Below are positions 1 through 64,000 of a stretch of DNA of 64,000 nt, piece by piece. Source of the DNA: Pristiophorus japonicus (lineage: Eukaryota). Both the position numbers and the translations under genes were made by a program. The notes beneath the pieces are model-generated. The model did no database searches and had not been told where the DNA came from. It worked only from the letters and a program-made list of their open reading frames with translations. Within the stretch, counting starts at the first letter, position 1; every line of letters starts with the position of its first letter. The stretch spans positions 12,896,001 to 12,960,000 of the forward strand of contig NC_091977.1 in assembly GCF_044704955.1 (NCBI RefSeq). Direction: 5' to 3'.

Positions 1-519
1 AAATTTCAAGACTGAGCGTGATCGATTTTTGTGAGGTGAGGCTAGTAAGGGTTATGGAACCAAGGTGGGGAGATGGAGTTAACAGCAACTTGTATTTATA
101 CAGCGTCTTTACCGGAGCAAAACGTCGTAAGGTGCTTCTCAGGAGTATTATAAAACAAAATTTGACACCGAGCCACACAAGGAGAAATTAGCGCAGGTGA
201 CCAAGAAAGGTAGGTTTTAAGGAGTGTCTTAATGGAGGAAAGCAAGGGGGAGAGATTTAGGTAGGGAATTCCAGAGCATAGGGCCCAGGCAGCTGAAGGC
301 ATGGCCGCCGATGATTCAGCGATTAAAATCAGGGGAGCCCAGATATCTCGGAGGGTTGTGAGGCTGGAAGAGATTACAGTGATGAGGAGCAGCATGGCCA
401 TGGAGGGATTTGAAAACAAGGATGGGAATTGTTAAATCGAGTTGTTGCTAACCGGGATTTGGGTGACCTCAAGTTTACATAGGGTAGAACGTGGGAGGCC
501 AGCTAGGAGTGTGTTGGAA

Positions 520-1235
520 TCATCATCATCATAGGCAGTCCCTCGAAATCGAGGAAGACTTGCTTCAACTCTTAAAAAATGAGTTCTTAGATGACTGAAC
601 AGTCCAATACGGGAATTACAGTTTCTATCACAGGCGGGACAGACAGTCGTTGGAGGAAAGGGTGGGTGGGGAGCCTGGTTTGCCGCACGCTCCTTCCGCT
701 GCCTGCGCTTGGTTTCTGCATGCCCTCGGCAATGAGACTCGAGGTGCTCAGCGCCCTCCCGGGTGCACTTCGTCTACTTAAGGCGGTCTTTGGCCAGGGA
801 CTCCCAGGTGTCGGTGGGGATGTTGCATTTTATCAAGGAGGCTTTGAGGGTGCCCTTGAAATGCTTCCTCTGCCCACCTTGGGCTTGCATGCCGTGTAGG
901 AGTTCCGAGTAGAGTGCTTGCTTTGGGAGTCTTGTGTCAGGCATGCGGACAATGTGGCCTGCCCAGCGGAGCTGGTCAAGTGTGGTCAGTGCTTCGATGC
1001 TGGGGATGTTGGCCTGGTCGAGGACGCTAACGTTGGTGCGTCTGTCCTCCCAGGGGATTTGTAGTATCTTGCGGAGACCTCTGGTATTTCTCCAGCGATT
1101 TGAGGTGTCTACAGAACATGGTCCATGTCTCTGAGCCATACAGGAGGGCGGGTATCGCTACAGCCCTGTAGACATGATCTTCGAACACTCTTTTCCTTAG
1201 GCGGCCAAAGGCTACGGTGGCGCACTGGAGGCGGT
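520..1235 (-). mobile_element. RTE-clade LINE 3' fragment
   Basis: Peptide WEDRRTNVSVL...LRWAGHIVRMPDTRLPKQALYSEL...GGQRKHFK is the RTE ORF C-terminus; (GAT)n tail read as catcatcatc at ~520-531. Confidence 0.85.
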
Positions 1236-1391
1236 CTTAAAAAAGGCATGGATGAGGGCTTCAGCAGCAGATGAGCTGAGGCAGGCACGGAGTCGAGTGA
1301 TGTTCCGGAGGTGGAAATAGGCGGTCTTACTTCAGCAACGAACAGTCTGGTTTAACTGCAGACAGATGCTAGGGAGAGGGATGGAGTTGGT

Positions 1392-2164
1392 GGCTAGAAA
1401 TTCAGGGTCCGTATAAGACATGTTTCTGCCGTTATGCGGCGGAATTGAGTGACGGCCGCGCTGCAGTCCAATGGGCATTCCGACCGAAATTCAGGTCAGG
1501 GATTTTTCGGCCTGTTCCCAATTCCATTCCGCTGCTGATGACCACTTCAAGCGTGTCATCAAAGCGCGCACCCCTGCTCTCCCTCACTTGCAGAATACTT
1601 CGCCTGAAATTTAGGTGAAATAATCGTTGCCCCACCGCTCAGTGCCCCCGACAGCTTTCTCTGTCAGTGCACCTTGTCTGCGCTCTCTCTGCCCTGGCGG
1701 TGCGGTGGCCAAATGCTGCGGCCGCCATCTTAATTTTTTTTTGCCGGCCGATTTCTGCGTCGTCCAAACTATTGCACCCACTGGTTCGGCCAGGCTCTTG
1801 GGTGTCAGGGGCCGCTGGCCCGGCTGAAATGCTCCCTGGTGGCCCAGTGGCCGAAGATAAAAAAAAAATGCCCAATTCTCTCCCCTTTAACGGAGGGGAG
1901 AGAGCGTGGTGACTCACGCACGCTGTGACATTACCACCGCGAGCAGCAGAGTCCCGATCCCGGTCCAACTTCCGCCCCTCGGCCTGACTTACCGCTGCAC
2001 TTTCGCCCCCACTATGACCGACTCCCAATCCAACGTTAAAATAAAATGTACTAAGTGTTGAAAACCGCTCAAAGGCTGCCTCATCGCTCCTGGCAGAAAA
2101 AAAATCCATTTAAAAAAAAAAAGCTCGGTGCTCCAGTTTTCTGGCAGCCCTGAATTTCAGCCCC
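1392..2164. mobile_element. GC-rich non-autonomous DNA transposon (MITE, probably Harbinger type)
   Basis: Terminal inverted repeats GGCT(A)GAAATTCAGGG (1392-1407) and CCCTGAATTTCAGCCCC (2148-2164); L2 sequence on both sides. Confidence 0.6.
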
Positions 2165-3229
2165 AATGGCTTCAGACTTCCCAAAATTTAGTTGGAGAAA
2201 ATTTCTGCTCGTCCAGTCCTGGATGTCGGACAAAGCAGTCTGACAATTTAGAGACAGTGGAGGGGTCGAGAGAAGTAATGATGAGGTAGACTGATGATGT
2301 CCTCAGCGTACATGTGGAAACTGAAGCTGTGTTTTCGGATGATGTTGCCAGGGGGGTGAGGAGGGGGGGCAGCATGAATAGGAGAGGGCCAAGGATAGAG
2401 CCTTGGGGGACACCAGAGGTAACTATGTGGGAAGAGAAGCCGTTGCAGGTGATTCTCTGGCAACGATTAGATAGATAACAATAGAGCTAGGTGAGTGCAG
2501 TTCCACCCAGCTCGTCGATGGTGGAGAGGCCTTGGAGATGGATGTCGTCTCAGTACTGTGATGGGCAGCATCCTGATTGGAGGGATTCAAACACGGACTT
2601 CCAGGAAAGATGGGCACGGATTTGTGAGGCGACATCATGTTCAAGGACTTTGGAGAGGAAAGAGAGGTTGGAGTTTGAGCGGTAGTTTGCAAGGACAGAG
2701 CGGTCGAGGGTTGGTTTTTTTGAGGAGAGGGGTGATGACGGAAGATTTGAGGGAGAGGGCGACAGTACCTGAGGAGAGAGAACCGTTAACTGTATCGGCT
2801 AACAAGGGAGCTAGAAAAGCAAGTTGGGTGGTCAGCAGTTTGATGGGAATAGGGTCGAGGAAGCAGGACAAGACTAGCTCGGAGAGATCAGGAGGGGAGA
2901 TCAGAGAGAAACTGGAGAAAGATGTGAGGTCAGGGGAGGGCCCTCAGTGGAAGTTTGGCCCGGTGGGTGAGGGGAAGGAAGGGAAGTGGCAGAGGCAGCT
3001 GATCGGATGGTCTCAGTCTTAGAGACAAAAAAGTCCATGAGCTCCTCGCACTTGTTGTTGGAGGAGACTGGAAAGAGAGGTTTAAGAAGCAGTAGTGAAA
3101 AGAAGGCGGGATATCTTTACATTCCAGAATGATCCTGCAATAGTGAGCAGTTTTGGCAGATGAGAGCAGGACTCGATAATGCTTTATTTGGCAGAGGGCT
3201 GGGCAGAAACAAGAACCAAGGTTCACAAA

Positions 3230-6200
3230 GGATTAGGGGAGACGGATAGCGCGAGAGTAAGAAATGGTACAGTATTAGGTGGGGTCAGATTAAGAGAGAA
3301 TACAGTAAGATCGAAGATAGATTTACAATGCATGTGTGTAAACGCACGAGCATGGTAAATAAGGTTGGTGAACTGCAGGCGCAAATAGTCACATGGGAAA
3401 ATGATGTTAACGGGGACCTGGCTCAAAAAGGGCAGGATTCAGAACTAAATATTCCTGGATATAGGGTGTTCAGGAAAAATAGGGAAGGATAGGAGTTGGG
3501 GTGGCAATATTGATTTAAGGAGAATATTAAAGTGCTAGAGAGATGATATCCTGGAGAGGACAAGGACAGAATCTATTTGGTTAGAGTTAAGAAACAAGAG
3601 GTGTCTTCTATAGACCACCAACTAATGGGAAATATATAGAGGAGCACATTTGCAAGGAAATCAGAGAGTTGCAAGAACTAATAGAGTAGTGATAATGGGG
3701 GACTTCAACTTTCCTAATATAGACTGGGATAATAGTGTAAAGAGCAGAGAGGGGAAGAATTTCTGTGTTCAGGAGAACTTTCTTGATCAGTATGTTTCTG
3801 GCCCAATGAGGAAGGAGTCATTGTTGGGTCTGGTTCTGGGGAATGAGGTGGGCTAATTGGAGCAATTGTTAGTAGGGGTACATTTAGGGATCAGTGATCA
3901 CATTATCGTAAGGTTTGGATTAGCTCTGGAAAAGGACAAGGAGCAATCTAGAGTATTTATACTTAATTGGAGGAAGGCTAATTTCAGTGGTTTGAGGATG
4001 GATCTGGCCCGTGTTAGATTGGAATCAAAGATTGTCAGGCGAAATTAATCGAACAGTGGGTTGTCTTCAAAGAGAAGATGGTTCGGGTACAGTCAAGGTA
4101 CATTCCCACGATGGGGAAAGGGAGGGCAACCAAACTCAAAGCTCCCTGGATGACAAAAAAGATGAGAGCAAATGAAGCAGGAAAAGGGGCATATGTCAGA
4201 TGTCAGGTTGAGAATACAAGTGAGAATCAGGCTGAATATAGAAAGTTCAGAAGGGAAGTTTAAAAGAAAATATCAGAATAGATTGGCAGCTAATATTAAA
4301 GGGAATTCAAAAGTCTTCTATAGGCATATAAATAGTAAACCGGTAGTAACATGAAGGGTGTGGCCAATTAGGGACCAGCATGGAGACAAAGGGAATGGCT
4401 GAGGTACTAAATGGGTACTTTGCATCTGTCTTTCCCAAGGAAGATGATGCTGCCAAAGTCATAGTGAAAGAGGAGGCAGGTGTGATATTGGATAGGATAA
4501 TAATTGATACAGAGGAGGTACTAGAAAGGCTGGCTGCACATAAAGTAGAAGTCACCAGGACCGGATGGGATGCATCCTAGGATGCTGAGGGAAGTAAGGG
4601 TGGAAATTGCAGAGTTACTGGCCATAATCTTCCAATCCTCCTTGGATACTGGGCTGGTGGAGGACTAGATAATTGCAAATGTTACACCCTTTTTTGAACA
4701 AGGGTGTAAGGATAAACCCAGCAATTACAGGCGAGTCAGTTTAACCTTGATAGTGGGGAAGCTTTTAGAAACAATAATCAGGGACAAAATTAAGTAACTT
4801 GGAAAAGTGTGGATTAATTAAGGAAAACCAGCACGGATTTGTAAAGGCAAATCATGTTTAGCTAACTTGGTTGAATTGTTTTGATGAGGGCAATGTGGTT
4901 GATGTGTATCCCAGGCTGTTAAAAGAAGCAAAAGAGGAAACGACAGCCATCATTTTCCAATCCTCTCTGGCTACAGGTTGTGGTGCCAGAGGACTGGAGG
5001 ACTACTAATATGGTACCTTTGTTTAAGAAGGGAGAAAGGGATAGACCGAGTAATTACAGGCCAGTCAGCCTAACCTCGGTGGTGGGAAAATTATTAGAAA
5101 AAATTCTGAGGAGCAAGATAAATCTTCATTTAGAAAGACACGGATTAATCAAGGACAGTCAGCATGGATTTGTTAAGGGAAGGTTGTGTCTGACTAACTT
5201 GATTGAATTTTTTGAGGAGGTAACCAGGAGGGTCGATGAGGGTAGTACATTTGATGTAGTGTTTATGGATTTTAGCAAGGCTTTTGATTAGGTCCCCCAT
5301 GGCAGACTGGTCATGAAAGTAAAAACCCATGGGATCCAGGACAAAGTGGCAAGTTGTCTCCAAAATTGGCTCGGAGGCAGGAAGCAAAGGGTAATGGTTG
5401 ATGGCTGTTTTTGTGACTGAAAGGCTGTATCCAGCGGGGTTCTGCAGGGCTCGGTGCTGGGTCCCTTGCTTTGTGGTATATATCAATGAGCTAGACTTGA
5501 ATGTAGGAGGTACGATTAAGATGTTTGCAGATGATACTAAAATCGGCTGTGTGTTTGATAATGAAGAAAGCTGCAGACAGCAGGAAGATATCAGTGAACT
5601 GGTCAGGTGGGCAGAACAGTGGCAAATGGAATTCGATCCGGAGAAGTGTGAGGTAATGCATTTGTGGAGGGCTAACAAGCAAGGGACTACAGATTGGACC
5701 TCTTTGGTCCGGGACTCTCTGGTCCGGAAACATCTGTGATTCGGCATTAGCTGGGCCTGAGGGATGGAGGGTTTATTATATTTTTTTTAAAGTTTGGATT
5801 GGCAGGCGCGGCTGCCAATCAGTGAGAGTGTTCGGTGATTGTCCGGAGCGGCAGTCAGTCAGTGAGTGTGTGCGTGTGTGCTGAGGGAGCCACCCGCAGG
5901 CTGCCAGCATGCATACGCACTCGGGAGCCCGCTCGCTGTCGGCAGGTACTGGTAAGCGTGACCTCCCATGGTTCGGAAAATTCTCTGTTCCGTCACTGGT
6001 CAGGTCCCATGGGTGTTGGACCAGACTGGTCCAACCTGTACCCATTAAATGGTAGGACATTGAGAAGTGTAGAGGAACAACTGCACTTTGGAGTGCATGT
6101 CCACAGATCCCTGAAGGTAGCAGGCCAGGTTGATAAGGTGGTTAACAAGGCATACGGAATGCTTGCCTTTATTAGCCAAGGCATAGAATACAAGAGCAGG

Positions 6201-7890
6201 GAGGTTATACTTGAACTGTATAAAACACTAGTTAGGCTACAGCTAGAGTACTGCGTGAAGTTCTGGTCACCATATTACAGGAAAGATGTGATTGCACTAG
6301 ATAGGGTACAGAGGAGATTCACGAGGATGTTTCCGGGAGTGGAGAATCTAAGCCATGGGGAAAGATTGGATAGGCTGAGTTTGTTTTCTTTGGAACAGAG
6401 GAGGCTGAGGGGAGACATTATTGAGGTGTATAAAACTATGAGGGGCCTAGGTAAAGTGGATAGAAAGGATCTAATCCCTTAACAGATGGGTCAACAACCT
6501 TGAGGCATAGGTTTAAAGTAATTGGTAAGAGGTTTAGAGGAGATATGAGGGTAGTGGGGGTCTGGAACTCACTGCCTGAAAGTGTGGTAGAGGCAGAAAC
6601 CCTCACTGCATTTACAAAAGTACTTGGATATGCACTTGAAGTGCCGGAAATCACAGGCTACGGACCAAGAGCTGGAAAGTGGGATTAGGCTGGATAGCTC
6701 TTTGTCGCCTGGCACAGACACGATGGGCTGAATGACTCCTTTCCGTGCTGTAAATTTCTATGAATCTATGATGTGGTGTAGATAGACTTTCAAAAGGTAT
6801 TTGATAAAGTGCTAGCAAAGTTGAAGCCCATGGAATAAAAGGGACAGTGGCAGCCTGGATACGAAATTGGCTCAGTGACAGGAAACAGAGACTAGTGGTG
6901 AACGGTAGTTTTTCAGACTGGAGGAAGGTGTACAGTGGTGTTCCCTAGGGGGTTGGTACTAGGACCACTGCTTTTCTTGATGTATATTAATGACTTGGAC
7001 TTGGTTGTACGGGACACAATTTCAAAATTTGCAGATGGCACAAAACTTGGATGTATATTGAGTAGTGAGGAGGATAGTGATAAGTCTTGACATAGACAGA
7101 CTGGTGGAATGGGCAGATGCATGGCAGATGAAATTTAATGCAGAAAAGTGCGAAGTGATACATTTTGGTAGGAAGAACGAGGGGAGGCAAAATAAAGTAA
7201 AGGGGGTGTATGAACAGAGAGACCTGGGGGTATATGTGCACAGATTGTTGGAGGTGGCAAGGCAGGTTGAGAAAGCAGACAGAAAAGCTTACGGAATAGT
7301 GGCATAGAGTACAAAAACAAGGAAGTTACGATCAACCTTTATAAAACACTGGTCGGCCTCAACTGGAGTATTGTGCAATTCTGGGCACCGCACTTTAGGA
7401 AGGATTGAAAAGGCCTTCAAGAGGGTGCAGAAACGATTTACAAGAATGGTTCCAGGAATGAGGGACTTCAGTTAGGTGGATGGAATGGAGTAGCTCCTTA
7501 GAGCAGAGAAGATTGAGAGGAGATTTGATAGAGTTGTTCAAAATCATGAATGGCCTGGACAGGATAGAGAGAAACTGTTCCCATTGGCAGAACCAGAGAC
7601 ACAGATATTTAAGGTGATTGGCAGAAGAACCAAAGACGGCATGAAATCAAACTTTTTAAGGCAGCGAGTGGTTAGAATCTGGAATGCACCGTCTGAAAGG
7701 GTGGTGGAGGCAGAGTCAATCGTGGCTTTCAGAAGGGAATTGGCTAAGTACCTAAAAGAAAACAATTTGCAGGGCTACGGGTAAAGGTTGGGGGAGTGGG
7801 ACTATCTGAAGTGCTCTTGCAGAGAGCCAGCATGAGCTCGATGGGCTGAATGGTCTCCTGTGCTGTAACCAGTCGATAAATTCTATTCTA
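3230..7890 (+). mobile_element. Cluster of degenerate CR1 LINE ORF2 fragments (at least two nested copies)
   Basis: Peptides VIMGDFNFPNIDW, NYRPVSLTSVVGKLLE, DFSKAFD, FADDTK, LEYCVKFWSPY; CR1 3' ends with ttctatg tails near 6760 and 7885. Confidence 0.9.
5690..6038. mobile_element. Tc1/mariner-type MITE inserted in CR1
   Basis: TIRs CAGATTGGACC / GGTCCAACCTG with TA duplication (5688-5689, 6039-6040); removing it rejoins the CR1 coding sequence. Confidence 0.75.
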
Positions 7891-8169
7891 TGATTTATGC
7901 GATCCAGCCAGATCTGATGGTCTGCCATACCCTTTCAAGTCTGCGTCCCATGGATTTAAGTGAGCAGAGATGAGGGCCATACCAGGGGGAGCGGCCTGGG
8001 TGATATAGAGAGAGAGTAATGGTTTTAATAGGGACTAGGGCATCAAAGGTGGTGGTGATCAGAAGCGACAGAGGAAATGTAACCCACTAGCCAGCAAACA
8101 ACAAAGCTGAATAACCAGTAGAATGAGTCACCCATCTCAACATAGAAACAGCAGCAGTGCGGGAAAAAA

Positions 8170-8640
8170 GAAAGAAAGACTTACATTTATATAGCGCCTT
8201 TCACGATCACCGGACATTTCAAAGCGCTTTACAGCCAATGAAGTACTTTTTAGAGCGTAGTCACTGTTGTAATGTGGGAAACACAGCAACCAATTTGCGC
8301 ATAGCAAGCTCCCACGTACTGCATTGTAATAATGACCAGATAATCTGTTTTTGTTATGTTGATTGAGGGATAAATATTCGCCAGAACACCGGGGATAACT
8401 CCCCTGCTCTTCTTCGAAATAATGCCATGGGATCTTTTACGTCCACCTGGGAGAGCAGACGGGGCCTCGGTTTGACTTCTCATCCAAAACATGGCACCTT
8501 CGACAATGCAGCACTCCCTCAGCATTGCACTGGAGTTACAGCCTAGATTTATGTGCTCAAATCCCTGGAGTGGGACTTGAACCCACAACCTTTTGACTCC
8601 GAGGCGAGGGTGCTTACCCACTGAGCCACAGCTGACACTG
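8170..8640 (-). mobile_element. tRNA-headed Deu-domain SINE (SacSINE1/AmnSINE1-like)
   Basis: Minus strand starts with A box TGGCTCAGTGG and B box GGTTCAAGTCC, followed by the Deu core (gggatcttttacgtccacctg...gcagacggggcctcggttt on +) and an L2-like tail. Confidence 0.75.
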
Positions 8641-9021
8641 AAGGTTGACAGCAGATTTCCAGGGAGAGAGGTGAAGCAATGAAGAGCTTCTTATGGAACT
8701 GCTAGTCCAGCAGCAGTCATCTTAACGTTTAAGATACAGATCAGCCATGATCTAATTGAATGGCAAGACAGGCTTGCATTGTTCCTGTCCTCTACCTTGG
8801 CAGCTCGGTCCTAACCACGTGACTGTCACCATTTCATTCTCGCCGGTCATGTCCTGTTTCGTTGTCAACCTTGATCGTTTGTTAAATGTATCAGCCGAGC
8901 GTGCATGCCTGCGTTGGTGCGTGTCTGCATGCATTAATGTGGGTGCGTGTGTCTGTATGTACATGCGCCTTTTTTACATGGAGACTATTGATTCTGGGCC
9001 TGACTTCTGTGCACGTTACAG

Positions 9022-9143
9022 GCCCAATGAAAGGGGAAGATGTGAACCCGTCCACCATTGTTCCAGTTCTCCGTTACCTGCTCTTCTTCCTACCCGAACA
9101 ATGCAAGGAGAAGCTGAGCTGTGGAGTCCGCTATCATCAGGCG
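9022..9143 (+). CDS. slc5a6: Sodium-dependent multivitamin transporter, penultimate coding exon
   Basis: Bounded by ttacag| and |gtaggt; phase 1 to 0; encodes GPMKGEDVNPSTIVPVLRYLLFFLPEQCKEKLSCGVRYHQA, resembling the SLC5A6 tail as I recall it ([34 protein letters not shown]). Confidence 0.85.
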
Positions 9144-9216
9144 GTAGGTGGAGAATCTTCAATCATTCTTTTATCCTTTTGTTTTACAATTGCTGCAAAT
9201 CCACTTCATTTGGTCC

Positions 9217-9400
9217 ACAGCTCACCCCATCAGACAGACAGGGCACTGTCTACAGCTCGCCCCATCAGACAGACAGGGCACTGTCTACAGCTCGCCCCAT
9301 CAGACAGACAGGGCACTGTCTGGCGCTCGCCCCATCAGACAGACAGGGCACTGTCTGGCGCTCGCCCCATCAGACAGACAGGGCACTGTCTGCAGCTCAC
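9217..9400. repeat. 35-bp minisatellite, ~5 copies
   Basis: Unit acagctcgccccatcagacagacagggcactgtct. Confidence 0.95.
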
Positions 9401-9409
9401 TATCGGACC

Positions 9410-10745
9410 CACCACCCTCTGGGTGAAGAAATTTCCCCTTAGATCCCCTCTAAACCTCCTACCAATTATTTTAAATCTACATCCCCTGGTTGTTGACCTC
9501 TTTGCTAAGGGGAATAGGCCCTTCCTAACTACTCTTATTTAGCCCCTCATAATTTTGTACACCTCAAAGAAGTCTCCCCTCAGCTTCCTTTTCCAAAAAA
9601 AAAACAACCCCAACCTAGCCAATCTTTCCTCATAGCTAAAATTCTCCAGTCCAGGCAACATCCTCGCAAATCTCCACTGTACCCTCCCGAGTGTAATCAT
9701 CTCTTTCCTGTAATGCAGTGACCAGAACTGCACACAGATCTCCAGCTATGGACTAGCTAATGTTTTATGCAGTTCTAGCATAACCTCCCTGCTCTTGTAT
9801 TCTGTGCCTCAGCTAACAAAGGCAGGTATTCCGTATGCCTTCTTAACTACCTTATCTACCTGGCCTGCTACCTTCAGGGATCTGTGGACATGCACTCCAA
9901 GGTCCCTTTGTTCCTCTACACTTCTCAATATCCTACCATTTAATGTATATTCCCTTGCCTTGTTTGCCCTTCCCAAATGCATTACCTCACACTTCTCAGG
10001 ATTGAATTCCATTTGCCACTGTTCTGCCCACCTGACCAGTTGATCGATATCTTCCTGCAATCTACAGCATTCTTCTTCATTATCAACCACACAGCCGATT
10101 TTAGTATTATCTGCAAACTTAATAATCATATCCCTTACATTCAAGTCTAAATCATTGATATATACCACAAAAAGCAAGGGTCTAGTACTGAGCCCTGCGG
10201 AACCCCACACAAACAGCCTTCCAGTCACAAAAATACCCATCAACCATTACCCTTTGCTTCCTGATTCTGAGCTAATTTTGGATCCAACTTGCTATTTTGC
10301 CCTGGATCCCATGGGTTTTTACTTTCGTAACCAGTTGGCCATGTGGAACCTTATCAAAAGCCTTGTGAAAATCCATATACACTACATCAAACGCACTACC
10401 CTCAACGACCCTCCTTGTTACCTCCTCAAAAATGAAAACCAGCTAGTTAGACACGATCTTCCTTTAATAAATCCATGCTGATTGTCCTTGATTAATCCAT
10501 GTCTTTCTAAATGAAGATTTATCCAATCCTCAGTCATTTCCAATAATTTTCCCTCCACCGAGGTTAGGCTGACTGGCCTGTAATTACTCGGTCTATTCTT
10601 TTCTCTCTTTTGAAACAAAGGTACAATGTTAGCAGTCCTCCAGCACCAACTTGTAGCCAGAGAGGATTGAAAAGTGGTGGTCAGAGCCTCTGCTATTTCC
10701 TCTTTTGCTTCTCATAACAGCCTGGGATACATTTCTTTATCCTAC
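9410..10745 (-). mobile_element. CR1 ORF2 fragment
   Basis: Minus-strand NYRPVSLTSVEGK, KFADNTKIG, LVRWAEQWQMEFNPEKC. Confidence 0.9.
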
Positions 10746-10767
10746 CCTGTATGTCCCTTGACATCCA

Positions 10768-10985
10768 GGGGGTACGGTCTGGAGCTTACCATCAGACAGA
10801 CAGGGAGTACGGTCTGGAGCTTACCACCAGACAGAAAGGGTACTGTTTGGAGCTCACTATCAGACAGGGAGTACGGTCTGGAGCTTACCATCAGACAGAC
10901 AGGGTACTGTCTGCAGCTCACTATCAGACACGGAGTACGGTCTGGAGCTTACCATCAGACAGACAGGGTACTGTTTGGAGCTCAC
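10768..10985. repeat. Minisatellite related to the 9217-9400 array (33-35 bp units)
   Basis: Units such as gagcttaccatcagacagacagggtactgtttg. Confidence 0.9.
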
Positions 10986-11074
10986 TCAGGTGGTACCATC
11001 TGCAGCTGGAGTCTGATGTGAAGCTGGTTTGCCTGATTTGTGTCTTTTCCCCCCCACCTTTCTCACCCACACAG

Positions 11075-11254
11075 AACAGCGAGCCCAGTCTGCAGCATTC
11101 CCTGGTGTCGAACAAAGAGTCAAACGGAGTGATGACCAAAGACACCACGCCAGGGGGAGAGGAGAAGCAGAAGTTTGGAGCTGGGCTATCCAAGGAGGTA
11201 GAGATGGGGAAAGGGGACCAAGTGTTGGAGGTTCTGCAGGAGACGTCGCTGTGA
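11075..11254 (+). CDS. slc5a6: Sodium-dependent multivitamin transporter, last coding exon
   Basis: Pyrimidine tract then acacag|AAC; phase 0, matching the previous exon; ends VLQETSL-TGA, as human SLC5A6 ends LQETSL; candidate polyA signal ATTAAA at ~12046. Confidence 0.85.
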   Translation, partial: NSEPSLQHSLVSNKESNGVMTKDTTPGGEEKQKFGAGLSKEVEMGKGDQVLEVLQETSL

Positions 11255-11626
11255 GGCTGCATCCTGCAGGGTTACTGACGCCACCGGGAGACGATGTGGG
11301 ATCTTTCCCAGCGTGCGGGATATCCGCGCAGCATCTGGGTGTGTATAAAAAAAAAAATTCTACCACGTGTGTTCCACAAATTCCAAATTGAAAGAAGCCA
11401 AGGAGCAGCAAGAGACCCACTGGCGGGTTGTTGAAGATCTCTCGTCCCTCAGCGCACCAACTATTACCTTGCCGTCTGGAACGTGCGCAGAACCGGACGG
11501 ATGATAAACGGGGAGTGGGCGACGGGTTGAGAGAGAGAGAGAGAGAGAGGGAGGGAGGGGGGGAGCAGAAATTTTCTCAGCCGACTAATGACTATTGAGC
11601 CAAGATATCTCGAGGTTTGACAGTCA

Positions 11627-11960
11627 GTGCCATGGCAACCACCGGATCCTACCCAGGCGGTGCCATGGCAACCACCGGATCCTACCCAGGCGGTGCCATG
11701 GCAACCACCGGATCCTACCCAGGCAGTGCCATGGCAACCACCGGATCCTACCCAGGCGGTGCCGTGGCAACCACCGGATCCTACCCAGGCGGTGCCGTGG
11801 CAACCACCGGATCCTACCCAGGCGGTGCCGTGGCAACCACCGGATCCTACCCAGGCGGTGCCATGGCAACCACCGGATCCTACCCAGGCGGTGCCATGGC
11901 AACCACCAGACCCTACCCAGGCGGTGCTATGGCAACCACCGGATCCTACCCAGGCGGTGG
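11627..11960. repeat. 33-bp minisatellite, ~10 copies, in the probable slc5a6 3' UTR
   Basis: Unit gtgccatggcaaccaccggatcctacccaggcg; it produces the repetitive ORFs in several frames. Confidence 0.95.
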
Positions 11961-13269
11961 GACGGTGATGAGGGCGGGCGGCCATTTTGCGAGCGCGCTG
12001 GTTTGGCGGCGAGTTGCTGTCCGTCTGCTTGACCAGGTTTGTTGATTAAACTTTCATCACAGTGAAGAGTTGTGTAAATCTGGCCCTCGGGGAAATTCAG
12101 GAGGTTTCAGAAGGTGGGCAGGGATGGGATGAGAGGGGCAATTGAGAAGCTCGTGGTCTGCTCGGCAGCTCAGCAGTTTCGCTTTTTTATACATTTGGGA
12201 TTTGACCATTTCCTGGATTAAGATGCACAAACGGCTCCGAATTTTACAGTGACAGGCGGGTAGGGCCGTGTTTGTGTCAGCAGGTGTCCATGACTTGTGC
12301 TTTCAAAACCTTTGCGGAGCCCAGCTCTCTAGCAAAGGTCTGAGCTCGTTCTGTGTTCCAGTTGTCCCCTGGGCCCAGTCAAGTGCCCATCGAGCTCTCT
12401 CTCTTTCCCCTCCACCCCCCTCCTCCCAGCACACTTCTCACTAGCTGCCCCGGGCCCTATATTTAGCAGGACAGGGACTGAGAGGCCTCCTCCTGTTCCT
12501 CCATTCCTGGTCCCTCGGAGGCAGATGAGAGAAACAGCGAAGCCACTAACAGCGCCTCATTACATAGCTTTCTCTCTCTTCCCCCCCCCCCCCACCCGCC
12601 CCCCCCCCCCAGCCGCCCAGAAGCCTGCGCCACTTTTCACTGGCTCACCACCATACCCGCAGCGTCCCAAGTCTGAAACCATCACCACAATTACTGCCAC
12701 CCACACACTGACTGCACTCAGAACCTTGGGGGTGCTCGAGATCTCAGTGCAGGTGCCATATTTCTCATGGTGTTGTTACAAACTCGGGCCGGTGAGGGGT
12801 ATCCGCCCTTGGGCACCCTTTCAGCGGGCTGATGAGAGATTTGACTCCCACTGCCCGGTATGTACCAGCCCCAGTACTGCAATAACCAAATCTCCTGGTG
12901 TCCTGGACTGAGATCTCCTGTCTGTGCGCTCCTGCTCCTGCTCTCTCTCTCTAGAGCCAGGCCGAGCTCGCACACCAGCTGAGCTCTATTTGTAAGTTGC
13001 TTTATTGCCACAGTCGGAGGCAAAACGTACAGATCTCCGAGTTTAATAGGAGACAATCCCTGTAAGTTCAGCTTCTGTACGATTTAAAAAAAATAAAATC
13101 AAATAAAGAACCTGCTCACTTTACCGTAAAAGCGCAATCTCTGCCTGGACAGGGCAGAATGTTCTCCCCTAACAGCCCAACAGACATTCGCCTCCCTGAT
13201 TTTTAAAAGCATCTCTGCCTGACCCACAAAGGTCAAAAGAGTCTGCTCGAATGGTCAAATTACGATGGG

Positions 13270-13610
13270 CCGAGATAGAGTGGATAGATGCACCTACTTT
13301 CCTCAGCAGTGAGGTCAATAACCAGGGGGCATAGATTTAAAGTCATAGGCAGAAGGATTAGTAGGGACTTGAGAACTTTTTTCACCCAGAGTGCGGTGGG
13401 GATATGGAACTCACTGCCTGAGAGGGTGGTTGAGGCAGAAACCCTCACCACATTTAAAAAGTACTTGGATGTGGAATTGGAGTGCTGTAACCTGCAAGGC
13501 TACGGACCAAGAGCTGGAAAGTAGGATTAGGCTGGATAGCTCTTCATCGGCTGGCATGGACACGATGGGCCGAATGGCCTCCTCCTCTGCCATAAATTTC
13601 TATGATTGTC
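13270..13610 (+). mobile_element. CR1 3' fragment
   Basis: TRGHRFKVIGRR...WNSLPERVVEAETL and the CR1 3' UTR with ttctatg tail. Confidence 0.85.
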
Positions 13611-14539
13611 TGAAATACTGCCTGTCACTTGGTCGTTACATGGGATTCGTGCAAAACAACTGGCTGGTCCAGCTTTAATTCACCTCTCGCCCGCCTATGC
13701 CTCAGGGTGGGAGTGTGTGGGCAAACTAACCTCCCTTTAGGCAGCTTCTGTGTTTAGACACGACTTTCCGTGGGGAAATGGCTACAGCATCCCGCATGCC
13801 GACGGGTATCAGTCATGTTTCATTTAGCGAAAGTTCAGCTGTTCAACGGGCCATGGGATTTCCCCTTAGATGCTGTGGAAAGGGTCCAAAGTTAATGTGA
13901 TCTCTATATTATGTTTTTTTTAATTGAGGAACTGGTGCATTGTTGACATTCCCCTCACTCACCCATTCAGGAAATGAGGATATAGCGAGCATCTTAACTG
14001 TGTCAGTCTTCCCTCAATATTTGTGCCTCAGAATCCTTAACGTGAGAGTCTGAATGGAGTCCTGCTTTGTGACTCTCATTAAGTGTAGTACCAGTTCCTG
14101 ACAGTCCTGTCTTGTGCATTTGTTTCAGGATCACAGGCTGAGGGGGCTGAACTCTGAACCCAAAGGGGCATTTAAACCTGAAGGGTGCTCAAAAAACAAT
14201 ACTGACCCAGCATCACAGGCTGAGGGGGCTGAACTCTGAACCCATTGCTGGACTAAGTTTGAACCAGCTGTGCTAAAGAGAACAAGGCACAGATAATTTA
14301 ATTTTAATTTATAGTGCGTTCAAATTATCTTTTACTCTCGACTTTTAGAATATACTGTAGATTACGAATGCGATTTAACTTTTATTTTTGTTAATTTCAA
14401 AATTTGTCTTTAGCAAGAGCCATAGTGAGTTTTTTTAACTAATGAGTTTCAACGACTTAAGATAACTGAGACATACATTATGTGTGTAGGTGCAATGCCT
14501 ACATATCATTTTTTATATTGACTTGTAGACTGCACAAAG

Positions 14540-14945
14540 AATATCGTACTGTGTGTGTGTGCACAAGGTACATCGTAGTGTGTGTGTACAAAGTATATAG
14601 TGTGTGCGCACAAAGTATACCGTACTGTGTGTGCACGCAAAGTATACCGTACTGTGTGTGCACGCAAAGTATACCGTACTGTGTGTGCGCGCAAAGTATA
14701 CCGTACTGTGTGTGTGTATACAAAGTATATCGTACTGTGCGTGTGTGTGCACAAAGTATATCGTACTGTGTATGTGTATACAAAGTATATAGTACTGTGC
14801 GTGTGTGTACACAAAGTATATCATATTTGTGTGTGTATACAAAGTATATCGTATTGTGCGTGTGTGTACACAAAGTATATCGTATTGTGTGTGTGTGTGT
14901 ATACAAAGTATATCGTACTGTGCGTGTGTGTGCACAAAGTATATT
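14540..14945. repeat. TG-rich minisatellite (~28-38 bp variable units)
   Basis: Repeated caaagtatatcgtactgtg(tg)n. Confidence 0.95.
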
Positions 14946-15089
14946 GCTTGGCCTAGCCGAGTTGTTAAACTTTATGTGCAGGGGTAGTGCTTGTGATTTG
15001 ATGTGGCTGTGTGATTGGGATACAGATTTTGCAATGAAATACAGATTCTCACCAGGACATGTAAAATTGCAATCGCTAATCATACCATC

Positions 15090-15470
15090 ACAATAATCCA
15101 GAGACCAGACCTAGTATTCCAGAAAATGGGAGTTCAAATCTCACCATTTGAATTCAGTTTTTAAAAATCTGGGAATTAAAACAAAAGTTGGCATCAGTAA
15201 AAGTGACCATGAAGCTGTTGGATTGCCTTAAAGACCCAACTAGTTCACTAATGTCCTTTTAGGGAAGGAAATCTGCCATCCTTACCTGTTGTGGTGTATA
15301 TAAGACTCCAATCACACATCCGCAGGTTTGATAACTGTCCTGTGAAGTAGCCCAGCAAACCGCTCCCTCGTATCAAACTGCGGTCAGCGGGTCACGAAGA
15401 AGGCCCACTACCTTCCAAAGGCAATGAAATACTGGCCTTGCCAGCAACGCCCACATCCAAAGTAAAGTGG
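15090..15470 (+). mobile_element. tRNA-related SINE (short form of the element at 51670-53105)
   Basis: B box GAGTTCAAATC; body gttcactaatgtcc...ggaaggaaatctgcc shared with 52800-53105; tail ggccttgccagcaacgcccacatcc shared with 51670-51720. Confidence 0.6.
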
Positions 15471-15924
15471 CAGCCGTACCTGGTCTGGCCAGCACATGAT
15501 TGGCATCCACACTGTGTGGCTGACTCATAACCCTCTGCGAAGTGTGGAAGCAATTGCTTTACGTTAGCTGGCACAGACATAATGGGCACCTCCTGTGCTG
15601 TTAACTGCTATGGCTTTATGGTTCCACCGATCATTCCTTGGATTAAGGGTTGTGCTGTGAGGAATATCAGAGGATGAACATTTGGGATTAACAAAGCTAA
15701 CTTGAAATCAGTTTAAAGATTAAATTCTATCCTTGATCAATAGGAATATTTTGATTTGGTGTTTGGACATACAACGATCTAATCCTGTCTGTTACAATGC
15801 CATGTGTAGCATCCCCTGTCCATGAATATCGTCCTAGAGGGAAGTGCTGCTGTTCCAATCTGATGTCTATGTCCTTTCTCACTGGTGCTAACTGTGACAA
15901 GAGGTGAGCAGGCTGCAGCCAATG

Positions 15925-16860
15925 GAATCATAGAATCTTACAGCACAGAGGGAGGCCATTCGGCCCATCGAGCCTGTACCAGCTCTTTGAAAGAGCGATC
16001 CAATTAGTCCCACTCCCCCCTGCCCTTTCCCCATAGCCCTGTACTTTTTACTTTTTGAAGAATTTATTCAATTCCCATTTGAAAGTTACTATAGAATCTG
16101 CTTCCACCAGCCTTTCGGGCAGTACGTTCCAGATCATCATAAGTCAGAGTCTAGAAACAAATCTCCTCATCTCCCCTCTGGTCCTTTTGCCAAATATTTA
16201 AAATCTTGTTATTGACCTCCTGCCAGTGGAAACAGTTTCTCGCTATTTGCTCTATCAAGAATCTTCAAAATTTGGAACACCTATTAAATTTCCCCTTCAC
16301 CTTCTCTGCTCTAAGGAGAACAATCCCAGCTTCTCCAGTCTATCCGCAGAGGAATTGAAAAGCAAGAGGGCCCTTTTTTAGGCACTAAGAGTGTAGACAC
16401 GATGTAATTCTACATGTAATATGTACCCATGACTGGGAGCCACCATTTTTGTTTCTCCGATTAACCCGCCCCTTCACACCCCCCCCCATTTGTCTACTGT
16501 TTCACTAAACGAGAGTCCAAACACAGGCCAGTCTTCAGAAGACGTTTGCAAGGTCACTGCTGATTTCTCCAATTATGATATACTTCAAAAATATAAGCTT
16601 GGCTTGTATTCCCTTGAGTTCAGTTGATTGAGGAGCCATCTGATCAAGGTGTTTAAAATGTTACAGGGATTCGATAAGGTTGATGCAGAGTAACAATTTC
16701 CTCTGAGGAACGCAATCTTAACATTCGGGCCAGGCCATTTGGGGTGAAATCGAGAAGTACTTCTTCACACACAGGTTCGTGGAAAACTGGAATTCCCTGC
16801 CCCAAAAGGCTGTGGGTGCTTGGGGTCAATGGGAACTTTCAAGACTGAGATCCACTGGAT
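15925..16860. mobile_element. Two short CR1 3' fragments (15925-16340 minus, 16595-16860 plus)
   Basis: CR1 3' UTR and ORF2 C-terminal similarity to other copies in the window. Confidence 0.7.
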
Positions 16861-17300
16861 ACAAGTGGGCGACGGTAAACACTGCAGTGGTTCTGGAAAC
16901 AGTGTGAATCTGTGTGTGTATAATATATATAATGTGCACACTCGAGGCCAATTCTACAACTACAGTTATAACAGCAATCTATAGACTGCCTCCTTCCCCA
17001 CCCAGAGGGACTGAGAAACTCTCTCTCTCTCTCTCTCCACAGATGCTGCCTGACCTCAGTATTTCCAGTATTTTCTCTCTTTATTTCAGATTTCCCGCAT
17101 CCGCAGTATTTGGCTTTTGTTGAGAATTTGTTGCGAGTGTTTGTCCACACTGGGTTTAAAGAGGGAGCAGGCTTTAATCGACAGCCATGTTCAGTATTTT
17201 GTTTTGGTTTATACTCTTTAATTTCTTGCCCCCTTCCCCCTCTCGCCCTAAATGGCTCAGTGGGTTGATGCACCATCTGCCGTGTTATTGCCGTACAGAC

Positions 17301-18045
17301 TCATCATCTTAGGCAGTCCCTCGGAATCGGGGAAGACTTTCTTCCACTCAGCATGAGTTATTAGGTGGCTATACAGTCCAATACGAGAACCGCAGTCTCT
17401 GTCACAGGTGGGACAGACAGTGGTTGAAGAAAAGGGTGGGCGGGGAGTCTGGTTTACTGCACGCTCCTTCCGCTGCCTACGCTTGATTTCTGCATGCTCT
17501 CAGCGATGAGGCTCGAGGCGCTCAGCGCCCTCCTGGATGCACTCCCTCCACTTAGGGCGGTCTTTGGCCAGGGACTCCCAGGTGTCAGTGGGGATGTCGC
17601 ACTTTATCAGGGAGGCTTTGAGGGTGTCCTTGTAACGTTTCCGCTGCCCACCTTTGGCTCGTTTGCCGTGGGCGAGTTCCGAGTAGAGCGCTTGCTTTGG
17701 GAGTCTCGTGTCTGGCATGCGAACTATGTGGCCTGCCCAATGGACCTGATCAACTGTGGTCAGCGCTTCAATGCTGGGCATGTTGGCCTGGACGAGGACG
17801 CTAACGTTGGTGCATCTGCCCTCCTAGGGGATTTGTCGGATCTTGTGGAGACATCGTTGGTGATATTTCTCCAGCGACTTGAGGTGTCTACTGGACATGG
17901 TCCACGTCTCTGAGCCATACAAGAGGGTGGTTATTACTACGGCCCTGTAGACCATGAGCTTGGTGACAGTTTTGAGGGCCTGGTTTTCAAACACTCTTTT
18001 CCAAAGGCTGCACTGGCAACGGTGTTGGATCTCGTCGTCATTGTA
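17301..18045 (-). mobile_element. RTE-clade LINE 3' fragment (second copy)
   Basis: WAGHIVRMPDTRLPKQALYSELAHGKRAKGGQRKRYKDTLKASL; highly similar to 520-1235. Confidence 0.85.
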
Positions 18046-19097
18046 CAGACTAGAGACCGTCTGGCCTGCATTGCATTAGATAATCACAGCCAGAATGGCT
18101 ACCATTGGTTTCAGTCTCCCTGGGGGCTAAGGACAGGATTCTTGCTGCCGGTGGGATCAGCTGTAAAGTGTGTGAAGGGGGAAGGGGACCGAGAGATGTC
18201 TGTGGCACCTCGGCAGCCATATAACTTCTGCTCACACTTGAAGGAACCTTGGTGAAGGTATCAGAGAGCTACAGGGAATATTTTGGAGCGAACCCCTCGG
18301 AGGAGGGTGAAGAAAGTGAGCAACAAAGAAAATAATCTTAAAATCGGAAGCTCCAGAACTCCCCGGACTCCCGATTGCCATCAAACACCCTTGTTGGAAG
18401 TGCATGTGTTGGACATGTTTTTTGGAGGTGTCATCACATGACCTCGTGCCCCACGTCCACTCACCCGCCATTGGTCCTTACTACTAGGGGGATCAAGGGG
18501 TATGGCGAGAAAGCAGGGGAATGGGGTACTGAAGTTGCATCATCAGCCATGAACTCATTGAATGGTGGTGCAGGCTCGAGGGGCCGAGTGGCCTACTCCT
18601 GCACCTATTTTCTATGTTTCTATGGTCGCCCAACATGTCCATCCTCGCCCTGCACCGTCTTCGCGCAGCCAATCGGGAAGTGAATAGACTCTTCATTAGC
18701 CAATTGGATGATTTGTGATTGTCAGTCAAACAGCCATTTTCCCCAATATTATTATAACCAATGAAAGAGTTTGAAGAATATTATAAAACACTTTTTTAAA
18801 TGCCCCTATGATGTATCTCCTGGGTTTACTTGCAGAGATTAAACTTTAATTCATGGAGACTCCAAGGCAATCCTGGAGGGTTGGCAACCCGAGAGGTATC
18901 AGGCTCTCCATGCTCAAATAAGGAAGAAATTGTGATTATATAGCACCTCTCATCCTCTCGACATCCCAAAAGCTGTTTACAGCGAAGGAGTTAGTTTTTC
19001 TCGAAGTGTACTCGTTTGTAATGTGCGCATAGAAAGATCCCACAAACAGCACTGAGACGAATGACCAATTTTTTTTAGTTTTTGTTGGTGGTGTAGG

Positions 19098-19983
19098 TTA
19101 ATAACGTGTCAACAATGGGCCTGGGTCCAGCCAATTGGACTGGCTTTTTGGGGTTCCAGATAGCCCGCAGCGGTCCATCCTGTCAAACCCAGGCCCCAGC
19201 CAGTAGTTGAAGCCGTCAGGAGGAAGATAAATGAGCACACAACTTTTTGAACTAGAAGTCAGGACCCATCTTTTGCACAAGTGTCCTTGGGATATTGGCA
19301 GGCAGTTTGTTATCCATTGCCCACTGATATCAGAGCTCGTTAGTGGGAACCTTTCTATCACCAATGGCCGATTGTCAAAGAATTATGTCTAACATTTTAG
19401 TCCAAGGCTACGATAATTGTATAATCTGGTAACAATTTCCTCAACGTTGTGATATTTAATGTGTAATGGAATCTTCAGTATAAACTATTGGTCTGGTCCC
19501 AATGAGTGTACTGACAAGAAATCTTTTCTTTGTATTTTGAATATTGATTCAGTGAATATGCCTTAATATAAAATGAGATTGCTGCCATTGGTCTGCACCA
19601 AGGAGAAATTAAAAGACTATCTTTGGAGAAAATTTGCCGACTTTCTCGATTCTGTCACTGCTGCTGAGATTTTGTTAACCCTTGCAGTATCAGCATGACC
19701 CCTGTACCTCCCATGTCGGGGGGGGGAGGTGTTAATCCTTACAGTTATGGCCTCTCCAGGGAATCCTGTATATCCCTTAATGAGATGATCGGGTGATTGT
19801 ATAGAGGTTGTCCAATACACCTCTTTAATACATGGGACAACCTCTGCAATGCTCCCGACCAGGTTTACAATGCATTGGATGCCACCTGTAATGTTGCAGA
19901 TTCCTGATGCAATGAAGCTGTTCATGTCCATAATGTACCAGATCTCCTGCACAATGCGTTGGAAAACTTTGAATAGGCCTGAT
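19098..19983 (-). pseudogene. Decayed viral envelope/fusion glycoprotein-like reading frame
   Basis: ORFs 19617-19952 and 19098-19364 share one frame; translating through gives ~295 codons with 5 internal stops and motifs CIKEVYW...GYTGFP, FILKIPL...LYNYRSLG, CLPISQGHLC. Confidence 0.5.
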
Positions 19984-21923
19984 CACTTCTGTAATGTGTC
20001 TCGTCACCTCTATAATGCTCCTGGTGACCTCTCTCATTGGTACATTGAAGGAAAAAGTGAAGCATACGGGAGGTCTATTCAGCCCAATCTAGTGATTATG
20101 GTACTAGACTAGCAAACCACCAGGGCAAATGTGAAATTGAATTCAATAAAAGTGGCAGAGTGTGCAACAGAAATAGTGACCATGAAACCCAACATTGTAG
20201 ATAGAGACAAACTATTTCCTCTGGTGGGGGAATCAAGAACGAGGGGCCATAATCTTAATTAGAGCTTGGCCTTTCAGGGATGCTGTCAGGAAGCATTTTC
20301 ACACAAAGGGGAGTGGGAATCTGGAATTCTCTCCCCCAAAACGGCTGATGCTGGGGGTTAATTGAAGCTTCCAAGACAGATCGATAGATTTTTGTTAGGT
20401 AAGATTAACTGGGGATATGGAGCTAAAGCAGATAAATGGAGTTGAGATACGGATCACCCATGATCAAATTAAATGGGGAACGGGCTTGAGGGGCTGATTA
20501 ACCTCCTCCTGTTGCTAACTGGTTCACCAATGTCCTTCAGGGAAGGGAACCTGTCACCCCTACACGGTCTGGCCTTCACATGACTCCTGTCCTACACTAT
20601 GTGGTTAACTTAATGGCCTTATGAAAAATAAAAAGAATCGATGGAGCTGCTGCCCAGGACCCCCCACCCACCACGATCGCGACACCCCCTTCCTGCTGGC
20701 GGCCGTCCAGGCCTGATCTTGAGGCCTCAATCCAGCCAGCTGTCTCGGGATACCTGTTTGGCACCCGGCAGCTCACCAACTGCCAAGTAAGGCCGGGGCC
20801 TCAAAATGGCTGGGGACTCTTCACCAGGGGAACGGGCGCCCCTGCACAATGTTGAAATAGGTAGTGTGTAGAATGACATAGAATTTACAGCACAGAAACA
20901 GGCAATTCGGCCCAACAGGTCCATACTGTGTTTATGCTCCGCACGACCCTCCTCCCAGCCCTCCATCAAACCCTATCTAGCTTCCCCTTAAATACATCGA
21001 TACTATTCGCCTCAACCACTCCCTGTGGTAGCGCGTTCCACATTCTAACCACGCTGAAGAAGTTTTTTCTGAATTGTTTCTGCTGGCGATGGAAGCACAG
21101 AGTTTCTGAGAGGAACATAGAGGAAGCGTTAAGCTGTGACAAAACCACAAGAAAGGGATGCCAACTGAAATCGAACAGGGCAGTGACCTGTCCGAGAGAC
21201 AACATGGCAAGTTCAGCTTTTGACTGCCATTGCCTCTAATCTTCATGGCCGGCCTACTCGATAATGGACAGAGACAGACACCAAAGGCCCTCAGAAACGA
21301 GCAACCACCAGTACAAAAAACATTGGCTGCAATCAGCATTGCTGAAAACCACTGGCATCGTCTGCAGGCCACCAATCTACACGTCTCCAGCACCTTCCCT
21401 CACCAACAGGCCTTGAGAAATCACAAACAAGAACGTGGATTTAAACACCAAACTCCAGCCACCTGCAAACTCTGCTGTGTGGATTTCACCAGATTACCAT
21501 TTAAACTGTCATTTTTAACTCAATTAAAAACCGAAAACTTTTGGACTATGAAACGGGTTATTCTTTATAATACAAATCTCATTCTAATTTGTCACATTAA
21601 CAGACACAAATGATGCCGTTTCATACTTCAATAAATTAGTTAGAAGGAAGATGAGAATGTTTATTTAACGCAGCGAGTTGTGATCTGGAATGCACTGCCT
21701 GAAAGCAGATTCAATCGTAACTTTCAACTGAGAATTGGAGAAACATTTGAAAGTGAAAATGTTGCGGGGCAATGTAGAAAGAGCAGAGGGAGTGGGACTA
21801 ATTGGATAGCGCTTTCAAAGGTGCAGCACAGGCACGATGGGCCGAATGGCCTCCTGTGCTGTAAGATTCGATGAAATGCTAGTCGATGCTAAGGAGGAGC
21901 CCATGTTCATACACAACCAATTG

Positions 21924-21929
21924 TTTATT
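21924..21929 (-). terminator. Candidate polyadenylation signal of the Ig-receptor gene
   Basis: AATAAA on the minus strand ~80 nt past the predicted stop. Confidence 0.55.
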
Positions 21930-22009
21930 TAGAGCACTCTTCACAATCATTGCAGCTCCATCATTTAACTTTGATACACTGACAGTAAAAGCACAGATTC
22001 ACTCTGAGG

Positions 22010-22085
22010 TCAGCTATTGAAAGCTGGCTGACCTCCAGCAGAATCTCCCGGCACAGCCGAGGAGTTGGAAACAGCAGCCAGTTCC
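22010..22085 (-). CDS. Siglec-15-like receptor, predicted exon 5 (cytoplasmic tail)
   Basis: tttgctcag| acceptor; phase 2, matching exon 4; (R)ELAAVSNSSAVPGDSAGGQPAFNS-TGA; AATAAA downstream. Confidence 0.55.
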
Positions 22086-22828
22086 CTGAGCAAATCACAT
22101 GCAATAATTGCCGTTTCCCACCTATCGTACTCACAGTCACCTCTGCCCCATGACCTCTCCCACTATTCAGATCATAGATAAAGCCTGGGCGTTTATACAG
22201 ACTTATATTGGGAATGATCCTCCGAGGATTCCATTCAAAATGTCAATGTGATGCAGGGCTGTGTCGAATAGCTGATTAGCAGTAAGAATTTTGCAGCCAG
22301 GATCTGGATCATTCAGCAATTGATCAATAAAGCAAGTTCAGCTTGAATTGCTGAGTGAGAGTCAGTGCGGGGAGAGCAGAAAAGATTTATACTGCGGTTT
22401 GTACATTTGGTTTCTCAGCCTCCTGGGGTGGATCAGTCCTGCTCCTTTCTGTGGATAAAACAAGACCAATTAAAATGAGCTGTGTGAACTATAAAATAAG
22501 AGCACTTTCATCACCTCCATATACAACCAGCGGCTGTTTAAATAGGATTCACCGCACATTTAAAAATATAAATTTGCCAGCCATTCCCAGCTGGGGCTCA
22601 CCAATTGGTCTAAATGCCACTGGAATAGGGAGAGGAAACATTGCGCAGAGTTCCTGCTCCTGCTGGTATCCAGTGATCCCGGCTGGACATGTACTGTGTG
22701 GTCATTGGCTCGACTAGGATCGCTCAAGTGTTTGACTCTCCTGCCAACCAACACACACTGACCAAGGCTCACCCAGGAATCGGGCTTCAGCCATTTAAAG
22801 GTAAGAGTCTCCCAGCAATGTTACATAC

Positions 22829-22928
22829 CTGGTTTTGTCTCTGTATAAAGTGATACAGATCACGAAAAGGGCAAGGAGTTTCACTCCGAGTGGAATGCAC
22901 AATATCGCAACGGGGAAAGCCTCTGCAA
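22829..22928 (-). CDS. Siglec-15-like receptor, exon 4 (transmembrane helix with Lys)
   Basis: ctttctgttcag| and |gtatgt; phase 1 to 2; VAEAFPVAILCIPLGVKLLALFVICITLYRDKTR. Not present in the ORF track in this frame. Confidence 0.8.
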
Positions 22929-23064
22929 CTGAACAGAAAGTGAGAGATCAAATCGCAGACAAGCAAAGGTGAGATACCAACAATAGAGACAATGAATCCA
23001 AGCCTGTAGACAAGTGTGAAACTCGACTGTAAGGCAGAAATATTGTGGTGATGGAGCTCAGCTA

Positions 23065-26000
23065 CATAAGAACATAAGAAATTGGAGCAGGAGTAGGCCA
23101 TTCGGCCCCTCGAGCCTGCTCCACCATCCAATAAGTTCATGGCTGATCTTCGACCTCAACTCCACTTTCCTGCACTATCCCCATATCCCCTGATTCCCTT
23201 AATATTCAAAAATCTATCGATAGCTGTCTTGAATATACTCAACGTGTGAGCATCCACAACCCTGGTTCCCCTGTGACTCCTGGTTCTTGACTCCCCAGCC
23301 AGGGGAAACATCCTCTCTGTATCCTCCCTGTCAAGCCCTCTAAGAATCTTGAATCTTTCAATGAGATCACCTCTCATACTTCTAAACTCAAGAGAATATA
23401 GGCCAAGTCTACTCAATCTCATCTCATAGGCCAATCCCCCCATCCCAGGAATCAGTTTGGTGAACCTTCATTACACTCTACGGCAAGTATAGAAACATAG
23501 AAAATAGGTGCAGGAGTAGGCCATTCGGCCCTTCGAGCCTGCACCGCCATTCAACGAGTTCATGGCTGAACATGCAACTTCAGTACCCCATTCCTGCTTT
23601 CTCACCATACCCCTTGATCCCCCCCAGTAGCAAGGACTACATCTAACTCCTTTTTGAATATATTTAGTGAATTGGCCTCAACAACTTCCTGTGGTAGAGA
23701 ATTCCACAGGTTCACCACTCTGAGTGAAGAAGTTTTTCCTCATCTCAGTCCTAAATGGCTTACCCCTTATCCTAAGACTGTGACCCCTGGTTCTGGACTT
23801 CCCCAACATTGGGAACATTCTTCCTGCATCTAACCTGTCTAAACCCGTCAGAATTTTAAACGTTTCTATGCGATCCCCTCTCATTCCTTCCTTTGGTAAG
23901 GAGACAAAAACTACACAATACTCCAGGTGTGGTCTCACCAGGGCCCTATATAAGTGCAGTAAGATGTCTTTACTCTTATACTCAAATCATTTTGTAATAA
24001 AGGCCAACATACCATTTACTTTTCTAATTGCTTGCTGTACCTGCATGTTAACTTTCAGTGATTCGTGTACAAGGACACCCAGGTCCCTCTGAACACCAAC
24101 ATTTCCCAATCTTTCACCATTTAAAAAATGCTCTGCTTTTCTATTTTTCCAACCAAAATGGGTAACTTCACATTTCTCCACATTATATTCCATTTCCCAT
24201 GTTCTTGTCCACTCACTTAGCCTCTCTATATCCCCTTGAAGCCTCTTTGCATCCTCCTTACAATTTACATTCCCAACTAGCTTTCTATCATCAGCAAACT
24301 TGGATATATTACATTTAGTCCCCTCATCCAAATCATTGGTACAGATTGTGAATAGCTGAGGCCCCAGCACTGATCCTTGCAGCAACCCACCAATTACAGC
24401 TTGTCAACCCAAAAATTACCTGTTTATTCCTACTCTCTGTGTTATGTCCATTAACCAATCCTCGATCCATGCTAGTATATTACCCCCAATCCCATGAGCC
24501 CTAATTTTGTTTAATAACATCTTGTGTGGCACCTTATCGAATGCCTTCTGAAAATCCAGATACATTACATCCACTGGTCACCCTTATTTATTCTGCTAGT
24601 TACAACCTCAAAGAACTCTTAACAGATTTGTCAAACGTGATTTCCCTTTCATAAATCCATGTTTACTCTGTACAATCCTATTATTATTTTCTAAGTGCAC
24701 TGTTACCACGTCCTTAATAATAGATTCCAGCATTTTCCCCACAAGTGATGTCAGGCTAACTGGTCTGTATTTCCCCGTTTTCTCTCTCCCTCCTTTCTTA
24801 TATAGTGGGGTTACATTTTCTACCTTCCAATCCGCAGGAACTACTGTAGAATCTATGGAATTTTGGAACATGACAACCAATGCATCCACTATCTCGACAG
24901 CCAACTCTTTTAAAACCCTGGGATGTAGGCCATCAGGTGCGAGGGATTGAACGGCTTTCAATCCCATTAATTTCTTCAGTACTTTTTTTTTACTAATGCT
25001 CATTTATTTCAGTTCCTCATTCTCACTTAACCCTTGGTTCTCCGCTATTTCCAAGGCTACCTCCTTAAGTACTCTGGGATGCAGTCCATCAGGCCCTGGG
25101 GATTTATCGGCCTTCAATCCCATCATTTTCCCCAACACAATTTCCCGACTAATAAGGATTTCCCTCAGTTCCTCCTTCTTACTAGACTCTCTGACTCCTT
25201 TTATATATGGAAGGTTGTTTGTGTCCTCCTTAGTGAATACCGAACCAAAGTACTTGTTTAATTGGTCTGCCATTTCTTTGTTCCCCGTTATGACTTCTCC
25301 TGATTCTGACTGCAGGGGACCTACATTTGTCTTTACTAACCTTTTTCTCTTTACATATCTATAGAAGCTTTTGCAGTCCGTCTTAATGTTCCCTGCAAGC
25401 TTCCTCTCGTACTCTATTTTCCCTGCCCTAATCAAACCCTTTGTCCTCCTCTGCTGAGTTCTAAATTTCTCCCAGTCCCCGGGTTCGCTGCTATTTCTGG
25501 CCAATTTGTATGCCACTTCCTTGCCTTTAATACTATCCCTGATTTCCCTTGATAGCCACAGTTAAGCCACCTTCCCTTTTTTATTTTTACGCCAGACAGG
25601 GATGTACAATTGTTGTAGTTCATCCATGCGGTCTCTAAATGTCTGCCGTTGCCCATCCACTTCAATCCCTTAAGTATCATTCACCAATCTATCCTAGCCA
25701 ATTCACGCCTCATACCTTCAAAGTTACCCTTCTTTAAATTCTAGACCATGGTCTCTGAATTAACTGTTTCATTCTCCATCCTAATGTAGAATTACACCAT
25801 ATTATGATCACTCTTCCCCAAGGGGCCTCGCACAACGAGATTGCTAATTAATTCTCTCTCATTACACAGCACCTAGTCTAAGATGGCCTCCCCTCTAGTT
25901 GGTTCCTCGACATATTGGTCTAGAAAACCATCACTTATGCACTCCAGGAAATCCGCCTCCACCGTATTGCTTCCAGTTTGGTTAGCCCAATCTATATGCA

Positions 26001-26108
26001 TATTAAAGTCACCCATGATAACTGCTGCACCTTTATTGCATGCACCCCTAATTTCCTGTTTGATGCCCTCCCCAACATCACTACTACTGTTTGGAGGTCT
26101 GTACACAA
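23065..26108 (-). mobile_element. Mosaic of older and younger CR1 fragments
   Basis: Two 3' tails (cataagaa type at ~23065, catagaaa type at ~23490); RT and endonuclease peptides; 25040-26108 is near-identical to the young CR1 at 46796-49688. Confidence 0.9.
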
Positions 26109-26229
26109 AATAGTATGGAGTGTCAACGAAGAACAACAAATGGAGTGTACCAATAATATAAAATCTCACAGTGATGGGTTAATACTGTAGTATTTACAGT
26201 GACAAGGGTTAATACAGTAGTATACAATT

Positions 26230-27990
26230 ATAGAATGGTTACAGCACGGAAGAAGGCTATTTGACCCATCGAGCCCATGCTGGCTCTCTGCAAGAGCACT
26301 TCAGCTAGTCCCACTCCCCGCACTTTCCCCGTAGCCCTGCCAATTTTCTTCCTTCAGGTTTTATCCAACTCCCTTTTGAAAGCCGTATTGAGTCAGCCTC
26401 CACCACGATTTCAGGCAGTGCATTCCAGATCTTAACCACTCACTGTGGAAAAAAGTGTTTTCTTATGTCGCCTTTGGTTCTTTTGCCAATCACCTTAAAT
26501 CTGTGTCCTCTGATTCTTGACCCTTCCGCCAATGGGAATAATTTCTCTCTATCCTGCCCAGACCCCTCAAGATTTTGAACTTCTCCATCAAATCTCCTCT
26601 CAATCTTCTCTGGTCTAAGGAGAACAACCCCAGCTTCTCCAGTCGAGCCATGTAACTGAAGTCCCTCATCCCTGGAATCATTCTCGTAAATCTTTTCTGC
26701 ACCCTCTCTAAGGTCTTCACACCCTTCCTAAAATGCGGTGCCCAGAATTGGACACAACACTCCAGTTGAGGCCGAACCAGTGTTTTATAAAGGTTCATCA
26801 TAATTTCCTCGCTTTTGTACTCTATACCTCTATTCATGAAGTTCAGGATCCCGTAAGCTTTTTTATGCTTTCTGATTTTTTTAATGCTTTACTGCTGTCT
26901 CAACCTGCCCTGCCACCTTCAACAATCTATGCACATATACCTCTAGGTCTCTCTACTCATGCATCCCCTTTAGAATTGTACCTATTAGTTTATATTGTCT
27001 CTCCTCATTCTACCAAATTATATAAATTAACACTTTCCTGCATTAAATGTAATCTACCACGTGTCTGTCCATTCCACCAGCCTGTCTATGTCCTCTGGCA
27101 GTCTATCACTATCCTCCTCACTGTACACGATACATACATTGTGTCATCTTCAAATTTTGAAGTTGTGCCCTTATACACCTGCATCCAAGTCATTAATATA
27201 TATCAAGAAAAGCAGTGGTCCTAGAACCGACCTCTGGGGAACACCACTGTATAACTTCTTCAAGTCCGAAAAACAACCGTTCACCACTACTCTCTGTTCC
27301 TTGTCGTTTAGCCAATTTTGTATCCATGCTGCCACTGTCCCTTTTATTCCATGGGCTTCAACTTTGCTGGCAAGCCTATTATGTGGCACTTTGTTGAACG
27401 CCTTCTGGAAATCCATGTACACCACATCAACCGCATTGCCCTCATCAACCCTCTCTGTAACCTCATCAAAAAACTCAATCAAGTTGATTAAACACGATTT
27501 ACCTGAACAAATCCAGCTATTCTTAATTAATCCACATCTGTCCAAGTGACTGTTCATTTTGTCCCTAATTATTGTTACTAAAAGCTTCCCCACTACCGAG
27601 GTTAAAATGACTGGCCTGTAGTTGTTGGGTTTATCTTTACACCCATTTTTGAACAATGGTGTAACATTTGCAATTCTCTAATCCTCTGGCACCAGCCCTG
27701 TTTCTATGAAGGATTGGAAGATTATGGCCAGTACCTCCGCGATTTCTTCCTTCACTTCCCTCAGTGTCCTAGTATACATCCTATTTAATCCTGGTGGTTT
27801 ATCTAGGTTCAATACAGCCAGCCTTTCTAGTATCTCCTCTTCATAATTTTTATCCCATCCAGTATCTCCTCTACCTCCTCCTTCACTATGTTTATGGCAG
27901 CATCTTCTTCCTTGGTGAAGACAGATGCAAAGTGTTCATTTATCATCTCAGCCATACCCTCTGCCTCAATGCATGTGTCTGTTTTCTGGC
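26230..27990 (-). mobile_element. CR1 ORF2 fragment
   Basis: NYRPVILTSVVGK, DFQKAFNKVPH, LECCVQFWAPHF. Confidence 0.9.
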
Positions 27991-28219
27991 CTTACACCTC
28001 ATCTTACTACCCGATTACTATGTATGCAGTCTCCTTTGGTGGTGGCTGCCCATGGTTTTTGCACCTTGTACTTTGGGCACCCACCTTTCATGTTTAAATT
28101 AAGGACCACCCCCAGACACCGCGTATTTCAATCGAGACCAGGGGGATTTTTGGCCCCAACGTCCACAAAATGGCACAGTTTGCAGGAACTGATGGATTCG
28201 GTCAGTTAAGAAGAAAAAG

Positions 28220-28745
28220 TGCTTGTACCTTTCATATCCTCAGGCCCTCACAAAGCACTGCATGGACTGCAACGGTTCAAGAAGTCAGGTCACTGCCACC
28301 TTCTACGAGGGTCATTAGGGATGCCCACATCCCATGAATGAATAAGAAAGCAGCCAATGAAGTACTTTTTGAAGTGCAGTCACTGTTGTGATGTATGGTA
28401 TCACAGGGCCAATTTGCACACAGCAAACTCTCACAAATAGCAATGTGATAACTGAGCAGATATCCTGTATATTTTTGCTTTTTTCAGGAATTGATATTGA
28501 CCAGGACACCGGAGAGAATCACTGTTCTTCAAAATAGTGCCATGGGATCTTTTACAGCCATCTGTGAGGGCAGATGGGACCTTGGTTTAACATCTCATCT
28601 GAGAGACAGCACCTCTGACAGTGCAGTGCTCCCTCAGTACTGCACTGGGAAAGTCAGCCGAGATTATGTGCTCGAGTGAGATTTGAAAACATGACCTTCT
28701 GACTCCGAGGCGAGAGTGCTACCCACTGAGCCACAGCTGTTAAGT
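28220..28745 (-). mobile_element. Deu-domain tRNA SINE (second copy)
   Basis: Same head and core as 8170-8640. Confidence 0.7.
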
Positions 28746-28799
28746 GTTTTCTCACTGTACAACCTCTATACACTGGAGAATGTAGGAATGGTTTCTTAC

Positions 28800-29150
28800 C
28801 ATGTACGAGCTGCAGGTGTGTCTCAGTCTGGATTAGATTTATGTAATTGTCCCATCCCTTGTACTCCACCAGACACAGGTAAGTGTGGTTGTCCTTCACG
28901 CTCAGCTGCTTTATCCTGGTTGAAGCGTTTCCCTCCTTTGGGTTCCCGATGAGCTCATACCGATTTCCACCGTTTACAGTTGTCCAAGACCCATTTGATT
29001 GGGCTCTAAATGTGACTACGTGTTGATAGGGCTCCTTCCTCATCCATGTAACAGTGGTCAGGTTGGTGTAGTCGCTGGGTGTGAACATACAGGGCAATGT
29101 AACCGAAGCTCCCTCGGTCCCTCTCACCACTGAGCCATTTCCACTAGCAG
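28800..29150 (-). CDS. Siglec-15-like receptor, exon 3 (second V-type Ig domain)
   Basis: ctttcctcag| and |gtaaga; 351 bp, phase 1-1; GASVTLPCMF...VTW...RYELIGNPKEGNAS...DNHTYLCLVEY. Confidence 0.9.
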
Positions 29151-29188
29151 CTGAGGAAAGGACAGACATCACAATATATCAGCGTCTT

Positions 29189-29943
29189 TGATACATCCTT
29201 ACTATACAGTATAAATGCACATGAGGCCCATGCTTGAGAGAAGGTCAGTCTGTGACCTGTCCTTTATTCCTTAGCACTCAAGTGATGAAGGTGGATGGAG
29301 CTTCCCCTTTTATACCTGAAGGTCCAGGTTAGGAGTGTCTCCCACCTAGTGGTCACTGTTCTCACGGTGTACAACTTAGGTCAGTTTATACATGGGTTAC
29401 AATGCTGGTTGAATACATGACATCACCTCCACCCCCCAAAGTCTTATTGGGATCACAGGTTGAGTCTCTCTGGTGGTTTACGCTCCCTTGTAGAGCGCCT
29501 GAGTTGGGGCTCCGGTTGTTGGGCGCTGGCCTGAGTGTCTGCTGTTTGCGGTGCCTCAGGCCTATCCAGACTGCCCACAGTGACTGGGCTCTCCTCCCTT
29601 TGGTTCCGGTGTTTGGTCACCTGTGGTGGAGTGAACTCTATATCGTGTTCTTCCTCTGCTTCTTCTATGGGGTTGCTGAACCTCCTTTTTGTTTGATCCA
29701 CATGTTTGCGGCAGATTTGTCCATTGGTAAGTTTAACTACCAGAATCCTATTTCCCTCTTTGGCAACTACAGTGCCTGCGAGCCATTTGGGCCCTGCAGC
29801 GTAGTTGAGGACAAAAACAGGATCATTTACATCAATACATCGCCCTCTCGCATTCCTGTCATGGTAGTCATATTGTGACTGGCGCCTGCTCTCGACTGAT
29901 GTCAGTTTATACATGGGTTACAATGCTGGTTGAATACATGACA
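29189..29943 (-). mobile_element. Internally deleted Gypsy LTR element
   Basis: TG...CA ends with 5-bp TSD GTCTT (29184-88, 29944-48); full LTR 29189-29422; PPT; integrase C-terminus (GPKWLAG...RKHVDQ...LRRSTRERKPPERLNL); only 43 bp of the other LTR (29901-29943). Confidence 0.9.
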
Positions 29944-30747
29944 GTCTTGATGAGAACTTTAATTTGTTTCAGTTCAGAGCTCTCCCTGTGGTCTATGGGT
30001 AGAGGTATTGCCCAGTGTAGTACTCAGTCAGTAAGGATCCCAGAGAATGTAGGGTCAGGAGGCCGGGTAGCAGAACGGATTGAGAGATGGCTACAAAACA
30101 GAAAACAGAGGATAGAAGGTAAGGAAAGTTTCTCAGACTAGCAGAAAGTGGGAGGTGGTGTCCTTTGACTTACATTGAAAGGTTCTGTTAATACAACCCA
30201 ATACACTGTCTGCTTTGGCTATGGCTCTCTGCATTGTTCCTGTACCTTGAGTGATGTGTGCACAATAAAACTTGGATCCCTTTCTCTCTGAACCACTTTC
30301 AGTGTTGTTCCCTGAAAATGGTAAGTGTACTCTGTGTTGATCCTACCTACCTGCATCACACTGCATTAGTCGAGGTTAAATGCTGTATCAAGTTCCTCAT
30401 ATACTGTATCCCAAAATAGTATAACTGAAAGAAATGTATCTAATGTGTATCTGCCTCACCCAAATGGCCTTCCTTAGAGCACAAGCCTGGTCAATGTGTG
30501 TCAATGGAATATTTGACTGTGGAGAGCATCACAGGCAGACCCAATGTCTCATCCAATGTCCAAGAACACACCTTCCAGCAGGAGTCACTGGAAAATGATC
30601 AGGAGCAGGAACCCCGGGCAATATTCCCTCTTCATAGCCCGGGGTTTCTGAGAGTTTATTGATCCGTGTGGCTCAGGACCAGACCAGGTGGAGCCTTTTC
30701 CCACTGAGCTATCGGAGCAGCGACAGCCCCTGAACATTGATCCTCAC

Positions 30748-31134
30748 CTCTCACACTCAGACGCGTTCCTATCGATGTTCTAAATTTGGCAATATTGAGC
30801 TCCACACCACACCGATAACCAGCATTGTCTGCCTGGCTCAGCCGCTCCATCATTATCGAGACATCGTTGTTGCTGAAGTTTCCCACGAATCTGAATCGAT
30901 TCCCACCTTCCTGCTGTCTCACATTCTCACACAGCTCGATCTGTGAATGGCCCAGACCAGAATATGTGCAGTTAAAAATAACCTTCCCTTTGTGACCTTT
31001 GAACCATTTCACAGTGCCGGTGAGCGGGCGATCAGTGGGTGGGTGGGTGAAACTGCACGGCAAGACAGCGGACCTCCCTTCCTCAGCACTCACTGTATCC
31101 GCGATGGTCATTGTCCAGCCACTGACAGAAAGCT
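30748..31134 (-). CDS. Siglec-15-like receptor, exon 2 (N-terminal V-set Ig domain)
   Basis: ctccacag| and |gtgagg; 387 bp, phase 1-1; WTMTIADTVSAEEGRSAVLPCSFTHP...FNC...ELC...RFRFVGNFSNNDVSIMMERLSQADNAGYRCGVEL closely parallels the Siglec-15 V domain, including its extra Cys pair. Confidence 0.9.
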
Positions 31135-34100
31135 CTGTGGAGAGAGAGAGAGACAACATTAAATCAGCATGGGAGCAGACTCAGTGTTTGGAAAACATAC
31201 TGCGAGACAATATACTGAGGGGGCAAAATTGCCCCTTTTATCGCCAGGAAATGATTTCCGCCCGGACGCGGAACAAACATCGCCCCCCCACCCCCGTAGA
31301 ATTGGGCGGGGGGTTTTGCGGAGGCGCTACGAGGCAGCTCGGCGATGATGATGTCATCGTCCCCTTACCACCCCGGAAGTTAAATTGCCCCGAGCAACCT
31401 ACCTTAGCGCCTGCCGATGACACTGACAATGACACCTTCAGCTGTCTAGTTGCAGTCGCGAACCGAATGGAGCAGCGCTATTTAAAGGCTCCGTCTTGAA
31501 AACTATTTTCTTTCGGCCATTACTTTTTTCTGCTTTCCAACAGTTCAGCAGAGTGCCAGCTCTGTTCCAGCCCCAAATGAGCCGGCTATCCACCTGGCTC
31601 ATCACTCCCCTCTGCAACCACACCACTCCTGCCCAGCACTCGCACAATGAGAGCCACGCCGCCGTCTGGAACATCATTGAGCAGACCATCGGAGTGCTGA
31701 AGCAACGGTTCCGCTGCCTTGACCAGTCGGGAGGAGTCCTGCAGTATTTGCCTGAGCGGGTGTCCCTATTCATCGTCATCTACTGCATCATGCACAACCT
31801 GGCCAACATGGGGGCACAGCCATTGCCACCAGGCATAGCTCCACCACCTCAAGAGGAGGAGGAGGAGGACCAGGAGGAGCAGGTGGAGGAGCAACAGCAG
31901 GAGGACGAGGAGGAGCAGCAACAGCCGTGAAGGAGGAGGCAGCGACTCCATTACAATCCTGCAAGGAAGGTCGTTTCCACTGATTTCCATCCTACTTCCC
32001 GGTTCCTCTGGACGTCCCCATCACCACATCACTTTGCCCTTCCTTACCAAAACTAGAAGATGGAAATGAGAGACAACAGCAAACATTAAACAATCCAATC
32101 AACATTTATCAAACAACAATAAAATGTATAAATGTGTGTTATTCATCACCCTTGTGCATTTCCTTATATCCCCTCTTTTGTTGACCTATCCTAATACTCC
32201 TTCGCAGAGTGTCCCCCGGCGGCAGCATGGCTGGTGGATGCCTGTTGTGTGTCGGGGCAAGAGACTACAGATGGCCTTGCAGGACGCCCTCGACCAGCTC
32301 TGGGCCTGGAAAGCCCGGATGCAGACTGCAACACCTCAGCCTGGCTGGCGGCTGTCTGGGCTGGCTGGGTGACAGGCAGCGACAAGGGCAATGGTGGAGT
32401 GGCAGTGGTGGGATCAGGAATGCTGTCAACCTGAGAGAGGACAGCAGGTTCCTGCTCCACTGACCCACTGCCAATCACCCGGGCCAGCACCTCAGCATCC
32501 CCACCAACCTGCTGCAGGACAGATTGCTGGGCTGCTGTGACACTGAGATCCCCGGTTGACTGGTGGACCCAGTGACGATGGCAGCAGTCAGAGCTTGCGA
32601 GACATGCAGCTGAGACTGAAAGACAGCACCAAGACATTGTGTGGCATCAAGTTGAGACTGCACGAGGGCAGTCTAAGCTACCATGCAAGCAACCATCGAC
32701 TCTATGCAGCACCAAGACGTTGCGTTGTTTCCGCCTGTTCTGCAATGGAAGCTGCCACATCGCGTCATGAGGTCTGGATCTGTACGGTCTCTCTGGGAGT
32801 CTACCATTGTCTGCACACTGGCAATGATGAGCTCCATGGTGTGCACAGAGGTCTGTACAATGTGGAAAGTGGACTCCTCCATGCTCCTTACTGCTACCAA
32901 CAGGCTCTCGGGCATCCTTCCCATTGCACCTCTCATGTTGGAGTGCATGATCATCACCCTTTGTGTGAACTCCTCCCAATCGAGGTCTTCATCTGAGTCC
33001 TGTGCAGAACTCATGTACAAACTCACCCTCCGGGGAAATGGCTCCCGAGATTCCCTTTCCTTTTCACTATGCTGCAGCCGGCTAGGCTCCGGTGCATCAC
33101 CCAGTGCAGACCCCTCTACTAACCTAACCTCTAAGGACCGTGTAGTGCCAGTATCTGAGCTAGTGCCTGTGGGTGAGAGAAGCAGTGATACAGTGCTTGG
33201 CTCCTCCTCGTCCCCCTCTTCTCACTATTGACTCAGTTAGGGGGGGGCTCAGGAACAGACTGCTCATCTGCTGCGTGGTTATCTGAAAACATAAATGGCA
33301 CAAGAGTTGCATTAAGGTGAGGGCAGGGGGGCAGGAATGGAGCAAGGAAGGCAGACAGTATGAGGAGCTGGAAAGTGATAAGGCCTTCTGGTGTAACAGG
33401 AAAGTGAGATAAGAAGAGGGGATAAAGATACCATTGTTGCCCCCAGGGAGCTCGATGTCTCCGCCGGCCACAGTGCCCACACCCTGCGGGCCAATAAGCC
33501 GCAGCACTCGCTCCTCCAAGTCAGTCAGCTGGTGCAGTTCAGCTTCTCTCCTCCAGTCTGCTGCTGCTCCCTTCTGTTGTGTGCCATCTTGGCCTGCAAA
33601 AGAAAGGAATCTGTGTGAGTAAGTGTCTAGTTATGTATGTAGAAGATATGCCAGCCATGATTAAATAGCTGTGAACGTAGGGAAGGAGTGAAATGAGGAT
33701 GTGACTGTGGGTAGGTACAGATGGTTGCTGGTTGCCTGCTGGGTTAAGTGCTGGTTTGCAGTGTGTGCACAGACTGAGGCTCAGAGACTGGAATGTAAAA
33801 GTTGTGTAAAGGGTGGTCCCGGGAGTCAGGTTCACCTCTGACATACTTGAGCGGTTCGAATCGCTTCCACTCCCTTGGGTTCTAGACTCTGGATTTATTT
33901 GGGGGATGTGATAAAATGCAAAAGACCACTGGTTTGGTGCAAAAGAACTTTGATTTTATTAAGGATAAGAAAAATACAATGTCACACTTATAATTACACT
34001 AATAAAGAACAGTACATCACATATTCAAAAGAGTTACAGCGAAAATTACACCTCCCACCTCCAAATACCTAATACTGGTTAGGTTAGACTCCAGGGCAGA

Positions 34101-34700
34101 CAGGGACTATGCTTACTAATCCTTTCTGGTCAGCTAGCGGTTTTGGGGTTCTTTGGATCCTGTAGGTTCTGTTTGCCGTACCCCGAACGTCGGAGAGGAC
34201 TTCTTACTGCGCAATCTTCAGTTGGGTTGAGTCCGCTGATGCGGTATGGCGCATTTTGGATTTGTTGGGTAAGTACCTATTTTCTTTCGTTAGAAATAGG
34301 TTTCAAAGTCCTTTTAGTTAATGCTTTCACCTGTTGGTAGTCAGGCTTAGATTGTAGAGTGGAAACTTTCGATTGGTCGGTTTCTTCCTTGTGAAGTTTA
34401 GTTTCGAGTTTGGTCGATCGCGGTGGTTTTAGTGGTACCACGTTGACTGTGGTCGGTTGTTGCCGCAATGGTGATGTTCTTCCTTCTTTTTTGATGTCAA
34501 GACGTCGAGGCTGGAGAAGTTAGTTTACAACTGTCGCGTTGGTTTCTCTCCCTTCTTGATGGCATAGTCATAGTATGGCACTAGCACTATCACAAGCAGT
34601 GTCTATCGAGGCAGTAGCATAAGCAGTAGCAAAGCAAAAGCATACCCTTTTTTAAAGCAGGGTCCAGTTATACGTTTTGAGCTGTCCTAATCTCACGTCA

Positions 34701-35012
34701 GAGAGACGTGAGTCCGGGGTCGGCGAGAGGCCTACAAAAGGCCATGGGAGGCGTCGGGAGGTGTATCGGAGAGACGTGAGTCCGGGGTCGGCAAAAGGCC
34801 TACAAAAGGCCATGGGAGGCGTCGGGAGGTGTAGCGGAGAGACGTGAGTCCGGGGTCAGCGAAAGGCCTACAAAAGGCCATGGGAGGCGTCGGGAGGTGT
34901 ATCGGAGAGACGTGAGTCCGGGGTCAGCGAAAGGCCTACAAAAAGCCGTGGGAGGCGTCGGGAGGTGTATCGAAGAGACATGAGTCCGGGGTCGGCGAAA
35001 GGCCTACAAAAG
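34701..35012 (+). repeat. 68-bp tandem monomers (~4.6 copies) at the CR1 5' end
   Basis: Units start at 34701, 34769, 34837, 34905, 34973 (gagagacgtgagtccggggtc...). Confidence 0.95.
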
Positions 35013-35198
35013 GTGAGCCGGTGCAGCTACAGGGTGAAGGCAAAAAAGAAGTAGAGAGAAATAGAAAGGTGACGTCACAGCCAAGGGGGTAAGTGATTGG
35101 CTGGTGATTGGTGAGTAGTTTTTCTTTTTTCTCTTCTATATCAGTGAGTAACTTTGAACATTGTTGTTGGCAATTTAAGTGTATCTAAGGGTTAAGTC

Positions 35199-36146
35199 GT
35201 GGCAGGAGAGCTCGGACACGTGTTATGCTCCTCCTGTACCATGTGGGAAATCAGGGACGCCTCCGGTGTCCCTGACGACTATGTGTGCGGGAAGTGTATC
35301 CGCCTCCAGCTCCTGACGGACCGCGTTGTGGAATTGGAGCTGAAGGTGGATTCACTCTGGAGCATCCACGATGCTGAGAATGACGTGAATAGCATGTTTA
35401 GTGAGTTGGTCTTACCGCAGGTAAAGGGTACGCAGCCAGATAGGGAATGGAAGACCAACAGGAAGAGCAGTGCAAGGAAGGTACTGCAGGGATCCCCTGC
35501 GGTCATCCCCCTGCAAAACAGATACACTGCTTTGAGTGCTGTTGAGGGGAATGACTCATCAGGGGGGAGCAGCAGCAGCCAAGTTCATGGCACCGTGGCT
35601 GGCTCTGCTGCACAGGAGGGCAGGAAAAAGAGTGGGAGAGCGATAGTGATAGGGGATTCAATTGTAAGGGGAATAGATAGGCGTTTCTGCGGCCGCAACC
35701 GAGACTCCAGGATGGTATGTTGCCTCCCTGGTGCAAGGGTCAAGGATGTCTCCGAGCAGGTGCAGGACATTCTGAAAAGGGAGGGTGAACAGCCAGTTGT
35801 GGTGGTGCACATTGGTACCAACGATATAGGTAAAAAACGGGATGAGGTCCTACGAGACGAATTTAAGGAGCTAGGAGCTAAATTAAAAAGTAGGACCTCA
35901 AAAGTAGTAATCTCGCGATTGCTACCAGTGCCACGTGCTAGTCAGAGTAGGAATCGCAGGATAGCTCAGATGAATACGTGGTTTGAGGAGTGGTGCAGAA
36001 GGGAGCGATTCAAATTCCTGGGGCATTGGAACCGGTTCTGGGGGAGGTGGGACCAGTACAAACCGGACGGTCTGCACCTGGGCAGGACCGGAACCAATGA
36101 CCTAGGAGGAGTGTTTGCTGGTGCTGTTGGGGAGGAGTTAAACTAA
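35199..36146 (+). CDS. CR1 ORF1: zinc finger/leucine zipper plus SGNH esterase
   Basis: CSSC...CGKC, coiled coil, IVIGDSIVRG, PGAR, HIGTND, DGLHL; the start codon reads GTG. Confidence 0.9.
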   Translation: MAGELGHVLCSSCTMWEIRDASGVPDDYVCGKCIRLQLLTDRVVELELKVDSLWSIHDAENDVNSMFSELVLPQVKGTQPDREWKTNRKSSARKVLQGSPAVIPLQNRYTALSAVEGNDSSGGSSSSQVHGTVAGSAAQEGRKKSGRAIVIGDSIVRGIDRRFCGRNRDSRMVCCLPGARVKDVSEQVQDILKREGEQPVVVVHIGTNDIGKKRDEVLRDEFKELGAKLKSRTSKVVISRLLPVPRASQSRNRRIAQMNTWFEEWCRRERFKFLGHWNRFWGRWDQYKPDGLHLGRTGTNDLGGVFAGAVGEELN

Positions 36147-39100
36147 TATGGCAGGGGGATGGGAACCTATGCAGGGAGACAGAGGAAAACAAAATGGAGA
36201 CAGAAGCAAAAGACAGAAAGGAAATGAGTAAAAGTGGAGGACAGAGAAACCCAAGGCAAAAAACAAAAAGGGCCACTTTGCAGCAACATTCTAAAGGGTC
36301 TAAGTGCATTAAAAAGACAAGCCTGAAGGCTCTGTGCCTCAATGTGAGGAGTATTCAGAATAAGGTGGACGAATTAACTGTGCAGATAGCAGTTAACGGA
36401 TACGATGTAATTGGCATCACGGAGACATGGCTCCAGGGTGACCAAGGCTGGGAACTCAACATCCAAGGGTACTCAACATTTAGGAAGTGTAGACAGAAAG
36501 GAAAAGGAAGTGGGGTGGCGTTGCTGGTTAAAGAGGAAAATAATGCAATTGTGAGGAAAGACATTAGCTTGGATGATGTGGAATCGGTATGGGTGGAGTT
36601 ACGGAATACCAAGGGGCAGAAAACGTGAGTGGGAGTTGTGTACAGACCTCCAAACAGTAGGGTGATGTTGGGGAGGGCATCAAACAGGAAATTAGGGGTG
36701 CATGCAATAAAGGTGCAGCAGTTATCATGGGTGACTTTAATATGCATATAGATTGGGCGAACCAAACTGGAAGCAATACGGTGGAGGAGGATTTCCTGGA
36801 GTGCATAAGGGATGGTTTTCGAGACCAATATGTTGAGGAACCAACTAGGGGGGGAGGCCATCGTAGACTGGGTGTTGTGTAATGAGAGAGGATTAATTAG
36901 CAATCTCGTTGTGCGAGGCCCCTTGGGGAAGAGTGGCCATAATATGGTGGAATTCTACAGTAGGATGGAGAATGAAACGGTTAATTCAGAGACCATGGTC
37001 CAGAACTTAAAGAAGGGTAACTTTGAAGGTATGAGGCGGGAATTGGCTAGGATAGATTGACGAATGCTACTTAAGGGGTTGACAGTGGATGGGCAATGGC
37101 AGACATTTAGAGACCGCATGGATGAACTACAACAATTGTACATCCCTGTCTGGCGTAAAAATAAAAAAGGGAAGGTGGCTCAACCGTGGCTATCAAGGGA
37201 AATCAGGGATAGTACTAAAGCCAAGGAAGTGGCATACAAATTGGCCAGAAATAGCAGCGAACCCAGGGACTAGGAGAAATTTAGAACTCAGCAGAGGAGG
37301 ACAAAGGGTTTGATTCGGGCAGGGGAAATAGAGTATGAGAGGAAGCTTGCAGGGAACATTAAGACGGATTGCAAAAGCTTCTATAGATATGTAAAGACAA
37401 ACAGGTTAGTAAAGACAAATGTAGGTCCCCTGCAGTCAGAATCAGGGGAAGTCATAACTGGGAACAAAGAAATGGCAGACCAATTGAACAAGTACTTTGG
37501 TTCGGTATTCACTAAGGAGGACACAAACAACCTTCTGGGTATAAAAGGGGTCAGAGGGTCTAGTGAGAAGGAGGAACTGAGGGAAATCCTTATTAGTCGG
37601 GAAATTATGTTGGGGAAATTGATGGGATTGAAGGCCGATAAATCCCCAGTGCCTGATGGTCTGCATCCCAGAGTACTTAAGGAGGTGGCCTTGGAAATAG
37701 TGAATGCATTGACAGTCATTTTCCAACATTCCATAGACTCTGGATCAGTTCCTATGGAGTAGAGGGTAGCCAATGTAACCCCACTTTTTAAAAAAGGAGG
37801 AAGAGAGAAAACGGAATTATAGACCGGTCAGCCTGACATCAGTAGTGGGTAAAATGATGGAATCAATTATTAAGGATGTCATAGCAGCGCATTTGGAAAG
37901 AGGTGACATGATAGGTCCAAGTCAGCATGGATTTGTGAAAGGGAAATCATGCTTGACAAATCTTCTGGAATTTTTTGAGGATGTTTCCAGTAGAGTGGAC
38001 AAGGGAGAACCAGTTGATGTGGTGTACTTGGACTTTCAGAAGGCTTTCGACAAGGTCCCACACAAGAGATTAATGTGCAAAGTTAAAACACATGGGTTTG
38101 GGGGTAGTGTGCTGACTTGGATTGAGAACTGGTTGGCAGACAGGAAGCAAAGAGCAGGAGTAAATGGGTACTATTCAGAATGGCAGGCAGTGACTAGTGG
38201 GGTACCGCAAGGTTCTGTGCTGGGGCCCCAGCTGTTTACATTGTACATTAATGATTTAGACGAGGGGATTAAATGTAGTATCTCCAAATTTGCGGATGAC
38301 ACTAAATTGGGTGGCAGTGTGAGCTGCGAGGAGGATGCTATGAGGCTGCAGAGTGACTTGGACAGGTTAGGTGAGTGGGCAAATGCATGGCAGATGAAGT
38401 ACAATGTAGATAAATGCGAGGTTATCCACTTTGGTGGTAAAAGCAGAGAGACAGACTATTATCTGAACGGTGACAGATTAGGAAAAGGGGAGGTGTAACA
38501 AGACCTGGGTGTCATGGTACATCAGTCATTGAAGGTTGGCATGCAGGTGCAGCATGTGGTTAAGAAAGCAAATGGCATGTTGGCCTTCATAGCAAGGGGA
38601 TTTGTGTACAGGGGCAGGGAGGTGTTACTTCAGTTGTCCAGGGCCTTGGTGAGGCCACACCTGGAGTATTGTGTAACTTGTGGAAGGACGTTCTTGCTAT
38701 TGAGGGAGTGCAGCGAAGGTTCACCAGACTGATTCCCGGGATGGCGGGACTGACATATCAAGAAAGACTGGATCAACTGGGCTTGTATTCACTGGAGTTC
38801 AGAAGAATGAGAGGGGACCTCATAGAAATGTTTAAAATTCTGACGGTGTTAGACAGGTTGGATGCAAGAAGAATGTTCCCAATGTTGGGGAATTCCAGAA
38901 CCAGGGGTCACAGTCTAAGGATAAGGGGTAAGCCATTTAGGACTTCGATGAGGAGAAACTTCTTCACCCAGAGAGTGGTGAACCTGTGGAATTCTCGACC
39001 ACAGAAAGTTGTTGAGGCCAATTCACTAAATATATTCAAAAAGGAGTTAGATGTAGTCCTTACTACTAGGGGGATTAAGGGGTATGGCGAGAAAGCAGGA

Positions 39101-40199
39101 ATGGGGTACTGAAGTTGCATGTTCAGCCATGAACTCATTGAAAGGGCCGAATGGCCTACTCCTGCACCTATTTTCTATGTTTCTATGTTTCTAGATCAGT
39201 CCAGAATTGTTTGTTTAATTTTGGCGGATCCATGAATTCTTTGTCCTATTGTGGCAGGCTCGTTAATATGTCTCGGGTGGGCTGATCTTCTAAATCTGCT
39301 TCTTGATGGAAATATTAGCTTGGTAATCGCAATATTCTTTGTGCCTGGCTTTTGCATGCAGGCTGGAGTGGGCCTTTTATTTTTATGCATAGGGTGAAAA
39401 TGATTTTCCCGGTTCAGGTTGATGGCTGGCCATCTCTGAGTTAATTGTTGCAATGTTAATGTCTCTTGTGGAGAAGGGTTTTCGAGTATCCATTTTCCAG
39501 ACAATTTACCTTAGTCTCAATGCCCCAGGCAGTTTCAATAATCAAACTGGCTTCTTTAGTTCTCTAGTCCTGCCCACAGACTGAATTTGTCTTGTAATCC
39601 CAAATTTGATTAAAGTTCGTAGTTTCTTCCATGAGTATTTTAGGATTTCAAACTTTCTGGTAGATAGTTCCAAAGTAAATTTCCTTTCCAATGAGTCCAA
39701 ACACGGGGGGTGGCAGTGGGGGGGGGGTGGGGGGGGGGTGAGGGGGGGGGTGCGGTTCCCACAAATTCTGCCCTTCTCTTACAGTTGTGTAAACATCTAC
39801 TCACCTTGACCACCCGAATCATATCGTTGAATTTCTTCCGGCACTGTGTTGGGCTTCTGTCAATCACGGCACTGGCCGACACCTCTGCAGCCACTTCTGC
39901 CCCCAAGGCCCTAAAAACCTGCGGCATTGGCTGTCTCCCAGATGGGGGGAACAGTGCATTTATCCTTCTCTCTGTCCCCACCAATGTCTCCAATGCCAGG
40001 TCATTGAACCAAGTGGCTCATTCAAAAGGCATTGGAGCAACCAATACAGACCTTCCTTCCAGCTCTCATTGAACTTCAGCCATGATGAAAATGACCAGGT
40101 GCTGCCTGAAACGCCATCCCCTTTAAGAACTGGAATGAGCAGGAGGCTGAATATCGCTGATTGAAAATCATCTGAAATTGGGTGCAGCTCTCTGGTAAT

Positions 40200-40785
40200 C
40201 TCATGATAGAGCTAGAGTAAGAGAGAGAAGTGTGAAATTGAATCAGAAGGTTAGAGTGAAGAACCATCACCATAAATGGTTAAAGTGGTTACCAGGAAGA
40301 GTAGTGAAGATATGTGGTCCTCGCACATATTTGGTCAAGATGTTTGATCATGGAAAGGTTAGGTTTGTTCACATTGATCAACTACAGATGTGGAAGGAGT
40401 TGAAAGTTGGAATGATTCGATTATTTCTGATGATTCAGATAGTCTTGTTACAAGAAGAGTATCAGTAGCAAATCCTACATCAGATGTATGAGAAACAATT
40501 CCAAGAGAAAGTCAGAATTTAAATCCAAGTCCGAGTCAGGTAGACAAACCATCTGAAGTTGTAGAGAGTTCAAATGTAGATCAAGGGCTGCCATTGGAGA
40601 AAAACTCTCCTCAGGCTCAGCCTAGAATGAGTCTACGTTCGACAACAAGTTTGGAAAGTTCTGTTCGAGAGGGAAGGTATCTTCCAAAAAGAAAACCAAT
40701 GGTTAAGTTTGATTTGTAAGTATGAAAAAATAAGTTTATATCTTTTTTTGTGTATAACCATGCAAGTTATGTAAGATGATTATTT
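40200..40785 (+). mobile_element. Gypsy integrase C-terminal fragment
   Basis: KVRVKN...KWLPGRVVKICGPRTYLV...RFVHIDQ. Confidence 0.75.
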
Positions 40786-41059
40786 TAGAAACATAGAAAT
40801 TTATAGTACAGAAGGAGGCCATTTCGGCCCATCATGTCTGCACTGGCCGACAAAGAGCCGCACGGCCCTTCGTCAGTCGCCCTAAAGGTTACATACAAAC
40901 CCATGAACAATGATGGAAAGGCAAAGAGCACCCAGCCCAAACACTCCACTCCAACCGGAGCCATGCGATCTCCTGGGAGAGGCAAAATCTAGATAAAAAC
41001 CCAGGCCAATTTAGAGGGAAAAATTCTGGGAAAATTTCAATCCATCCAGGCGATCAAAA

Positions 41060-41410
41060 CTGGGGGGTGGGGGCAGGGGGAGGGGAGAGAGGTGGCGGGG
41101 GAGGGAGAGAGAGGCGGCGGGTAGGTGGGGGGGAGAGAGGCGGTGGGGGGGAGAGTGAGAGAAACAGCAGGCGGGGGAAGAGAGAGGCGTCGGGTGGGGG
41201 GGAAAGAGAGGCGGCGGGGAGAGAGGAACACGTGGGGGGAGAGAGAGAGAGACGCCGGGGTGGGAGAAAGAAAGAGAGACACGGGGGAGATAGAGTGCGA
41301 GATGGGGAGGGAGAGATAGACTGGGGGGAGAGAGAGACTGGGGAGGGAGAGAGGGAGACTGGTGAGAAAGAGAGAAGCATGAGGGAGGGAAGAGAGAGAG
41401 AGACACAGGG
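41060..41410. repeat. GA-rich low-complexity tract
   Basis: Purine-dominated plus strand. Confidence 0.9.
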
Positions 41411-42829
41411 GTGGTGTATCACTCAGGGAAGAAGTATCACGTTCTTCCAACCCCTTTACACCCACACCCAATTTCTCGGAAAGTGGAAGGGACATCGTTG
41501 GTGTGGAAGAAATCCGGAAGTCACGACACTGTCACTATTCACTTCATACCCAATAAACCTGTTAACAATCCGTGACCCATACTTGGGCTGGGGGTGTCAG
41601 GAATTTCGGTATAAGAACGTAAGAAATAGGAGCAGGAGCAGGCCATTTGACCCCTTGAGTCTGCTCCGCCATTTAATAAGATCATGGCTGATCTGATCTT
41701 GGGCTCAGCTCCACTTCCCTGCCTGCTCCCCATAACCCTTCACTCCCTTATCGCTCAAATATCTGTCTATCTACACCTTAAACTTGGGTTGGGATCAGGA
41801 ACTTCGGCTGGGGGAGCCATGCACTTGGGCTGGGGTCAGGAAGTTTGGCTGGGGGAGACATGCACTTGGGCTGGGATGGGGTCAGGAACATGGGAGGCTT
41901 TTGCTGGGTTGGTGGATATCGATCCTCTCTGGGTTCTGAAGTCAGAATGGCTCGAATTACACTTTGCAAAGTCACTCAGAACTTGGGCTGGGCGGTTCCA
42001 TTTACACATTCCAGAGAAATCTAGGTGCGGCTTATCATCCAAGGGGACCAATCAGCAATCAGGTCATGTGATAATGGAGAGCCAATCAGATCATTTTCAC
42101 AGTGCAAATAACTGCACCCAGCTTTTATACCACTTTTGCAGCTGTCAACTATTCAGAGGAATGGAGAGTTACTGAAACCCTGACCTACTTACCCGATGTG
42201 AAACCCGAGCGCAGGGAACCTTGTGAAAAAGCTGGAAAATGGTAGGTACACGGTAAAATGCTGCTTAAAAATCTTTTAACAAGCTTTTAACTTTGTCAGT
42301 GGCTGCCCCGCCACTTGGTGTCGAGTCTATAAAGCACAGGCAGAACGGCACTTGGGAAACTGACATGGAGGCGGGTTGACAGTGAGCTGGCGACTTGCTG
42401 TCAATCTTCTACATTTTGACAGCGGACCCACCTCCAAACCCATCCTCTGAGCACCGGCAAAATTCCAGCCTCAGGCGCTGTTCCGTCTTCATCCCATTCA
42501 AACGCTACGTTGAACACAATCATGCTATGATCACTATTGGATAAATGTTAACGCAGTTAGGCTGTTAAATCTGTCCCGTTACTCATTACTAATATGCCGT
42601 GCCCCCTTGTTGCCTATAGGACATATCGTTGTCGAAAATGATCCCGGACACACTCAAGAAAATCACTGTCTTTCTGACAGGTGCTAGTCTGCTTATCCCA
42701 ATCGATATGAAAGTTAAAACCTCCATTAAAACGGGGGAGATAGAGAGCGAGATGGGGAGGGAGAGATAGACTGGGGGGAGAGAGACTGGGGAGGGAGAGA
42801 GGGAGACTGGTGCACGCTTGTCTAATCTA

Positions 42830-43305
42830 ATAACAGAATACCCGGGAGTGAGTTACAGGCTGGAATCTAATCGAGTGTTCCGGTGGTTTATATATAGATT
42901 ATTGGATACCCGTGAGTGATTTACAGGCTGGAATTTAATCGAGGGGTTCGGGTGGTTTATATATAGAATATTGGATACCCGTGAGTGATTTACAGTCTGG
43001 AATCTAATCGAGTGTTCCGGTGGTTTATATATAGATTATTGGATACCTGTGAGTGATTTACAGGCTGGAATCTAATCGAGTGTTCCGGTGGTTTATATAT
43101 AGAATATTGGATACCCGTGAGTGATTTACAGGCTGGAATCTAATCGAGTGTTCTGGTGGTTTATAAATAGAATAACGGATACCTGTGCGTGAGTTACAGT
43201 CTGGAATTTAATCGAGAGGTTCGGGTGGTTTATATATAGGATATTGGATACCCGTGAGTGATTTACAGACTGGAATCTAATCGAGTGTTCGGGTGGTTGA
43301 TATAT
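42830..43305. repeat. ~68-bp satellite, ~7 copies
   Basis: Unit atacccgtgagtgatttacaggctggaatctaatcgagtgttccggtggtttatatatagattattgg. Confidence 0.95.
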
Positions 43306-43424
43306 CGGGATTGAGAATCCGGTCCTGATGCAGTGCCAGTGAGACCATGCTCTTTAAACACTGTGCTCTCTGATGACCTCGGGATTTAATACAGGATCAG
43401 TGGTTTACATCTGCAACAACAAAT

Positions 43425-44705
43425 GATCTAATTGAGGTGTTTAAGATGATTAAAGGATTTGACTATTTCCTCTGGTGGGGTAGTGGAGAACAAGGGGCAT
43501 AACTTTAAAATTAGAGCTAGGCCGTTCAGGGGTGATGTCAGGAAGCACTTCTTCACTCAAAGGGTCGTGTAAATGTGAAACTCTCTGCCAAAAAGCTGGT
43601 GATGCTGGGGATCAGTTGAAAATGTCAAAACTGAGATTGATAGGTTTCTGTTAGGCAAGGCTATTAAAGGTTGTGGAACCAAGGCGGGTAGATGGAGATC
43701 AGACACAGATCAGCCATGATCTAATTGAATTGCGGAGCAGGTTGGAGGGGCTGAATGGCCTTCTCTGGTCCCTATGCAGAGGTAGGGAGTTACAGGGCTA
43801 TGGAGGGATTTATAGACAAGGACAAGAGATTTAAATTGAATGTTTGATGGGATGGGCTGCCAGAGAAGGTCAGGGAGTGATACACACGAGCAGACAAAAA
43901 AGACCAGCTGGCACCTTCAGGGTTAAAGAGAGAGAGAATGATCACTTCTCCCAGACACCGACAGCTGCCTACACCAGCTCTCAGCTCCCTCTGCCACTTC
44001 CAATATCTCCACCACCCTTCATTCCCCAGCCATACAATGGCGTTCCACGCCACAGGACAGGTAGAAACATTAATCAAAAAGGCTGATGGAATATTAGCCT
44101 TTATATCGAATGGGCTAGAATAGAAAAGGAAGATGTTTTTCTACCGTTCTAAAAAAACTCTGGTTAGATCACATATTGAGAACAGCTCTGGGCACCACAT
44201 GTAAGGAAGGATATATTAGCCTTGGAACAGTGCAGTGCAGTTTCACCAGAATGTTACCAGGGCTCCAAGGGTTACATTTTGAGGAGAGATTATATAAAGT
44301 AGACTTGTAGTCCATGGAATATAGAAGGTTAAAGGGTGATTTGATTGAGGTTTTTAAGATATTGAAAGGACTTGTTCGGGTAGATCAAGAGAAGGTTTTT
44401 TACTGGTGGGGAAGTTGAGGATAAGGGAACATAACCTCACATTCAGAGCCAGACCTTCCACCAGAGGTCAGGAAAAACTTCTTGACGCAAAGGGTGGTAG
44501 AACTGTGTGGAACTCTCTCTGTAAAAATACCCAGCGCAAGAAATAATTTTAGCTCTGAGATCGATAGATTTCTGCGAGCCAAGTGTAGTAAGGGATATGG
44601 AGCCAAGGCAGGTGAATGGAGTTAAGGTACACATCAGCCAGGATCTCATTAAATGGTAGAACAGACTCGAGGGGCTGAATGGCCGACCCCTCTTCCTATG
44701 TTCCT
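43425..44705 (+). mobile_element. Old CR1 3' fragments
   Basis: Two CR1 ORF2 ends with 3' UTRs (43425-43775, 44020-44705). Confidence 0.75.
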
Positions 44706-44875
44706 TGTGTCTCGCTCGAAACCTGACACTCGCTCTGCCCCTCCCTGTTTCTCTGACTGACCGTCGCTCCCCTGGACTTTCACCCACTGCGACCCAACGG
44801 TGAAATAGTAAAAAGGAGCAGTTTATGCAACAAAATGAAAGTGAACAGTTGTTAATGGAAAGCACCTACTGTAAC

Positions 44876-44930
44876 CCTGCACCGAGACCGACAGCAGGAC
44901 TGTGGGAAGCCAAACATAGAGAGAATTCAT
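44876..44930 (-). CDS. Siglec-15-like receptor, predicted exon 1 (signal peptide)
   Basis: ggcgATG then MNSLYVWLPTVLLSVSVQ; phase-1 donors after 44876 (G|gttaca) or 44870 (A|gtaggt), both compatible with exon 2; lies in unique sequence with promoter motifs upstream. Confidence 0.65.
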
Positions 44931-45007
44931 CGCCAGCTCTCCGCTGTTTCGTCCTTCTCCTTCGCTGCTTCTTGTCTCCTGACACTAAAATGCTCAAAGT
45001 GTTTCTT

Positions 45008-45125
45008 CACTTCCTCTGCAACCTGCGTAAACTGTTGATCAGTCTCACTGAATTTAACAGGCTAACAGGAAGTGTCTTTAGTTGAGCGTCACGTGAGAAT
45101 GAGAGATATTGCATCAGCTTCCAAT
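45008..45125 (-). promoter_or_regulatory. Candidate myeloid-type promoter
   Basis: GAGGAAGTG (45008-16, minus), ACAGGAAGTG (45065-74), TCACGTGA (45089-96), TGATGCAAT (45108-16, minus), CCAAT (45121-25). Confidence 0.5.
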
Positions 45126-45467
45126 ATTGTTGGCAGAATGTCCATCGAGCTCCAGGGGGTTAAATTGATTCGCGGGGAGAACGGGCGTGGGGATGGCTGT
45201 ACGCGATGAACCCAGGCCCATAAAATCCATGCTGCCTGCTGATTTCCACCATTGCTGTGTGCAGCCAGCGCTACCCGTGCTGTTGATCAGTTGCAGGCAC
45301 CAGGAGGGAGATCAAAATCAGGAATGCACAATGCCATTTAAAGGCAGCCAGCTCTTCTTAAAGGGGATGTGGATTGGTGTGTCTAGAGGTATATCCATGT
45401 TTGCTAACTGTTATGTAATGATGTGTGTATCGTCCCAGTACCTTAAATGTATTGTAAGTACTATGCC

Positions 45468-45676
45468 GAAATAGGAGGTGGGTGGGGTGGTTTGACCCAT
45501 CCACCTCCATGGCACGAACCTGGTATTGCAGTACTCCTAGGAACGGTGCAGTGGCTCTGGACCTTTTGGCTAAGAGCATTGGCGCAGAGTGATCCTTGAT
45601 GTGTGCAAGGTGACCTCTGGCGTTTGTGATCTGACAAAGAATTGGAAAGATTGGCTACGAAAATTAAAAAAAAAAA
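45468..45676 (+). mobile_element. U2 snRNA-derived retroposon with polyA tail
   Basis: 23-bp TSD AAATGTATTGTAAGTACTATGCC (45445-67, 45677-99); absent from the 3' LTR; contains CCTGGTATTGCAGTAC...AGGAACGGTGCA (U2 3' end) and then CCTTTTGGCTAAGA (U2 5' end). Confidence 0.85.
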
Positions 45677-45974
45677 AAATGTATTGTAAGTACTATGCCA
45701 CACCACAGAGGGCGCTGCGGTGGGAAACCCTGGTAGTACCTGTAACAAGGGCTATATAAGGCTGACCACCACACCTGGGAGGCACTCTGGAGCTGAACAA
45801 TAAAGGACGAAGGTCACAGCAGTTAGACTTACACCAGACCGTGTGGAGTCACTGATTTGTGTGCTACATACACCACATTGGCAACAAGGACGGTCCGTGG
45901 GAGCTGGGAAGACTTCATTCCTCCACAGGCTGCAGCTCCAGCTCGGTCGGCGCTGCTCTCTGGGGACCCGGGGC

Positions 45975-46795
45975 AATGATTGGGAGGCCTTTACGGAAAG
46001 GCTCGAGTACTACTTCACAGAAAATGACCTGACGGAGGACACATACGCAATGAGAGAGAAGCGTAAGGCGATATTGCTCTCCAGTTGTGGAGATGAGGTT
46101 TACTGACTCGTCAGGGATTTGCTGGCACCCGGGAGCGCCAGGGACAAGTCATACGAGGAGCTGACTGAACTCATTCGTGACCAGTTGAAACCGAAGGAGA
46201 GCATCCTCACGGCCAGATACAAATTTGACCATCACTGCAGACCCGAGGGCCAGGATATCACCAAATATGCTGCGGACCTCAGGAGACTCGTGGCGCCGTG
46301 TGATTTTGGGGCACACCTTGATGAGGCGTTACGGGACGTTTTCGTTATGGGGATTGGCCATGAGGGCCTCCTTCACAAGCTGCTGGCCACGGAACCCACA
46401 GTCACTCTGACAAAGGCCATCGCCATCAGCCGGGCATATATGACCTCGACTTGCAGCACCAAGCAAATAATCCACACAGTCTCGAACCCGGCAGGCACTG
46501 TCCACAGGATAGTGCCCACCACGGACAAAACTGCAGAACGTGGCTCTGCCCGGGGCAGAGAGCATGGATCTCGGGGTCCTGGAGCTCAGAGTCCGCTGAG
46601 GGGGGCCAATCAAGCAGCACCATGCTGGCGTTGTGGAGGAAGCCATGGGGCTCACCGGTGCAGGTTTGCGGAGCATACATGCAATACCTGCCACATTAAA
46701 GGCCACCTTCAGCGTATGTGTAAAAGAAATCGGACTCACCATGTGGCTGAGGAGATGGGGGATGATCTACTGTTCAGCGAGGAGCTGGTAGAAGA
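45975..46795 (+). pseudogene. Mag-like gag
   Basis: DWEAFTERLEYYF...KAILLSSCG; one stop at 46104-06; CWRCGGSHGAHRC and CNTCHIKGHLQRMC. Confidence 0.9.
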
Positions 46796-49688
46796 AACAT
46801 AGAAACATAGAAACATAGAAAATAGGTGCAGGAGCAGGCCATTCAGCCCTTCTAGCCTGCACCGCCATTCAATGAGTTCATGGCTGAACATGAAACTTCA
46901 GTACCCCCTTCCTGCTTTCTCGCCATAACCCTTGATCCCCCTAGTAGTAAGGACTTCATCTAACTCCCTTTTGAATATATTTAGTGAATTGGCCTCAACT
47001 ACTTTCTGTGGTAGAGAATTCCACAGGTTCACCACTCTCTGGGTGAAGAAGTTTCTCCTCATCTCGGTCCTAAATGGCTTACCCCTTATCCTCAGACTGT
47101 GACCCCTGGTTCTGGACTTCCCCAACATTGGGAACATTCTTTCTGCATCTAACCTGTCTAAACCCGTCAGAATTTTAAACGTTTCTATGAGGTCCCCTCT
47201 CATTCTTCTGAACTCCAGTGAATACAAGCCCAGTTGATCCAATCTTTCTTGATAGGTCAGTCCCGCCATCCCGGGAATCAGTCTGGTGAACCTTCGCTGC
47301 ACTCCCTCAATAGCAAGAATGTCCTTCCTCAAGTTAGGAGACCAAAACTGTACACAATACTCCAGGTGTGGCCTCACCAAGGCCCTGTACAACTGTAGCA
47401 ACACCTCCCTGCCCCTGTATTCAAATCCCCTCGCTATGAAGGCCAACATGCCATTTGCTTTCTTAACCGCCTGCTGTACCTGCATGCTAACCTTCAATGA
47501 CTGATGTACCATGACACCCAGGTCTCGTTGCACCTTCCCTTTTCCTAATCTGTCACCATTCAGATAATAGTCTGTCTCTCTGTTTTTACCACCAAAGTGG
47601 ATAACCTCACATTTATCCACATTATACTTCATCTGCCATGCATTTGCCCACTCACCTAACCTATCCAAGTCGCTCTGCAGCCTCACAGCATCCTCCTCGC
47701 AGCTCACACTGCCACCCAACTTAGTGTCATCCGCAAATTTGGAGATACTGCATTTAATCCCCTCGTCTAAATCATTAATGTACAATGTAAACAACTGGGG
47801 CCCCAGCACAGAACCTTGCGGCACTCCACTAGTCACTGCCTGCCATTCTGAAAAGTACCCGTTTACTCCTACTCTTTGCTTCCTGTCTGACAACCAGTTC
47901 TCAATCCACGTCAGCACACTACCCCCAATCCCATGTGCTTTAACTTTGCACATTAATCTCTTGTGTGGGACCTTGTCGAAAGCCTTCTGAAAGTCCAAAT
48001 ATACCACATCAACTGGTTCTCCTTTGTCCACTTTACTGGAAACATCCTCAAAAAATTCCAGAAGATTTGTCAAGCATGATTTCCCTTTCACAAATCCATG
48101 CTGACTTGGACCTATCATGTCACCATTTTCCAGATGCACTGCTATGACATCCTTAATAATTGATTCCATCATTTTACCCACTACTGAGGTCAGGCTGACC
48201 GGTCTATAATTCCCTGTTTTCTCTCTCCCTCCTTTTTTAAAAAGTGGGGTTACATTGGCTACCCTCCACTCCATAGGAACTGATCCAGAGTCAATGGAAT
48301 GTTGGAAAATGACTGTCAATGCATCCGCTATTTCCAAGGCCACCTCCTTAAGTACTCTAGGATGCAGTCCATCAGGCCCTGGGGATTTATCGGCCTTCAA
48401 TCCCATCAATTTCCCCAACACAATTTCCCGACTAATAAAGATTTCCCTCAGTTCCCCCTCCTTACTAGACCCTCTGACCCCTTTTATATCCGGAAGGTTG
48501 TTTGTATCCTCCTTAGTGAATACCGAACCAAAGTACTTGTTCAATTGGTCTGCCATTTCTTTGTTCCCCGTTATGACTTCCCCTGATTCTGACTGCAGGG
48601 GACCTACGTTTGTCTTCACCAACCTTTTTCTCTTTACATACCTATAGAAACTTTTGCAATCCGCCTTAATGTTCCCTGCAAGCTTCTTCTCGTACTCCAT
48701 TTTCCCTGCCCTAATCAAACCCTTTGTCCTCCTCTGCTGAGTTCTAAATTTCTCCCAGTCCCCAGGTTCGCTGCTATTTCTGGCCAATTTGTATGCCACT
48801 TCCTTGGCTTTAATACTATCCCTGATTTCCCTTGATAGCCACGGTTGAGCCACCTTCCCTTTTTTATTTTTACGCCAGACAGGAATGTACAATTGTTGTA
48901 ATTCATCCATGCGGTCTCTAAATGTCTGCCATTGCCCATCCACAGTCAACCCCCTAAGTATCATTCGCCAATCTATCCTAGCCAATTCACGCCTCATACC
49001 TTCAAAGTTACCCTTCTTTAAGTTCTGGACCATGGTCTCTGAAATTACTGTTTCATTCTCCATCCTAATGCAGAATTCCACCATATTATGGTCACTCTTC
49101 CCCAAGGGGCCTCGCACAATGAGATTGCTAATTAATCCTCTCTCATTACACAACACCCAGTCTAAGATGGCCTCCCCCCTAGTTGGTTCCTCAACATATT
49201 GGTCTAGAAAACCATCCCTTATGCACTCCAGGAAATCCTCCTCCACCGTATTGCTTCCAGTTTGGCTAGCCCAATCTATGTGCATATTAAAGTCACCCAT
49301 TATAACTGCTACACCTTTATTGCATGCACCCCTAATTTCCTGTTTGATGCCCTCCCCAACATCCCTATTACTGTTTGGAGGTCTGTACACAACTCCTACT
49401 AACGTTTTTTGCCCTTTGGTGTTCTGAAGCTCTACCCATATAGATTCCACATCATCCAAGCTAATGTCTTTCCTAACTATTGCATTAATCTCCTCTTTAA
49501 CCAGCAATGCTACCCCACCTCCTTTTCCTTTTATTCTATCCTTCCTGAATGTTGAATACCCCTGGATGTTGAGTTCCCAGCCCTGATCATCCTGGAGCCA
49601 CGTCTCCGTAATCCCAATCACATCATATTTGTTAACATCTATTTGCACAATTAATTCATCCACCTTATTGCGGATACTCCTTGCATTA
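46796..49688 (-). mobile_element. Young 5'-truncated CR1 insertion
   Basis: (tttctatg)n tail; flanked by AGAAGA (46790-95, 49689-94); removal restores the gag-protease frame ELVEDEVLGLHTC. Confidence 0.95.
46898..49663 (-). CDS. CR1 ORF2, APE endonuclease plus reverse transcriptase (uninterrupted, N-terminus truncated)
   Basis: 921 codons without a stop: GITETW, YRPP, GDFN, SDH, NYRPVSL, DFQKAFD, GVPQGSVLGP, FADD. Confidence 0.95.
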   Translation of the reverse strand: MDELIVQIDVNKYDVIGITETWLQDDQGWELNIQGYSTFRKDRIKGKGGGVALLVKEEINAIVRKDISLDDVESIWVELQNTKGQKTLVGVVYRPPNSNRDVGEGIKQEIRGACNKGVAVIMGDFNMHIDWASQTGSNTVEEDFLECIRDGFLDQYVEEPTRGEAILDWVLCNERGLISNLIVRGPLGKSDHNMVEFCIRMENETVISETMVQNLKKGNFEGMRRELARIDWRMILRGLTVDGQWQTFRDRMDELQQLYIPVWRKNKKGKVAQPWLSREIRDSIKAKEVAYKLARNSSEPGDWEKFRTQQRRTKGLIRAGKMEYEKKLAGNIKADCKSFYRYVKRKRLVKTNVGPLQSESGEVITGNKEMADQLNKYFGSVFTKEDTNNLPDIKGVRGSSKEGELREIFISREIVLGKLMGLKADKSPGPDGLHPRVLKEVALEIADALTVIFQHSIDSGSVPMEWRVANVTPLFKKGGREKTGNYRPVSLTSVVGKMMESIIKDVIAVHLENGDMIGPSQHGFVKGKSCLTNLLEFFEDVSSKVDKGEPVDVVYLDFQKAFDKVPHKRLMCKVKAHGIGGSVLTWIENWLSDRKQRVGVNGYFSEWQAVTSGVPQGSVLGPQLFTLYINDLDEGIKCSISKFADDTKLGGSVSCEEDAVRLQSDLDRLGEWANAWQMKYNVDKCEVIHFGGKNRETDYYLNGDRLGKGKVQRDLGVMVHQSLKVSMQVQQAVKKANGMLAFIARGFEYRGREVLLQLYRALVRPHLEYCVQFWSPNLRKDILAIEGVQRRFTRLIPGMAGLTYQERLDQLGLYSLEFRRMRGDLIETFKILTGLDRLDAERMFPMLGKSRTRGHSLRIRGKPFRTEMRRNFFTQRVVNLWNSLPQKVVEANSLNIFKRELDEVLTTRGIKGYGEKAGRGY

Positions 49689-50129
49689 AGAAGATGAGGT
49701 GTTGGGACTGCACACGTGTAACGACGATTTGCCCCCAGTGATAAGTGAAGTAAAAATCAACGGAGTCCCAGTGAGTATGGAAGTGGACACGGGCTCGGGT
49801 CCGTCGTTGATGAGTCGGAGAACTTTTGATAAACTGTGGATTAACCCAGCTGCATGACCCAAGCTGGTCCCGGTCACGGCGAAGCTGCGAACTAATACCT
49901 GTTCTCGGCAGAGCGGAGGTGCAGGTATCCCACGGGGACGAGGTGCACGGTTTATCTTTGTGGGTCGTTGCAGGCGATGGGCCGACACTCCTCGGCCGGA
50001 GGTGGATGGGGACGGTCTGTGGGAGCTGGGAAGACTTCATCCCTCCACAGGCTGCTGCTCCCCGGGGTGCTGCCGTGCCCCTGGTCCCCAGAGAGCAGCG
50101 CCGACCGAGCTGGAGCTGCAGCCTCAATC

Positions 50130-50630
50130 CACCCACAGGCAAGTCCCAGGCCCGGACCTCACACAGAGACCCTGCAACCTTAATCCCCACAGGCAAGTCC
50201 CAGCCCCGGACCTCACACAGAGACCCTGCAGCCCCAGCCCCCACAGGCAAGTCCCAGGCCCGGACCTCACACAGAGACCCTGCAGCCCCAGCCCCCACAG
50301 GCAAGTCCCAGGCCCGGACCTCACACCGAGACCCTGCAGCCTCAGCCCCCACAGGCAAGTCCCAGGCCCAGACCTCACACAGAGATCCTGCAGCCTTAAT
50401 CCCCACAGGCAAGTCCCAGCCCCGGACCTCACACAGAGACCCTGCAGCCCCAGCCCCCACAGGCAAGCCCCAGGCCCGGATCTCACACAGAGACCCTGCA
50501 GCCCCAGCCCCCACAGGCAAGCCCCAGGCCCGGATCTCACACAGAGACCCTGCAGCCCCAGCCCCCACAGGCGAGCCCCAGGCCTGGATCTCACACAGAG
50601 ACCCTGCAGTCCCAGCCCCCACAGGCAAGC
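50130..50630. repeat. 54-bp VNTR (~9 copies) inside the Gypsy element
   Basis: Unit cccacaggcaagtcccaggcccggacctcacacagagaccctgcagccccagcc. Confidence 0.95.
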
Positions 50631-51669
50631 AGCCCTGCACAGAGGGGCCCAAGGGGGGGTGGGGGTGAGCCGGCGGGGCGCTGCGGGCGGGGTGCTGAGG
50701 GATCCAGGGGCCGGCGGTTCGGAAGGGCCCCGCAGAGGAAGAGGCCTTTGGGCGGGCCCCGAGGAGCTGGTAGCGTCGGTCGGCGGCCATGGCAGCCACA
50801 GGGGAGGCGGCTACAGTGGCCGCCGGAGAAGCGACGATGACGGCCGCAGGGGAGGCGGCAAGTCAGGTGGCAGCGGAGGGGAGCGGAGGCTGCGACGGCG
50901 GAGGGCATTCGGAGCGGCGGAGAAGAAGATGGCGGCGGAATCGTGTCGGAGCTGCAGAGCATCAAAGATGGCGGCGCCCAAGGAGAAGCTTCGTGGAATC
51001 CTCCTGCATCAAAGATGGTGCCTTAAAGAGGAAATGCACCCGGGAGTCTTAAAAGGGCCTTACAAAGAGGTGGTCCCCACAAAGGACTTCTGTTTGGCAG
51101 AGCGAGTCCAAAATGAGCTATGTTAATGTGAGATAGTGAATTTATAATAAGAATTACTTTTTTTATGCTGAATGGCCACTGTATTTGTGTAAAATAATGG
51201 ATGGAGTACAATTAATGATAACGGCTAACAAGGAAATCAAGGTTCCGCTACCAGTCAATAACCAGTTAATGTACCAGATAAAATGTACCATACTAATACA
51301 CTGTCTATGCCCACCTGCCTTCTGTTGGACAAGTGTGATGTTATGTATTGATGTATGTATCGTTGTCCTGCATCCAGGTGGGGGGGGGGGGGGAAGGTGA
51401 TGTTATGTAATGATGTGTGTATCGTCCCAGTACCTTAAATGTATTGTAAGCACTATGCCACACCACAGAGGGCGCTGTGGTGGGAAACCCTGGTAGTACC
51501 TGTAACAAGGGCTATATAAGGCTGACCACCACACCTGGGAGGCACTCTGGAGCTGAACAATAAAGGACGAAGGTCACAGCAGTTAGACTTACACCAGACC
51601 GTGTGGAGTCAGTGATTTGTGTGCTACATACACCACAGCTGACAATACAAAGGTGGGACATTAAGCTTT

Positions 51670-53105
51670 TATTTTATTCGTTCATGGGATGTGGGGGTCG
51701 CTGACAACGTCAACATTTATTGCCCATCCCTAATTGCCCTTGAGAAAATGGTGGTGAGTCGCCTTCTTGAACCAGTGCAGTCTGTGTGGTGAAGGTACCC
51801 CCACAGTGCCGTTCGGGAGGGAGTTCCAGAATTTTGACCCAGCGACGATGAAGGAACGGCGATATACTTCCAAGTCAGGATGGTGTGTGACTTTAAGGGG
51901 AACGTGGAGGTGGTGGTGCTCCCATGAGCCTGCTGCCCTTGTCCTTCTAGGTGGTAGATGTTGTGGGTTTGGGAGGTGCAGCCGAAGAAGCCTTGGTGCG
52001 TTGCTGCAGTGCATCTTGTAGATGGTACACACTGCAGCCACGGTACATCAGTGATGGAGGGAGTGAATGTTGAAGGTGGCGGATGGGGGGCCAATCAAGC
52101 GGGCTGCTTTGTCCTGGATGGTGTCAAGTTTCTTGAGTGTTGTTGGAGCTGCATTCATCCAGGCAAGTGGAGAGTGTTACATCACACTCTGAGGTTCTGC
52201 AGGGCTTAGTGCTGGGTTCCTTGCTTTTTGTTGTATATATCAATGCCTTGGACTTGAATGTTGGGGATATGATTAAGAAGTTTACAGATGACACTAAAAT
52301 AGGTGTGATAATGAAGAAGAAAGCTGCAGACTGCAGGAATATATCAGTGTACTGGACAGGTGGGCAGAGCTGTAGCAAATGGAATTCAATCCAGATACGT
52401 GTGAGGTAATGCATTTGGGGAATACACATTAAATGGTGTGACCCCATGAGACTTCATGGGGTCCGGAGTCAATGTTGAGGACTCCCAGGGCTACTTCCTC
52501 CCGACTGTATACCACTGTGCTGCCACCTCTGGTGGGTCTGTCCTGCTGGTGGGACAGGATATACCCAGTGATGGTGATGGAGGAGTCTGGGACATTGGCT
52601 GAAAGGTCTGATTCTGTAAGTATGACTATGTCAGGCTTTGTTTGTGGGACAACTCTCCCAATGTTGGCACAAGTCCCCAGATGTTTGTGTGAAGGACTTT
52701 GCAGGGTCGTTTTGGCTGGGTGTGCCGTTGTCGTGTCTGTAGCCGGTGCCAAGGTCGATGCCAGGTGGCCCGTCCATTTTTTTCTTATTTTTTATAGCGG
52801 TTGTGTACAACTGAGTGGCTTGCTAGGGCAGTTAAGAGTCAACCAGATTGCTGTGGGTCTGGAGTCAAATATACGCCAGACTGGGTAAGGACGGCAGATT
52901 TCCTTCTCTAAAGGACATTCGTGAACCAGATGGGTTTTTGTGACAATCCGGTAGATTATTACTGATAGTAGCTTTTTATTCCAGATTGATTTATTTAATT
53001 CACTGAATTTAAATTCCCCAGCTGCCTTGGTGGGATTTGAACTCATGTCTCTGGATCATTAGTCCAGGCCGCTGGATTACTGGCCCAGTGTCGTTACCAC
53101 TGCTA
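51670..53105 (-). mobile_element. Internally deleted LINE with a tRNA-like 5' head, interrupted by a CR1 fragment (52190-52435, +)
   Basis: Head with B box GAGTTCAAATCC; then endonuclease remnant KPDIVILTES...DRPTRGG; then ORF2 C-terminus AAVCTIYKMHCS...KFWNSLP. Confidence 0.7.
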
Positions 53106-53109
53106 CAGC

Positions 53110-53980
53110 TCCCGGTAAAGCTGTGAGGAGAACACAAAGCATCTGCAAAGCGATATAGATAGACTAAGTGAGTGAGCAGTAAGGTGTCAGGTGAAGTATA
53201 ATGTAAAGAAATATGAGGTTATTCATTTTGGAATAGAAAAACAGAACATTTTTTAAATGGTGAGAATCTTTTTAATGTTGGTGTTGAGAGAGATTTGAAT
53301 GTTCTGGTGCAAGAAACACAGAAAGCTAGCATGCAGATACAACAAGCAATAAGGAAGGCAAATGGTATGTTGCCCTTTATTGCAAGGGGCTGAAGTATAA
53401 GAGTGAGGAAGTCTTGCTACAATTATACAGGGCCTTGGTGAGACCACACCTGGAGTACTGTCACAGTTTTGGTCTCATTATCTAACGAAGGTTATACTTG
53501 CCTTGGAGGCAGTGCAATGAAGGTTCACTAGATTGATTCCTGGGATGAAAGAACTGTCTTATGATGAGAGATTGTGTAGAATGGGCCTATACTCTCTGGA
53601 GTTTAGAAGAATGAGACGTGATCTCATAAGATTCTGAAGGGGATTGACAGGGTAGATGCTGAGAGGTTGTTTCCCCCTGGCTGGAGTGTCTGGAACCAGG
53701 GGGCACAGTCTCAGGATAAGGGGGAGGTCATTTAAGACAGAGATGAGGAGCAATTTCTTCACTCAGGGTTGTGAATCTTTGGAATTCTCTGTCTCAGAGG
53801 GCTGTGGATACTCTGAATATATTCAAGGCTGAGATAGATAGATTTTTGAAGTCTAGGGGAATCAAGGGATATGGAGATTGAGCAGGAAAGTGGAGTTGAG
53901 GTCGATGATCAGCCATGATCTTTTGAATGGTGGAGCAGACCCGAGGCCCATTAGGGCCTACTCCTGCTCCTATTTCGTAT
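53110..53980 (+). mobile_element. Old CR1 3' fragment
   Basis: Nucleotide similarity to the other CR1 3' ends in the window. Confidence 0.8.
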
Positions 53981-54019
53981 GAAGTGGTCTGAGGAACTGA
54001 ACTGAGAGATTGATCCCAC

Positions 54020-56900
54020 AAATGACTGGGAGAGGGCAGGCATCAAGGTTGTCTGACATTGCACTGGAGGCCTTGTTGCAGGAGATGGAGAGGAGGAGGG
54101 ACATCATCTATGACCAGGGGGGCAGGAGGTGAAGAGGAGGAGGGACATCTTTTATCCCCAGGGGGGAAGGGCGCCCTCATACCACATGCTGAGGACGCAG
54201 TGGGAGGAGATCACATAGGAGGTGAATGCAAGGAATGTGGGCCACGTACCTGGATGCCGTTGAAACAAGTTCAATTATCTGACAAGAGTTGTCAAGGTAC
54301 GATCGATCTTCAAATGGTTTCTCATAACAGCTGCTCCGCTAGCCTCATCACTGCTGAATTAACACCATCCCCATTCCTCACCGCCTACAATCTCTATTAA
54401 TCGGGACTGAACACTTCAATCAACATGCTAGATATCACCCTCTCACACTCTGTACTGTAGGAAACCTCACACCAACAATTCGCTTCTCACACATTGACAC
54501 ACACACACATTCTGAGCTATTCAGTCAGTGACATCACCCAGACAAGTTGCACAACACTCTAACACACTTCCCTCATTCTTGTGGTGGGTGACACACAACA
54601 GGAGGCAGCAGCAAGAAACTGGAGCAGACAGTTCTTGCAATAATAGCAATGGGAGGGGGCGTCGCTGAGGCCGTGGTCACTGGTGACACTGGAGGGATCG
54701 ATGATCATGGGTTCGACCAATCTAATCTTCCTCTCCTCACTCCCCCCTCACCCCACACACACTGAATGAGAGGTTACAGATGGTGTCAGCACACACTTCT
54801 TCCTCTCTCCTCTCACCACAGCATTAACCTTTGTCCCTTTTTAATTTCAGCTCCCAAGAAGTGGAAGCTCTCAGCCAGTGGCGGAGGAAGAAGAGAACGA
54901 TGATGCAGATGCACCGTGCCTTGATTTCACTCTGCCAGCTCAGAGACTGACCTCTGCGGACCTCAGAGGCTCGGATAGAGGAGGGATCTGCACATGGTCA
55001 CTGGGGAAATGTGCGAAGGAGCCAGGGCTGGGGGAGGGGAAAGGACACCACAGGTGGTGCTCACTGGAGGGTAAGGTCGTACACTAGAGGACTCAGATGG
55101 GTACGTCAATGGGCCAGGCTACAGAGGAAGGCTGATGGGCGAGCACAACAAAATGCTTTTTGCACTGTGAGGCCTGAGCACAATGTCAAGGAGCATGGAG
55201 GAGTTGGTGCAGTGCTTTACACAGAGCTTGGAGCCCATCCTTTCCAACATGGGAAAGGGGGTCAGCCTGATCAGCACGGCTGTAGAATGCACCATTGTGG
55301 AGCATCTGAAGACCAATCTGGCAGCTTCTATCACAGCACAAACTGCTTCCTTGGAGGCTGAGACTGCTGCCATCGTGGCTCTGGGTGCCAATGTTAAAAG
55401 GGCCTTCACAGGTGCATTATCAAACATCATGGGCCACCCCAACCTGTGTCGCACCACAGGTCGGGGCTATAAATAGAGCTGGAGCACTGGGCCCTGGAAC
55501 ATCCTGGGCGAATGTGCGGCGAATACAGGGGCCCAGAAGAGCCGAGGGCCCAGGGGCAGCATGGTCCAGCCCACAATGCGATGTGTGTGTGCACTAGGTC
55601 AGTGCAACAGAGCAGATCTCCACTCGTCCTGGTTAACCCTTGCCACTGGATAAAGGCCGTGTGGTGGCTGGTGTGCAACGGGTCACCACACGTTAAAAAA
55701 ATCCACGCACAGGCATCTTCCACCCCCTCAATTGGAGTTCAGGACTGGAACATCGGGTCCTTCATTGAAACATGTGTGAAGTCTTGTGGAAGCAAGTCAT
55801 CCTCGTTCGAGGGACCGCCTATGGTGATGATCAAACAAAAATATCATACCGAGCCATTATTAGAGATATTAGGAGGTGAGCAAAAGCTTGGTCAAAGAGT
55901 TACGTTTTCACAAGCTTCTTTAAGGAGGAGAAAGGGATAGAGAAGTTTAGGGAGGGAATTCCACAAATTAGAACCTCGGCAGCTGAAGGCAGGTCCACCA
56001 ATGCTGGATGATTGAAATCAGGGATTCACAAGAGGCTAGAATTGGTGAAGCGCAGAGATCTCAGAGGGTTATAGGGCTGGAGGTTACAGAACTAGGGAGG
56101 CGTGGGGCCATGGAGTGATTTGAACACGAGGATGAGAAATTAAATTCGAGGCGTTGCTGGACCAGGAGCCAATGCAGGCCAGCGAGCACAGGGGTGATGA
56201 TGGAATAGGACTTGGTGCAAGTTAAACAGACAGTAGATTTTTGGATGAGCTGAAGTTTATGGAGGGTGGACGGAGCACCAGCATAGAGAAAGAAACATGA
56301 TGACAGGGGCTAAGGGAATGCACAAGTGTGGTGAGTTTTATTTTGTATGCATAATGCAATGATTATTTTGATGGTTGTTGATTTGAATGTGTATCTGGTG
56401 TTTATTGTGTCTATAGTCAAGTGAGGAAGATAGCAATAAGTTGACAGAAAGAGGACAATGCAATGGTTATTGAGAGAGGAAAGGTAAGAAGTGTGGCAAT
56501 GATGGTGAATGGAGAGATGCAGTTCAGGTCAATGGGAGTGTTCCCAAGTGAGCTAGTTTCTTCAACCCCTGGATTCATGGGGGTTGGTACCTCTCATCCC
56601 TCTCCTCTTCCTCTATCTCTTCTCCTTCCTTCACTTGCTGTTCCTCCACCTCTCCTCCACCTTTTCCTCTTCACTTCCTCTTTCTGTTCCAGCTCTTCCT
56701 CTTCTACTTGCACATTATCTTACTTATCACCCTGTTCCTGCTCCTCCTCCTCATTTCATCATCTGGCAGGTGATGGTAAGGGCTCCAGTCTCTCGTCACC
56801 AGAAAGGTGATCTGGGAGCCAAAGCAGCCTTAAACAAAACTTGATTAGCTCCCTCGACGGAAAATAGCCAGCAGTGTAACGTACACAATTGCACCAGTGG
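54020..56900. mobile_element. Second degenerate Harbinger element
   Basis: Plus-strand Myb-like exon (SRLSDIALEALLQEMERRRDII...QWEEI) with later exons; minus-strand CTLH and Glu-rich tail remnant at 56590-56900; interrupted by L2 and SINE pieces. Confidence 0.6.
55427..55829 (+). mobile_element. RTE-dependent SINE-like element
   Basis: 3' end gaagcaagtcatcctcgttcgagggaccgcctatggtgatg matches the RTE tail at 520-565; TSD ATCAAACA (55419-26, 55830-37). Confidence 0.75.
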
Positions 56901-57631
56901 GGCAATGTCGATTCTTGTTGGGTAAGGGTATTGAGGGATATGGAGTAAAGGTGGGGAAATGGAGTTGAGGTACACATAAACCATGATCTGATTGAATGAC
57001 GGAGCAGGCTCGGGGGCTGAATGGCCTCCTCCTGTTCTTATGTTTCCACTGCTGCCAAGTTCTGAGGTTACGTTGTGAATGTTTAAAAATGTATAGAGAC
57101 ATTGAAGTTGAGAATGTGGGAATTGTATAGGGACAGTATAAGCTAACAATGAATTCATGGAGGAATAGCCATGACATCTCAGACTCGAGACTGCAAAATG
57201 TTACAACACTAACACATATTGAAACAAAACCCACAGCTTGCAGAAAAACCTCAAGGTCTTATTAAATCATGTTATTAACCTGAAACATTAACAGAAGGTC
57301 TTTGTTTAAAATCAGACCATACTTAGGTCGGCTTATGAGTGGACAAAGGGAAAGAGGGATCAAAAGGGATAGGCTGGACTAGGATGTCACTCTAGCCCTA
57401 TCTTGTTATCTTTTGCCGAAAATGTATAACCGTCGTGCCTTTACAATGTAACGTCACTTTTTCCGTAGGAAGTGGGTGCGTTCTATCAGAGTGCATTCCT
57501 TCTGTCTGATAAGGTCCCCGATCGGGATTTGCTTTTTAAATAAAAGCTTGCTTTGTTTAAAGCACAAACGGTATTCGTTTCAGTAATTTTGCTGAACCAG
57601 ATTGAGATAAAAGAATCCAGAAATCAACATT

Positions 57632-57649
57632 TGGTGTCAGAAGTGGGAT
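57632..57649 (+). promoter_or_regulatory. Primer binding site, tRNA-Leu
   Basis: TGGTGTCAGAAGTGGGAT is complementary to the 3' end ATCCCACTTCTGACACCA of vertebrate tRNA-Leu(CAA/CAG). Confidence 0.9.
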
Positions 57650-59279
57650 CTCAACGGACGACTGCCGAAAACTTGCGAATTAAGAGCCAGACTAGCCTTG
57701 GGCAAGACGAGGGGAAAGTGGCCACTGGAGTGAGTATGATTTCAATACTGCTCCAGTTTCCCCCGGTTTCAAAAGTCTGAGGAAAGTTTAGCCACTCGCT
57801 GGTTCTCAGGTAGTGTCTGAACGAGATCCAGGACAATCTGGTGAATACCTTTCAAACTTAGAATAGGGATAGAGATAGGGAAATTGCACGGTGACGCAAA
57901 CCAAGCGGCGACTTGGAAAGATAGGTTAGAAGTAGATCCGTGCGACGACACGGAAAGTAGGGATAGTTAGAGCTAGATAGGGATAGATGATCAATTATGG
58001 ATCCAAAAATTAATAGGAAAGAAAAGAGACTCTTGTGAACGTTTGTTTTAAATGAGAAATGCTTGTGTGATTTTTACTGTGTAAAAAAAAAAAAGCCGGG
58101 GAGTTGTGGTTTGTTTTAGCTCCACCCACTTTTTCAAACAGAATGAAAGTTTTTTTTAACCCTTCGTAGTGTTGTCCTGTATGTGGGAAGTTTAAGAGTG
58201 TGAACCTTATTGAATTACGTATATTCGGATGATAAGTTACGGAGCCAGGAAATGCACAAAGGATAGGTTTGTTGAGTAAAAAAAAAAGAAAAAAATACAT
58301 GGTCCCGGTGGTTAAAAAAGGATTTGACATGCTCACTTACTTGTCGAAAGAAAATATTCAGAGAAGGCACAGCAAAACAACTGAGATGGATTCAAAAGGA
58401 TTCAAAAAAAATATTATATTAAATAACACGACCTTGAGGCTGGAACAATTGAGATAACGAAAAGCAGTCCACAGCCTACATGCCAGACTTCCCTCTAGTT
58501 ATGGAAAAGACAAAAAAAAAGTAACGTACTAAATAGGTGCTGAAAGAAAAAAAAAATGTTCTGAGATTTTAAATTATGAGAAAAATTCCACTGCAGTCTA
58601 AAAAAAAATTCACTCCTGTCGAGTTGGCAGAAAAACTCCATTAAATTAGGGCTTTCATTGACAGAAGGAGGACATATTAAAAACCGTAGACGTCTTAAAG
58701 AAAGAGTGCACACACGAGAAACGTACTCAGAGTTCCACTGGGACCTCTGAGAAATGTATCGATAGACTACGTAGTTAAAATGGTTGGCTTTGCGTTGACC
58801 GAGGCTGATGACAAAATTGAATTTCAGGAAACAAATGTGTGGTCTCGTTTTAAATCAATTAAAAAATATCTTTGGCAAGTACTTGAATAAGAAGTTAAAA
58901 AATGCTGCCTTTCCTGATGAAAAGATTTTTTTTTCAGATGGTTACGAGAAGTCACGTAATGACATCAGGTCTTCTTACAAACCTGTAAAGGAGTTAACCC
59001 TTTCCATTGACAGCCGTTTCATACTGAACATTATCAATTTGGATTTCTTAATAGAAAAAAGACTCACCTAACAGAGGAATGGTGCGATAGTCAGAATAAA
59101 AATAAAAACAGAACTAGCTTATGTAATAATACTTGCCTGATACAATAAAGAAATAGATACTCAAACAAAACAAATTGAAGAGTTAAAAGGCTAAGATAAA
59201 TAAGCTGAAAGGGATCCACAAACCCAACTTAACCCTGACCTCCGATTTCACGGAGTGACCTCGACATGCATGGATATAA

Positions 59280-59816
59280 TGCAGAATCAAGGGACCTGTG
59301 AGCCCTGGTAAAGCAAACCCTGAGCCCAACTGAGCATGCCCGATTTCTAACTCACCTAGGACGTGCTACTCATGATGCATTGGTGGTTGCTCACCCTAAT
59401 GATGCGCTATCTTTAATGCTCTCACCACGACCCTTCAGAAGCCCATCAGTATGGAGCCGCCTTGGGTGGAAGGACCAAAACCTGACCCAAGGGGATACCA
59501 GATGGAACCGCAGTATTGCGTGCAGGGTTGGGTGGATAAACGGGGATACGGTTATATCAAACACCCAAATGGCCCGGGCCCTGCTAATTACGGACCGCCC
59601 TACTGTCCCCAGCCTGGAATGGGAAGAGGTCGGGGCTGGGAAAGACGAGATGGATGCTTTATTTGTGGGCAAGAAGGACATTGGAATAGAAATTGTCCCT
59701 CCCGTCAGCACGAAAAAGGAAGAGGAGGGGGTCAAGGGGGGAGAGGACGGGGATCTTACACTAACTTCTCCCAGAACAACCCCTTTGGCCAATCGTCCCC
59801 CGATTATTCGTATTGA
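59280..59816 (+). pseudogene. gag: ERV gag remnant (partial capsid, nucleocapsid knuckle)
   Basis: CFICGQEGHWNRNC knuckle with RGG-rich flanks; most of the capsid is absent. Confidence 0.85.
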
Positions 59817-62170
59817 CTACGTAGCTTGATTGTGCAGGGACCCTCCCCGGATGACGAACCGATGATATTGTTAAAAATTCGGAATGAGTGGCAACCCTTC
59901 TTGATAGATACGGGAGCCTTCATGTCTTCTGTACAATCAAAGCTTAAACTCCCCGCCTTCACTGAAACACAGGGGCTGTCAGGATTCCTGGGACAAGTCT
60001 CTACATTCCCGGTGTCAGAACCGGTTAAAATGGGTTACCAGGAAGAATCGGTGGAACATCGATTTGTTATCACAACCAATCTGGACTGTAACTTGATGGC
60101 TAGAGACCTCCTCTGCAAATTCCAGTTGCATTTGGAGTGTGGAGATGATGGGATTATTGTAAAACAGGGAACTCTTAAGCGGCAGTATTATACCACTAGG
60201 ACCCCTCAGTGGTGGTCTCTGAACCTGCCGCAGGCACCCTATCACGTGACCCTAGCATACGATCCCAGTGGAAAGAATCAGGACCTGCAGAACTTTTATC
60301 AGGATCACGAAGGGGAAGTGAAGGAAATTCTATTAAGGGCTAGAGTGACTGGACCGGAAGGGAAGGCAGATTTTGTGGAAATGGACAGCCCCCAACGGTG
60401 GCACCACATATTATTCGAAGTATTACCTCCCCACCACGCTAAAGATTTGGGAGTTATGGTGCGCCAGGCTATAGACGAGGCTGACCCTACCAGCCGGGAT
60501 GTGCAAATTGTAAAACATGGCCGAACAGTCCAATTCCACGGGGACCCCGAGAAGGTCTTAACGACTCTGCAGCATCATACTGGCTCTGGCATACCTATAT
60601 GGCTCCTCATGTGTGAGCAGAGGACCCCTCCCAAGTGGGTTATACTCCCATTGATCCGATTGAGAGCCCAGTGCAGGGCAATGTGGACTGGCCCTCTATC
60701 CGACAGAACCCACTGAAATCACAGGCAATCCTAAACTGACCTTTCGGCACTGTACTGCAATTAATCCGGCCTGTTTTCTTACTGAGTCACCCCAAGATGA
60801 GGAAGAACCCAGTCATGATTGTTTATCTTTAATTCAAGAGGCCACATCAGTCAGGGAAGATTTAGTTGATGTACCAATGGAAGATCCAGACTGTATTATG
60901 TATGTTGACGGAAGTTCTTCTATTAATCCAGAAGGTACACGAATCTCAGGATACGCCATAGTAAACCAGGAGAATCAGGTCTTGGAATCTTCCGCTTTTA
61001 AAACCGCCTATTCTGCCTAACAAGCTGAACTATTCGCCCTCACCCGAGCCTGTATCTTGGCCAAAGACCTCAAAGTCAATATCTATACCGACTCTAGGTA
61101 TGCCTTTGGGGTGGCCCATGATTTCGGACAATTATGGAAAAATAAGCAACTAGTATCTGATTTGTTGCAAGCCCTCATGCTCCCCAAGCACATTGCCGTT
61201 GTTAAATGTACCGCCCACACCACGGGAAAATCCCCGGTTGATATAGGGAACCACTGTGCTGACAAAGAGGATAAACAGGCCTCTCGTGACCAACAGATGG
61301 TAGTGCCCAAAATGATCAGTCAGACTAAAAATCCTGCGAAGGATAAGTTAGCCTCGGAAAAACCAATGCCAACCATCCAAGATGTTATTAAAGCACAGGA
61401 GGACGCTCCTGAAAAAAATAAACTGTTGTGGAAATATTATGGATGTACTTATGACAATGTTTCTAAACTCTGGACCACTCCCGCGGAACAGACTTGCATG
61501 TCTGACGAGTTGGCTCTATGGGTTATTGAATGTATGCATTTTGCTACTCATTGTGGAGCAAGGACCACCAGTGACACACTTTTGGCTACTTGGTGGCACC
61601 CTAGACTCCAGGCGCTCGCCCAGAACATCAGTAGTCGTTGCCTGGTTTGCCAGCAACATAATCCAGGGAAGGGAGTCCCCTGTGATTGGGGTAAAACGCC
61701 CCTACCCGAAGGTCCCTTTGAGACATTTCAGTTGGACTACATTGAGTTGCAAAAAAGTTCAGTGTTACAAATATGTGTTCGTAATAGTAGATGTGTTTAG
61801 CAGATGGATTGAAGCCTACCCTACACTGGACAATAAGGCTCAAACTGTTGTTAAGGTGTTAATGAGGGAAATTGTTCCTAGATATGGTATCTCAGCTCAA
61901 CTGATGACCACCTATGTTCTTTCTCTAACTCAGGCTCTGCGACTAGCTCACAACCAGGTTCAAGAGGCTCACCTTGACCTCCCAGTTTTACCCGAATTGT
62001 CCCTCGTGGTACCTGGGAAGTATGTCCTGATTAAGAGGTGGATTCGGAAGGGATTGGAGCCACGATGGGAGGGGCCTTTTCAGGTGTTACTCACTACCCC
62101 CACTGCAGCCAAGGTTGAGGGGAAAAGTGCCTGGGTTCACCTGCACCACTGCAAGCTCACCACCCTCTAA
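59817..62170 (+). pseudogene. pol: ERV pro-pol remnant: protease, 2H-like domain, RNase H, partial integrase; RT missing
   Basis: FLIDTGA and NLMARDLL; YHVTLAY; YVDGS, QAELFAL, IYTDSRYAF; H-H-CLVC zinc finger, FQLDYIEL, EPRWEGPFQVLLTTPTAAKV; no YVDD-type motif seen. Confidence 0.9.
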
Positions 62171-62401
62171 CGAACCTATTTTACTGGTTATTCTAACTCC
62201 TGTTTCTGTTCCAGACTTCCTCTTCTCCATAGCTGAACAAGGCCGTTGGCATCCTAATTGGAACGTGGACCAGTTTGAACTTTTACCCGTAGTGATAGAC
62301 AGCCAGCTACACCGACGGTGACCTGAGAAGAGAGACGGGAAAACTGAACTCTTTTCATCAGCAAAATAATTGGACTATTTATCTGAATCCTGAGCCATAA
62401 G

Positions 62402-63785
62402 ATGAAACTGTGTCTGTATGCCACAGTCTGTATAATAGTGTTGATATATGACAGTTGGGGAGACAGAGACGAGAGCTCCATGTAAACACCTTTTTGTACA
62501 TGTCTTATGTTTATGCGCAAAATGGGAACTTTTCTAGATGTTGGGTGTGTTCACATTCCCTATACATTCCCTATACATTCCAAAGGGGTAATTCCTTTGC
62601 GCCCCGTTCCACTAACCCTAACTGAGACTGTCAGATGGATTCAGAGCCAAACTATCAAGAGAGGAGGGGGGTCAATACAAATACGAGAGAGGAAAGGCGG
62701 GTCAAAAGGGGGATCACGGAGATCAGGAGGAGTATCATACCGTTACCACATGAATGACCACGGGGAGGTCACCAAGTGGGAGAGTGCTGGAGACCCCATT
62801 AGTCAGACATTCCAGGGATGGTAACAACCAACCTACGACCGTGGAATGGAACCCCCATTCTTAGCCCTGACCAATACCTCGGGGATTGGGAGGCCAACCG
62901 GGGACATATGTCGAACCCGAAATGACACCAGTCATAGGGTACAGCAAATGCCCAAACAGTCTCAACATCACCACAGGTGCACGAGTCACCATCCTCTCTC
63001 ACCTTCCGAATAAAACAGGTGGAGGTTTGTGGGCCCAGTCCTGGGACCCGGAAGCAATATATCAGAAAGCAGCTTTTAACGGCACGTATTTCGTGTGCGG
63101 TCATAAGGCATATCCTTGGTTGCCTAGGCGATGGACAGGGTCCTGTTATCTGGGATATATGGTGCCATTTGTGCGGCAAGTACGTACCCTAGCGGAAGCA
63201 CATGCCTCCAGCCGATACAAGCGAGCCATCACCCCCACCGACAAGTTCTTTGGGGTCATGATGTTCCCAATCAGGATAGGACATCTCATGGATGAAGTAC
63301 AGAACCTAGAGACGATATTGGAACAGATAGCTAACAATACTGCTGAAACTCTGGAAGGCATCACAGCTGAAATGGTAGCAATAAGGACCGTAGCATTACA
63401 AAACCGAATGGCCCTCGATTACCTGTTAGCTGAGAAAGGGGGAACGTGTGCCCTGATAGGGTCTGAATGTTGCACTTACATTCCTGATAGTTCAGAAAAC
63501 ATAACCAATCTCGCTGATAACATAAGAAGGGAGGTGAAGAAGTTATCCACACCAGCAGAAGGATCTAGCTGGTTTGATTGGCTATCAGATGGATCTTGGA
63601 GATCCTATCTAATTGTTGGTTGCCTTAACCTTTGTTGTAAAGTAATGATGGCAAGGTTAGCAAACCCTCTTGTGGTCAAGGGCTCCCGAGTTATGATCCA
63701 ACGAACTAAAGAACTACTCGACACTAACAACAATATGATTCATGAAATAGAGTGTGAACGGATGAATGCGATACTCCTAGAATGA
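62402..63785 (+). pseudogene. env: ERV gamma-type env (SU disrupted, TM frame open)
   Basis: Splice acceptor ctaac...tgttccag ending 62214; leader MKLCLYATVCIIVLIY; CWVC (62539-50); furin site RYKR; ISD LQNRMALDYLLAEKGG; CX6CC CALIGSECC. Confidence 0.92.
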
Positions 63786-64000
63786 TCCTAAGTGGTATCA
63801 TGGAATGATAAAAGGGGGGAATGTGAATGTTTAAAAATGTATAGAGACATTGAAGTTGAGAATGTGGGAATTGTATAGGGACAGTATAAGCTAACAAAGA
63901 ATTCATGGAGGAATAGCCATGACATCTCAGACTCGAGACTGCAAAATGTTACAACACTAACACATATTGAAACAAAACCCACAGCTTGCAGAGAAACCTC

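Follow-up and report, generated by a model that had tools for sequence, protein, structure and literature searches.

The window analysed here, a 64,000-base stretch of the Pristiophorus japonicus genome, carries on its minus strand an intact and real gene of five exons that encodes a 304-aa type I membrane receptor. Reconstruction of its splicing in the window, with GT/AG ends and phases of 1, 1, 1 and 2, gives one open frame that reads through a leader, two V-set domains (V1 and V2), a transmembrane (TM) segment with Lys283 and a nine-residue tail without a tyrosine motif. The coding part of exon 1 (44870–44930) provides the signal peptide in 20 codons plus one base and ends at a phase 1 donor, GTAGGT; upstream of it, the 5′-UTR reaches at least position 44972 in a public contig from one run. 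Intron 1 (31135–44869; 13,735 bases with LINE, DDE-transposase and other repeats) leads to exon 2 (30748–31134), which encodes V1, a Siglec-15-like V-set (Pfam V-set E 8e-13) with Trp27, the core pair Cys47-Cys129, two extra cysteines (Cys76 and Cys89) and Gly130 at the position of the essential arginine. Exon 3 (28800–29150) encodes V2, a second V-set (E 7e-16) with two cysteines only, a leucine at the arginine position and five N-glycan sequons. It is followed by intron 3 (22929–28799; 5,871 bases), which is filled with LINE sequence and in which neither a C2 exon nor a remnant of one was detected by profile and tblastn searches. The TM segment with its lysine is encoded by exon 4 (22829–22928), spliced on both sides and ending in a phase 2 donor. 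Finally, the coding part of exon 5 (22433–22448) begins at a spliced acceptor at 22448 and adds the last four tail residues and the stop codon (22435–22433); its 3′-UTR (21924–22432) runs to an AATAAA signal at 21929–21924, with contig coverage over 21934–22430.

The original prediction, made from the sequence alone, had described five exons with these phases and the order leader, V, V and TM, which the exon ends, the open frame and the joints in public contigs (mostly those of a near-identical paralogue) now confirm. Its last exon and its product of about 320 aa have to be corrected to the acceptor at 22448 and 304 aa. An end at 22010 would need an acceptor at 22121, giving 336 aa, which we rejected: it has no pyrimidine tract and sits in continuously covered 3′-UTR. 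A longer hydrophobic frame (23063–22829) that begins at a LINE end was also discarded, the spliced TM exon using another frame. The 304-aa product is a 100% match to a UniRef model produced by automatic annotation (P0047), so that the gene itself is already modelled, under names only; no functional or evolutionary account of it was found. A second model (P0006) corresponds to a soluble, TM-skipped form of 286 aa in which exon 5 is read in another frame. The claim that the ectodomain is V-V without a C2 domain was borne out. Both exons fall under the Pfam V-set profile, and a C2 profile found no C2 exon in the window, the same profile recovering both C2 exons of a neighbouring control region (E 9e-31 and 6e-24). 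When C2-bearing relatives were compared with the window by tblastn, V exons only were returned.

Evidence of splicing was sought as CT..AC joints in public contigs from three runs of one study, whose records carry neither an RNA label nor a tissue, so that what is given here are bridged junctions only. All four predicted junctions were found: 22448/22829, 22928/28800 and 31134/44870 in the three runs and 29150/30748 in two of them. The V2 exon was joined directly to the TM exon, with no C2 in between, in 3/3 runs. At the variant sites displayed, the spliced contigs carry the letters of a paralogue on the unplaced contig C4015 (11/11 sites in V1, 5/5 in V2), and the junction support is therefore mostly for this sister copy or an allele. 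Evidence specific to the copy in the window consists of one 3′-UTR contig (21934–22430), identical here at 497/497 positions and at no more than 489/497 in the other copies found. The paralogue in the spliced contigs bears the arginine and, like the copy in the window, has a lysine TM in its spliced form, which means that the activating type does not imply loss of the arginine.

What kind of receptor is it? Siglec-15 is described as one of four Siglecs conserved between fish and mammals (PMC7226832). In the PDB, V1 finds its best match in human Siglec-15 (7ZOZ, E 2e-16), the next being at 3e-6, and CD33 follows Siglec-15 among the top hits. V1 of the predicted model superposes on 7ZOZ with Z 13.1 and 1.8 Å over 120 residues at 38% identity. 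W44 and the C95-C104 disulfide are features of the Siglec-15 V domain, in which R143A abolishes binding (PMC10264397). In the alignment, V1 has counterparts of W44, of C64/C142 and of the C95/C104 pair that is specific to Siglec-15 (Trp27, Cys76 and Cys89 among them; the disulfide is predicted), in agreement with the earlier call of a Siglec-15-like V domain. When the TM segment is aligned with Siglec-15 of birds, lungfish and mammals, its lysine falls on theirs, the residue required in Siglec-15 for DAP10/12 binding (PMC7226832). Among 117 candidates scored in the genome, the best matches to bird SIGLEC15 all come from this cluster or from unplaced copies of it. We consider it likely from these comparisons that the shark and ray family is of Siglec-15 descent. 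The differences from Siglec-15 are nevertheless substantial: the sawshark gene is V-V and not V-C2-TM(Lys), has Gly at R143, has no Y87 equivalent, carries a V1 G-strand loop three residues shorter and has no tyrosine motif in the tail; furthermore, the shark family is multigene and paired with different neighbours, whereas Siglec-15 is single-copy. The gene has a Siglec-type N-terminal V-set but no C2, and neither of its V domains retains the essential arginine, so that this copy falls outside the Siglecs as these are defined.

The gene sits in a 2-Mb cluster together with ITIM-tailed twins and with V-V-C2 and V-C2 relatives. An ITIM-tailed gene 1.7 Mb away (C1:11.21-11.24 Mb) is 85% identical to it in V1 and 90% in V2, and the pairing of ITIM-tailed with lysine-TM forms recurs in horn shark and skate-type proteins. 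In both a V-V-C2-TM(Lys) gene (C1:12.756-12.765 Mb) and a V-C2 gene (C1:12.724-12.735 Mb), the C2 and TM parts share one open frame. The V-V layout had been regarded as unusual; it is indeed atypical of Siglecs, in which a C2 is expected after the V, but within the family it is the norm (39/48 shark and ray proteins), and Siglec-15-like V domains in tandem were found in proteins of chimaera, lungfish, newt and characin as well. In the domain trees, the V domains of activating and inhibitory proteins come together by species and not by type of signalling, on branches with starred support; the lysine/neutral TM label changes 7 times on a tree of 33 rows, no fewer than in shuffles. The near-identical ITIM-tailed twins and the V-V norm mark this as a paired-receptor family, of which this copy is likely the activating type. 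The earlier view of an activating cartilaginous-fish family thus stands for the TM lysine and the taxonomic range, but the family is paired and includes near-identical members with ITIM tails. As for possible adaptors, none of 84 candidates passed the cut-off of the DAP10 Pfam profile, a search made uninformative by short exons, and a 2014 screen reported no FcR-gamma in shark genomes (PMC4016189).

Replacement of the F-strand arginine by Gly130 leads us to predict that this copy does not bind sialic acid. The codon is GGT here and CGT in four paralogues, a difference of one base, and the glycine is shared by a second intact lysine-TM copy (C1:12.516 Mb). Across the family, the arginine is kept in the first V1 of 48/59 proteins. 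Exclusion of the 18 proteins that have no TM, and clustering of the other 41 at 97% identity, left 33; of these, 23/24 with a neutral TM but 4/9 with a lysine TM retain the arginine, an asymmetry that is not significant after kinship correction and gives p 0.25 on independent pairs; an extended count, made after the first was seen, added four members of inferred type. Losses in lysine-TM genes recur, with Gly in the sawshark, His or Tyr in bamboo sharks and Ser in a skate. V1 changes fast: its pN/pS ratio is 1.05, vs 0.77 for V2, and the changes are concentrated in two loop regions.

Could the likeness to Siglec-15 be convergent, the gene being a member of the skate MDIR/CD300/pIgR/TREM group or a relative of PILR or TIM? 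Skate MDIRs are multigene Ig receptors of cartilaginous fishes, CD300/pIgR/TREM-like, with a modular number of domains and activating and inhibitory ends, and the automatic names in the present family (sialic acid-binding Ig-like lectin 10, 12 or 15, pIgR-like, JAML-like, A33-like, uncharacterized) are inconsistent across members and include some that would suit such an origin. V2 scores about equally against TIM (62.8 bits) and Siglec-15 (62.0), and AU tests reject neither V1 with CD300/pIgR-like domains (p 0.147) nor V1 with PILR-like domains (p 0.093). Foldseek with the whole predicted model retrieved generic V-V proteins (JAML, scFv) with TM-scores of at most 0.35 among the matches, which is uninformative; PILR, CD300 and TIM are absent among the VIA-align matches listed for the V1 structure, an absence that excludes nothing. 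However, the score of V1 reaches 72-77 bits with Siglec-15-type domains vs 51 with PILR-like, 45 with TIM and 35, about half, with skate and catshark pIgR/CD300-like domains, which served as proxies for MDIRs. The cysteine pattern of the proxies is also different, with a second disulfide involving a Cys beside the core Trp (P0141 and P0187 domains) that neither V1 nor V2 has. TIM (HAVCR) proteins have four extra cysteines, a WFND-type motif in the FG loop and a mucin stalk, whereas the extra cysteines are missing from V1, and V2 contains two cysteines only and neither that motif nor a stalk. The PILR-like genes of sharks and rays (C4:53.9 Mb; a sawfish protein is named PILR-alpha) form their own branch without the Siglec-15 Cys pair, and they and the TIM genes occupy their own loci on C4. 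Neither domain tree places V1 or V2 with pIgR, CD300, PILR or TIM. The deep nodes are weak, and the branch uniting V1 with Siglec-15-type domains stays below 95 (93/79 in the first tree, with TIM inside; bounded by nodes of 89/90 and 94/94 in the second). V2 clusters with the V2 of V-V-C2 proteins, chimaera included (100/98 and 98/93). We hold convergence to be very improbable.

Two other explanations accept the kinship. One sees the cluster as an expanded locus of the genuine shark SIGLEC15 orthologue, still doing the Siglec-15 job of DAP12-linked myeloid activation with a changed architecture, the loss of the arginine being incidental to this copy; as to origin, it is compatible with an activating paired receptor. 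It is favoured by the lack of a better single-copy SIGLEC15 match elsewhere among the scored candidates and by the left neighbour of the cluster, the sole pikachurin copy found, a gene that shares the bird Z chromosome with SIGLEC15. On the right, the cluster is bounded by NAT8L. The located equivalents of the human SIGLEC15 neighbours SLC14A1, EPG5, PSTPIP2 and ATP5F1A are all on contig C2 and not on C1 (EPG5 was not located in the sawshark genome). On C2, neither the 400 kb next to the ATP synthase alpha/PSTPIP-type genes nor the 200 kb that follow the urea transporters yielded a Siglec-15 V exon, which also favours this view. Nevertheless, as it lies beside NAT8L and apart from those neighbours, the cluster could be a whole-genome-duplication paralogue. 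Moreover, Siglec-15 of birds and mammals has the C2, the arginine and a tyrosine motif in the tail, all of which are missing from the gene, and other cluster genes are nearer to SIGLEC15, such as one at C1:13.29 Mb (42%, Arg kept), whose V1 retrieved nothing among 17 candidates in a weak homologue search. Shark CD33/CD22-like genes are at other loci. We judge this explanation somewhat unlikely. The other, which we find considerably less probable, is that of a relaxed or decaying duplicate, among several segmental copies of recent date, of an Arg-bearing activating receptor, its frame open, its ligand binding lost and its activity slight, like SIGLEC16P-type alleles. Several near-identical copies exist and some nearby ones are broken (a V2 stop at C1:12.480 Mb, a V2 frameshift at 11.286 Mb, a TM deletion at 12.396 Mb), so the arginine loss may be decay; the spliced contigs fit the Arg-bearing C4015 copy and not this gene, a V1 pN/pS close to 1 agrees equally with relaxation and with selection, and relaxed constraint is reported for Siglec-11/16 (PMC5701461). 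Against decay, nothing is broken in the five exons, their splice sites or the poly(A) signal, the 3′-UTR contig is specific to this copy, the same glycine is found in the second intact lysine-TM copy, and in bamboo sharks and a skate, too, lysine-TM genes have lost the arginine.

We therefore favour, with a probability of about 0.7, the reading that this V-V receptor is an activating member of a shark and ray paired family of Siglec-15 descent that signals through a DAP12/DAP10-type adaptor and does not bind sialic acid. The membrane-distal V1 would be the ligand-binding part and the glycosylated V2 a spacer replacing the C2. Ligand would cluster the receptors, an ITAM adaptor (predicted to be of the DAP12/DAP10 type) would dock on Lys283 and the leukocyte would be activated, while the ITIM twins, nearly all of which keep the arginine, may read self sialic acid and act as a brake. 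Duplication or gene conversion may have swapped ectodomains among members. The V-V form probably arose when the C2+TM exon of a V-V-C2 gene lost its C2 part, loss being preferred over gain because Siglec-15 has a C2. The ligand of this copy is likely non-sialic and probably microbial, or else the copy may be drifting.

Similar solutions are known elsewhere. Expanded paired Siglecs have been studied mainly in mammals, where Siglec-5/14 are further primate examples besides Siglec-11/16. The latter share with the shark genes clustered near-identical ectodomains, ITIM vs charged-TM ends and a species-wise grouping as gene conversion predicts (PMC5701461), but primate paired Siglecs are CD33-related and have C2 domains, whereas the shark scaffold is Siglec-15-like and C2-less. 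PILR-alpha/beta, which like the shark gene are C2-less, Siglec-fold and paired, bind sialic acid in an Arg-dependent manner and have a DAP12-linked activating member (PMC13358205). In the open-access literature searched, no description of a V-V Siglec-15-like family in sharks and rays was found.

By itself a single gene, already annotated automatically and with a predicted function, is of modest interest. The family may matter more, as shark immunology gains concrete candidate leukocyte receptors where many mammalian receptor families are reported missing. If sharks, rays and chimaera do share a paired cluster derived from Siglec-15, brake/accelerator logic would have had more than one origin, on different Siglec scaffolds. 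Tentatively, and as a possibility about which we are more doubtful than hopeful, cartilaginous fishes might have an independent sialic-acid checkpoint, built from the Siglec-15 and not the CD33 lineage, in which a second V replaces the C2 and activating members have shed the arginine repeatedly, in no fewer than three independent events, while it is retained by inhibitory ones. If this is true, brakes would respond to the self sugar, leaving the accelerators free to follow ligands of microbes. In this respect, the near-identical natural pairs that lie one base apart at the arginine codon would offer a clean test of selection on activating receptors to ignore self.

The five exons of the V-V gene lie on the minus strand. 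The V1 and V2 exons (31134-30748 and 29150-28800) were recognised by the Pfam V-set profile, and the leader exon (44930-44870), the 100-base TM exon (22928-22829) and the last exon, which starts at 22448, by a hydrophobicity scan together with splice-site reading, which also gave the exon phases 1,1,1,2 of the original prediction. The product is 304 aa long, rather than the ~320 aa proposed, and matches, letter for letter, UniRef model P0047, a Pristiophorus japonicus entry under the label 'uncharacterized protein isoform X1'; the gene is already known, as an automatic annotation. The proposed gene end at 22010 had to be given up: it would require splicing to an acceptor at 22121 (336 aa), which lacks a pyrimidine tract and sits inside the 3′-UTR. 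A second automatic model, P0006 (286 aa), lacks the TM exon. The last exon (22448-22385, minus strand) is readable in two frames, and its other frame yields a tail ending in Thr-Ala-Val, reached either by skipping the TM exon, as in P0006, or by an acceptor 4 bases inward (318 aa), a choice modelled in the horn shark protein P0014. This ending resembles a class I PDZ-binding motif. Neither the TM-skipped nor the 318-aa form was seen among the public contigs of three runs.

These runs, of unrecorded kind and all belonging to one study, were the source of spliced contigs. All four introns are skipped, with GT..AG ends, in 3/3, 2/3, 3/3 and 3/3 runs from 5′ to 3′. When the best-supported contig variants were compared, those displayed matched the paralogue on the unplaced contig C4015 (V1 11/11, V2 5/5); therefore, the exon structure is proven for the family, mostly via this sister copy. 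The 3′-UTR variants of the contigs match two other copies (8/8), and one 497-base contig is an exact 3′-UTR match to the gene under study, the other copies found reaching at most 489/497. A C2 profile search of the window was empty and the same profile detected both control C2 exons nearby, in agreement with the predicted V-V arrangement without a C2 exon.

Several mobile elements and repeats accompany the gene. Intron 1 holds a DDE_Tnp_4 transposase fragment, presumably Harbinger-type, at 31433-31927 (plus strand), 300 bases upstream of the V1 exon, and a broken LINE copy with an esterase-type ORF1 at 35196-39100 (plus strand). A related LINE frame at 46901-49756 (minus strand), with endonuclease and reverse-transcriptase domains, runs uninterrupted for 952 codons and is therefore a young copy. 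Pfam also identified endogenous retrovirus fragments over several broken frames at 59300-63800 (plus strand), carrying zinc knuckle, protease, RNase H, integrase and envelope domains. Two GC-rich tandem arrays (about 11620-11950 and 50100-50650) show up in the reading frames as repeats of 11 and 18 residues, with units of about 33 and 54 bases.

What kind of receptor is this? The best solved-structure match of V1 is Siglec-15 (E 2e-16), followed by CD33 (3e-6). In an AlphaFold prediction built on 40 aligned sequences (pLDDT 82), V1 fits Siglec-15 structure 7ZOZ with Z 13.1 and 1.8 Å over 120 residues at 38% identity; two-domain phosphatase Ig modules tie with 7ZOZ in this modelled superposition, but with higher rmsd and 16–18% identity. 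The features described for Siglec-15 include the C64-C142 pair, a C95-C104 bond that sets it apart, W44, and R143, which is essential (PMC10264397). V1 retains both Cys pairs and the Trp and has Gly at the Arg position, and V2 has Leu there and two Cys only. V1 bit scores were 72–77 against Siglec-15-type domains, 52 against CD33/CD22-like, 51 against PILR-like, 45 against TIM and 35 against pIgR/CD300-like ones; V2 scored 79 against the V2 of V-V-C2 relatives and 62–63 against both Siglec-15-type and TIM domains. The TM segment aligns at Lys283 with bird, lungfish and mammal Siglec-15, whose binding of DAP10/DAP12 depends on this TM lysine (PMC7226832). The structural match and the diagnostic Cys and Trp bear out a Siglec-15-like V domain. 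Since the Arg and a C2 domain are both missing from its predicted sequence, the protein is not filed as a Siglec.

In a 101-domain tree, V1 of the V-V family forms a single clade (100/100) and V2 groups with V2 of V-V-C2 proteins (100/98), and the link between V1 and Siglec-15 is weak (93/79), with TIM nested inside. A 39-domain mixture-model tree places TIM outside the Siglec-15-type group; there, a branch with support 89/90 divides the Siglec-15-type and shark domains from CD33/CD22 plus PILR-like ones, and a branch with 94/94 divides them from TIM plus CD300/pIgR-like ones. In AU tests, a grouping of V1 with CD300/pIgR-like domains (p 0.147) was not rejected, and the same holds for PILR-like domains (p 0.093). 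The proposed kinship with Siglec-15 therefore draws its support not from the tree but from similarity, the diagnostic residues, the TM and the neighbours that carry C2. The ectodomains of activating and inhibitory members cluster according to species, a pattern attributed to gene conversion in Siglec-11/16 (PMC5701461).

All 45 homologues found come from sharks, rays and skates. With three cluster members added, 39 of 48 proteins are V1-V2, five V1-V2-V1-V2 (the layout of a bamboo shark protein) and four other V-only forms, and none has a C2; the V-V layout is hence not the oddity it was first taken for. Family members end either in a lysine TM and short tail or in a neutral TM and ITIM-type tyrosine motifs, so that, of the proposed cartilaginous-fish family of activating receptors, the cartilaginous-fish setting and the lysine-TM members stand, and the purely activating character does not. 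Tandem Siglec-15-like V domains also occur elsewhere, in newt (V-V with a tyrosine-motif tail), characin and chimaera (V-V-C2) and lungfish (seven V plus C2, and V-V-C2); together with the bamboo shark protein, these are models P0049, P0081, P0087, P0105, P0080 and P0001.

The genome contains seven close V1 copies (83–100%, gene under study included) and seven distant matches. On contig C1, an ITIM-tailed gene lies at 11.21–11.24 Mb and lysine-TM exon copies at 12.40 (damaged), 12.53, 12.69 and 12.92 Mb, with one more on an unplaced contig; a second such contig carries just the last exon. No V-V exons were found upstream of the lysine-TM exon at C1:12,687,055, and V2 is broken in two copies. 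Two genes of the cluster do have a C2, one being V-V-C2-TM(Lys) and the other V-C2, with C2 and TM sharing one open frame; sevengill shark, devil rays and chimaera also have named genes of these C2-bearing kinds. With bird SIGLEC15 as query, all top genomic matches fell within the cluster or its unplaced copies. The best (42%) is a V-V gene at C1:13,293,461-13,294,983 (minus strand) that retains the extra Cys pair as well as the Arg, with no C2 or lysine-TM match within 40 kb downstream. The unplaced contigs C4015 and C4093 are mirror-image repeat units, about 200 kb, of the cluster, and the assembly probably does not resolve all of the copies. Separate V-exon loci (PILR-like, TIM, CD33/CD22-like), several of them tandem, lie at C4:53.9, C4:77.0, C22:60 and C4:25–27 Mb and on contigs C33 and C36.

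On C1 the cluster has pikachurin (only copy found, 11.06 Mb) on one side and NAT8L (13.48 Mb) on the other. Family proteins and NAT8L come from contigs of equal length in 7/7 comparable elasmobranch species, and so do the newt V-V protein and NAT8L, but not the axolotl protein. On contig C2 we located urea transporters (100.7–101.2 Mb), an ATP synthase alpha/beta C-terminal match (46.69 Mb) and an RNF111_N gene (46.92 Mb); a reading of 600 kb beside these genes turned up no Siglec-15 V exon but did detect its controls. NELF-A, which neighbours NAT8L in human, lies instead at C2:46.3–46.9 Mb, in the company of ATP synthase and of F-BAR (PSTPIP-type) and PAPA-1 genes. By position, the cluster may represent either the SIGLEC15 orthologue or a paralogue from genome duplication.

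Is the loss of the Arg linked to the activating type? From 59 family proteins, 18 without TM were dropped and the remaining 41 collapsed to 33, in which the Arg is retained in 23/24 neutral-TM versus 4/9 lysine-TM proteins (Fisher p 0.003, on rows that are not kinship-independent). Five independent pairs gave 3.0 in the same direction, 0.1 opposite and 1.9 without difference (p 0.25). An extended later set, with four assignments inferred, gave 24/25 versus 5/13, and again p 0.25 on seven independent pairs. The association in these sequences is suggestive only, and the expressed C4015-type copy is of the activating type with the Arg retained. Among genome copies, pN/pS is 1.05 for V1, with changes concentrated in two loop regions, and 0.77 for V2; the V1 pattern fits diversifying selection or relaxation.

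Searches of an open-access literature collection, among them PMC8455134 and PMC7862078, turned up no account of this family. The architecture, TM lysine, short tail, lost Arg and paired context are observed features, and a mechanism can be proposed around them. V1 would bind the ligand, spaced by a glycosylated V2, and Lys283 would recruit an ITAM adaptor, activating the leukocyte. No adaptor gene was found with the Pfam DAP10 profile (0/84 candidates over the cut-off), to which short exons are a poor target, and a 2014 screen (PMC4016189) reports no FcR-gamma in shark genomes. By analogy with paired Siglecs and PILR, the gene product may work like their activating arm, PILR-alpha/beta operating on the same paired logic (PMC13358205). 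The ITIM twins with the Arg would act as a brake on self sialic acid, and the gene under study may sense a ligand other than sialic acid, or may be decaying.

Follow-up and report, generated by a model that had tools for sequence, protein, structure and literature searches.

Short retroposons with a small nuclear RNA head, SINEU-1, -2 and -3, are described from crocodilians and were found in no other group (Kojima 2015, PMC4494074). In that paper their sources are proposed to lie in Mariner-N4 and to draw on neighbouring promoters, some crocodilian Tx1 families are reported to prefer LTR elements, and the transcription of SINEU is left open, snRNA promoters being upstream of the RNA and lost on retroposition. 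The U2 gene itself is a target of Keno, which uses TCTGTTCTTATCAGTTTAAT (3′ side; PMC6136364) and encodes an AP endonuclease, and of Utopia, which encodes a restriction-like endonuclease and has loosened specificity in crocodilians (PMC4640811). R2, an autonomous element of 28S rRNA genes, sits at a set position within tandemly repeated host RNA genes, relies on transcription of those genes and employs ribozyme self-excision (PMC4494074, PMC5786205). In the openly accessible literature, no report was found of an snRNA-headed SINE in cartilaginous fishes or of a SINE inside U2 genes, and no such element turned up when PMC5499810 (on shark SINEs), PMC7245038, PMC5786205 and PMC13174262 were searched by term.

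The window analysed here is a 64,000-nt stretch of the genome of the shark Pristiophorus japonicus (NC_091977.1, positions 12,896,001 to 12,960,000), and it contains an LTR retroelement whose LTRs, when aligned, differ at 3 of 237 positions and by a single 209-bp insert present only in the 5′ LTR (Table 1). The insert is flanked by a perfect 23-nt duplication, AAATGTATTGTAAGTACTATGCC, with TT just before it, and holds a U2 3′-half, the CCTTTTGGCTAAGA motif, an 81-nt tail and an A-tract that includes ATTAAA at 45663-45668. The LTR alignment thus confirms the initial annotation of this DNA in its account of an insertion into one of two near-identical LTRs, with a 23-bp target-site duplication (TSD) and poly(A). 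Its U2 3′ half and 5′ motif are likewise present, the remaining tail measuring 81 nt and not the ~85 nt claimed. Four reading frames of the LTR element interior gave no match in Pfam, so that its superfamily assignment rests on the anatomy of the LTRs, primer-binding site and polypurine tract, and the element may be non-autonomous.

Several other repeats were observed in the window. The LTR element interior carries a 54-bp tandem repeat (50010-50737), ahead of which parts of the element's 5′ interior recur as short copies in direct and inverted orientation, and a LINE with a 951-aa endonuclease-RT frame is nested within the element (46807-49756, minus strand), with 94-96% identical copies at about 23489-26081 and 36338-39145. 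A pair of 99% identical repeats, 6.7 kb apart (57074-57252 and 63822-64000), probably represents the LTRs of another young element.

Table 1. Positions in the window of the insert, its component parts and the LTRs of the receiving element
Feature	Positions	Strand	Remarks
5′ LTR of the receiving LTR retroelement	45409..45877	+	TG...CA, then TGG-type primer-binding site; 98.5% identical to the 3′ LTR without the insert
Target-site duplication, 5′ copy, 23 nt	45445..45467	+	
5′-truncated U2/U1-derived SINE of subfamily A (short form), from family nt 114 to the 3′ end	45468..45676	+	
U2 3′-half-derived part, about U2 nt 106-184	45468..45549	+	
Remodelled 13-bp GC hairpin replacing stem-loop III	45474-45508	+	
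Stem-loop-IV-like part with AUUGCAGU loop	45512-45549	+	
Second U2 head, internal, left over from an older head (stem-loop I, U2 nt 7-29)	45556..45578	+	Locus L007: 21/23 identical, E 4e-6 against host U2; contains the CCTTTTGGCTAAGA motif
Family tail, 81 nt	45579..45659	+	Sister families B and B′ have related, shorter tails; no relation to the 3′ end of the Keno-type LINE
A-rich tail	45660..45676	+	
Target-site duplication, 3′ copy	45677..45699	+	
3′ LTR, empty site	51401..51637	+	G-rich polypurine tract ahead

The insert belongs to a young family of snRNA-derived retroposons without coding capacity, of which it is a 5′-truncated member. A search of the 5.9-Gb genome with the insert returned 1,298 candidates, and the 40 that were scored are all 94-100% identical over nearly its whole length, which disposes of the possibility that it is single-copy. 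An exact 21-nt tail pattern gave 5,170 matches genome-wide (2,551 + 2,619; control 0), a lower bound on copy number. Comparison of flanks shows that the family extends 113 nt further 5′ than the window copy and stops at U2 nt 1. Aligned by BLAST to the host's own U2 and U1 genes, the full unit comprises U2 nt 1-35 (94%), U1 nt 3-52 (84%), U2 nt 97-184 (76%), U2 nt 7-29 (91%), the 81-nt tail and the A-tract, and the U1 piece (E 1e-11) includes a second copy of U1 nt 28-47 and carries the host's GGGGAGTAACC...GGTTCTCCC variant. There are two length forms, one of 305 bp and one of 341 bp with a doubled hairpin; the window copy is a short form and is 97.3% identical to its nearest relatives over the 3′ part. 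The tail-then-head order of U2 sequence that had been noted is seen in the insert as an artefact of truncation and is not the architecture of the family, because the first 113 nt (U2 head and U1 piece) have been lost and an older second U2 head lies inside. The expected match to the U2 covariance model likewise appears in full copies, which score 52-74 bits with Rfam U2 at a cut-off of 46 (6/6 loci in one set, and also L064, L302 and L250), whereas the insert alone falls below it (17.3 bits, E 0.78). With Rfam U1, full copies reach only 19-23 bits (cut-off 69.5), and the U1 origin rests on the BLAST match to host U1.

Common junctions, and changes specific to subfamilies, mark the family as a single transposing unit and not a collection of separate retrocopies. 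The 113-nt mosaic head is identical throughout in 34 of 40 scored matches, and a search with 84 nt of the tail gave 40 scored matches that are all identical over the tail. L1 template switching onto snRNAs is known (PMC4494074) and probably made the ancestors of the family, but the common junctions and near-uniform heads and tails refute an origin of the copies as independent chimeric U2/U1 retrocopies, to which we assign negligible probability. In a search with the head, all 30 of 30 loci begin at U2 nt 1; their flanks are unrelated, and in many a TSD lies directly against nt 1. Among 28 copies taken in chromosome order 15 begin within nt 1-15 and 9 at nt 101-140. A TSD core of at least 8 nt (median 14) was recognised in 62 of 137 distinct copies. 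None of the 137 runs on into a LINE, all 30 loci examined in a tail search for a partner LINE are SINE copies, and no U2 upstream sequence was found in 86 near-full-length copies of subfamilies A or C (best local score 22). The second option of the initial annotation, that the insert is the 3′ end of a LINE with a U2-mimicking UTR, has in its favour only the truncated look of the window copy, and it is refuted, with next to no chance of being correct, by the confinement of full copies to 305-341 bp within TSDs, by their stop at U2 +1 against the TSD and by a tail unlike the 3′ end of the Keno-type LINE described below.

By structure the family is SINEU-like: it has a U1/U2 head, is shorter than 500 bp and non-coding, and ends in poly(A), with a TSD or a target deletion at the insertion. 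As in the SINEU described in PMC4494074, U1 and U2 heads are stacked, the U1 piece is partially duplicated and oligo-T lies inside the unit, tandem insertions occur, a Tx1-type partner is suggested by common targets, and there is no LINE with the same tail. The original view of the insert as the truncated 3′ end of a recently active, SINEU-like snRNA-derived SINE with Tx1-type insertion is supported. Pol III SINEs, which have tRNA, 7SL or 5S heads with an internal promoter and lack internal T-runs, are a different kind: here Rfam recognises only U2/U1, and runs of four and five T lie at nt 15-18 and about nt 108-112, respectively. The family differs from SINEU in its shark lineage, in its targets (U2 nt 38 and a site in Gypsy pol, not Mariner-N4_AMi) and in having copies in U2 genes behind the upstream flank, which PMC4494074 did not report. 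The GGGGAGTAACC...GGTTCTCCC form of host U1 also differs from the crocodilian U1-like string printed there, and the presence of this host variant in the U1 piece points, at the level of sequence, to an origin independent of crocodilian SINEU. The likeness to SINEU is one of structure, and the target and host features of the named SINEU-1, -2 and -3 are not those found here.

The RNAs of the family are predicted to fold more stably than all 100 shuffled sequences (z -3.9 and -5.7). U2 stem-loop I and a stem-loop-IV-like part are kept, the latter answering the proposed check on stem-loop IV, and a GC hairpin of 13 bp has taken the place of stem-loop III. In the predicted fold nt 30-107 form a long U1-derived stem, within which the U2 branch-point pairing stretch of subfamilies A and C is paired as well as mutated. 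A functional U2 gene is marked by its branch-point pairing sequence, its Sm site and its 3′ end signal. Here GTAGTA at U2 nt 33-38 is replaced in A and C, the Sm site is altered in A, and an A-tract stands where a functional gene would have its 3′ box. A stand-alone U2/U1 chimera snRNA gene with its own promoter and 3′ end signal, missing from the assembly and with an RNA retroposed in the manner of other small RNAs, would fit the +1 start, the strong fold and the retention of stem-loops I and IV, but as the source it is very unlikely given the loss of the branch-point pairing sequence, the existence of several subfamilies and tandem insertions, and the structure of the copies found within U2 genes, which end in an A-tract, with U2 resuming at nt 38, and are thus insertions. 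The copies that start at nt 101-140 adjoin the 3′ foot of the predicted stem, where reverse transcription would be expected to stall.

We consider it probable that the SINE has its sources at the Keno site within U2 genes, that the U2 promoter drives their transcription and that a Tx1 LINE of Keno type supplies the proteins that copy them. Host U2 genes fall into two sets, one of tandemly arrayed units of about 765 bp with a type-A flank and the other with a type-B flank. Among 270 type-A upstream flanks, 238 lead to U2, 17 to subfamily C, 13 seamlessly to a LINE and 2 to a LINE with a duplication, and of 21 type-B flanks 20 lead to U2 and one to subfamily C. All 18 embedded C copies have an A-tract of 26-116 nt followed by U2 from nt 38 onward; the U2 flanks upstream of embedded C copies and LINEs are unchanged, and there is no duplication at the seamless junctions. 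At these junctions a head variant of the element takes the place of host U2 at about nt 29-38, which shows that the head arrived with the element and that host nucleotides were lost. Fifteen of the type-A embedded C copies are identical and the other two share one variant; the 17, some of them on redundant scaffolds, may all go back to a single insertion multiplied as the array turned over, and only two insertions behind U2 flanks (one type-A, one type-B) are certain to be independent. A predicted PSE-like motif aligns with that of U1 in the type-B flank and is not visible in the type-A flank. Type-B U2 genes were also observed in 18-21-kb repeated units (L117, L119, L122, L124, L128 and C9 repeats) with a Keno 3′ remnant downstream and a U2 that lacks its head (nt 38-191).

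The LINE in the U2 array is 5.7 kb long and ends directly before U2 nt 38, at the same base as the embedded C copies. Its ORF1 (581 aa) contains ZCCHC3-type RNA-binding domains and a zinc knuckle, and its ORF2 (1,147 aa), which is complete in 10 of the 13 C19 array stretches, contains AP endonuclease and RT domains. Its relatives include the zebrafish 'transposon TX1 149 kDa protein' and the fish proteins BAC82621.1 and BAD04856.1, which bear no family name, and pieces of ORF2 occur in Heterodontus and Scyliorhinus proteins. Assignment to Tx1/Keno is based on domains, insertion site and best named relatives: the LINE lies directly before U2 TCTGTTCTTATCAGTTTAAT, combines an AP-type endonuclease with RT, has a separate ORF1 and is related to Tx1. 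Utopia uses the same U2 site, with a restriction-like endonuclease in place of the AP endonuclease found here (PMC4640811). The LINE begins with its own U2 nt 1-44-like head with two changes, and in two copies a 16-nt duplication and a short unrelated spacer precede the head. Intact copies were recorded at L125:712-6004 (minus strand), L113/L114 and L231-L240, and in tandem with U2 units on C19 (11 seamless copies). Keno-like LINE 3′ parts (91-93%) also lie about 500 bp upstream of U1 genes in paired inverted units on unplaced scaffolds (L076, L078, L300, L301). The SINE is like Keno in its site before TCTGTTCTTATCAGTTTAAT, at which a LINE with an AP-type endonuclease resides, and unlike Keno in being non-coding and mostly dispersed, with only a U2-like head in common with the LINE; SINE tails have no similarity to the LINE 3′ end. 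What associates SINE and LINE is thus a common site at U2 nt 38 and tandem neighbours (subfamily A copies with Keno 3′ ends at L014, L047, L161 and L298), not a common tail, and the SINEs are mostly off-target.

The unlike tails and the off-target majority favour another possibility, namely that the copies in U2 genes are a sink, that the true sources are dispersed and use neighbouring promoters (for example in Gypsy), and that another Tx1 or L1-type LINE does most of the copying, along the lines of Kojima's proposal for crocodilian SINEU in Mariner-N4. Some 99% of copies lie off-target, with a weak consensus, and no subfamily-A master was found embedded: the A head behind the type-A flank has 0 matches genome-wide, and no A copy lies behind the 21 type-B flanks or in the array stretches examined. 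Embedded sources of A have likely been lost from the arrays or are missing from the assembly. Against a sink stand the sharp start of full copies at U2 +1 with unrelated flanks and no common 5′ extension, the two independent seamless insertions behind U2 flanks, and the closeness of dispersed C copies to embedded ones. The first 30 dispersed C copies in chromosome order are 98-100% identical to an embedded copy (median 99.4%), one over all 334 nt, and 26 of the 30 start at U2 +1 to +12, none upstream of +1. Subfamily C has 212 exact tail matches (108 + 104; control 0) and shares its 3′ body with the window copy, the head and tail end being variant. On this balance we judge the sink explanation improbable.

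The targets of dispersed copies bear on the same question. Copies of subfamily A stand 5-35 nt ahead of U2 nt 38-52 in 33 cases (control 0); the A-tract abuts nt 38 in 30 of these, the other 3 being tandem insertions ahead of a truncated copy; all 33 are in family-B SINEs or U2 fragments and none is behind a U2 flank. Six of them, on C8, share one flank and are probably duplicates. The Keno-site share of subfamily A is therefore about 30/5,170 (0.6%). Among copies outside tandems, 53 have a clear TSD; the triplet just ahead of their first non-A base is mostly C/G, A, A, and position -3 is T in 6 of them, an off-target consensus (about C/G-A-A before T) that resembles the Keno site only weakly. 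The TT/AAA target that had been proposed is thus true of the window copy and not of the family, for which these copies rule out an L1-type TT/AAAA target; ATTAAA, present in the window copy, is similarly ruled out as a conserved signal, the A/T start of the tail varying among AATTAAA, AATAAA, AATTTAAA and plain A. A fixed antisense site in Gypsy pol was used at 11 loci, including 7 of 30 C copies, and SINE copies also use other recurrent sites in repeats, both in keeping with a sink. Because the off-target consensus is weak, only 0.6% of A copies are on-target and 7/30 C copies share the Gypsy pol site, a second Tx1 partner is conceivable, whose enzyme may do much of the mobilisation; use of the Gypsy site is reminiscent of the preference of crocodilian Tx1 families for LTR elements (PMC4494074). 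The Gypsy pol hot-spot insertions (L053, L061, L062, L025, L304, L308, L311, L312, L318, L319, L329 and L173) lie in different Gypsy-type copies, 79-92% identical. At L165 a 5′-truncated A copy is followed by family B from nt 38, with one TSD around both and no B 5′ piece ahead, possibly a single insertion from a read-through dimer RNA. At L164 U2 nt 13-53 is repeated five times in tandem (41-nt units), and two SINE copies follow at the Keno site.

Family B, of about 260 bp, consists of nearly whole U2, a second U2 head and a shorter tail related to that of A, and has 758 candidates, including L130:1334-1595 and loci at L092, L117 and L119. Copies of it also occur ahead of U2 nt 38. The older form B′ has kept the type-A U2 3′ end, and its inner head extends to U2 nt 35. 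Family B retains an intact Keno site and receives insertions, whereas the site is changed in A, C and the LINE. The outer and the inner U2 head of the SINEs both stop at nt 35, which is two bases short of the Keno site, and are therefore likely captured 5′ ends of the target gene.

Taken with the preferred reading of U2-gene sources and a Keno-type LINE, these features suggest a sequence of steps. The U2 promoter would fire at +1 of an embedded source and yield an RNA of head, body, tail and A-tract, on which the LINE enzyme would prime. At a U2 target the copied head would anneal to the 5′ end of host U2 and delete nt 29-37, recreating a promoter-linked source. R2 is known for homology-guided 5′ joining. 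Most insertions would fall off-target and leave a promoter-less copy with a TSD, such as that in the window, whose truncation at nt 114 would follow from frequent stalling at nt 107-125, the foot of the long U1-derived stem. Addition of whole U2 and of U1 would fit template jumping, after the proposal of Kojima. Like R2, the SINE would then live at one set position of a tandemly repeated host RNA gene and rely on transcription of that gene, which for the SINE is a proposal; unlike R2, it keeps the 5′ end of the host RNA as its own head. We lean somewhat towards a still broader reading, in which a promoter-less SINE renews itself by homing to the Keno site of U2, seamless joining to the promoter, immunity of mutated heads to re-insertion and turnover of sources with the array, its heads being captured from the target and such elements arising again and again in the presence of Keno-like LINEs, with separate origins in sharks and in crocodilians.

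The findings extend snRNA-headed SINEs beyond crocodilians and carry a warning for annotation, as thousands of copies pass the Rfam U2 cut-off and are liable to be mislabelled as U2 genes; family B, which scores 146 bits, would be annotated as one. Sources in U2 genes would give a reason for the repeated addition of U2 heads. The near-identical, source-like copies behind U2 flanks at the Keno site offer a concrete and testable answer to the question of how SINEU-like elements are transcribed.
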